A DNA stretch of 32,000 nucleotides from Pyrobaculum calidifontis JCM 11548 (GTDB taxonomy: Archaea; Thermoproteota; Thermoprotei; Thermoproteales; Thermoproteaceae): the NCBI RefSeq assembly GCF_000015805.1, contig NC_009073.1, positions 1,710,001 to 1,742,000 on the forward strand, given 5' to 3'. The number at the start of each line of letters is the position of its first letter. Position 1 is the stretch's first letter. The translations under genes were made by a program, and so were the position numbers. Below are positions 1 to 32,000 of this stretch, piece after piece. The notes beneath the pieces are model-generated. The model ran no database searches, had not been told where the DNA came from, and saw only the letters and a list, made by a program, of their open reading frames with translations.

Positions 1-1
1 A

Positions 2-466
2 GAGGACCCCCAGGCGCTGGGCCGATTCTACAAACTGTACAGAGACTACATAGACGCGGCAGTGGACAGAGGCGCGCCCCCGGTGTTGAGGCGGTTGGCC
101 ATGGCGCATTACCTAGGCGCAGTACCACAGGAGGCCGTTGAGACGCTGAAGAGGCTCGTCTCTGCGGCGCTGGAGTACTCCGATTTTAAGACGGCAGAGG
201 TGGCGCTAGCCGCCTTGGCAAAAATCGATCCCGCAGAGGCCGCTAGGAGTATCCCAAACTGCGACTGCCCCATTTTAAAGGTCTCAGCGCTGTACACGGC
301 TGCCCTACGCCTAATAGAGAAGGGCCTCTACAAAGAGGCCTTAAAAATCGCGGAGGAGCTCGTGGCAGAGGTCAGGCGCGGCGGCGAGAGGTATGAATAC
401 ACAGAGCACTTCGTCAGAGCCGTCGAAGATTTGTACAAAGAAGCGGCCATCATCTCAGTCCTATAG
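2..466 (+). CDS. hypothetical protein, 5' end outside window (helical, Ala/Glu/Leu-rich)
   Basis: The frame of ORF 62..466 stays open back to nt 2 (EDPQALGRFYKLYRDYIDAAV...). No recognisable catalytic motif. Confidence 0.45.
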   Translation, partial: EDPQALGRFYKLYRDYIDAAVDRGAPPVLRRLAMAHYLGAVPQEAVETLKRLVSAALEYSDFKTAEVALAALAKIDPAEAARSIPNCDCPILKVSALYTAALRLIEKGLYKEALKIAEELVAEVRRGGERYEYTEHFVRAVEDLYKEAAIISVL

Positions 467-934
467 GACTATTTTGACGAGCTCGCGGGGGTCGTCCTTC
501 AGCGCAGATATGTAAAAAACCTCCTGCGCCCCGACAGCTGCCGCGATTTCGTCAGCCTCTATGTGGAACCCCGCCTCCTTTGCCAAATCCATCTTATTCC
601 CCACGATCACCACCTTTTTAAACGGCTTTATCCCCCTATCTAATAGGCCGCTGTGGATGTCCGTCAGCGCCTTAAGAGTGACGTATTGAAGCACGTCGTA
701 CATATACACAGCCTTGTCAACATAGAAAGACCACATACGGGCAAAGTTGTGCACAACTTCAAAGACGTATTGACCAGGCACATCAATGAGGTTCACCTCC
801 CTCCCCGAGAGATAGAGGCGATATATGCCGGGCCTAAGAGTCACAGTGGGCCTCAGCGACACGCCCATGAGTCTGTAGGCAAGAGTCGTCTTCCCCACGC
901 CCCCTACGCCGAGCAGAACAACAATCTGACGCAC
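461..934 (-). CDS. Ras-superfamily small GTPase
   Basis: ORF 461..1096 contains the P-loop GVGGVGKTT, DVPGQ (DxxGQ), GNKMD (NKxD) and SAL(K). The likely true start is GTG at 934 (VRQIVVLLGVGG...). A TATA-like ttttatatt lies on the minus strand at 954..962, about 24 nt upstream. Confidence 0.8.
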   Translation of the reverse strand: MRQIVVLLGVGGVGKTTLAYRLMGVSLRPTVTLRPGIYRLYLSGREVNLIDVPGQYVFEVVHNFARMWSFYVDKAVYMYDVLQYVTLKALTDIHSGLLDRGIKPFKKVVIVGNKMDLAKEAGFHIEADEIAAAVGAQEVFYISALKDDPRELVKIVL

Positions 935-1013
935 GTCAACACCCCCACACCCCAATATAAAATTGGCGGAAAACAACAACGTTATACTTAAATACATAGA
1001 CCATTGTGCGCCT

Positions 1014-1589
1014 ATGAACCCCGTCGGGAGACTAGTCCTTTGGATAGTGCTATACGTAGTAGTAATGGCAATAGTACAGGCAATATTCCAATTCATAGCA
1101 GCGCCGCCCCTATCGTTTACACAAGCCCTCGACTACAAAATATACGTCGACATACTCCTCACACTGTTCTTCGGCTGGCAGATAGTCAAAGCCTTTGCAG
1201 ATATCGTGGCGCTCCCCGTTGCCAAGAAACAGGGCGAGACGGCAGGCCGCGCAGTCTCAAACCTCATTAAGCTCATTGGAATAGGCGCCCTCGCCGCCGC
1301 CCTCGCCGGGGCAGTATCCGGAGGCGCCGCCGCAGCGGCGCTAGGCGGCTTCATAGGCCTAGTAATCGGCTTCGCCACTCAGCAGGTATTGGGGCAAGCC
1401 GTTGCGGGAACGTTCCTCCTCTTAGCAAGGCCGTTTAAAATCGGCGAAAAAATCGTGGGCGCCGGTCAAGAGGGCGTCGTAGAAGACATCACCGCCATGT
1501 ATACAGTGATTAGAGACGCCGAGGGCAACAAGGTGCTTATTCCAAACAACAAGCTAATCGGCGACATACTAAAGATCAAAAAGTCCTAA
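1014..1589 (+). CDS. small-conductance mechanosensitive channel (MscS family)
   Basis: N-terminal TM helices are followed by the MscS beta-domain signature LLLARPFKIGEKIVGAGQEGVVEDITAMYTVIRDAEGNKVLIPNNKL. The start is ATG 1014, preceded by the TATA-like tatacttaaata at 983..994. The listed ORF begins at TTG 963. Confidence 0.8.
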   Translation: MNPVGRLVLWIVLYVVVMAIVQAIFQFIAAPPLSFTQALDYKIYVDILLTLFFGWQIVKAFADIVALPVAKKQGETAGRAVSNLIKLIGIGALAAALAGAVSGGAAAAALGGFIGLVIGFATQQVLGQAVAGTFLLLARPFKIGEKIVGAGQEGVVEDITAMYTVIRDAEGNKVLIPNNKLIGDILKIKKS

Positions 1590-2326
1590 CTTTTTTCCAC
1601 CCACACCTCCACCTCCCAGTTTTCCCTAGGCACAACCACGGCTAGGGCAGGCCTCAGCCCCAGTTTTCCAAGTACCCTCTGGCGGCGCGCCAACAGCGCC
1701 CGCTTCTTGCGCAACTTGGCCTCAGTAGGCGACGTGGTAGTTTTAACCTCCACGTGGTACACCTCTCCCCCCTCCACCAACAAGAAGTCCACCTCCCGCA
1801 GCGTCTCAACCACAGCCGCCACAAAGTCGGGGCCGCCGACAAGCCGCCTGTAGAGCACCTCCGCCGCCTCCACCTCCTGCGGCAAAAGCCACTGCCACCC
1901 CTCCAAAAGAGCCGGGGCCACCCCGTCCAAGACGTAGCTCCTGAGCTCCCAAAGGCCGACAGCCAGCAGATTGGCGTACTCCCCCTCCACGTCTCGGCCC
2001 ACGTATTTCACAAGGCGCTTCGGGGGGTCAATAAAGACGCGCGGCGTCCCGTGGTCCACCGCAGGCACAAACCACGACTTATGTATAGGCCACTCCACGG
2101 CCACGTGCCGCGACACGACGTCAGGCACGTCTTCCTTCGGCAGAGCGGCGCCCCGCGGCTTCAACACCTCAGACGAGTAGAGCCCCTCCACTAACAAGGC
2201 CACGGCCTCCCCCCTTGCCGCCCCCGGAAACAGCCTCGCGAAAATCCACTCGCCAAGGTACCCCACCTCGCCCCCCAGCGCCTCTAGCAGATTTACCCTA
2301 ATCAACGTATACAAGGCCGCGCACAT
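1586..2326 (-). CDS. hypothetical protein with C-terminal PD-(D/E)xK-like motif
   Basis: 246-aa ORF. The C-terminus reads EVDFLLVEGGEVYHVEVKTT (D-x12-E-V-K), typical of the restriction-endonuclease-like fold. The palindromic TATA gtttaaac at about 2340..2347 is shared with the divergent acdA promoter region. Confidence 0.55.
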   Translation of the reverse strand: MCAALYTLIRVNLLEALGGEVGYLGEWIFARLFPGAARGEAVALLVEGLYSSEVLKPRGAALPKEDVPDVVSRHVAVEWPIHKSWFVPAVDHGTPRVFIDPPKRLVKYVGRDVEGEYANLLAVGLWELRSYVLDGVAPALLEGWQWLLPQEVEAAEVLYRRLVGGPDFVAAVVETLREVDFLLVEGGEVYHVEVKTTTSPTEAKLRKKRALLARRQRVLGKLGLRPALAVVVPRENWEVEVWVEKS

Positions 2327-2389
2327 TTTTCAACACATCGTTTAAACAGGCCCCGCCCCATGTATTTAAACCTATGTTTTCTATATAGC

Positions 2390-3778
2390 GTGATTTCAAA
2401 GCTGTTAGACCCCCAAAGCGCCGCCATCGTAGGCGCCTCCCCGAAGCCGGGGACAGTGGGCTACGTCTTGCTGGAGAACTTGGCAACCCGCTTCAAGGGC
2501 AGGGCCTACCCCGTCAACCCGAAGTACGACGTGGTAGAGCTCTGGGGCCGCAAAATAAAGTTCTACAAGTCACTCCTAGAAGTTGAAGACGACATAGACG
2601 TCGCCGTGATCGCCACGCCCGCCCCCACGGTGCCCAAGATACTCGAGGAGGCAGGCCAAAAGGGGATAAAGGCGGCCGTGGTGATAAGCAGCGGCTTCGC
2701 CGAGGCGGGCAACGTGGAGCTAGAAAACTGGGTCAAGGCAGTGGCCAAGCAGTACGGCATACGCCTACTAGGCCCCAACTGCATCGGCGTATACAACGCA
2801 TACACAAACTTCGACACCCAGTTCCTCCCAGTGGAGAGAGCCGGCCGGCCGCCGCCTGGGCCAATAGCCCTGATAAGCCAAAGCGGCGCAGTGGCCACGG
2901 CCATAATGGACTGGGCGGCCAGGAGGAGGCTAGGCATGGGCTTTGTAGTAAACTACGGAAACAAGGCAGATGTGACAGAGGTAGAGCTCTTGGAGGCCTT
3001 CGCCGAAGATGAGAGAGTAAAAGTCATAACCATGTACATGGAGGGGCTTAAATACCCAGGCGAGGCCAAGAGGCTGTTAGACACGGTTAGGAGGATAGCG
3101 CCCAAGAAGCCCATAGTGGTGTACAAGGCCGGCAGAGGCAGCACCGCGGCGCAACGCGCCGTGAGAAGCCACACGGCGGCCATGGCGGGCACCTACGAGA
3201 TGTACCACGGCCTCTTCAAACAGGCAGGCGCAATAGAGGCATCCTCAGTGAGAGAAATGTTCGACATGGCCAAGGCCCTCGCCACCCAGCCCACGCCCCG
3301 CGGCCCCCGCGTCCTCGTAGTGACAGACTCCGGGGGGATGGGCGTCCAGGCGGTAGACGCCCTCGAGGCGCTGGGGCTGGAGGTCCCCGAGGTCCCCGAG
3401 AGCATAGCTAAAGAGCTCAAGAGAGAGCTACTCCCCTTCGCCGCAGTCTCAAACCCCATAGACGTGACGGGGAGCGCCACAGACGAGCACTACAAGATCG
3501 TGCTAGACATGCTGCTCCCCACAGCCTTCTTCGACATGGCGCTTGTGGTAACCCTCATGCAGGTGCCCGGCCTCACAAAAAACCTCGCCGAGTACATAAT
3601 AGGGGCGAAGAAGTACGGCAAGCCCATAGTGGCGGTAAACTTCGGCGGCAGCGAGCTCGTGCAAAAATTCGAAGAAGCCCTCGAAGACAGCGGAGTGCCC
3701 ACCTACCCCACGCCAGAACGCGCCGCAAAGGCCCTCTGGGCGTTATACAGGTACAGCCAAGTGAGGCGGAGGCTATGA
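2390..3778 (+). CDS. acdA: acetyl-CoA synthetase (ADP-forming), alpha subunit (CoA-binding/succinyl-CoA synthetase-like)
   Basis: N-terminus LLDPQSAAIVGASPKPGTVGY (CoA-binding Rossmann), then GPNCIGV, ISQSGA and the phosphohistidine-region RSHTAAMAG. The start is probably GTG 2390, 24 nt after TATA tatttaaa at 2362..2369. The ORF track starts at 2360. Confidence 0.9.
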   Translation: MISKLLDPQSAAIVGASPKPGTVGYVLLENLATRFKGRAYPVNPKYDVVELWGRKIKFYKSLLEVEDDIDVAVIATPAPTVPKILEEAGQKGIKAAVVISSGFAEAGNVELENWVKAVAKQYGIRLLGPNCIGVYNAYTNFDTQFLPVERAGRPPPGPIALISQSGAVATAIMDWAARRRLGMGFVVNYGNKADVTEVELLEAFAEDERVKVITMYMEGLKYPGEAKRLLDTVRRIAPKKPIVVYKAGRGSTAAQRAVRSHTAAMAGTYEMYHGLFKQAGAIEASSVREMFDMAKALATQPTPRGPRVLVVTDSGGMGVQAVDALEALGLEVPEVPESIAKELKRELLPFAAVSNPIDVTGSATDEHYKIVLDMLLPTAFFDMALVVTLMQVPGLTKNLAEYIIGAKKYGKPIVAVNFGGSELVQKFEEALEDSGVPTYPTPERAAKALWALYRYSQVRRRL

Positions 3779-4473
3779 CCCACCCCATCGTCGCCAAGGC
3801 CCTCTCCGAGGGGAGAAACAAGCTGAGAGAAGACGAGGCCCTAGAACTACTACGCCACTACGGCATACCCACCCCCGACTTCGCCCTAGCCCACAGCGAG
3901 GAGGAGGCAGTCGCCGCCGCGGAGAAGATCGGATATCCGGTAGCCCTAAAAGTGGTCTCCCCCCAGATAGTCCACAAGACAGACGTAGGCGGCGTAGTAC
4001 TCAACGTCACAACCCCCGACGGCGTGAGAGAAGCCTGCAGAAAAATCAAGGCCATCACCAAGACAGTCCCCTACGCAGAGATAGAGGGAGTACTCGTCCA
4101 AAAAATGGTGCCAAAGGGCGTGGAGCTAATCGTCGGAGCCCTCTACGACGAAATCTTCGGCCACGTAATCCTCTTCGGCCTAGGCGGAATATACACAGAA
4201 CTCTACAAAGACGTGTCAATGCGCCTAGCCCCACTCGACGAACAAGACGCCTGGGACATGGTCAAAGAGGTAAAGGCATACAAGCTCCTCACAGGCTTCA
4301 GAGGAACACCGCCACGCGACATACCCGCGGTAGTAGACGTCATAGTCAAGTTCTCACGCCTACTAGAAGAAAACCCAGAAATAACAGAAGCCGACCTCAA
4401 CCCAGTAATAGCCCTAGAAGAAGGCAAAGGCGCATACGTAGTAGACGCCAGAATCTACGCCAGACAAATTTAA
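3775..4473 (+). CDS. acdB: acetyl-CoA synthetase (ADP-forming), beta subunit (ATP-grasp)
   Basis: The sequence LREDEALELLRHYGIPTPDF...GYPVALKVVSPQIVHKTDVGGVVLNV is the ATP-grasp module of ACD. ATGA start/stop overlap with acdA at 3775..3778. Confidence 0.9.
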   Translation: MTHPIVAKALSEGRNKLREDEALELLRHYGIPTPDFALAHSEEEAVAAAEKIGYPVALKVVSPQIVHKTDVGGVVLNVTTPDGVREACRKIKAITKTVPYAEIEGVLVQKMVPKGVELIVGALYDEIFGHVILFGLGGIYTELYKDVSMRLAPLDEQDAWDMVKEVKAYKLLTGFRGTPPRDIPAVVDVIVKFSRLLEENPEITEADLNPVIALEEGKGAYVVDARIYARQI

Positions 4474-4492
4474 ATCAGACAGATTTACGCCC

Positions 4493-5026
4493 GTGAAGCA
4501 GTATGACTGTTGTGAGCTAAAAGCCCTGAGATATGTCAAGGGGGGAGAGCCACGAGACGTATTTAGGCTATACGGAAAACTCGTCAAGCAGGTATTAAAC
4601 AGCCCCGGAGGCGTTAGAAGAGAGGACGCAGAGCTGGCGGCAAAGAAGGTAGCCGAAGAGGAGGGAATCAAGCTGGGGGACACGAGCCTATACGCTATGT
4701 TATACAACGACCTTAGACGTCTCGGCGTAGTCACTGTGGGCACAGGCAACTGGGTCGGAGAAGGCAGATTCACGCCGCTAGGGGAGTGGCTCAAGAGGTG
4801 CCGCGACTTAGACGAAGAGACACTAGGCGCATTATTGTTCCTCCTCTGCGTTGTGAAGGATTGGCCATTAGCAGAAGAAGAGGCAGGCGTATGTGTAAAG
4901 GCCATAGAGAGGCTACCCCGCAACTACCTAAAGGCCGCAGCTGAGAGAGTCGAAGAAGTACTAATTGACTGTATGCCATATGGCGCAGATATATCTAGGC
5001 TAGCAGCTCTGAGAGAAGAGCCCTAA
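4493..5026 (+). CDS. hypothetical protein
   Basis: 177-aa ORF with a GTG start 23 nt downstream of TATA aaatttaaat (4466..4475). No recognisable motif. Its 3' end overlaps the convergent McrC-like gene by 32 nt. Confidence 0.5.
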   Translation: MKQYDCCELKALRYVKGGEPRDVFRLYGKLVKQVLNSPGGVRREDAELAAKKVAEEEGIKLGDTSLYAMLYNDLRRLGVVTVGTGNWVGEGRFTPLGEWLKRCRDLDEETLGALLFLLCVVKDWPLAEEEAGVCVKAIERLPRNYLKAAAERVEEVLIDCMPYGADISRLAALREEP

Positions 5027-6272
5027 CCTCATTGACGCCCGAGGGATTAACTTTCACAAACCTAACCTCAATGTCGAGCATTGGAGTGAGTTTTGTCCGT
5101 ATTACTGGTGGATGATCCAGCGTGGGTTTCTCTAAGGCGACTACTACAGCGGTTAATCTCCCATTTCTAGCGACGTCGAGGAGGTATGCGGCAAGTCTAA
5201 TGGCATCCGCAAGGGCAAGCCGCCCTCTGTTAAGCTCCCGATACTTGGCATCCACCACCACGACCTTTTCCCCTTGCTTGATCGAAATATCGGGTCTCGG
5301 TCTCCTCCCTGTCAGTTGTTTAATGATGCGGGATACAGGAGCCTTATTGAAATAGAAACGGGTATTCCCCACCTTTAGACAACGTGAGCCGCAGAGCTCT
5401 ACGTCTCCTCCAACCGCTTTTAAGAACTGGGCAAGGACGTAAAGCTCGTACAGCTTAGTGCTAGGGACCAAGAAGAGCCTAGCCAACTCCCCGCCCCTGC
5501 CCCCGCCGCCCCTCACGGGAAGCGCCAGGCGCCAATATTCGCCGAATTCCCCACCATCGGCCCAATACGCCAAATCCCCTACCTCAGCCAAGACAGCCTC
5601 AGCCATGTGCAATATGTAGTTCAGGTAAAACTCGGCCACCTTCTTGACCTCTGGCGACTCCCCCAGCACCTCCTTGGCAAAATCCCGCGCCTTTTCCACA
5701 TCCTTGACGAGTCTCCTCAATGCAAACACGACAGCGTTAGCCAAAGCCCTATTAGGCACCCGCCTCCTCCTCAACAAGACGGTGCGCCCCTTCGCCACGT
5801 CGAGAAAACCCACAGACGACTCCACAAACTCAGTCAAAAACCTAGGCTCCCTAGACGCCGCCCTATACACCTCCCAGAGATGTGACACTGCGCTCGTAAG
5901 CACCGCAAGCGAGTGAGCCAACTCCACAGACCCCAAGGCAAAGACGTGGAACCTCAAGGGAAGAGCAGCCGCCTCCCTAACCATCTCCACATAGTTCTCA
6001 ACCCTAGGCTCCACCACAAGCGTCACCTCGCCGTGCCTATCCTCGCGTTTATCCTTGTATTCATATGCGCCCACCCAAAAGCCAGAGAACGCCCTATCAC
6101 CCCTCACATCTGGCCGCGGAGTGTCCACAACGCCGAGAGGCGATCTGACACTAATCGCAGCCCTCATGTTTAACAGCGCCGCACGCAGCTTGCTTGGTTC
6201 CAAGTTGCACTTTCTGGCTTTTTCCGATATGAGAAACAACTCCCCCTCCCTAATTCTACAAACCGCCATCAC
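4995..6272 (-). CDS. mcrC: McrC-like nuclease subunit (PD-(D/E)xK)
   Basis: The C-terminal RPRPDISIKQGEKVVVVDAKYRE matches the PD...D-x-K-Y motif of McrC. ATGA-type overlap (6269..6272) with the upstream McrB-like gene. Confidence 0.75.
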   Translation of the reverse strand: MMAVCRIREGELFLISEKARKCNLEPSKLRAALLNMRAAISVRSPLGVVDTPRPDVRGDRAFSGFWVGAYEYKDKREDRHGEVTLVVEPRVENYVEMVREAAALPLRFHVFALGSVELAHSLAVLTSAVSHLWEVYRAASREPRFLTEFVESSVGFLDVAKGRTVLLRRRRVPNRALANAVVFALRRLVKDVEKARDFAKEVLGESPEVKKVAEFYLNYILHMAEAVLAEVGDLAYWADGGEFGEYWRLALPVRGGGGRGGELARLFLVPSTKLYELYVLAQFLKAVGGDVELCGSRCLKVGNTRFYFNKAPVSRIIKQLTGRRPRPDISIKQGEKVVVVDAKYRELNRGRLALADAIRLAAYLLDVARNGRLTAVVVALEKPTLDHPPVIRTKLTPMLDIEVRFVKVNPSGVNEVRALLSELLA

Positions 6273-7861
6273 CCAAGGTCGATGGGAAGCTCGTCAAACA
6301 GTCCCCTAAACAGCCTAGCAGTAAAAGACTGCTCGCCAAATAACTCCCCAACCTTGGAGTAAATATTTTTAAGCGTCTCAAGCTCTTTTACCTCTTGGCT
6401 CAAGAGGTACCTCTGCCTAATCTTCGGCAAAGCCATCGACAGATAGGGTACGGCAAGCGACGCCGTGGCAAGATCTAAAAAATCGTGTTGAGAAAACTCG
6501 CCAGGGTTGTCGAAAAGACGCGGGGCTTTGTCCCTGAAAACCATGTACACAGCCGCCAGTTTAAGCATGTCGACGGCCAGAGAAGGCCCCACCTCAACCC
6601 CCAACTTCTCCCCCACCTCCACAACCCACGACAGCACTCTAGAGACCCCCAGCCCCCTTGCAAACTCCCTCAACTCGCCGACGGTGGGAAGCCCAATTCT
6701 AATTAATGCGGGTATGTCCCCGCCCCTAGGCTCAATAGAGAGTTCTTCCAAAGCCACCTCCACGTAGGGATCTAAGTCGAAGTCGTCCCTTAGCTCCTCA
6801 ACGCGGACCTCAGACGCATACTTTTCGTGCGGAGGCGCTACATATACATACGCAAATCTTCTCATCAGGGCAAAGCTCAACTTAAACAACTGGGCCCTAT
6901 CCACCACGTTCATAGTAGCAAAAACCCTAAACGAGAAAGGCAGGTAGTACACCCCCGGCTCCACCCCCAACGGCCTCGCCAACTCCTCGTCAAGCTCCAA
7001 CACGGGGACCTTATCCCTGTGAGCCAAGTCAAGCGCCGTGAAAACTCTACCAAGAGCCAAATCGACATTAGCCCTATTAATCTCGTCAAAAACAAACTGA
7101 CAAGGCCCCCTCCCCTCCCTAATACTCCTCCAACTCTCCACCACCGCCTTAGCAAATGAGCCAAGCCGAGGCCTCGCCCCAGAGCCAGAAGCCACAAAAT
7201 GTAAAACCAAATCATCATACGTTAACCCATCCCGCCCAACCTCAACCACAGGCTCACACCCCGTAAAAAGCTTGGCAGAGTCCAACGCAAGCCGCGTCTT
7301 CCCAACCCCAGGCGCTCCGACGAATAATAGGTTCTTCCCTGCCACCAACGCCAAAGCCACAAACCTCTTAACCCTCTCATCCACAAACCCCCGCCTCTGC
7401 ACAGGGGCACCGCCGCGGAGCCCAACCTCAACAAGTCTCCTCCCCACCTTAACGTCAACTTCATACAAATACGCCTGCTGAACCTCGACGCCGAAATTCT
7501 TCGCCTCGTCAAGGAGGATAGGCCTCGGAAACTCCACAAACCCCTCCAACTCCACCAGGTAAAACTGGTCGTAGTCTCCCCACTCAGACAGATACTCTGA
7601 CTCAACCCCCCGCCGCAAAAGCTCCTCTCTATCGACTACTTTAGCCTCAGACGCCACCCTAGACACCCCTACGAAGCTCCCCCTACGCCTCGACTTACTC
7701 CTCGTCGCAATGTAGTGAATAACACAGTCGCCACGCCTAACAGCCTCCATGACTCTCCACCTCTCCCCCACAGGACTCCACAAAAACCTCCCCACATGCG
7801 CCTCATCCCTAGTAACTTCCACAAAGAAACGCCCACAATCCACGACAGACAAAAGCCCCAC
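6269..7861 (-). CDS. mcrB: McrB-like AAA+ GTPase/ATPase with N-terminal PUA/EVE-like reader domain
   Basis: Walker A LLFVGAPGVGKT, Walker B FVFDEINRANVD, and the McrB signature FATMNVVDRAQ...LMRRFAYVYV. The N-terminal about 150 aa are a separate domain. The start is GTG 7861 or, fitting TATA tatttttaa at 7862..7870, GTG 7843. Confidence 0.85.
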   Translation of the reverse strand: MGLLSVVDCGRFFVEVTRDEAHVGRFLWSPVGERWRVMEAVRRGDCVIHYIATRSKSRRRGSFVGVSRVASEAKVVDREELLRRGVESEYLSEWGDYDQFYLVELEGFVEFPRPILLDEAKNFGVEVQQAYLYEVDVKVGRRLVEVGLRGGAPVQRRGFVDERVKRFVALALVAGKNLLFVGAPGVGKTRLALDSAKLFTGCEPVVEVGRDGLTYDDLVLHFVASGSGARPRLGSFAKAVVESWRSIREGRGPCQFVFDEINRANVDLALGRVFTALDLAHRDKVPVLELDEELARPLGVEPGVYYLPFSFRVFATMNVVDRAQLFKLSFALMRRFAYVYVAPPHEKYASEVRVEELRDDFDLDPYVEVALEELSIEPRGGDIPALIRIGLPTVGELREFARGLGVSRVLSWVVEVGEKLGVEVGPSLAVDMLKLAAVYMVFRDKAPRLFDNPGEFSQHDFLDLATASLAVPYLSMALPKIRQRYLLSQEVKELETLKNIYSKVGELFGEQSFTARLFRGLFDELPIDLG

Positions 7862-7964
7862 TTAAAAATACGTGCAGCCCCAACACAGATAAGCGTCCTA
7901 GTCATATCCCGTTGAAAGTACCCGGACAACCAACAAAAATATCTACAACCCAGCAGAGGCGCAC

Positions 7965-8324
7965 ATGGGAGGGGCGGAGACCCACCGGGGCAAGCCCTCC
8001 AGGCTAGAGGCCATCGCCCACGCCCTACACGTATCTGCGGCAGCGGCGAACCTCGCGGTGCTCTCCGCCATACTCAGCTTCATGTTAAAGTACGGCGCAA
8101 TCATGCCAGCCGTCGCGGCCGGCATAATAATCACACTCCTTATGGTTGCAGGTGCCCTCTCCGCGTGGGCCCTAGGCAAGCACAGGCTACACAGCTACTC
8201 CCTCGGCTCCTACGCCCTAGCCCTGGCGTCAGTCGCCGACAAGGCAAGCCCCGAGGGGATACTACTCACGACAATCATACCCCTCATCTACATCGCCGGA
8301 CTCGCGCAATCAACAGTAGAGTAA
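7965..8324 (+). CDS. small integral membrane protein, hypothetical
   Basis: 119 aa with 3-4 hydrophobic segments (LAVLSAILSFML, AIMPAVAAGIIITLLMVAGALSAWAL, ILLTTIIPLIYIAGL). The ATG lies 25 nt after TATA aaaaatatct (7935..7944). Confidence 0.5.
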   Translation: MGGAETHRGKPSRLEAIAHALHVSAAAANLAVLSAILSFMLKYGAIMPAVAAGIIITLLMVAGALSAWALGKHRLHSYSLGSYALALASVADKASPEGILLTTIIPLIYIAGLAQSTVE

Positions 8325-8524
8325 CGCTAAGCTGGCAGTCGCAGCGGCGCTCCACACGCCCCGCACCCCGACCCTGCAACCATAACAGCGGACACCCCTC
8401 AACACCGGCACCACTCCCCCAACAAGGCCCCACAGGCGTAAACCTCCTCCACCAGTCTCGTTCAAGGTCACGTGAGTCTCGCGAAAGACGGCTGGGCGGA
8501 AAACCGCCCGCCGAAGCGTCTCCG

Positions 8525-8842
8525 CTAGAAACATCCGGCGTCGCGGCACAGCTGCGAGCCGCGGCCGTGGAACTCCACCTCGACGCCGAGCCTTCCCCTG
8601 TAGTACTCTCTGACGTATCTGCCGGGCATCCTCATTCTCTCAAAACACAGCACAGCCCTCTTCTCACCGCACGTGAGAAGTCTGAGGCAAGCCTCCAGTT
8701 GCGCCACCACGTCCTCGTCTATTCCAAGGCTTGACTTGCACTCCACCGCCGCGCAGTCGCACACCGCGTCGCAGGCGGGTCCGCCCACAGAGCCGCGCCT
8801 ATTGCCAATTGTGTGGTTTTTATCTACCGGCTCGCAGCGCAT
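8525..8842 (-). CDS. small Cys-rich hypothetical protein (possible metal-binding)
   Basis: 105-aa ORF overlapping the 3' end of the upstream ATPase gene by 23 nt. Eleven Cys residues (CDAVCDCAAVEC...C..LLTC....LC). No family recognised, so coding status is uncertain. Confidence 0.35.
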   Translation of the reverse strand: MRCEPVDKNHTIGNRRGSVGGPACDAVCDCAAVECKSSLGIDEDVVAQLEACLRLLTCGEKRAVLCFERMRMPGRYVREYYRGRLGVEVEFHGRGSQLCRDAGCF

Positions 8843-9839
8843 TCTTGACTGCCCGGAGCGCCCTCTCCAAGTTCTCCAAAACCCTCAGCTGAGCCTCGTC
8901 CATATCCACCTCTCCCCCACGCAGGTCCAGCTCCTCGGCGTACGCGTCCCCCACCCTCCTCAAGTGGAACCGGTAGACCTTGACAGAGGGCCGCTCGCCC
9001 ACATCCACGCCGAGCTCCCCAGGATTCGGGTGAGCCGCCAAGGCCGCAACCCACGCAGTGAGAAGGTCGCTGTGGGTAGTGACCAAGAACCCCTTGCCCC
9101 GGGACGCCTCGGCGTATAAAAACTTGGCAAACTCAAACACGGCGTCGTCGTGGAGATGGGCCTCCGGCTCCTCAAGCACGAGATTCCGACAGCCGCCACG
9201 CCTAGCCAAATCCGCCAGAGAAACCACCATCGACGAGGGATTCCTCACCTCCACACCCCCCTCAAACACAGCCTCCTGAGAAACCACAATGTCAAACGCC
9301 GACGCCAGCCACCTAGCCGCAGCCGGGTATAGGCTATTACACCACTCCAGAGTAGACCAGGGGTAGAAAAGCGGGTCAAAATCGAAGAACCCCTCCCTCC
9401 CAACCCTCAGACTCTCCTCCACCTGCTTAGCCGCAGCCTCCACCAAGTCGCCCCCCACCTTAAAATTCCCCAACACATCCTTTTCGACAAGGAGGACTCT
9501 GCCCCCGTAGTTCAGCTTAACCACCACAGACTTCGCACCAGCCCTAACAGGAATCTCCAAAGCAAAGTCCTCGAGCTGTTGTAGAAACAGCTCAGACAAA
9601 GGCCGCTCTTTGACGGAACGCCCCCGCCTCCTCTCCGCAAGCGCCTTCGCGTACTCGACGGACGCCCTGTACAACGCCGTTGTGACAGCCGCCAGAGACC
9701 TAGCCACAATGCTCTTACCAGCCCTATTCACACCCACAAAGAGAGTAAGGCGGGCCACCTCAACCGACACCCGCTCCAAAGGCCCCAAATTCCAACCCTC
9801 AAACAGCACAGCCCCCACACACCCGGAGAATAAAAACAA
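8820..9839 (-). CDS. ABC/SMC-like (AAA_15/AAA_21, OLD-type) ATPase
   Basis: Walker A FVGVNRAGKS, Walker B plus D-loop NLVLEEPEAHLH, and H-loop VTTHSDLL. It lies 13 nt downstream of paralogue A on the same strand. The true start may be an internal GTG (9818 or 9809). Confidence 0.8.
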   Translation of the reverse strand: MFLFSGCVGAVLFEGWNLGPLERVSVEVARLTLFVGVNRAGKSIVARSLAAVTTALYRASVEYAKALAERRRGRSVKERPLSELFLQQLEDFALEIPVRAGAKSVVVKLNYGGRVLLVEKDVLGNFKVGGDLVEAAAKQVEESLRVGREGFFDFDPLFYPWSTLEWCNSLYPAAARWLASAFDIVVSQEAVFEGGVEVRNPSSMVVSLADLARRGGCRNLVLEEPEAHLHDDAVFEFAKFLYAEASRGKGFLVTTHSDLLTAWVAALAAHPNPGELGVDVGERPSVKVYRFHLRRVGDAYAEELDLRGGEVDMDEAQLRVLENLERALRAVKNALRAGR

Positions 9840-9852
9840 AACGCCCCCGGCG

Positions 9853-10878
9853 CTACCCCACGTCTACAAAAAGCGAGTAAAAATTCGCGAGGCCCGGCGT
9901 AAAGAGGCCAAGAGGCTCCCCATCAGCCGCCCTAAGCACATGCGGACAGGCGTCAGACAAAGGCCAGTCCAAGACAACGGAATTGGGAACATCCACCTCC
10001 ACCAACTGCGGAATCACAAAAGGCCTAGAACAGCCCCACCCCCGCACCTCCACCACAAGCCCCAGCCTCCTAGCCAAACCAGCCACATACCCCAGCAGAG
10101 CCTCCGCCACCCTCGCCCCCTCCTCTGCGCAAGCCACCAGCCTGGGGGCACCGCATGGGGACGCCGCTTCGTCCACGTCGCCTTGGAAAGGCTCTACCAC
10201 TCTCACATACCCCACCTCGCCGAACTCCGCCAGCGGGTTTTCCACTGTGGGCACGAACTTTGCGAGGTAAAGACCGTCGTCTCCCACGATGACCCAGCGC
10301 CGGGGCGCGCCTTCGGCCCCGTAGTCGAGCACCCCCAACACCCTGTGCCAAGCCAGCCACTGGCCCACCCGGAGGTAGCCGTTGCGCCGCCTAACCACGG
10401 GGAGCTCTTGGCCGAGGAGGGCTGTGCCTCTGCGCGGAAGAACGTGCTTCAGCCCCTCCCTACACCTCCGAAGAGAAATCAGCTCGTCATAGCTGTACTC
10501 CTCCACAGAAACAACCTCAAAACCCTCAGACACCGCCAACTTGTGCAAGATAGGGACAAAGTAGCCCCCCTCCGCCTCTATGTACATATCGCCAGACAAA
10601 AACCACCAACGCGTCGGCGCCCCAGAAGCCAGCAGAGGCGGCATACACCACGGCCTAAACTCAGCCACACCCCCACCCCACTCCCGCCCCTTCCAAAAAG
10701 ACTCCCTAAACCACCTAAGACGCCCAGCGCCACACCGCCTCATATTCTCCAACACGTCCACCATCCACTCAGCCCCCCAAAACACGCTCGTACAATAAGC
10801 CGCACCCACATAGCCGCCGCGCGCCACGCCGTAGACAAACCTATCATAAATCCTACAGCAACGCGCAATAGACGTCAT
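9853..10878 (-). CDS. uncharacterised family-1 protein, type A ('WHRVLGVLD-GDDGLY' core)
   Basis: ATG 10878 overlaps the stop of the upstream gene (ATGA at 10875..10878); the ORF track starts at TTG 10890. Shares a roughly 100-aa core and its C-terminal tail (RPFVIPQLVEVDVP..LDWPLSDACPHVL) with 24348..25304. Confidence 0.75.
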   Translation of the reverse strand: MTSIARCCRIYDRFVYGVARGGYVGAAYCTSVFWGAEWMVDVLENMRRCGAGRLRWFRESFWKGREWGGGVAEFRPWCMPPLLASGAPTRWWFLSGDMYIEAEGGYFVPILHKLAVSEGFEVVSVEEYSYDELISLRRCREGLKHVLPRRGTALLGQELPVVRRRNGYLRVGQWLAWHRVLGVLDYGAEGAPRRWVIVGDDGLYLAKFVPTVENPLAEFGEVGYVRVVEPFQGDVDEAASPCGAPRLVACAEEGARVAEALLGYVAGLARRLGLVVEVRGWGCSRPFVIPQLVEVDVPNSVVLDWPLSDACPHVLRAADGEPLGLFTPGLANFYSLFVDVG

Positions 10879-11939
10879 AAATGCCACCAATGAGCCCCCG
10901 GCCTATAGACACTACACGTATCCGCCAGCGGCCAGTCCAGCGCCTCTCTGCCTAGGGCCACCTCCTCTGGGCTTCCTAACAACACGTGCGGCACGCCCCT
11001 CTCCGCCTCGCATCTATGCCCCAAGCTTCTCAACAAGTCGGTGGTCTCTTCCGTACAGGCCACCAGCCTGGGGGCGCCACACGGAGAGGCGACGTCGTCC
11101 ACGTCCCCCTCGTAAGGCGCAACGACCTTCACGTACCCCACTTCGCCTATCTCCTCTAGAGGCTCCTTAGCGGTGGGCACAAACTCTGCAACATACAAGC
11201 CGTCATCACCCACGACTACCCACTTTTTGGCCGCCTCCCCGGGCTGGTAGTCCAACACCCCCAACACTCTATGCCAAGCCAGCCACTCGCCCACGCGCAA
11301 ATACCCAAGGCGCCTCCTCACCACTGGGAGCTCGGCGCCGAGGAGTGAGCCGCGGCCTGGAAGAGTGAGGGGTGGGCCGATGGGAGACACCACGAGGTTG
11401 TTTGCCTCGTAGGCAGTCCTGGGAGGGGGGCGGTAGAAGACGCACTTACACAAGCTGTAGTCCACCACATCCCCATAGAACCCATGCTGGCGCACAACTC
11501 TAAGCCCGCCCGGAGCCAGTACGTAGGCCACGTCGTCGGCCGGGGGGTACTTGAGGAAGTCAAAAAACTGAGCCACAGGCGCGTATACCCACCACCTAGA
11601 CCCCTCAATAGGCGGCACACAGAGGGGGCGAAAGCCCCCCTCAAAGACCCCCTCTACCACAAAGCCAAAAAGCCTCCACCAACGCCCGCCGAAGATGACG
11701 AAAGGCCTACCGCGGACGTACCCCTCGTAAGGCCACGGAGAAAAGACCTGCCCCACCAGCTCCAAAACCCTCACCCTCTTCTCGCCCCCAGGCACCACGT
11801 AGAAGACAAACCACTCCCCCACCCTCCCCACAAGGTCAGCCCAGCCCAAGTCCCACTCATCCGCATACTGAAGCAAGATGAGACGAGAAGAGCGGTAGAT
11901 AAACAGCTTAAGCTTGTAAAAAGGCGCCAGCGAAATCAT
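10875..11939 (-). CDS. uncharacterised family-1 protein, type B
   Basis: 354 aa. ATGA overlap with the upstream gene at 11936..11939. Collinear with 23014..24078, also 354 aa (CVPP..GSRWW, SPIGPP, core motif, LGHRCEAE, ALGRE..DWPL.DTC). Confidence 0.75.
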   Translation of the reverse strand: MISLAPFYKLKLFIYRSSRLILLQYADEWDLGWADLVGRVGEWFVFYVVPGGEKRVRVLELVGQVFSPWPYEGYVRGRPFVIFGGRWWRLFGFVVEGVFEGGFRPLCVPPIEGSRWWVYAPVAQFFDFLKYPPADDVAYVLAPGGLRVVRQHGFYGDVVDYSLCKCVFYRPPPRTAYEANNLVVSPIGPPLTLPGRGSLLGAELPVVRRRLGYLRVGEWLAWHRVLGVLDYQPGEAAKKWVVVGDDGLYVAEFVPTAKEPLEEIGEVGYVKVVAPYEGDVDDVASPCGAPRLVACTEETTDLLRSLGHRCEAERGVPHVLLGSPEEVALGREALDWPLADTCSVYRPGAHWWHL

Positions 11940-12973
11940 CTAAAACACCTCTCAACAGCCGACTTTAAATCCCTCTCGCCCTTAGGAACGTCGTCGAGCA
12001 AGACAAACCGCGCCACGAGCTGGCGGCCCAAGACCTGATACGTCACAAAAAGCGGCGCCACCCCCACCGACCTATCCAACGCCCTATGCCAGCGGAAAAT
12101 CTGCGACTCCACCCGCGGATAAGCCACGTACTCCAAGGCGCCGTAGCGCTCCGCCAAAGGAGCATCCACCGTCGCCCCCGACCCAGCATCCACCGCAAGG
12201 CCCACCAAGGCAACCCCCCGCCGAGTAAACCGCCGCCCATCAAAAAGCCCCTCCTCAACAAGGCGGTCCAGCTTACCCCTAAAGCCCCTGTACAAATCTT
12301 CAAACGTCCCGCCTTCCACCTTAGACACCTCAAGCCACAGAACCCGCCGGCCATCCTGCATAAGGCCAAGGGCATCTGGGCCATCCCCCCCCCCCCCCAC
12401 CTCAGACGGGAACTTGACGTTGACCACCTGCGGCAGAGGCCCGCCGTGGTACCTCAAGTTAATCACCTCCACCTCCCTAGAAAGCCTCGGCGCCATGGAG
12501 TACTGCGCCAAGTAGCCCCGGTTATACAACTCCTGCAGAAGAGCCACGTACCCCCCAACCCTAAACACCACCACCCCACGCCCCACATAGCCCACCCCCA
12601 CGGGAGGACGCCCACCCGCCTCCACAGCCGCCGCCAAGAGGCCCCACACACCCTCCCGCCCCAGCCTAACACCCTCAGGCTCCCTAGCCGCCAAAACCCC
12701 AAGCCCCACAAGCACATCCCACAGCCCCACACCCCCCACAAAGAGAGACTCCCTACCCCTAAGAGGCTTGAAGGGGATAACCCACGACGAGCCGCCCCCC
12801 TCCACCACCAACGCGTCCCCCACCACTTGTACCCTCGCCTCCGCGTGGGCCACGTGCTCTTGCGCCGCGCCGGCGGCACCTCTTTCAAACACCGCGAGGT
12901 CCGGCCAGTACAGGCGCAGGCGGCCCCCAGACGGCTCCCCCACCACCCGCCCCACCCCCAGCGACTTGTACAC
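11936..12973 (-). CDS. hypothetical protein homologous to the C-terminal third of the giant proteins; PD-(D/E)xK-like core
   Basis: 345 aa with a GTG start. GPDALGLMQDGRRVLWLEVSKV aligns with APDGLALANWNGWRVVWAEVARK (ORF 21003..22991) and LDLLGVGEGGRLVLGEVKAW (ORF 25556..28693). The tail W.RALDR..VAPLF..Y...AVERCFR* aligns with W.DAMDR.KVAPLL.VY...ALYNCFNK*. Confidence 0.7.
   Translation of the reverse strand: MYKSLGVGRVVGEPSGGRLRLYWPDLAVFERGAAGAAQEHVAHAEARVQVVGDALVVEGGGSSWVIPFKPLRGRESLFVGGVGLWDVLVGLGVLAAREPEGVRLGREGVWGLLAAAVEAGGRPPVGVGYVGRGVVVFRVGGYVALLQELYNRGYLAQYSMAPRLSREVEVINLRYHGGPLPQVVNVKFPSEVGGGGDGPDALGLMQDGRRVLWLEVSKVEGGTFEDLYRGFRGKLDRLVEEGLFDGRRFTRRGVALVGLAVDAGSGATVDAPLAERYGALEYVAYPRVESQIFRWHRALDRSVGVAPLFVTYQVLGRQLVARFVLLDDVPKGERDLKSAVERCFR
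12385..12398. repeat. C14/G14 homopolymer tract inside a CDS (in frame, encodes GGGG)
   Basis: Counted directly as 14 consecutive C on the plus strand. On the coding (minus) strand it reads gt[g ggg ggg ggg ggg g]at, giving VGGGGD. Confidence 0.9.
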
Positions 12974-12988
12974 GCGGAGGACCCCCTC

Positions 12989-13956
12989 TCAAACCCCCCG
13001 CAGAACCTCCTCCTCACCACCCCTAAGCTCCAGCTGACGCCTCTCCCCATCCCAGGCCCCCCACGCCGCCCTCCACACGCCCCCCACCTCCACCACGAAG
13101 TAGTAGGTGGCGCCCCGCCGAAACACGAGAAGCCCCTCCCCACTCCACAGCCTCTCAAACCCCTCAGGCGCCGCCCCAGACGCCGCCGCCAGGCCAAAAA
13201 AGCCGTCTACCCCAAGGACAACGTCCCCACGCCCGCGCCCCACGTCCACGAGGCGCGCCGCCACCCCCAAAAGCCTAAGCCCAGCACAGAAGAGGGGCCC
13301 CGCCCCCCGCACCCTCGCCGAGAGGTCCTCCCCAAACTCGACAGCCCTCCCGCCAACCCTAAACGCCAGCCCGCCCGCGTACGTCGCCCTCCACCGCCCC
13401 AGCCGCCCAAGCAGAGCGTCGCGGAACCCACCATAAAGCTCAAGGCCCCGGCGCCCCAGGGTAGAGGAGACCCCCACCTCCCTCAGCAGGCTATGTATCT
13501 CCGCCAAGTCCCCCCACGACACCTCTCCGCCGGCGTATATACCACCCCTAAACCTCTTCCCCACACCCCTCAGCTCAACGAGGACGGGCCTCCCCCACCT
13601 GTAAAACCAAACCCGCGCCCTAAGCCACCCACGCCCCACGTCCAAGACCTCCGCCAAGAGGCGTCCCCCACAGAGAGGCGCAGAGAAGACGCCAAACCCA
13701 GGCGGTACACAAGTCCAGCACACACCTCGCCCCCCAGCACCACAGACCCACCCACGGCCCTGCCCCCAAGCCCCTCAGCCACAGCCCCCACAGCCTCCCC
13801 ACAGCCCCCCTCCACACAGCGCAGGCGGCACCCCACAACCTCAAACACGCCCCCAAACGCGCCAAACCGCCTAGGCCCAAACACAGGCCCCAACACCCCG
13901 TCCACCTTTGCCAACGCCTCAGCAGAGACGCACACAAGCCCCCCGAGGCCTGGCAT
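12989..13956 (-). pseudogene. hypothetical gene, apparently split between two frames (13570..13956 and 12989..13723)
   Basis: Two overlapping minus-strand ORFs each look protein-like on only one side of about nt 13700-13730. A G6 run (ctggggggcgag) and a G5 run lie in the overlap. Very GC-rich, so confidence is low. Confidence 0.35.
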
Positions 13957-13994
13957 AAATAGTTAACGGACACGCCCCGCCGGGGAGAGGAGAG

Positions 13995-14008
13995 AAAAAC
14001 TTTTAAAC
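13995..14008 (+). promoter_or_regulatory. rRNA operon promoter (BRE/TATA: aaaaacttttaaac)
   Basis: This is the only AT-rich element in the GC-rich spacer, about 185 nt upstream of the 16S 5' end. The leader contains acccaccccccggg (14159..14172), complementary to cccgggggtgggt (15690..15702) just after 16S, forming a processing stem. Confidence 0.6.
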
Positions 14009-14191
14009 AAGTGTGTTCTAGGAAGGTCGCGCGTGAGGCCGGGCAAAAGCCCGGCCGAAAATCATCTTCATGTTCCCCGGACGTCCCCCCCTGGGATCCC
14101 CCAGGCCGGGGCGCCGGGGAGAAACCCCCACGCCGCCGCCGAGGAGAAGCCCGGACAAACCCACCCCCCGGGCGGCCTTGCGGCCGTCCGA

Positions 14192-15688
<1,497 letters not shown>

Positions 15689-15749
15689 ACCCGGGGGTGG
15701 GTAGTCCAAAGGGCTTCTCCTCGGCCCCGCAAACCGCCGCTCCGCACGG
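15689..15749 (+). other. 16S-23S internal transcribed spacer, no tRNA
   Basis: About 60 nt between the 16S 3' end and the 23S 5' region, too short for a tRNA. It contains halves of both processing stems. Confidence 0.8.
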
Positions 15750-16229
15750 CAAAGCCGCCCGGTGGATGGCTCGGCTCGGGCGCCGAAGAAGGGCGTGGCA
15801 AGCTGCGATAAGCCCGGGGTAGCCGCAGGCAGGCTTAGAACCCGGGATCCCCGAATGGGGCTTCCTGCCGGGGCCGAATAGGCCCCGGCGCCCCGTAAGG
15901 GGCGGGAACGCGGGGAAAGGAAACATCTTAGTACCCGCAGGAAGGGAAGCCAACAGGGACCCCCTGAGTAGGGGCGACCGAAAGGGGGATAGCCCAAACC
16001 AAATCCTCGCGGGACAACCGTGGGGAGATGTGGGGCTTGGGCCCGGGCAACCGCCGGCGGGCGGTAGCCGAAGTGGGCTGGAATGCCCCGCCGTAGAGGG
16101 TGATAGCCCCGTAGGCGAAACCGCCCGTGGCGGAGTCCCGGGGTCCCGGAGTACCTCGGCTTAGTTTTGCCGGGGGAACGCGCCGGCCACTGGCCGGCAA
16201 GGCTAAGCACGTCCCGAGTCCGATAGCGC

Positions 16230-16263
<34 letters not shown>

Positions 16264-17588
16264 GGAAGGGGGGTGAAAAGAGCCTGAAACCGGGCGGCTA
16301 CAGTGGGGCAGGCCCGAAAGGATGCCCCCTCCCGAAGGAAACCCCGGTGACGGGGGAGTACGAGGGAGGGGGTCCAGGGTCTGCCCTTACGTCTAGAAAC
16401 ACGGGCCGGGGAGTTCACGGCCGTGGCGAGCCTAAGGGGTTCAACCCCGGAGGCGTAGGGAAACCGACAGCCCGCAGCGGGGCAACCCGCGAGGGGCGGG
16501 GTCTTAAAGGGCCCGTAGTCACGGCCGTGAGACCAGAAACCGGGCGATCTAGCCCTGGGCAGGGTGAAGCGGGGCGAAAGCCCCGTGGAGGCCCGAAGGG
16601 GTTCTGATGTGCAAATCGTTCCCATGACCTGGGGCTAGGGGCAAAAGACCAATCAAGCCCGGTGATAGCTGGTTCCCCCCGAAGCGGGTCTCAGCCCGGC
16701 CTCCCCGGAGGCGGCCGGCGGGGTAGAGTACTGATCGGGGGTGCGGGAGCCGAAAGGCTCCGGCCCCCGGTCAAACTCCGAACCTGCCAGCGCCGTAGAA
16801 GGGGGGAGGCGGGGGCGGTGGGGTAAGCCTCCGCTCCGAGACGGGAACAACCGAGACCGGGGTTAAGGCCCCCAAGTGCGGGCTTAGTGTCAATCTAAAA
16901 GGGCGTCCCCCGCCCAAGACAGCGGGGCCGTGGGCCTAACAGCAGCCATCGGCTAAGCAACGCGTAACAGCGGACCCGCCGAGGCGGGGGGCCCCGAAGA
17001 TGTACAGGGACTAAGCCCGCCGCCGAGACCCCGGCCCGCGGGCCGTTGGCCCGCGTGGGGTAGGGGGGCGCGGCCGTGGGGCAGAAGCCGGGCCGTGAGG
17101 TCCGGTGGACCCGCGGCCGACGAAGATCCCGGCGGTAGTAGCAGCGAAGAGGGGTGAGAAGCCCCTCCGCCGGAAAGGACCAGGGTTTCCTGGCAACTTC
17201 AATAGGCCAGGAGTTAGCCGGTCCTAAGGCGGGGCCTAATAGGCACCCGCCGAAAGGGAAACGGGTTAATATTCCCGTGCCGCGGGGGTAGGTTCTGCGG
17301 CAACGCAGGCCCCGTCCCCGACGCCTCGGGATAGGGCGGGCGGGACTGCCGTCCCGCTTAACCGTCGAAGGCCGGGGAGTGCCGTAATGGCGAGAACCGG
17401 CCGAAGGCGGGAATAGCCGGGGGTTTCCCCGGTCCGCCCGACTCCTGGGGCCCGTGAAAAGGGGACGGGGAACGAGCCCCCGCGCCCGTACCGAGAACCG
17501 ACGCAGGTGCTCCTGGGTGAGAAGCCCAAGGCGGCTCGGGTGACCCCGGGCCAGGGAACTCGGCAAATTGGCCCCGTAACTTCGGGAG

Positions 17589-18212
17589 AGGGCGCGGCGG
17601 AGGATTTAATTTATAGGATCCATCGGAAGCTGTGAGGGACGCGAGGGAGCGTTTAAATCAACTCATTGGATTTCTTGTAGGCGATGGATTTTACTACATG
17701 AAGAGGAGCAGGAAAAACTACTTAGTTGGATTTGTCCAGAGCTCTAAGAGGAGAGAAATACCAGAAGTCTACAAATCGTTGCTGTCGATAATATTTAACA
17801 GAAAGCCCATTGAGGAAAGAGCGCCAAACAATGTAGTAAAGGTATATATCTATTCAAAAGACGCATATTATTTCTTCAAGGAGATAAAAGACGATCCAGC
17901 CAAATATTTCCGCCAAATTCCGCCGGAGGAGAAGATAAAATTCCTAGGCGGGTTCACAGACGCAGAAGGAACAGTTAAGAGGGATCGAATTATTTTATAC
18001 AACGCCAATAGGGATTTGCTCATTGAAATACAGGAATTTTTGAAGACGCTTGGAGTCAGATCTACTCTACACTACCACCATGGTGCATATGAGCTACACA
18101 TATGGGAGAAAAGGAGCAGGGAGATAATTATGGCTCTCTGTAAGAATTACTCCTCCAAAATATCCTCCCTTTTCTCTTAACTCTTTCTCTTAACTCCGCC
18201 GCGCCCCCCGAG
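17589..18212 (+). mobile_element. archaeal (BHB-type) 23S rRNA intron 1, about 624 nt
   Basis: The conserved exon sequence cttcgggag|aaggggtgcctgc is interrupted. The intron base helix gggcgcggcggag (17590..17602) pairs perfectly with ctccgccgcgccc (18194..18206). The junction is ambiguous by up to 3 nt because of a repeated 'aga'. Confidence 0.85.
17632..18180 (+). CDS. LAGLIDADG homing endonuclease (double-motif), intron 1-encoded
   Basis: 182 aa with a GTG start. Motifs LIGFLVGDGF and FLGGFTDAEGT. Strikingly AT-rich, roughly 40% GC by eye, inside a roughly 68% GC rRNA. Confidence 0.9.
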   Translation: MRDARERLNQLIGFLVGDGFYYMKRSRKNYLVGFVQSSKRREIPEVYKSLLSIIFNRKPIEERAPNNVVKVYIYSKDAYYFFKEIKDDPAKYFRQIPPEEKIKFLGGFTDAEGTVKRDRIILYNANRDLLIEIQEFLKTLGVRSTLHYHHGAYELHIWEKRSREIIMALCKNYSSKISSLFS

Positions 18213-18444
18213 AAGGGGTGCCTGCGGTCTTGGGGTATACCCCCGGGACCGCAGGTCGCAGTGGCAAGGGGGACCTGACTGTTTAACAAAAACATAGGTC
18301 CCCGCGAGCCCGTAAGGGTGTGTACGGGGGCTGAATCCTGGCCACTGGCGGTACGTGAACCCCGGGTACAACCGGGCGAAGCGCCGCTGAAGGCCGGGGG
18401 TAACTCTGACCCTCTTAAGGTAGCCAAATGCCTTGCCGGGTAAG

Positions 18445-18997
18445 GGCTGGTGGCGGGGGTCATCTTTATGTCCTCAGTAGCCTATCTGCTCGGCCTAATT
18501 GTGGGGGATGGCGGGCTGTACCTTCTCCGCTACAAAGGCGGCCGTACCGAATACAGAGTTGTGGTGACTCAAAAAGACGCCGCCATTGCCGAAAACGCGG
18601 CTAAGATGTTTCATTCGTTGCTCAAGGAGCTCGGCTTGGGATCTAAGGTTCAGGTAATAAGTGGGCGTACCCGCGTAGAGGTGCGGGTCTCGAGCAAGCG
18701 CCTTTGGCAGCTCTTCAACGACAAGCTGGCCAACCTAGAGGGCTTGGCGCCCGACGAGAGGATCGCCTTCATTAGAGGGCTCTACGACGCTGAGGGGGAC
18801 AAGACCGGGAGGAGGGCTAGGCTCTGGAACAAGAACCGCCGGCTTCTAGACCTCGTGGGGAGCTGGCTGAGGGAGTTGGGAATCGAGAGCAGAGTCTACC
18901 TTGACGACAAGAGACACGGGGTCTACGTCTTGGAGGTGCCATCCCCCTACAGAAGGAGGTTTTTCGAATTGTTGTACCCGCCCCAGCCCCCCGATAG
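18445..18997 (+). mobile_element. archaeal (BHB-type) 23S rRNA intron 2, about 553 nt, at the I-DmoI-type site
   Basis: The exon sequence gccttgccgggtaag|ttccggcgtgcatgaatgg is interrupted. The base helix ggctggtggcggg (18445..18457) pairs with cccgccccagcc (18978..18989) with one bulge. Confidence 0.85.
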
Positions 18998-19175
18998 TTC
19001 CGGCGTGCATGAATGGATCAACGAGGTCCCCACTGTCCCGGCCCGGGGCCCGGCGAACCCACCTCCAGGTGCACAGTCCTGGGACCCCCGACGGGGCGAG
19101 AAGTCCCTATGGAGCTTCACAGCAGCCTGTCGTTGCGGGGGGGCGGGGGGTGCAGAGCGTAGGTGGGAGCGATGA
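18450..19175 (+). CDS. I-DmoI-like LAGLIDADG homing endonuclease, intron 2-encoded (ORF reads through the 3' splice site)
   Basis: AYLLGLIVGDGGLYLLRYKGGRTEYRVVVTQK and FIRGLYDAEGDKT...LWNKNRRLLDLV...DDKRHGVYVLEV closely parallel I-DmoI as I recall it (AYLLGLIIGDGGLYKLKYKGNRSEYRVVITQK...). The probable start is ATG 18468. The conserved part ends near 18997. The last about 60 codons are 23S exon sequence. Confidence 0.85.
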   Translation: MAGVIFMSSVAYLLGLIVGDGGLYLLRYKGGRTEYRVVVTQKDAAIAENAAKMFHSLLKELGLGSKVQVISGRTRVEVRVSSKRLWQLFNDKLANLEGLAPDERIAFIRGLYDAEGDKTGRRARLWNKNRRLLDLVGSWLRELGIESRVYLDDKRHGVYVLEVPSPYRRRFFELLYPPQPPDSSGVHEWINEVPTVPARGPANPPPGAQSWDPRRGEKSLWSFTAACRCGGAGGAERRWER

Positions 19176-19768
19176 AACGGGGTCTCCGGGCCCCGTGGAT
19201 GCGACCCTGGAACACCACCCACTCTCCGCCCCTCCGCTTACCCGCCGCAAGGCGGGGACAGCGGCAGGCGGGCTGTTCGGCTGGGGCGGCACACCCCTGA
19301 AAAGATATCGGGGGTGCCCAAAGCTCGGCTCAGGCGGGTCAGAAATCCGCCGTAGAGTGTAAGGGCAAAAGCCGGGCTGACTGGGCCCTTGAACGCAAGG
19401 GGCCCAGGCGGGAAACCGGGGCCTAGAGAACGCTCGTGCCCCCACCAGTGGGGGCCGGGCATGACAGAAAAGTTACCCTAGGAATAACCGGCTCGTCGCG
19501 GGTGAGAGTCCCCATCGACCCCGCGGTTTGGTACCCAGACGTCGTCTCTTCCCATCCTGGCGGTGCAGCAGCCGCCAAGGGTGGGGCTGCCCGCCCATTA
19601 AAGGGGAACGTGAGATGGGTTCAGACCGTCGCGAGACAGGTCGGTCTCTACCTGTCGGGGGCGCTGGCCGCCTGAGGGGAAGGTGCCCTCAGTACGAGAG
19701 GAACGGGGCGCCGCGGCCTCTAGTGTACCGGTTGTCCGGCAGGGCACTGCCGGGCAGCCACGCCGTGG

Positions 19769-19803
<35 letters not shown>

Positions 19804-19992
19804 TCCCCGAGACGAGGCGGCCGTTGCCCTGGGGGCAACCCCGGGGCACGAGGGCTCCCGTAGAAGACGGGGTTGATGGGGGGGCGGTGTAACCCCCGAG
19901 GGTTTCCCGAGGGGAGAGCCGGCCCCTCCCAATCGCCCGAGCGTGCGGGGCGGCGGGCGAAAGGGCTGAGGCGGCGGCGTGGGGGTTCCCCT

Positions 19993-20124
19993 CTGTTTTC
20001 CTCAAGTCCTCGCCTTTTGAAACCCGCTGGGGGTAGACGGTTGCTGTGTTTTCTAGCTTTCAACGGCGCGTTGATCCCGGCGTGGTATTTTGTACAACCT
20101 CTCGGCGGTTTTTTCGTATTTTTT
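19993..20124 (+). terminator. T-run cluster downstream of 23S (putative archaeal terminators)
   Basis: T4 at 19996..19999, 20015..20018 and 20049..20052. T6 at 20109..20114 and 20119..20124. Confidence 0.35.
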
Positions 20125-20161
20125 CAACGTATTGTTTAAATATTAGAGTTTGTCGGTGGGT

Positions 20162-21154
20162 ATGCGGGTTTGGTGGCTGGTCTTGTTGGTGGCTGTTCTG
20201 GTGTTGGGGGGCAACGTGGATACTAATGGGCTTGTTCTGTTTGTTAACGATACTGGGGACTACCGGGGTTCTTACTACTTGAAGGTGTTTGATCTTCAGC
20301 GGTGGTGGGATGCGGGGTATTCTCGGGTGTTGGTTAGGGCTTCTGTGGGGGCTGAGTGGGCCTTTGAGAGGGTTGAGGGGTCTGTGCTGGATTTTGCCTT
20401 GTTTTGGGAGGATTGTACTAGTTGCGACTCCGCAGAGCCTCCTCCTGTGAAGAACGTTAATACGATTTACGAGGACGAGATTTTGAGGGTGACTTATGTG
20501 GGTGGTAGGTGGGTTGTCCAGGTGCTGTGGCACCAGGGCGGGTTTACTCACTGGGTGTATGTCAACGGCTCTCTGTTTTTTACGCACTTCGGGGGGTCTG
20601 TGGGGGGCGGCCCCTCCGGCGAGTTTTTTGGGGAGGTTCTGCGGGTTGATCTTAAGTCCTCCGGCGATCCGAGGGCTGATTCCTACGCGGTGTTTTATTC
20701 TCCTGGGTATGCGTGTCGGTCTTTGTTTGGCTTGTTGGGGTGGGCGGCTGTGCATGGGCTTGACGCTGGTGAGGCTAGTGGGTTGTTGAGGAGTTTTGGG
20801 TACTCGCTTTCTGTGAAGAGGGTTGACAGGAGGGATGGAGTGGTTTTGTTTTTCTTGTCTAACGGCTCTGTGGTGGAGGTCCCTGTGTTTTTCGAGGTGC
20901 AGTCCAACGGGACGGGGCTTTTCGTGGTGGGGAACCCGTCGTGTGTCAACGCGACGTATGTCGCCGTGGTGAGGCTTTCGGGGGGGGGGGGGGGGGAGGG
21001 GGGTGCTGAATTTCAGCTTGTCGGTTGGGGCGTGGGACGCAGTGCTGGCGGCGCCGGCTGTTTGGCGGGGGGAGGAGGCGAAGTACGACGTCTCTCTCTT
21101 CCTCTACGCCCCGCCGGGGGCGTACTCGCTGGGGAACTTCTCGGTGTCTTTTGA
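20162..21154 (+). CDS. giant secreted/surface protein D, 5' fragment (frame broken at the G17 tract)
   Basis: ATG 20162 lies 23 nt after TATA tttaaatatt (20135..20144). Signal peptide MRVWWLVLLVAVLVLGG and N-x-S/T sequons (NDT, NGS, NGT, NAT). Residues after the G-tract (GAEFQLVGWGVGRSAGGAG...) look non-coding. Confidence 0.7.
   Translation: MRVWWLVLLVAVLVLGGNVDTNGLVLFVNDTGDYRGSYYLKVFDLQRWWDAGYSRVLVRASVGAEWAFERVEGSVLDFALFWEDCTSCDSAEPPPVKNVNTIYEDEILRVTYVGGRWVVQVLWHQGGFTHWVYVNGSLFFTHFGGSVGGGPSGEFFGEVLRVDLKSSGDPRADSYAVFYSPGYACRSLFGLLGWAAVHGLDAGEASGLLRSFGYSLSVKRVDRRDGVVLFFLSNGSVVEVPVFFEVQSNGTGLFVVGNPSCVNATYVAVVRLSGGGGGEGGAEFQLVGWGVGRSAGGAGCLAGGGGEVRRLSLPLRPAGGVLAGELLGVF
20980..20996 (+). repeat. 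G17 homopolymer tract (followed by a, then G6) at a frame junction
   Basis: Counted directly: g at 20980 through 20996, a at 20997, g at 20998..21003. Confidence 0.95.
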
Positions 21155-22991
21155 CAAGCCGCGGCTTGTGGCGGGGAACCGGTCTATCGTCATGAGGCCT
21201 CTCCACGCGGTGTTTCTGCCTCTTGAGACTAGGCGGCTGGTGGACGCCTATGGGCCGTGCAACGAGGCGTTTTGGAAGGCCTTCGACGAGGTGGCGGACC
21301 CGTACGACTACTCCCTCCTGGGCGACGTCGCGCTTACGGTTATACCAGTGGGGAGGATCGCCGGCTTTTTCGGGAAGCTCCTGGGCGTGGGCAAGGCGGC
21401 TGAGAGGGCTGAGGGCTTGATCTCGGCGTTGAAGACGGTTTACTACGCGCTGGGCTCTTCCAAGTGGGCTAGGGCTGTGGGGACCGGCGTCGGCTTCGTG
21501 CTCCGGGATGCGTTCATAGCGGAGGACTTGAGGCAGATCTTAGAGCCGGAGGCGGCCGAGGAGGTCTTCTCGGCGTTTGGGGTGGACTTGGCTGAGGTGG
21601 AGCGGTTCCACGCAGGGGTGCTGACGCGGTCTTCGTGTAGCCACGCGGGCAGGTACTACGCGGCTGTGTACGTGTCTTGGGCGCAGCGGGTGTCGGCGGT
21701 GGTGGACCTCGCCTCGAACCTATACGCCAAGGTGTCGAGAGACGCGCTGGAGAAATTCGGCAACGCCTTCGTCAAGGTGGCCGAGGGGGCTAAGCTGTTT
21801 TCGCACGTCACCCATGCCGGCTACGTCGCGGCGCGGGCGTGGGGGCCGCATGAAATTGACGAGGATACGTGGGCAAAGGCCTTTACCAAGCTGGCCAGGG
21901 CCCTCACGGGGAGAGACGACGTGGCGGCCGTGGTGGCCACGACCCCCAACGGAATCGTGACGTCTGATAGGCAGTTGCACATAATTCTCGGCCTTGACAA
22001 GAAGAAAGGTGTTAACTACTTCAACCCGGGGCGGGCTGGCCGGAGCGTAAGCGTTGGGGGCCTTGACGTGTTTTATGAGGAGGGCGGTGAAGAGGCCGGT
22101 GGGTTCTACTTGGCGTGGTATGAGAAGCGGAAGCTTGTTAGGTGGACGTCTCCGGAGTTCTTCGAGGTGCTTCAGCAGAATGGCCTTGCCTGGGTTCTGC
22201 GGAGCAAGTTTGAAATGCGGAGCGTGAGGGGCGTCCGCTACGTGTGCTTCAACTACGAGGTGGAGTACGACGACGCGTTGTTCGGCGCCTTTGCGAGCCT
22301 GGCGACTATCTCCCAGTGGCACCAGAAGCTCGCCGCTCTGCCTCTGTTTTGGCTTCTCGGCCCCAGAATAGACGTGGTGCAAGCCGCCTACGAGGTGGAC
22401 ATGGCCCCGAAGGACGTGGCCGTCAAGGAGCTGGAGGGGCCGGTGGGGATGCTGGGGCTGGTGGGGTATTGGGAGAAGACCAGCTACTACCTACGCGACA
22501 TGCCGGGGGTGTATGTCCATTTAAGAGGCTGGAGGACCGGGGGCGCCGCCCCCGACGGCTTGGCTTTGGCTAATTGGAATGGGTGGAGGGTGGTGTGGGC
22601 CGAGGTGGCGAGGAAAATCGACGAGACTGTTAACAAGTTTAAGAGCAACGCGGCTAAGTTGCAGGAGGCCGGCATCTTGGCTGGGGGCTCCTTTACTCCA
22701 TACGGCTTTGCCCTCGCCGCGTTTAGGGTGGACGCGATGAGCGGTGTCACTGCGGGGGGCAACGCCTTTGGCAGTAGCCCAGTGTCTGACAAAGTCTTGG
22801 CGCATCCCCAGGCTAAGAGCAGGCTGGTGGAGTGGGCTGACGCCATGGACAGGCACAAGGTGGCGCCCCTATTGGCGGTCTACGAGGGCGATGGGCCGAG
22901 CTTCAAGGTGCGCGGAGTCTTGTTTGAACAACTCGTCGACTTTGACGACCCGGAGGTGAGGGCAGCCCTCTACAACTGCTTCAATAAATAA
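21003..22991 (+). CDS. giant protein D, 3' fragment (PD-(D/E)xK-like core near the C-terminus)
   Basis: This frame is open from 20973 and continues the homology to paralogue G across the tract (VRLSGGGGG/RGVLNFSLSV vs LRLSNKTGSSGVAHGSRLSLTNV). It has a hydrophobic segment LLGDVALTVIPVGRIAGFFGKLLGV. APDGLALANWNGWRVVWAEVARK and the C-terminal tail are homologous to ORF 11936..12973. Confidence 0.75.
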   Translation: MLNFSLSVGAWDAVLAAPAVWRGEEAKYDVSLFLYAPPGAYSLGNFSVSFDKPRLVAGNRSIVMRPLHAVFLPLETRRLVDAYGPCNEAFWKAFDEVADPYDYSLLGDVALTVIPVGRIAGFFGKLLGVGKAAERAEGLISALKTVYYALGSSKWARAVGTGVGFVLRDAFIAEDLRQILEPEAAEEVFSAFGVDLAEVERFHAGVLTRSSCSHAGRYYAAVYVSWAQRVSAVVDLASNLYAKVSRDALEKFGNAFVKVAEGAKLFSHVTHAGYVAARAWGPHEIDEDTWAKAFTKLARALTGRDDVAAVVATTPNGIVTSDRQLHIILGLDKKKGVNYFNPGRAGRSVSVGGLDVFYEEGGEEAGGFYLAWYEKRKLVRWTSPEFFEVLQQNGLAWVLRSKFEMRSVRGVRYVCFNYEVEYDDALFGAFASLATISQWHQKLAALPLFWLLGPRIDVVQAAYEVDMAPKDVAVKELEGPVGMLGLVGYWEKTSYYLRDMPGVYVHLRGWRTGGAAPDGLALANWNGWRVVWAEVARKIDETVNKFKSNAAKLQEAGILAGGSFTPYGFALAAFRVDAMSGVTAGGNAFGSSPVSDKVLAHPQAKSRLVEWADAMDRHKVAPLLAVYEGDGPSFKVRGVLFEQLVDFDDPEVRAALYNCFNK

Positions 22992-23013
22992 ATCCTCCCC
23001 CGTTTTTCGTCTC

Positions 23014-24078
23014 ATGGTCGAGCTCTTGTTTAGGGAGTGGCTTGCGGTTCGGAACATCAACTCGATCAACGACTATAAGGGGCCGTGCTCCGCGGGGGAG
23101 CCGCCGTACGACGGGACTATCGCCCTCCTCGGGAGGGCTGAGGGGGGCTTCGTCCTCGCCGTGCACGCCTCCTCAAACCGCTACTGGTTTCGGCGCATAT
23201 CGCACCTCGTAGACGTGGTCAAGGAAGGCGGAAAAGACGAGATATCGTACGTCGTGTTTGAGGGCCTGGTCTGGGCCAAGCCGATGGTGTATTTGAAAAG
23301 GGGGAAGGCAATCGTTAGGCTCATTCTAGTTAGGCGCCACACAGGCGGCTTTAAGCCTAAGTGCGTCCCGCCGCTTGGCGGCTCTAGGTGGTGGGGATAC
23401 GGCAGCTTCTACGAAGACATGCAGAAAATGACGGGCCTCAGCTACCCAGTCGGCGAGGTCCAACTCTACGTCCTCACAGAGCGCGGCCTCGAAGTACAGT
23501 GCGAGTACTGCATGTACGAGCTCCAAGAAATTATCCTGAGCCCGTGTAAGTACGCCTTCGGCGGCAGATGGCTTCCCTACTCGCCGATTGGCCCGCCGGT
23601 GAGGGCCCCGGGCGCGGGATCGCTGACCGGCGCCGAGCTGCCGGTAATAAGGCATAGGGATAGATACCTCCGGGTTGGCAACTGGATAGCTTGGCATAGA
23701 GTCCTCGGCGTTTTGGACGACGGCCGCTGGGTTTTAATTGGCGACGACGGCCTCTACGAGGCGGTTTTTCAGCCAACTGTGAATAACCCGCTGGGGGAGT
23801 TCGGCGAGGTTGGCTTCGTGAAGGTGCTGGGCCCGTACAACGGCGACGTGGACGAGGTGGCCTCCCCCTGCGGCGCTCCTAAGCTGGTGGCTTGCAACGA
23901 GGATACTAGACACCTCCTAGAGCCCCTCGGCCACAGGTGCGAGGCAGAGGGGGCCCACGTGACTCTGGTTACGAACACCCCGGTAGCGCTTGGCAGGGAA
24001 GTCGTCGACTGGCCGCTTACAGACACCTGCGGCCCTCTGCTGAGGCTAGGCGACGTGGACCTCTTCACCTGGGACTAG
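23014..24078 (+). CDS. uncharacterised family-1 protein, type B (second copy)
   Basis: 354 aa. The ATG lies 26 nt after TATA aataaataaat (22983..22993). Collinear with 10875..11939. Confidence 0.8.
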   Translation: MVELLFREWLAVRNINSINDYKGPCSAGEPPYDGTIALLGRAEGGFVLAVHASSNRYWFRRISHLVDVVKEGGKDEISYVVFEGLVWAKPMVYLKRGKAIVRLILVRRHTGGFKPKCVPPLGGSRWWGYGSFYEDMQKMTGLSYPVGEVQLYVLTERGLEVQCEYCMYELQEIILSPCKYAFGGRWLPYSPIGPPVRAPGAGSLTGAELPVIRHRDRYLRVGNWIAWHRVLGVLDDGRWVLIGDDGLYEAVFQPTVNNPLGEFGEVGFVKVLGPYNGDVDEVASPCGAPKLVACNEDTRHLLEPLGHRCEAEGAHVTLVTNTPVALGREVVDWPLTDTCGPLLRLGDVDLFTWD

Positions 24079-24347
24079 GGGCTGGCGGCAATCACTGCCG
24101 GCCTCGGCCGGCTGGTTAGACGCCGTCCTGAGTCAGGGAAACTCGGAGGGGCGTCCTTTACTGACACCCCGGTCTGATCTTCCGTCGGTCAAGACGCGTA
24201 AAATCTTGATGCCTGTCAGTCTGGTCAGGACAGGGGACGTGGAGCTGGCTTTTAGCCGGGCAAACGCGGCGGCTGTAGCCGCCGGAGCGGCCCATCGCCG
24301 GTCTGCCGCGGGCCGACAAGTTTATATTTTCGGCTGGCGGAGTTGGT

Positions 24348-25304
24348 ATGGCCGGCTGGAGCTACGTGGTGGGGAGACTCCCGCGGGGGGATCTGGTGTA
24401 CCGTTGCTACCTCAGTTTCTATAAGGACTCCTTCTACTGGGAAGGCTCTCTGGAGTGGTGGCGGCAGAATTTTAGGCTTAGGGTGATCCCCCGCGGCGAG
24501 AAGGACGACACGTATTGGGACGGCGACTTGCGGGGGTTTAGGGCGGCTTATGTGCCTCCGATGCCGGCGGGGGGCGGGTTTTCGCGGTGGTGGTGGCTTT
24601 GGGGGGTCTTCGCCTACGAGGGGCCTTTGGGGGTTTCCTACGTGGGGCTTGGGGGGGCGGCGGTGTCTGAGGGCTTCACGGCGGAGCGGCTTGGGGTTGA
24701 GCTAGAGGTTGAGAAGCTAGCTGGGCTGAGGGTGCACGGGGCTGGGGGCGGGGAGCTGGCCGGGGCGGAGTTGCCGGTGGTGAAGGAGAGGGGTAGGTAT
24801 CTCAGAGTGGGCAGGTGGCTCGCGTGGCACCGGGTGGCCGGCGTGCTTGAGGGCGGCAGGTGGGTGATCTTGGGCGACGACGGCCTCTACGAGGCGGAGT
24901 TCGTGGCCACTGCCAAGAACCCGCTGGAGGACTTCGGGGAGGTCGGCTTCGTGAAGGTGCTGGCGCCTTACGGAGGCTCTGAGCAAGACGTCGCCTCTCC
25001 CTGCGGCGCGCCTAGGCTGGTGGCGTGTAACGAGGAGGGGCTGAGGGTGGCCGGCGCCGTGTTGGACTACGTGAGGAGGGCGCTCAGGGAGGCGGGGGTG
25101 GAGGGCGTAGACCTCTTCGTCCCGTCCTCTTGGCGCTGCGCGAGACCTTTCGTCATCCCCGAGCTCGTGGAGGTGGACGTCCCGGACGAGGCGATCCTCC
25201 ACTGGCCCCTCGCTGACCCTTGCCCCCACGTCCTTAAGGTAGCCGCCGGCGACCCGCTAGGCCTCACGACCCCCGCCACGTGCTTCATGTGCTGGGAGTG
25301 GTGA
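24348..25304 (+). CDS. uncharacterised family-1 protein, type A (second copy)
   Basis: 318 aa. The ATG lies 23 nt after TATA tttatatttt (24321..24330). Collinear with 9853..10878 (RPFVIPELVEVDVPDEAILHWPLADPCPHVLKVAAGDPLGLTTP). Confidence 0.8.
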   Translation: MAGWSYVVGRLPRGDLVYRCYLSFYKDSFYWEGSLEWWRQNFRLRVIPRGEKDDTYWDGDLRGFRAAYVPPMPAGGGFSRWWWLWGVFAYEGPLGVSYVGLGGAAVSEGFTAERLGVELEVEKLAGLRVHGAGGGELAGAELPVVKERGRYLRVGRWLAWHRVAGVLEGGRWVILGDDGLYEAEFVATAKNPLEDFGEVGFVKVLAPYGGSEQDVASPCGAPRLVACNEEGLRVAGAVLDYVRRALREAGVEGVDLFVPSSWRCARPFVIPELVEVDVPDEAILHWPLADPCPHVLKVAAGDPLGLTTPATCFMCWEW

Positions 25305-25555
25305 TGGAGAGGCCTTACAGCCGCTGGTTCGGCGGGTCGCCTCTGCTCATACACGGGCCGCGCGGCGGGGCTTAAGTCCGGGGAGGGGCGGTGCGGTGGG
25401 GAGGGCGGGGCGGAGGCGCGTGCTTGCGGTGTACGGGGAGGGGGCGGAGATCTTCGTCGAGCGGTCGCTGAGGGGTTGCTCGCAATGAGGCGGGGACCGC
25501 CTGGCGGCTGGGGGCTTCTTGTCACCAAGACCGGCGGCGCGGGGGCTATTCTGCC

Positions 25556-28500
25556 GTGCCTCTCGGCGTTGATTGCGGCATCCTCTCCGACTCCACGTCG
25601 TCTGCTTTTGTTCAACTTCTCGTCGAGTTTTTCGTTTTAACTGTTTTCAGCAATTATGCGAGTTACGGTTTTCGGGTATTCTCGGGGTTCTCCTCCTGGC
25701 CTTGTCGGCCTTGGCGTATAACGTCTTCTGGGGGGAGTTCGTCCACTGCGACGTGGGGTCTTGCCCGTATCCAAACCCCGAGGGGAAGTTTCTCGAGGTG
25801 GGGCCTAACTACGCCGTCTTTGACACTCGGGGTGACCCCTCGGCGATGGGGGTTCTTCGTGTTGGCCGTTGAGTTTAAGAGACACACGACGGTTACAATC
25901 CAGGGCTGGTGGTCTTATGAACTCCCGCGGACTTTGGCTTACGTCGTGTCCGACAAGGGGCTTACGGCTTTTGAGTGCTCCACAGGCGGGGGGCAGCAGT
26001 GTAGCGTCTCCGGCGCGGCGGCCCCCGGCGTTTATTATATCGTATTTGTCGACGCGTGGGCGGCGCAGACAGTTAGAGTGGAGGCGGACGGCCCGCTCGA
26101 CCTTATAGACGTCTCGCCTCAGCGCGTTGCTTGCGCCCTCTGGAGGGCCGGCGTCTTGAGGGGACAGCGCATAACATACGCCTTTAACTGGCCGTCTAGG
26201 CCCGGCGCCTCTGTTTCTCAAGATATTGTGGAGGGCTCTTGCGGCCCGCCCGATTTGCAAGAGGCCCTGGCCTTTGCCGCCGCGGCCGGGCTCAACGCGA
26301 CGGAGGCCTCCCTCCTCACGCGTCCGCTGGGCTACAACGTGACTGCAGTGGAGAGGAAGTACGGCTCCGCCGTGTTTTACCTCCAGCCCGACCTCACTTA
26401 CGTAGTGCCCCTGGCTCTTGAAGTCCAGTGGCCTAACGCGGGCCGGCTCCTCCTCGTCAACCCGAGCAACGTCTCAGTCACGTGGGCCGTGGAGCTACGC
26501 CTTTCTAACAAAACGGGGAGCTCCGGCGTTGCCCACGGGTCGAGGCTGTCTTTAACAAACGTCACGCTCCCGCCGCGCTCTGTCTACGAGCTGTACCTCT
26601 ACGGCGTTGCCAGAGAGGGGGGCTCTTACGTCTTTTCCTACCGGATTCGGGCGGCGGGTAGTTACAGCTGGAGCAATTACGTTTTTTACACAGAGGGCCG
26701 GCTTGTGACGCAGAACGGCTCTTTCCTCAACTGGCTTTGGGGTAGGCTGGAGCAGTTCTGGGGCGGCGTGACTGGGGATAAATGCGCCGAGGCGCGGGGG
26801 GCTGGGAGGAGGTGGGCGGCGGAGCGGATTGGCTTGGCGGGGGTGGTGACTGAGCTGGATGCGGCGGCGGGTGGGGCGGCGCTTGTGACTGGGGGCTACG
26901 GCGTTGTGAAGGCCGCCGCCTCGGGGGCGAGGGCGCTGGACCTTGCGGCGTCTGTTGCCAGGGGGTACAGGGGGGCCGTGGGTGTCCTGCAGTTGGCGGA
27001 CCTCTTGGCCAACGGCGTGGCGCTGGGCTTCGACGTATACGTAGACGTGTCTTCGGGGCGGGTGGACTGGGGTGACGTGGCCAGTGCGGCTTTCCTCGCG
27101 GCTGGCCCGGCGGCTCAGAGGGTTAGGTTTGTTCAGGGGGCCCTCGCGGCGAGCGGCGCCGTGGCTCTGTACCTGGGCCAGCCGCTGGACTTGGCTGCCC
27201 AGCTCTCCTCTGACCTCGAGGCCGCGGCTTCGGCCTACGGTCAATACGCACAGTGCTTCAGGGATGGGGCTCTCCAGGCCTTTTCCACCTTCGCGGTGGA
27301 GGTTGAGGTGGCTAGGTGGGTGGGCATTGCCTCTTCGCTTGGCGACGTGGCGACTGCCGTGGGGAGGGCCGCTGGGAGTAGGGGGTGGGAGGCCTACCGG
27401 CAGCTCGCCGCGCTGGCCGCCTTCAAGTACAAGACCCCCTTTCCCTTATACAAGTACGACAGGTCCTCAGAGCTGATGCGTTTTGTAGAAAGGCAGAAAG
27501 GCAAATTCGACGTCCTCGCAATAGACGTTAGAAAATTCGCCATAGACCAAGAAGGCAAGCTCGTGTTCCTAGAACTCACAAAAGACGGCGGACTCAGAGT
27601 AAAGAAGAGAGAATCTACTAGTGTATTTGAAGGGGAGAAGATAACTCTCGACACAGGTGAAGTCACTTTCGCAATCTACAGGAAGCGTGGGGGCCACGAC
27701 GTTGGTATGGTTTTGTCTGTTGGTGGTGTTAGGCTTGGCACTTATGTGGGTCTTGGGCGTATGGTGGGGTTTGCGGCTTTGGCTAAGGACTCGGAGGTTC
27801 AAAAGGCGAGGGTCAAGGTCGTCGGCCGCGACGCCGAGGTCTACAGGTTTACGCTGGACTTGGAGAGGTACGGCCTCTCGATAGTAAAAGACGAGAAGAA
27901 TGATAAGTACTACGTCGACGTCGGCGGTGGGGCCAGGATCCAGGCCCATACCCCGGTTAAGGACTTGGCGGGCGCGCTCATGGTGGCGCTGGGCAAGACG
28001 CAGCCGAGCGCCATAGCCTCTGAGGTCTCGCTACCTACGCCAGACTACCTTGAGCTTGTACGTCTACAATCTACATTTGGTGAAGAGATTGCCGCCGCCT
28101 TTAACATTGAGAAAAAGGAGTCGCTAACAGCCGCTTGGCTAAAGCTAGGCGACCCAGAGGAGGGAAAGATGCCTCTCAGACTAGACTTGTTGGGCGTCGG
28201 CGAGGGCGGGCGGCTCGTGTTAGGTGAGGTAAAGGCGTGGGACGAGGATCCAGACGCTTTTGGAGGCCACTTTGCGGCTATTGACAAGTGGGAGAGGGCG
28301 TCTGGGGAGTACGTCCGCTACCTCGTAGATGCGTTTAATGGGAGGGCGTACGGCGGGGAGGGGGCCTACTCTGTCTTTGCCTGGCCTGGGCCTATGCCGC
28401 CTGTGCCCGATCTGCGTGGGCCATACCTCTTCGCCTATGGGAAGTACAAGGTGGTGGGTGGCAAGATTGAGGTGTACGTCGTCTTCGTAGAGGCTACGCG

Positions 28501-28693
28501 GGGCGAGCTCACTGACGACGACTTCCTCAAGCGGCTCGACGCAGAGGCCAAAGACGCCGTTGAGGCCATAAGCACATGGGAATACGTCGGCCGCCTCGGC
28601 GACATGATCGCCGACAGGCTGGCCGCCGGCGGGGCGCTGGGGGAGCTGGCCGCCCAGCTGCTGAGGACAGGCGGCTATCCAGCCGCCTCTTAG
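25556..28693 (+). CDS. giant protein G (paralogue of D); the 5' end is probably frameshifted, the true start probably ATG 25656
   Basis: The body from about 25853 is homologous to D. It is rich in N-x-S/T sequons, has an Ala/Gly-rich hydrophobic middle, and a C-terminal LDLLGVGEGGRLVLGEVKAW (D-x13-E-V-K). The first about 100 codons of the listed ORF look non-coding. The signal peptide and first conserved block lie in other frames. Confidence 0.7.
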   Translation: MPLGVDCGILSDSTSSAFVQLLVEFFVLTVFSNYASYGFRVFSGFSSWPCRPWRITSSGGSSSTATWGLARIQTPRGSFSRWGLTTPSLTLGVTPRRWGFFVLAVEFKRHTTVTIQGWWSYELPRTLAYVVSDKGLTAFECSTGGGQQCSVSGAAAPGVYYIVFVDAWAAQTVRVEADGPLDLIDVSPQRVACALWRAGVLRGQRITYAFNWPSRPGASVSQDIVEGSCGPPDLQEALAFAAAAGLNATEASLLTRPLGYNVTAVERKYGSAVFYLQPDLTYVVPLALEVQWPNAGRLLLVNPSNVSVTWAVELRLSNKTGSSGVAHGSRLSLTNVTLPPRSVYELYLYGVAREGGSYVFSYRIRAAGSYSWSNYVFYTEGRLVTQNGSFLNWLWGRLEQFWGGVTGDKCAEARGAGRRWAAERIGLAGVVTELDAAAGGAALVTGGYGVVKAAASGARALDLAASVARGYRGAVGVLQLADLLANGVALGFDVYVDVSSGRVDWGDVASAAFLAAGPAAQRVRFVQGALAASGAVALYLGQPLDLAAQLSSDLEAAASAYGQYAQCFRDGALQAFSTFAVEVEVARWVGIASSLGDVATAVGRAAGSRGWEAYRQLAALAAFKYKTPFPLYKYDRSSELMRFVERQKGKFDVLAIDVRKFAIDQEGKLVFLELTKDGGLRVKKRESTSVFEGEKITLDTGEVTFAIYRKRGGHDVGMVLSVGGVRLGTYVGLGRMVGFAALAKDSEVQKARVKVVGRDAEVYRFTLDLERYGLSIVKDEKNDKYYVDVGGGARIQAHTPVKDLAGALMVALGKTQPSAIASEVSLPTPDYLELVRLQSTFGEEIAAAFNIEKKESLTAAWLKLGDPEEGKMPLRLDLLGVGEGGRLVLGEVKAWDEDPDAFGGHFAAIDKWERASGEYVRYLVDAFNGRAYGGEGAYSVFAWPGPMPPVPDLRGPYLFAYGKYKVVGGKIEVYVVFVEATRGELTDDDFLKRLDAEAKDAVEAISTWEYVGRLGDMIADRLAAGGALGELAAQLLRTGGYPAAS

Positions 28694-28735
28694 CCGGCCC
28701 GCGAGGGGCTTTTAAAGACGGCCCATTTTTTGTAC

Positions 28736-30781
28736 ATGTTCATGAGAAATACCGGGTGCCGCTTCCGAGCAAAGAGGGGGCGGGGGGAGCTGGTGTTTGA
28801 GGGCGTGGGTGGCGCCCACTACTACATGGGGTGGTGCCCCTCCAGCGAGGCTGTGGTGGCTATTCGCCGGGCTTCTCTGCCTCTCGCCATTGATAGAGAG
28901 GTGTGCCCCTCGGGGTACTGCCCCGTGACGTGTACAAACTGGGAGAGGGAGGCGCCCATCCTCTTGCTCAGCGGCGGTGGTGTGAGGGCCTTTGGCATCG
29001 GCGTAGGCCGCATGGTGGGGGAGGTGCACGACCTCCCAGTGCCCCCAGTCCCCTACGAGGACTTGGAGACGGGCGAATTGGGGTGGACTAGGCTTGTCCC
29101 CGACTTGGTGTTGGAGGACGTGCTCCCCTGGCAGGAGGCTAGGAAGATCTGCAGGTACCCAGAGCACTGCCAGCCGGCCCTCGTTGGCGAGGGGGGCTTG
29201 GTCAAGTCCATCGGCGACATACCCACCAGCTTTGCCCACGTCGCAGACTGCTCCTACGAGGGCTTCTCCCTCCTAGCCGCCCGATACGAGCCAGGCAACT
29301 TCGTCAAGGTTGAGGAGGATCTGTACTGGATAAGACACGAATACGCAGAGTGGGACGACCCGCGTTTCCCCGGCCTCGGCCGCCTCTTGGGGGAGGAGTT
29401 TCGGGTTAAAGAAGTCGAGGGTGACTACCTCCGCCTAGTGGGCCGCGGCGGCGATGAGCACATTGCGTGGGACTTTGTGTTGGGGGTGCTTGACTCTGGG
29501 GAGTGGGTGGTCATGGGCGAGGATGGTCTCTACTTGGCGGAGCATAGGGGTGGGCGCGTCGTCGTAACGGCGCCTTATCGGGGGCCGCTCATAGACGTGA
29601 GAGGGCCTCCCTCCCTCTACCCCCTCTTCTCGTACCGCATCCCCAGCGTTAGGAGGGCGGCTGAGCGGGTGGAGAGGCTCTTGGGCAAGTCCCTCAGAGA
29701 GCTGTTGGACGAGGAGGTTCCCAACCCCGAGCTCTACCTAAGGTGGCCCCTTGTGAGGAGGCGGTGGCAGTTCAAGGTGGTGCTTCACTACCCCTACCGC
29801 AACTACCTCTACCGCTTCCGCTACGTCCCGTCGGAGGATGGGCCGTTGTATGTCGTGTACAAGTTTGAGCCCAAGCTCCTTATCCCTCTGGGCGTTAGAA
29901 AGTGCCGTGTGGGTGTATCGGCGCAGGAGAGGCCGGGCCACGTGGCCGTCTCTATGGGCGAAGATCCGTGGGATAAGTACTGCCTCACCCTCGTGGACGG
30001 GGAGGGCAAATTCTACGTGGCTGTGTCTGCCGACCCCTACGACTGGCAGAGGTGGCTTCGGCCGCTCTTCACAGCCCGCGCCCCTCCGGCGGACTTCCCC
30101 TCCACGCCGCTCCCCACGGGGGACGGGTGGAGTAGGCTTGTCCACCCGCCTGAGCCGTTCCTCGACTTCCCCGACCCCATCCCCTACAACCCACACTGCG
30201 CCAGCTACTACGGCCACCTCCCCGGCAACTGCCAAGCCGTTGGGTCAAAATTCCCCGTAGCTCTTGGGTCAAGATACCACGAGACAGCTGGGTCGAGGTT
30301 CCCTGGGCGAGGCCGCCTCGTGGGCGAGGAGTTCCGCATAAAGGAAGTGGAGGGCGATTACCTGCGCCTTGTGGGGAGGGGTGGGGATGAGTACGTGGCG
30401 TGGGACTTCGTCTACGGGGTGTTAGATACTGGCGATTGGGTCCTCATGGGTGGGGACGGTCTCTACTTGGCGGAGCTTAGGGGCGATAGGATAGTTGTCG
30501 TGGCGCCGTATGGGGGGCCTGTGGAGAGGGTTAGGGGTCCTCCCTACGGCCTTCTCTACCCGGTTGTGGTGGGTGGGGTGGTGAGGTGGCCGGGGTGGGC
30601 TCCGCGGGTTGAGGTGGACCCGTGGTTGCTTTTGAGGTGGCCTCTTGTCTTGCCGGGGTGGGAGGTGGGTGGGCTTGAGTTCTACGGGGCCTACGGCTTG
30701 GGGCTTGTGGGGAGGGGCGTGAGAGTGAGGAAGGTGGAGGCTGAGAAGATATGGCTGAGGGAGATAGACGCTAAGTATTAA
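28736..30781 (+). CDS. uncharacterised family-2 protein with internal tandem duplication (two 'GDYLRLVG...GDGLYLAE' modules)
   Basis: ATG 28736 lies 23 nt after TATA cttttaaag (28709..28717). The two repeats (about 29374..29610 and 30297..30540) are about 75% identical at DNA level by eye. Each is followed by an LRWPLV motif. Confidence 0.75.
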   Translation: MFMRNTGCRFRAKRGRGELVFEGVGGAHYYMGWCPSSEAVVAIRRASLPLAIDREVCPSGYCPVTCTNWEREAPILLLSGGGVRAFGIGVGRMVGEVHDLPVPPVPYEDLETGELGWTRLVPDLVLEDVLPWQEARKICRYPEHCQPALVGEGGLVKSIGDIPTSFAHVADCSYEGFSLLAARYEPGNFVKVEEDLYWIRHEYAEWDDPRFPGLGRLLGEEFRVKEVEGDYLRLVGRGGDEHIAWDFVLGVLDSGEWVVMGEDGLYLAEHRGGRVVVTAPYRGPLIDVRGPPSLYPLFSYRIPSVRRAAERVERLLGKSLRELLDEEVPNPELYLRWPLVRRRWQFKVVLHYPYRNYLYRFRYVPSEDGPLYVVYKFEPKLLIPLGVRKCRVGVSAQERPGHVAVSMGEDPWDKYCLTLVDGEGKFYVAVSADPYDWQRWLRPLFTARAPPADFPSTPLPTGDGWSRLVHPPEPFLDFPDPIPYNPHCASYYGHLPGNCQAVGSKFPVALGSRYHETAGSRFPGRGRLVGEEFRIKEVEGDYLRLVGRGGDEYVAWDFVYGVLDTGDWVLMGGDGLYLAELRGDRIVVVAPYGGPVERVRGPPYGLLYPVVVGGVVRWPGWAPRVEVDPWLLLRWPLVLPGWEVGGLEFYGAYGLGLVGRGVRVRKVEAEKIWLREIDAKY

Positions 30782-31634
30782 CGGTTGCTAGCTTTGCCTT
30801 GTACTTCTTGTGTAACAGCTGGGCTAGGCGGACTGCGTATTGGCCGGGGGTCCCCCTGAACGCGGCCAGCGGCCACCTTGTGGCTATGTGAAACACCTCG
30901 TCGTCGCGGACACAGACCTCGCTGTCGCCAACCTGGAGGGCGCCCAGGGGGCAGTTTGTCTTTACAGAGGGGGTGCTTGGGAGGACGTCGCCGAGGAATG
31001 GGGGCCCCTCCACAGCCCTAACCTCGCCCCAGTAAGGCCCCTCCACCACGGCGTACCCCACCCTCCCGCTGGGCCCCACGTCTTCTATAAATGCCGCAGT
31101 GTAGAGGCCGTCTTTGCCCATGAGGACCCACCGGTCGCCGACGGTGCCTAAGACAAAGCGGAACGCCGGCACGACACCCTCTGGCGATTCCATCTGTAGA
31201 TACTCGCCCTCAATGGCGTATACGGCGAAGCGCTCGTCCAAGTGGGCACCGCGGCCGGGGACGCGGACACGGGAGAAGATAGACCAAGGCCCCTCCACCC
31301 CGTAGCGCTTTAAGACTGGCTTGAGGTACTCTACGAGGTATCTAGCCGACGTCGCTTGGTACATGTCGTAGGGGGACAGCCTGTCTCCGGCCTTGAGTGG
31401 GAGTCTGAAAGGCCCGCCGGAGGCAGAGGGGTAGGCCAGGTAGGCGTTGGTGAGGTCTAAAACTCTGAGCAGGGAAGAGAGGTAGTCTTCAAAGACGAGG
31501 AGTGGGACAGCCCTACACCCGGGGAAGTAGCGACAGCGCCCCTCCACTCCCACCCCTAGGACAACTACCCTCGACCAGCCGTCGGATCGCTCGTTGTACT
31601 GCCTCGGGTATAGGCCGTAGACTACAGAGGCCAT
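30771..31634 (-). CDS. uncharacterised family-2 protein (single module)
   Basis: IEGEYLQMESPEGVVPAFRFVLGTVGDRWVLMGKDGLYTAAFIEDVGPSGRVGYAVVEGPYWGEVRAVEGPP ... TRWPL. The likely start is ATG 31634 (MASVVYGLYP...); the ORF track starts at GTG 31685. Convergent with 28736..30781, overlapping by 11 nt. Confidence 0.7.
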   Translation of the reverse strand: MASVVYGLYPRQYNERSDGWSRVVVLGVGVEGRCRYFPGCRAVPLLVFEDYLSSLLRVLDLTNAYLAYPSASGGPFRLPLKAGDRLSPYDMYQATSARYLVEYLKPVLKRYGVEGPWSIFSRVRVPGRGAHLDERFAVYAIEGEYLQMESPEGVVPAFRFVLGTVGDRWVLMGKDGLYTAAFIEDVGPSGRVGYAVVEGPYWGEVRAVEGPPFLGDVLPSTPSVKTNCPLGALQVGDSEVCVRDDEVFHIATRWPLAAFRGTPGQYAVRLAQLLHKKYKAKLATVNT

Positions 31635-31999
31635 TTCAAAACCTCTCGGCCCCTCTCCACAAGCTCCCCCGCCTCGTCCTCCCACAGAGCCAAGTTATCC
31701 CCCATGTAGAAGCCCCCGGGGAACCTGCACCCGCTGGCCACCTCGGCCACCCTCTTTGTGCATAGTACGAAGGGCGGCAGGTCTGAGGGGCCCTCCACCT
31801 CTCTCACGTCGCCTCGGTAGGGCTCTTCCACCACGGCGTAGCCGACTCTGCCTCCAGGCCCCTCGGCCCTTTCGAAGCGGGCGAGGTAGAGGCCGTCTTT
31901 GCCCATGAGGACCCACCTGCCGCCGACAGTGCCAAGCACCACGTTGACGGCGAAGTCGAGCCCCCAGGGAGACTCCATCTGAAGATACTCACCCTCCAC
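31622..31999 (-). CDS. uncharacterised family-2 protein, 5' end outside window
   Basis: EGEYLQMESPWGLDFAVNVVLGTVGGRWVLMGKDGLYLARFERAEGPGGRVGYAVVEEPYRGDVREVEGPS ... LKWPL*. The frame is open to the window edge. Tandem with 30771..31634. Confidence 0.7.
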   Translation of the reverse strand: MEGEYLQMESPWGLDFAVNVVLGTVGGRWVLMGKDGLYLARFERAEGPGGRVGYAVVEEPYRGDVREVEGPSDLPPFVLCTKRVAEVASGCRFPGGFYMGDNLALWEDEAGELVERGREVLKWPL

Positions 32000-32000
32000 T

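Follow-up and report, generated by a model that had tools for sequence, protein, structure and literature searches.

The window analyzed here, 32,000 nucleotides (nt) of the Pyrobaculum calidifontis JCM 11548 chromosome, contains the single rRNA operon of this strain, with copies of a lineage-specific three-gene cassette on both flanks (Table 1). ORF mapping together with Rfam and blastp searches bore out the mirror arrangement described in the sequence-only reading: A corresponds to F, B to E, and C to the C terminus of D, in opposite orientations around the 16S and 23S genes. The coordinates given for C, B, A, and the ATPase (all minus strand) and for E and F (plus strand) were also borne out, the Cys-rich ORF lies on the minus strand as well, and ATGA does occur as an overlap of neighboring genes at both 11936-11939 and 10875-10878. 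Two genes previously taken for single ORFs are each composed of two: D comprises ORFs 20150-21154 and 21003-22991, split by the G17 run, and X comprises ORFs 12989-13723 and 13570-13956, which overlap in different frames. Two insertions that resemble introns (17593-18209 and 18445-18995) interrupt the 23S gene; they are missing in L001, L002, and L008, and LAGLIDADG ORFs were found.

Table 1. Features of the window and their positions.
Feature	Coordinates	Strand	Remarks
Cys-rich small ORF	8525..8842	-	105 aa, 10 Cys; last gene of left-arm string
ABC-type ATPase (AAA_15/AAA_21)	8820..9839	-	339 aa; clan common in defense systems
A, A-type core-domain protein	9853..10878 (ORF to 10890)	-	341 aa from ATG at 10878
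B, B-type core-domain protein	10875..11939	-	354 aa; core HMM 1e-67
C, orphan D-type C-terminal module	11936..12973	-	Dc1 (part) + Dc2
Poly-G tract in C	12385..12398	-	G14 on coding strand
X	12989..13956	-	968 nt; two overlapping ORFs, different frames
rRNA leader/promoter region	13988..14190	+	13988 is the left similarity edge to all other Pyrobaculum rRNA loci
rRNA gene block	14191..19952	+	16S + 23S
16S rRNA	14191-15689	+	Rfam RF01959
23S rRNA	15738-19952	+	Rfam RF02540
D, large modular protein	20162..22991	+	2830 nt; frameshifted in window; two ORFs
G17 tract in D	20980..20996	+	frameshifts D
E, B-type core-domain protein	23014..24078	+	354 aa
F, A-type core-domain protein	24348..25304	+	318 aa
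G, second large protein	25556..28693	+	5' end with frame problems
H	28730..30781	+	two divergent core domains; co-varies with G C-terminus allele
I, single divergent core-domain protein	30771..31685	-	direct repeats D4, D6
Further partial core-domain member	31622-31999	-	blastp + HMM

The paralogy of the arms was upheld by blastp: A and F share 48% identity over 291 amino acids (aa; E = 1e-71), B and E share 50% over 275 aa (E = 2e-77), and C matches the C terminus of D at 31% over 159 aa (E = 4e-15), a match that HMM comparison extends over Dc1 (in part) and Dc2. By these scores, all three relationships are far beyond chance. The B-type and A-type proteins, H, and I are Cys-rich, putatively cytoplasmic proteins with one common conserved core domain of ~110 aa; A, for instance, has 10 Cys residues, matches the core HMM at 5e-78, contains zero sequons and zero hydrophobic segments, and is predicted to be located in the cytoplasm. 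The core domain is 70 to 100% identical across the family and is under strong purifying selection. Given that it occurs twice in H (HMM matches at 29369-29548 and 30302-30481; direct repeat D3), once in I, and again in the partial ORF 31622-31999, the family has expanded rather than just duplicated.

HMM mapping resolved D into Decto, Dmid, Dc1, and Dc2. The protein runs from a signal-peptide-like start (orthologues begin MRVxxLLxLVxGLVLG) through a sequon-rich ectodomain and a hydrophobic stretch to Dmid, Dc1, and Dc2, and a TATA-like box lies upstream of the gene at 20130-20147. G also has a signal-peptide-like N terminus and an ectodomain rich in N-glycosylation sequons, whose proximal part is homologous to that of D; the C-terminal part of G is unrelated (hhalign probability 96%, ectodomain only). 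In D orthologues, the ectodomain contained 6 to 11 sequons, compared to 1.3 to 2 expected. Because of the signal-peptide-like start and sequon-rich ectodomain, sequence inspection and sequon statistics suggest that D and G are probably at the cell surface. The 570- to 650-aa C-terminal part contained no sequons (~1 expected), suggesting that this long segment is probably cytoplasmic; the putative membrane-spanning stretch between is weakly hydrophobic (Kyte-Doolittle ~1.6) and indistinct in G. C matches Dc2 (7e-56) and Dc1 (9e-15) and has neither signal peptide nor ectodomain; its relatives P0100 and P0101 are longer, reaching into a D-like "RWT" region. X is very G-rich and had no homologues in blastp, HMM, or profile searches. 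In P0102, a single frame runs from the last part of X1 into the first part of C, and X is probably what remains of the N-terminal portion of a longer gene that was formerly fused to C.

The statement that these proteins fall in no named family stood: for the cassette proteins, searches of Pfam, NCBIfam, PADLOC, PHROGs, and PDB sequence profiles were all empty. The proposed PD-(D/E)xK likeness of C and D was not supported. A conserved "PDG/PDA…(W/L)xEV" pattern in both does fall on a predicted pair of successive β-strands with a helix after them, and the G C terminus carries D…EVK (D-x(12-13)-EVK in both alleles). However, D/C show no conservation of the lysine, no profile matched, and a confident AF2 model (pLDDT 81.8) gave no significant Foldseek match.

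To judge from gene order across genomes, the heritable unit is the cassette [Dc1+Dc2]+[B-type]+[A-type] and, for G, [G C-terminus]+[H]. The order of D C-terminal module, B-type, and A-type gene, which the sequence-only reading saw twice, recurs as a Dc2→core(→core) triad at ~25 loci in other genomes of Pyrobaculum and in metagenomes, a single locus being the exception. The longer order rRNA→D→B-type→A-type→G is found at ≥9 other Pyrobaculum loci, including those of P. ferrireducens, Pyrobaculum sp. WP30, several metagenome-assembled genomes, and metagenome contigs. By this comparison, the right arm is the ancestral arrangement and the cassette locus normally lies directly downstream of the single rRNA operon. 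E matches its counterpart in L005 at 100% identity and that in L012 at 99.7%, and the exact F protein is present on 22 contigs in varied contexts. The family is tiny, at 52 cluster representatives among 1.84 billion; all 39 B homologues are from Pyrobaculum and annotated as hypothetical, and a search for viral or plasmid relatives returned none. In these data the cassette locus is specific to Pyrobaculum/Thermoproteaceae. The cassette is often an orphan that lacks the ectodomain. Such orphan pairs of a D C terminus and core-domain genes occur within tandem arrays (L031, L032, L037, L042, L045, L046, L049), and the C-B-A set of the left arm is, by its domain content, such an orphan cassette, in a tight gene string with the ATPase and the Cys-rich ORF.

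The ATPase matched PF13175 (1.9e-9) and PF13304 (4e-7) and, in PADLOC, NsnB (1e-13) as well as AriA, mad3, and the N-terminal part of GajA. It had been called OLD-like; at 339 aa it matches AAA_15/AAA_21 only, with no nuclease or TOPRIM domain in Pfam or PADLOC. The adjacent Cys-rich ORF overlaps the ATPase stop by 23 nt, is also gene-called in independent assemblies, and had no match in Pfam, PADLOC, or PHROGs. Since the left arm is tightly strung with this defense-type ATPase and adjoins a McrBC-like pair, the locus could be an antiviral module in which a membrane-anchored D/G ectodomain senses and the D C terminus, core-domain proteins, and ABC ATPase act as cytoplasmic effectors, and the variability would come from pressure by viruses that exploit the surface protein or escape it. 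Hypervariable ectodomains and on/off frameshifts, typical of receptor genes facing viral pressure, would fit. We nevertheless consider this unlikely: PADLOC had no match for any of A to I, the ATPase lies beside the A/B pair in this strain only among >40 loci examined, the chromosomal site by the rRNA genes is fixed, unlike mobile defense islands, and D and G are often inactivated.

How the mirror arrangement arose is indicated by the left junction. Nucleotide similarity (blastn) to L001, L002, L005, L007, and L008 begins at 13985-13988, ~13 nt from the TATA-like box of the rRNA promoter; to the left, relatives have HTH-VIT1-UbiD in place of the left arm. The junction is absent from relatives 99% identical across 13988-26871, and it is real, being present in the independent assemblies L014 (100% identity over 1936-14223) and L015. 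On these alignments, position 13988 is a rearrangement breakpoint, the left arm is strain specific, and the mirror arrangement stems from that rearrangement and not from duplication of the right arm. The earlier description of the arms as two copies is not sustained in the sense of a duplication: their proteins are ~50% identical, as diverged as orthologues from different species. Inversion of the rRNA segment through the arms, also raised earlier, is unlikely because they have only 178 to 179 nt at 73 to 74% identity in common.

Strain comparisons revealed mosaics. Relative to L012, the beginning of D (600 nt) could not be aligned, identity is 65 to 81% over 20750-21950 and 100% over 21950-25750, and the sequence beyond is 83 to 93% identical; relative to L005, identity is 99% up to 26871. 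Ectodomains and C-terminal cassettes are, by these profiles, exchanged between strains by recombination. Simple-repeat tracts vary as well. The only two homopolymers of ≥8 nt in the 32 kb are those in C and D. The C tract is G14 in the window, L014, and L020, G11 (in frame) in L015 and L024, and G16 (frameshift) in L022, P0099 being a frameshifted product at this site; its length varies between assemblies of the same strain, and homopolymer differences between assemblies could partly be sequencing or assembly artifacts. Nearly identical relatives have G7 at the D site (L005, L036) and an intact 900-aa gene (P0040), while an independent contig (L034) starts inside a run of ≥14 G. L035 differs in D by (TC)4 versus (TC)6, and an indel in G is G5 versus G4.

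Mononucleotide runs are reportedly unstable in P. aerophilum. One of the two large genes, D or G, is disrupted in the window and also in P. ferrireducens, P. oguniense, and L035, and P. oguniense has neither E nor F; breakage in several genomes is compatible with simple gene decay too. The locus might accordingly be an ordinary lineage-specific paralogous family, surface glycoproteins with cytoplasmic partners in a structural or housekeeping role, undergoing neutral expansion, rearrangement, and decay in a genus prone to homopolymer slippage, with the mirror an accident of a single rearrangement. Pyrobaculum genomes do hold many repeat families and known inversions bounded by duplicated genes (PMC3558965). 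We regard this explanation as quite unlikely, however, since the triad order and rRNA-adjacent site are kept across species ~50% diverged in cassette proteins and the core domain is under purifying selection. In addition, only the large cassette genes contain long G tracts, and the broken genes have no secondary stops. The frameshift in D is recent, given that its second ORF (D2) matches intact P0040 at 100% identity. Finally, mosaic boundaries are sharp between strains 99 to 100% identical elsewhere, which indicates recurrent exchange.

G has a recombination breakpoint near 26871: compared to L005, it is 100% identical over aa 100 to 418, then ~45%, then ~20%. Behind identical F, two G C-terminal alleles each carry their own H variant, a co-variation seen in these two alleles (n = 2). 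An abrupt switch from conserved N terminus to variable C terminus with a co-varying downstream gene, signal-peptide-like N termini, the shared EVK motif, and orphan C-terminal cassettes in arrays would all suit a true polymorphic toxin-immunity system (PTS), in which the D and G C termini are exported toxins, possibly nucleases, delivered to neighbors, B-type, A-type, and H proteins confer immunity, and C-B-A is an orphan cassette. Foldseek matches of the D C terminus include HincII, EndoMS/NucS, and exonuclease VIII, but all are at noise level (E > 0.1, TM ≤ 0.24), and Pfam, NCBIfam, and PADLOC searches of the cassette components yielded no domain of a toxin, nuclease, or immunity protein. 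Lack of sequons suggests cytoplasmic retention of the supposed toxins, no domain for secretion or processing and no pre-toxin domain was observed, and it would be unusual for one toxin to have two or more immunity proteins of 320 to 360 aa. The core domain is highly conserved, whereas immunity proteins of the classical kind diversify together with the toxin. Such a system is therefore rather improbable. Variation lies mainly in the N-terminal ectodomain in D versus the C terminus in G, so that the classical PTS pattern appears in G only.

The best reading of the evolutionary pattern, to which we give a probability of roughly 0.5, is a hypervariable Pyrobaculum/Thermoproteaceae cassette locus encoding variable surface proteins and their partners, PTS/VARTIG-like, with a putative function in conflict or recognition; the conflict or self-recognition role suggested earlier is retained in this form. 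Because of strain shuffling and simple-repeat frameshifts, the locus looks like an archaeal counterpart to bacterial polymorphic toxin and surface-variation loci. D and G would sit on the cell surface and serve there as variable molecules for contact or recognition, and the C-terminal modules would act with cognate core-domain partners, as effector and partner or effector and protector. Orphan cassettes may serve as a reservoir for switching, and from the breakpoint positions we infer that the ultra-conserved rRNA operon could provide the homology through which divergent alleles are anchored and imported. Polymorphic toxin systems and VARTIG offer an analogy for the role, which may be inter-cellular or virus-host conflict or self/non-self discrimination.

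Among known systems, bacterial phase-variable contingency loci, of which we know no archaeal example, resemble the cassette locus, where predicted surface-protein genes contain long runs of G and a (TC)n tract in their coding regions, with lengths that switch the reading frame; the differences seen here are between assemblies, and one tract sits in the ectodomain-less orphan gene C. CdiA/CdiI and Rhs systems share the conserved N-terminal part whose C-terminal continuation changes abruptly from one close strain to another (as in G), the linkage of C-terminal allele to downstream gene, and arrays of N-terminally truncated orphan cassettes. In contrast, the cassettes have no recognizable toxin, pre-toxin, Rhs/filamentous repeats, or secretion partner, the D/G C-terminal part probably stays in the cytoplasm, the partners are large proteins, paired and conserved, and D varies in its ectodomain. 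The VARTIG modules of Thermococcales encode a large secreted protein with a variable C terminus and small proteins that align to it, in a PTS-like layout (Makarova et al. 2021, PMC8416519), and their authors reported no counterpart outside Thermococcales (PMC8416519). The cassette locus differs in having no sequence relationship to VARTIG and no detected Ig/CARDB domain, in partners built on one common conserved Cys-rich core domain, in its anchoring at the rRNA operon, and in its simple-repeat frameshifts. Nevertheless, both are archaeal and lineage specific, with PTS-like layouts of unknown function, and in both a large signal-peptide protein exchanges regions by interstrain recombination, smaller proteins align to its C-terminal part, and the downstream gene sets are variable.

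Searching the window's proteins against one another with blastp recovered the paralogy between the two arms. The A-type proteins A and F are 48% identical over 291 aa (E = 1e-71), the B-type proteins B and E 50% over 275 aa (E = 2e-77), and A and B themselves 45% over 260 aa (E = 4e-51); C matches the C-terminus of D (31% over 159 aa; E = 4e-15). Hidden Markov models (HMMs) built from orthologues divide D into four modules (Decto, Dmid, Dc1, and Dc2), and C consists of Dc1 positions 59 to 167 plus the whole of Dc2; X had no match to any of the D-derived or core-domain HMMs. On these blastp and HMM results, the claim of the sequence-only reading that a D-type C-terminal module, a B-type gene, and an A-type gene occur twice in that order, mirrored around the rRNA operon, stands, and the mirrored arms are a real, nonrandom observation. 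The family is wider than the pairs recognized there, with additional members within the window: a more divergent copy of the core domain occurs twice in H and once in I, and an N-terminal stretch is common to G and D1, one of the two ORFs of the split D (blastp). By profile-profile comparison, D and G share the proximal ectodomain alone (probability 96%), and their C-terminal parts are unrelated.

Features of the window (positions in the window)
Feature	Position	Strand	Details
McrC-like partner	4995-6272	-	425 aa; PF10117 (McrBC) E = 0.0012, below Pfam cut-off
McrB-like gene	6269-7861	-	530 aa; AAA_5, PF07728 1.2e-15
Cys-rich ORF	8525-8842	-	105 aa, 10 Cys
ATPase	8820-9839	-	339 aa
A	9853-10878	-	
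B	10875-11939	-	
C	11936-12973	-	
X	12989-13723 and 13570-13956	-	two overlapping ORFs, different frames
16S rRNA	14191-15689	+	single rRNA operon in window
23S rRNA	15738-19952	+	
D	20150-21154 and 21003-22991	+	two ORFs
E	23014-24078	+	
F	24348-25304	+	
G	25556-28693	+	ORF
H	28730-30781	+	
I	30771-31685	-	
Partial ORF	31622-31999	-	

X and D had each been described as a single ORF; both are two, which corrects two coordinate errors. The ATGA stop/start overlaps proposed at C/B and B/A were borne out by the sequence, and the left-arm genes are tightly packed, with 13 nt between A and the ATPase gene and a 23-nt overlap between the latter and the Cys-rich ORF. TATA-like boxes were seen for D, E, F, G, and H, suggesting separate promoters. 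A near-palindromic TATA-like element, AAAAACTTTTAAACAA, lies at 13995-14010 between X and the divergently oriented rRNA genes, within sequence that other Pyrobaculum rRNA loci conserve; it is probably part of the rRNA promoter and could serve transcription both ways. The 23S gene measures 4215 nt versus 2987 nt for the model. Two insertions in it (17593-18209 and 18445-18995), neither found in the related loci L001, L002, and L008, each carry a LAGLIDADG ORF (17632-18180, PF14528 2e-13; 18450-19175, PF14528 3e-18), and insertion sets differ between related strains, some lying in 16S (L001, L005, and L008). The McrB-like identification is solid; this protein also has a weak EVE-like match at its N-terminus, and an nSTAND3-like NTPase lies close to the McrBC-like pair in contig L020, past the left end of the window.

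The core domain is 70 to 100% identical across the family, with the consensus ELPV..R..YLRVG.W.AWHRV.G.LD…WV..GDDGLY.A.F…GEVG.V.V..P..G…SPCGAP.LVAC.E … DWPL.D.C; one His and three Cys are among the invariant residues. What distinguishes the B-type from the A-type proteins is the N-terminal domain and the C-terminal tail. Cores of neighboring B-type and A-type proteins are 93 to 96% identical across types in some lineages (e.g., the protein pairs P0018/P0026, P0006/P0027, and P0013/P0028) and 71 to 74% identical within the window's own pairs, which suggests that concerted evolution or gene conversion may act between neighboring paralogues. Three proteins (P0020-P0022) are chimeras, B-type at the N-terminus and A-type in the tail.

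The gene order is conserved in relatives: a triad of Dc2 followed by two core-domain genes is present in ~25 loci, and among the ~25 with upstream sequence Dc1-Dc2 directly precedes the B-type gene in all but one (L038). Tandem arrays, with orphan copies in L031, L032, L037, L042, L045, L046, and L049, consist of a full-length D, further genes, and then a truncated D with its own B/A pair. The orphan D is truncated N-terminally, without signal peptide and ectodomain, and the intervening genes are additional B/A pairs in L031/L032 and unannotated sequence elsewhere. At L049 4962-8522, an ankyrin-repeat protein of 1186 aa separates the full-length D, whose end it overlaps, from the orphan cassette; L030 also has a small ORF that matches Ank. 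In P0052 (624 aa), a D variant, the ectodomain and the start of Dmid are joined straight to Dc2; an internal segment is deleted and the C-terminal module retained.

The C-B-A genes of the window form another such ectodomain-less orphan cassette. Relatives of C are rare (5 in 5.8 billion proteins); some are longer and reach further into the D-like region, and in one of them a single frame spans the end of X and the start of C, so that X and C together appear to be what is left of a larger gene. Among the loci seen, the association with the ATPase and Cys-rich ORF is confined to this strain. A downstream partner gene together with orphan C-terminal cassettes is an arrangement of polymorphic toxin systems (PTS), with any immunity role of the partners here putative.

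The order rRNA, D, B-type, A-type, and then usually G holds for all the other Pyrobaculum loci in which rRNA was recovered, this right-arm synteny covering P. ferrireducens (L001), metagenome-assembled genomes (MAGs; L002, L005-7, L012, and L029), Pyrobaculum sp. WP30 (L010), and metagenome contigs L043 and L049; in P. oguniense, D is present and E and F are absent. Upstream of 16S, the left side differs: all five relatives extending there (L001, L002, L005, L007, and L008) carry HTH-VIT1-UbiD on the minus strand, including MAGs 98 to 99% identical to the window over 13988-26871. Similarity to the relatives starts at 13985-13988, ~13 nt from the TATA-like box. An assembly chimera at the rRNA operon was ruled out, since two contigs span this left junction: L014 (a Logan contig) is 100% identical over 1936-14223 and extends into 16S, and L015 is 99.98% identical over 1349-14151. 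The source of L015, SRR606249, is what we take to be a mock community of cultured strains. A strain-specific rearrangement placed the left arm beside the rRNA promoter. In the rRNA-junction comparison, the window is 96 to 97% identical to P. oguniense; the published figure for P. oguniense versus P. arsenaticum is ~96% (PMC3558965).

An origin of the left arm by recent duplication of the right one was rejected: protein identity between the arms is ~50%, as between orthologues of different species, and DNA identity is at most 74% over at most 312 nt. The left-arm B/A pair also carries a clade-specific insertion (DYQPGEAAKKW/DYGAEGAPRRW) that a few metagenomic relatives share. Inversion of the rRNA segment mediated by the arms, which the sequence-only reading had raised, was also rejected, as no long high-identity inverted repeat lies between them; the inverted repeats present are just 178 to 179 nt, with 73 to 74% complementarity, in core-domain coding regions, and have diverged too far to recombine homologously. 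Pyrobaculum populations do contain inversions with duplicated genes at their ends (PMC3558965), and the mirror layout could have come from a single inversion that carried the rRNA operon.

Close strains were found to be mosaic across the right arm. Compared to MAG L012, the 5' 600 nt of D are unalignable, 20750-21950 is 65 to 81% identical, 21950-25750 (the D C-terminus, E, and F) is 100% identical, and the G ectodomain is 83 to 93% identical; among D orthologues, two unrelated distal ectodomain types sit on otherwise orthologous proteins. Compared to MAG L005, identity is 99% to 26871 and then gone, and the G protein goes from 100% over aa 100 to 418, to ~45% up to aa 640, to ~20% beyond. Two G C-terminal alleles lie behind an identical F, each with its own downstream partner: a two-domain H in the window and in L034, and a one-domain H' in L028, L029, and L030. 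G has a constant N-terminus and a C-terminus that varies abruptly among close strains, as in PTS; the pattern in D is the opposite, with a variable ectodomain and a conserved C-terminus. The conserved blocks stop on either side of the rRNA operon, near 13988 on the left and 19985 on the right. In metagenome contig L053 (1-7933), a cassette of a D C-terminal part and core-domain genes is convergent with the 23S 3' end, an orientation opposite to that of all other rRNA-adjacent copies. These block ends and this orientation together mark the operon flanks as recurrent rearrangement points, and the operon may have served as a homology anchor for allele import.

Simple-sequence tracts shift several of these reading frames. 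D is split by G17 at 20980-20996 (coding strand), and C carries G14 at 12385-12398 (coding strand); both encode Gly runs and are the sole homopolymers of at least 8 nt in the 32-kb window. None of at least 8 nt was found in seven related loci, and nine further loci scanned for runs of at least 7 nt had none longer than 7, except G14 at the start of L034. P0040, 100% identical to D2, is intact at 900 aa in related MAGs, with G7 at the D tract site. L034, an independent contig of the window's own population, starts within a stretch of 14 or more G at this site, so the expanded tract is not peculiar to one assembly; D tract lengths across assemblies are thus G7, at least 14, and 17. At C, independent same-strain assemblies have G14 (L014 and L020), G11 in frame (L015 and L024), or G16 with a frameshift (L022), and the protein P0099 is a frameshifted product at this tract. 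Other repeats act likewise: (TC)6 versus (TC)4 frameshifts D in L035 (~1150-1170, corresponding to window ~21085-21095), and near 25848 in G, G5 in the window and L012 versus G4 in L005 shifts the frame of a signal-peptide-like start. In this 5' region of G (25635-25860), the ATG at 25656 opens a frame stopping after 21 codons, the signal-peptide-like sequence SGILGVLLLALSALA lies in the second frame, and the long ORF is the third frame in the window and L012, and in L005 it runs on from the second. P. ferrireducens likewise has split versions of both D and G, and P. oguniense a split D. Coding-region tracts that vary in length and shift the frame are a feature that this locus has in common with phase-variable contingency loci.

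Broken genes are also expected if a paralogous family has merely expanded neutrally and decayed, which is a live rival explanation; the broken genes of the window have no secondary stops, indicating that the breaks are recent or reversible. Even as neutral family expansion, the locus would still explain a recurrent hotspot of assembly breaks and pseudogenes beside Pyrobaculum rRNA genes.

D orthologues start with a hydrophobic signal-like segment (MRVxxLLxLVxGLVLG). The first ~300 to 430 aa contain 6 to 11 N-x-S/T sequons versus 1.3 to 2 expected (5- to 6-fold enrichment), and the remaining 560 to 650 aa contain none versus ~1 expected. Beyond the ectodomain, D has a moderately hydrophobic stretch, which is indistinct in G. 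From these features, we infer that the N-terminal part of D and G is probably exported and glycosylated and the C-terminal part stays inside the cell. A, B, E, F, and H have 7 to 12 Cys each, with no sequons and no hydrophobic segments. A classical toxin-immunity reading, in which the C-terminal modules of D and G would be toxins and their downstream partners immunity proteins, would suit the variation of G. The evidence points against it, however, given that the core domain of the partners is conserved, that the C-terminal part is probably cytoplasmic, and that D varies in its ectodomain and not its C-terminus.

Searches with A to I returned nothing in Pfam, NCBIfam, PADLOC, or PHROGs, including at lenient thresholds on isolated domains; lenient family searches with 28 distant family members were likewise empty, and PDB sequence-profile searches with two alignments (A1 and A2) gave no match. 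The module proteins hence belong to no family named in these collections, as first suspected, and the initial caution on function was justified. A profile search of 1.84 billion cluster representatives found just 52 proteins. The ten clusters whose members were looked up come from Pyrobaculum, Thermoproteus, and one Thermofilaceae MAG, and their named members are all "hypothetical" or "conserved within P. aerophilum." A viral or plasmid origin was rejected: no relatives turned up when E, D, and G were searched against phages and the G C-terminal part against plasmids (tblastn), nor in an IMG/VR scan. Comparison with the paREP families gave no link: no window protein matched PaREP1 or PaRep2, the PaREP models do match neighboring genes in L001 and L008, and a family member in P. 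aerophilum bears no annotation beyond "conserved within P. aerophilum."

The AlphaFold2 (AF2) model of B was poor (pLDDT 56.5), and its Foldseek result carries no weight. The model of the C-terminal 313 aa of D was good (pLDDT 81.8; pTM 0.83) and had no Foldseek match below E = 0.1 in PDB or BFVD; the PD-(D/E)xK nucleases HincII, EndoMS, and Exo VIII matched at noise level. C and D had been labeled PD-(D/E)xK-like, which is not established. No PD-(D/E)xK profile matched them in Pfam (isolated domains, E ≤ 10), NCBIfam, PADLOC, PHROGs, or PDB, and in the motif alignment the D (PDG/PDA) and E are conserved but the lysine is not: the residue after E-V is A, E, G, D, or S, with K/R at +3 only and not always (EVEN, EVGS). 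The G C-terminal part, which is not homologous to that of D, has a more canonical D…EVK in both alleles and no other sign of a nuclease. Nor is the left-arm ATPase OLD-like as proposed: it has AAA_15/AAA_21 matches only (generic ABC-type), PADLOC Old and GajA align to its ATPase part only, and it has no TOPRIM domain.

Taken together, these results describe a cassette locus that is specific to its lineage and anchored beside the rRNA operon: its large proteins are modular, its triads are conserved, some of its cassettes are orphans, strains are recombination mosaics, and its simple repeats vary in length. D and G are predicted from their sequences to be displayed at the cell surface, and each C-terminal module may be functionally coupled to its core-domain partners. 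The rRNA-adjacent hypervariable cassettes, orphans, repeat frameshifts, and proteins without relatives of known function make the locus a candidate, of moderate interest, for a new variant among archaeal polymorphic surface or conflict modules. To our knowledge, archaeal conflict and self/non-self systems, especially in Crenarchaeota, are almost unknown, and no contingency-type, phase-variable locus has previously been described in Crenarchaeota. We give roughly one chance in four to the reading that this would be a new archaeal polymorphic surface-protein/effector cassette system, with cassettes exchanged at the rRNA homology anchor and turned on or off by simple repeats; if true, it would be the first such phase-variable locus in Crenarchaeota. 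A fixed chromosomal address, defined cassettes, natural alleles behind identical flanks, and tracts that predict on and off states offer handles for testing. The analysis also adds two protein families without detectable relatives, one with a confident predicted structure unmatched in PDB/BFVD, and points to a conserved rRNA operon as a possible anchor for allele exchange.

By analogy with PTS and with the VARTIG modules of Thermococcales (PMC8416519), the locus may have a role in conflict or self/non-self recognition. The likeness is one of organization only: no known PTS toxin domain was detected at the C-terminus of the large proteins, and the VARTIG Ig/CARDB domains had no Pfam match in D, G, or H. 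VARTIG belongs to Thermococcales and the present locus to Pyrobaculum, and the VARTIG authors reported no counterpart outside Thermococcales (PMC8416519). The polymorphic cassette system proposed here would be a Thermoproteaceae analogue of PTS and VARTIG built from entirely new folds, and a second archaeal example beside VARTIG, unrelated to it.

What the first reader, a model, noticed from the sequence alone, without database searches (positions are those of the whole stretch)
23014..25304. Family 1: four paralogues share an unusually conserved about 100-aa core with no obvious named domain
The cores align without gaps except one loop:
- A: GQELPVVRRRNGYLRVGQWLAWHRVLGVLDYGAEGAPRRWVIVGDDGLYLAKFVPTVENPLAEFGEVGYVRVVEPFQGDVDEAASPCGAPRLVACAEEG
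- B: GAELPVVRRRLGYLRVGEWLAWHRVLGVLDYQPGEAAKKWVVVGDDGLYVAEFVPTAKEPLEEIGEVGYVKVVAPYEGDVDDVASPCGAPRLVACTEE
- E: GAELPVIRHRDRYLRVGNWIAWHRVLGVLDDGRWVLIGDDGLYEAVFQPTVNNPLGEFGEVGFVKVLGPYNGDVDEVASPCGAPKLVACNED
- F: GAELPVVKERGRYLRVGRWLAWHRVAGVLEGGRWVILGDDGLYEAEFVATAKNPLEDFGEVGFVKVLAPYGGSEQDVASPCGAPRLVACNEEG

All four also share an N-terminal F(R/K)xxC/YVPP...SRWW block and a distal (D/H)WPLxDxC motif.

Flanking regions fall into two types. B/E carry LGHRCEAE. A/F carry RPFVIPxLVEVDVP...CPHVL. The contrast between an invariant core and divergent flanks within one genome suggests strong constraint on the core, for example a binding or catalytic surface. The pattern looks like short beta-strands, SH3/barrel-like.
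Basis: seen in the sequence. Interest (0 to 1): 0.7.

Follow-up and report, generated by a model that had tools for sequence, protein, structure and literature searches.

The report
Orphan paralogue family in Pyrobaculum
Four intact genes beside the rRNA operon of a Pyrobaculum genome share a strongly conserved, unnamed protein core; they belong to a small family found only in Pyrobaculum and close relatives, and they travel as modules with the tail ends of large, strain-variable proteins, an arrangement that resembles toxin-immunity or self-recognition loci.

Summary
All four cores are in the sequence exactly as quoted: E and F at the given coordinates, A and B at 9853-11939 on the minus strand. 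They are 67-74% identical over 92-98 residues; the flanks are 20-58% identical.

The conservation in this window is not recent gene conversion. Synonymous sites are near saturation (dS 0.8-1.9), omega is 0.13-0.25, and the longest shared nucleotide tract is 25 nt. In sister genomes, however, neighbouring long and short genes share 66-335 nt identical core tracts, so selection and recurrent core-limited conversion both act on the family.

No Pfam, NCBIfam, PHROG, PADLOC or PDB sequence match was found. A confident AlphaFold model (pLDDT 85) has no Foldseek match.

The family has about 44 clusters among 1.84 billion representatives, all from Pyrobaculum, Thermoproteus or a Thermofilaceae genome bin. 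The window holds three more distant genes, with four further domain copies.

Members form a long+short pair behind a large protein. That protein's C-terminal region plus the pair recurs at ~100% identity in different flanks. A second large protein switches allele at a sharp junction, together with its downstream family genes.

Best reading: cognate partners, immunity-like or adaptor, of polymorphic large proteins. Function is untested.

The parts
23014..24078 (+). Gene E, long subtype (354 aa); conserved core at 23629-23904
   Evidence: AlphaFold model pLDDT 85.3, pTM 0.84; the exact protein is found on at least 21 public contigs
24348..25304 (+). Gene F, short subtype (318 aa); conserved core at 24762-25040; TATA-like TTTATATT about 20-25 nt upstream of the ATG
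10875..11939 (-). Gene B, long subtype (354 aa); conserved core at 11046-11339; 4-nt overlap with the upstream gene U345
9853..10890 (-). Gene A, short subtype (ORF 345 aa; likely start at the ATG at 10878, giving an ATGA overlap with the stop of B); conserved core at 10117-10413
   Evidence: the start was read from the ORF translation
28730..30781 (+). G683: a distant family member with two tandem copies of the domain (about 29342-29779 and 30275-30709); lacks the His and the Cys set; directly downstream of W
   Evidence: repeat D3
30771..31685 (-). H304: a distant single-domain member. The 287-aa form starting at 31634 falls in the 90% cluster of P. calidifontis ABO09291.1, and this exact sequence occurs on public metagenome contigs
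31622..32000 (-). Y: a distant member cut by the window end (377 aa in locus L010)
20150..22991 (+). V: large upstream protein, read here as two ORFs (20150-21154 and 21003-22991) because of a frameshift in a G17AG6 run at 20981-21004; intact at 900 aa in L017 and L013. It has an N-terminal signal/TM-like segment and NxS/T sequons, and a C-terminal E...D...E-V motif
21521..25369 (+). Recombining module: the last ~490 aa of V plus E plus F. It is 99.97% identical in L015, where both flanks differ; 22023-25822 is ~100% identical in L005
25556..28693 (+). W: second large protein (1045 aa). Its N-terminal part carries six NxS/T sequons. The allele junction lies at nt 26871 (about residue 433-438), after the motif CAEARGAGRRWAAER; the variable C-terminal half keeps LD(L/V)L...GRLV.EVK
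11936..13723 (-). U244 and U345: a V/W-like C-terminal region without the extracellular part (an orphan-like module) directly upstream of B and A. The C-terminus of U345 is 31% identical to that of V
8820..9839 (-). AAA_15/AAA_21 (GajA/AriA/NsnB-like) ATPase directly downstream of A. It is a neighbour only and is not conserved in other loci

Best explanation
A, B, E and F are real genes for cytoplasmic, Cys/His-rich proteins with two parts: an all-beta N-domain and a C-terminal domain whose first ~100 residues are the conserved core. They belong to an unnamed superfamily found only in Thermoproteaceae.

Shown:
- They occur as a long+short pair, translationally coupled or closely spaced, immediately behind a large V/U-type protein.
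- The C-terminal region of that large protein plus the pair is inherited as one module in a mosaic, strain-variable island next to the rRNA operon.
- A second large protein, W, changes allele at a sharp junction, and different family members follow it in the two strains.
- The core is kept by purifying selection and is periodically homogenised between the neighbouring genes by gene conversion.

Inferred:
- The family proteins are the cognate binding partners (immunity-like inhibitors or adaptors) of the C-terminal domains of the large polymorphic proteins.
- The conserved core is the common scaffold or contact module.
- The divergent N-domain and tail confer type specificity.
- The four invariant Cys plus one His of the A/B/E/F clade form a structural metal site or disulfides rather than an active site.
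For: Coding and constraint:
- Omega is 0.13-0.25 in the core at dS 0.8-1.9.
- Among orthologues the core is 70-91% identical and the N-domain 27-64%.

Orphan status:
- 38 clusters among 5.8 billion proteins and 46 hits, 2 of them spurious, among 1.84 billion representatives.
- All named members come from Pyrobaculum, Thermoproteus or Thermofilaceae and are annotated as hypothetical.

Pairing and synteny:
- The order V, long, short, then often W and G/H-type members, is seen in L001-L008 and L017.
- A Thermoproteus W homologue is followed directly by a two-domain member.

Module inheritance:
- Window 21521-25369 is 99.97% identical in L015 with unrelated flanks.
- Window 22023-25822 is 100% identical in L005, while the N-terminal half of V is only 50-80% identical at the nucleotide level.
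- W is 100% identical to the L017 allele for residues ~100-432, then 20-50% identical. The downstream partner is a two-domain fusion in the window but two separate 344-aa proteins in L017.

Clade matching:
- V/U-type C-termini are followed by the H/C-bearing clade, and W-type by the G/H clades.

Location in the cell:
- The family proteins have no TM segment and no sequons. The N-terminal parts of V and W have both.

Conversion.

Conservation pattern:
- It is spread over about half of all core positions.
- Superfamily-wide conserved residues are mostly Gly, Pro, Trp and aromatic, which fits a scaffold or interaction module.
Against: - No physical interaction, toxicity or secretion has been shown.
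- The nuclease-like reading of the V/U/W C-termini rests on a motif seen by eye. Profile searches against PDB and Pfam were negative.
- Typical immunity proteins are small and diversify with their toxin. These proteins are 300-350 aa with an unusually invariant core.
- Only two tail types exist among 42 sequences.
- In Pyrobaculum sp. WP30, no family member follows W within 3.6 kb.
- One long/short pair in L017 has no V gene directly upstream.
- The left-hand cassette has an ATPase where W would be.
Confidence: 0.35

Rival explanations
1. The proteins are non-conflict partners. The long and short proteins form a hetero-oligomer through their near-identical cores, and this acts as the cytoplasmic signalling or assembly subunit of the membrane-anchored V/W surface proteins (a receptor or surface-structure complex). 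The strain variability would then reflect virus- or environment-driven diversification of the exposed parts.
For: - The paralogous pair is translationally coupled.
- Concerted evolution of the cores fits a shared or pseudo-symmetric interface.
- In L005 it is the N-terminal, sequon-bearing half of V that varies, while the C-terminal part plus E and F stay identical.
- Conservation covers the whole core surface.
Against: - In W it is the C-terminal half, not the exposed half, that is replaced.
- An orphan-like C-terminal module, U244/U345, exists without an extracellular part.
- The surrounding genes are of defence type: McrBC-like and a GajA/AriA-like ATPase.
- There is no evidence of oligomerisation.
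Confidence: 0.2
2. The core is an enzyme domain, for example a Cys/His hydrolase that processes V/W or another substrate. It would use His228, Asp244/245 or Glu265, and Cys286 of the SPCGAP motif.
For: - E208, H228, R229 and E265 are invariant, and D244, D245, S284, C286 and C294 nearly so, in 42 sequences.
- The SPCGAP motif and the His-Asp-Cys order recall the GxCGG motif of chymotrypsin-like Cys proteases. This is my recollection and was not tested.
- The top, insignificant, full-length Foldseek hits are trypsin-like proteases.
Against: - His, Glu265 and all the Cys are absent in the G683/H304/Y clades, which keep the fold residues.
- The His-to-Cys spacing is 58 residues within a single ~7-strand unit, too short for a two-barrel protease.
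- Foldseek TM is 0.10 and E above 0.1.
- Conservation is diffuse rather than confined to a few residues.
- Four Cys are invariant, which fits a metal site or two disulfides.
Confidence: 0.12
3. The conserved core is only a product of gene conversion between tandem paralogues and has no special functional constraint.
For: - 100% identical nucleotide tracts of 66-335 nt are confined to the core in WP30, L007, P. ferrireducens and L001.
- The long and short cores are as similar to each other as they are within a subtype.
- Chimeric third genes exist in L001-L003.
Against: - In this window the synonymous sites of the cores are near saturation (pS 0.51-0.70) and the longest shared tract is 25 nt.
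- The protein cores nevertheless stay 67-74% identical.
- Cross-species comparisons show the same low dN at saturated dS.
Confidence: 0.05
4. The genes belong to an integrated virus or other mobile element.
For: - The island is strain-variable, contains many unnamed genes, and carries paralogous families.
Against: - No relatives were found in IMG/VR, in phage and archaeal virus records, in BFVD structures or in PHROGs.
- The window has no integrase, no transposase and no tRNA gene.
- The position next to the rRNA operon is conserved in several species.
Confidence: 0.05

Closest known systems
Polymorphic toxin systems of bacteria and archaea (CDI CdiA-CT/CdiI, Rhs, LXG; established knowledge, Zhang/Aravind and Makarova et al. 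mBio 2019, cited from memory and from the reference list of PMC8416519)
   Same: - A large protein with a surface or secretion-type N-terminal part.
- A sharp junction after a conserved motif, beyond which the C-terminal region differs between close strains.
- Downstream cytoplasmic gene(s) co-inherited with that C-terminal region.
- An orphan-like C-terminal module nearby.
- A PD-(D/E)xK-like motif in the C-terminal region.
   Different: - There is no recognisable trafficking, pre-toxin or toxin domain.
- The partner proteins are large (300-680 aa), come as a paralogous long+short pair, and carry a very conserved core instead of being hypervariable.
- Toxicity and export are not shown.
VARTIG module of Thermococcales (PMC8416519)
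   Same: - It is specific to one archaeal lineage.
- It has a large upstream protein whose C-terminal part is shuffled by recombination, followed by variable downstream genes.
- Its function is unknown, and conflict or self/non-self roles have been proposed. That paper found no counterpart in other archaea.
   Different: - VARTIG is defined by Ig/CARDB domains. None is detected here.
- The downstream genes here belong to one paralogous family.
paREP repeated protein families of Pyrobaculum (PMC3558965; PaREP1 = PF05942)
   Same: - Pyrobaculum-specific and multi-copy.
- Associated with variable genome regions and rearrangements.
   Different: - There is no sequence match: the Pfam scans, which include PF05942, were negative.
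- The only PaREP1 gene seen lies about 7 kb away in P. ferrireducens.
Small beta-barrels of the Sm/SH3-like kind
   Same: - The core is predicted as a meander of short beta-strands.
- Sm proteins are the top Foldseek hits of the core model.
   Different: - The hits are insignificant (E 0.17-1.2, TM 0.13-0.22).
- There is no sequence-profile match.
- The domain continues for a further ~50-90 residues to the WPL motif.

Membership tests
Any curated protein family (Pfam-A, NCBIfam, PHROGs, PADLOC) | Profile match at or near the family threshold | tested here: not met
   There were no hits at E<=1 for A, B, E, F and G683. H304 gave only a PHROG hit of unknown function at E 0.03. Scanning all 42 members of A2 and all 32 members of A4 gave only isolated hits at E>=0.07.
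Chymotrypsin-like (PA clan) Cys/Ser protease | His-Asp-nucleophile triad on two six-stranded barrels, conserved across members | tested here: not met
   The sequence order H228-D244/245-C286 exists. However, it spans 58 residues within one ~7-strand unit, Foldseek TM to proteases is 0.10, and the residues are absent in the distant clades.
Polymorphic toxin system | C-terminal region of a large protein replaced between strains at a sharp junction after a conserved motif | tested here: met
   W is 100% identical to the L017 allele for residues ~100-432, then 20-50% identical. The nucleotide match ends at 26871 in L013, L014, L017 and L018. The motif RGAGRRWAAER is conserved in W homologues.
Polymorphic toxin system | Downstream cognate gene(s) co-inherited with the C-terminal region | tested here: met
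   The V C-terminus plus E and F form one ~100% identical block found in different flanks. The W C-terminus changes together with its G-type partners. Exception: WP30.
Polymorphic toxin system | Recognisable toxin domain and N-terminal trafficking domain | tested here: not met
   Only an E...D...E-V-(K) motif, seen by eye, is present. Profile searches against PDB and Pfam were negative. The N-terminal part has only a signal/TM-like segment and sequons.
Polymorphic toxin system | Toxicity of the C-terminal domain and neutralisation by the partner | not testable with these tools
   This needs expression and binding experiments.
VARTIG module | Ig/CARDB domains in the large protein and in downstream genes | tested here: not met
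   V662 and W1045 gave no Ig-type Pfam hit at E<=1.
Structural Zn site or disulfide pair in the A/B/E/F clade | Conserved set of ligands, close together in space | tested here: inconclusive
   H228, C286, C294, C309 and C339 are 100% conserved in both subtypes and are lost together in the distant clades.

The most novel reading that the evidence does not exclude
The island beside the rRNA operon encodes a previously undescribed, Thermoproteaceae-specific polymorphic effector-partner system, either toxin-immunity-like or for self/non-self recognition. It would be built entirely from unnamed folds. Large surface-anchored proteins would exchange C-terminal modules by recombination. Each module would bring its own cognate proteins of this family, whose core is a new protein fold kept uniform by selection and gene conversion.
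Probability: 0.3. Interest if true: 0.75.

Novelty: new variant of a known kind. Interest (0 to 1): 0.55.

Why it matters
- Inter-microbial conflict and self-recognition systems are almost unknown in Crenarchaeota. The full-text search found no paper that combines polymorphic toxins with Thermoproteales, and the VARTIG study found no counterpart outside Thermococcales.
- If the module reading is right, this locus gives a tractable example in the cultivable P. calidifontis, with natural allele series in hot-spring metagenomes.
- The domain has no detectable relative in sequence or in the structure libraries searched.
- It is also a clear natural case of segment-limited concerted evolution between adjacent, functionally differentiated paralogues.
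- If the reading is wrong, the finding remains a well-delimited, lineage-restricted protein family of unknown function.

Tried and rejected
Searches that found nothing:
- Pfam, NCBIfam, PHROGs and PADLOC scans of the window proteins and of all aligned homologues.
- PDB sequence-profile searches with A2, A3, A4 and A5, and with V and W as single sequences.
- Foldseek of the full-length model against PDB and BFVD, and of the core-only model against PDB: all E>0.03, TM<=0.25.
- An IMG/VR scan and tblastn against phage records.
- A tRNA scan and an Rfam search of the E-F spacer.
- Literature searches for paREP families, Thermoproteales polymorphic toxins and P. calidifontis transcriptomes.

- The mBio 2019 paper is not held.

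A choice that cost information:
- The second AlphaFold job used the shallow 8-sequence core alignment and gave only pLDDT 66. The deeper alignment would have been better.

Rejected readings:
- Recent gene conversion as the cause in this window.
- Provirus or mobile element.
- PA-clan protease.
- paREP membership.
- Non-coding artefact: rejected because omega is well below 1 and orthologues are intact.

A weak Pfam hit of one member to the Phage_base_V/Gp45 OB domain (E 0.07) is at chance level.
Full report
**1. Observation**

The four quoted cores are present letter for letter.
- E: 23629-23904 (+), in ORF 23014-24078.
- F: 24762-25040 (+), in ORF 24348-25304.
- B: 11046-11339 (-), in ORF 10875-11939.
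- A: 10117-10413 (-), in ORF 9853-10890.

The finding's coordinates cover only E and F. A and B lie on the other side of the rRNA operon: 16S at 14191-15689 and 23S at 15738-19952.

The four-way alignment confirms every stated motif:
- the FRxxC/YVPP...SRWW block;
- the WPLxDxC motif;
- LGHRCEAE in B/E;
- RPFVIPxLVEVDVP...CPHVL in A/F;
- a single loop indel, a 6-residue insertion shared by A and B.

Pairwise BLASTP E-values are 1e-47 to 1e-85. A probably starts at the ATG at 10878, which overlaps the stop codon of B as ATGA. B overlaps the stop of the upstream gene U345 by 4 nt.

**2. Selection or conversion?**

Nei-Gojobori estimates on a codon alignment:

| Region | Protein identity | dS | dN | omega |
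|---|---|---|---|---|
| Core | 67-74% | 0.84-1.87 | 0.18-0.26 | 0.13-0.25 |
| Flanks | 20-58% | not tabulated | not tabulated | 0.25-0.68 |

- The cores are only 71-76% identical at the nucleotide level.
- The longest exact shared tract is 25 nt for E/F and 17 nt for B/A.
- The conservation among the four window copies is therefore due to purifying selection on old paralogues, not to recent conversion.

The family as a whole does undergo core-limited conversion. In other genomes the cores of the adjacent long and short genes are almost identical, including at synonymous sites:

| Genome or locus | pS in the core | Longest identical tract |
|---|---|---|
| Pyrobaculum sp. WP30 | 0.12 | 161 nt |
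| L007 | 0.16 | 194 nt |
| P. ferrireducens | 0.34 | 66 nt |
| L001, long gene vs a chimeric third gene | 0.07 | 335 nt |

- In the same gene pairs the flanks are 40-50% identical.
- Across 42 sequences, long and short cores are as similar to each other as within a subtype.
- The loop insertion occurs in both subtypes, which needs at least one old exchange.
- Among orthologues the core (70-91%) is still far better conserved than the N-domain (27-64%) and the tail (40-63%).
- Both forces therefore act on the family. In this window, selection is what is seen.

**3. Extent of the family**

- A search of 5.8 billion clustered proteins with E found 38 clusters. All named ones are hypothetical proteins of Pyrobaculum, plus one Thermofilaceae genome bin, and none has a Pfam domain.
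- BLASTP inside the window found more distant copies of the same domain: two in 28730-30781 (+), one in 30771-31685 (-) and one in 31622-end (-).
- A profile of the eight window copies, run against all 1.84 billion representatives, found 46 proteins. Two of these are spurious repeat proteins.
- Named members come from P. calidifontis, P. arsenaticum, P. ferrireducens, Thermoproteus uzoniensis and genome bins assembled from metagenomes (MAGs).
- Residues conserved across the whole superfamily: G200, G202, G206, Y218, L219, G222, A226, V230-G232, W239, V240, D245-Y248, P274, V282, P285, W333, P334, and R125 of the N-terminal PPL...SR(W) block. These are mostly structural residues.
- His228 and four Cys (C286, C294, C309, C339) are 100% conserved in both subtypes of the A/B/E/F clade. 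They are missing together in the distant clades.

**4. Fold**

- AlphaFold2 with the 42-sequence alignment gave a confident model of E: pLDDT 85.3, pTM 0.84. It has an all-beta N-domain (1-185), a linker, and a C-terminal domain (205-345). The conserved core forms a meander of about seven short strands with pLDDT 93-97.
- Foldseek found nothing significant in PDB or BFVD. A core-only model (pLDDT 66) gave Sm proteins and an intein as its top hits, both insignificant.
- No sequence profile matched Pfam, NCBIfam, PHROGs, PADLOC or PDB.
- The fold is therefore unassigned. The SH3-like guess is neither confirmed nor excluded.

**5. Genomic context**

- The long and short genes are always adjacent and co-oriented, usually with a 4-nt overlap.
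- They follow a large protein, V, of 800-1019 aa. They are often followed by a second large protein, W, and then by G/H-type family members.
- This order lies directly downstream of the rRNA operon in P. ferrireducens and in several MAGs.
- In a Thermoproteus MAG a W homologue is followed directly by a two-domain family member.
- In the window, the left cassette (U244, U345, B, A, all on the minus strand) and the right cassette (V, E, F, W, G683) face away from the rRNA operon.
- The family proteins have no TM segment and no NxS/T sequons, and they have 7-12 Cys.
- V has an N-terminal signal/TM-like segment. The N-terminal parts of V and W carry five to six sequons each.
- V, U345 and W share a C-terminal E-V...(P/L)D...E-V-(K) pattern. 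To my eye this resembles PD-(D/E)xK nucleases, but profile searches did not confirm it.

**6. Mosaic inheritance**

- The window is very close to P. calidifontis. W1045 is 100% identical to a P. calidifontis protein, and H304 falls in the 90% cluster of P. calidifontis ABO09291.1.
- Against MAG contig L017, the window is 99% identical from 16339 to 26871, with E and F 100% identical. The match then stops abruptly inside W.
- At the protein level, W residues ~100-432 are 100% identical. Residues 433-656 are 40-50% identical and the rest 20-30%. The switch follows the motif CAEARGAGRRWAAER, which is conserved in all W homologues.
- The downstream partner also differs: a two-domain fusion (G683) in the window, against two 344-aa proteins in L017.
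- Against L005, the N-terminal half of V is only 50-80% identical at the nucleotide level, while 22023-25822 is ~100% identical.
- In L015, the block 21521-25369 (the last ~490 aa of V, plus E and F) is 99.97% identical, with different sequence on both sides.
- U244 and U345 look like a C-terminal region without the extracellular part. U244 aligns weakly from the junction motif onward, and U345 matches the V C-terminus.
- This is the organisation of polymorphic toxin, CDI and Rhs loci and of the VARTIG module: C-terminal regions of large proteins are exchanged together with their downstream cognate genes.

**7. Interpretation**

- I consider it most likely (0.35) that the family proteins are cognate binding partners, immunity-like or adaptor, of the C-terminal domains of V/U/W.
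- The conserved core would be the common scaffold or contact module. The variable N-domain and tail would give type specificity.
- The Cys4+His set would be a structural metal site or disulfides. Intracellular disulfides are well known in Pyrobaculum (established knowledge, not tested here).
- Points against this reading:
  - the partners are large and their core is far too conserved for classical immunity proteins;
  - no toxin or trafficking domain is recognisable;
  - WP30 lacks a family member behind W.
- Rivals are a non-conflict receptor or assembly complex (0.2), an enzyme (0.12), pure conversion (0.05, refuted for this window) and a mobile element (0.05).

**8. Novelty and score**

- The proteins exist in databases only as hypothetical proteins.
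- Neither the domain nor the locus organisation appears in the curated libraries or in the literature I could search.
- I rate the finding as a new variant of a known kind: a polymorphic, module-swapping locus with entirely new components.
- Interest is 0.55.

Noticed in passing
window 20981-21004: A G17AG6 homopolymer lies exactly where the large V gene is broken into two overlapping ORFs (20150-21154 and 21003-22991). The same gene is intact at 900 aa in L017 and L013, and it is fragmented at other places in L014, L015 and P. ferrireducens (at a G7 run). This is either an assembly error at a homopolymer or phase variation.
   Followed up: partly
window 17593-18209 and 18445-18995; also position 19448: The 23S rRNA gene carries two insertions with LAGLIDADG_3 ORFs (17632-18180 and 18450-19175) that are absent from the otherwise 96-98% identical L005. 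L017 has an extra ~639 nt at window position 19448. This indicates intron presence/absence polymorphism between close strains.
   Followed up: partly
window 24079-24347: A 270-nt GC-rich spacer separates E and F. In most other genomes the two genes overlap by 4 nt (L001-L004, L006, L008; 16 nt in L007). The spacer is also present in L005, L013-L015 and L017. It folds better than shuffled sequence (z = -3.0) and has no Rfam match. A TATA-like TTTATATT lies just upstream of F.
   Followed up: partly
window 4995-9839 (-): Defence-type neighbours lie to the left of the cassette: a McrB-like AAA_5 protein with a weak EVE domain (6269-7861), a weak McrC match (4995-6272), and an AAA_15/AAA_21 ATPase resembling GajA/AriA/NsnB (8820-9839) directly downstream of gene A.
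   Followed up: partly
window 26871 (inside W, 25556-28693): A recurrent recombination breakpoint. The nucleotide matches to L013, L014, L017 and L018 all end at this same position, just after the codons for the conserved RGAGRRWAAER motif.
   Followed up: yes
L001 12554-13465 (also L002, L003, L006): A third, chimeric family gene (303 aa). Its N-part and core are like the long gene (335 nt identical) and its tail is like the short gene. It looks like a product of unequal recombination between the neighbours.
   Followed up: partly
window 12381-12401: A C14 run (G14 on the coding strand) inside U345 encodes the GGGG stretch just before its PD...EV motif. This is a second long homopolymer in a V-like gene.
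   Followed up: no
window 1586-2326 (-) and 4493-5026 (+): Two ORFs without any Pfam match lie among housekeeping genes. The first contains a D...EVK pattern (DFLLVEGGEVYHVEVK) that resembles a PD-(D/E)xK nuclease motif.
   Followed up: no
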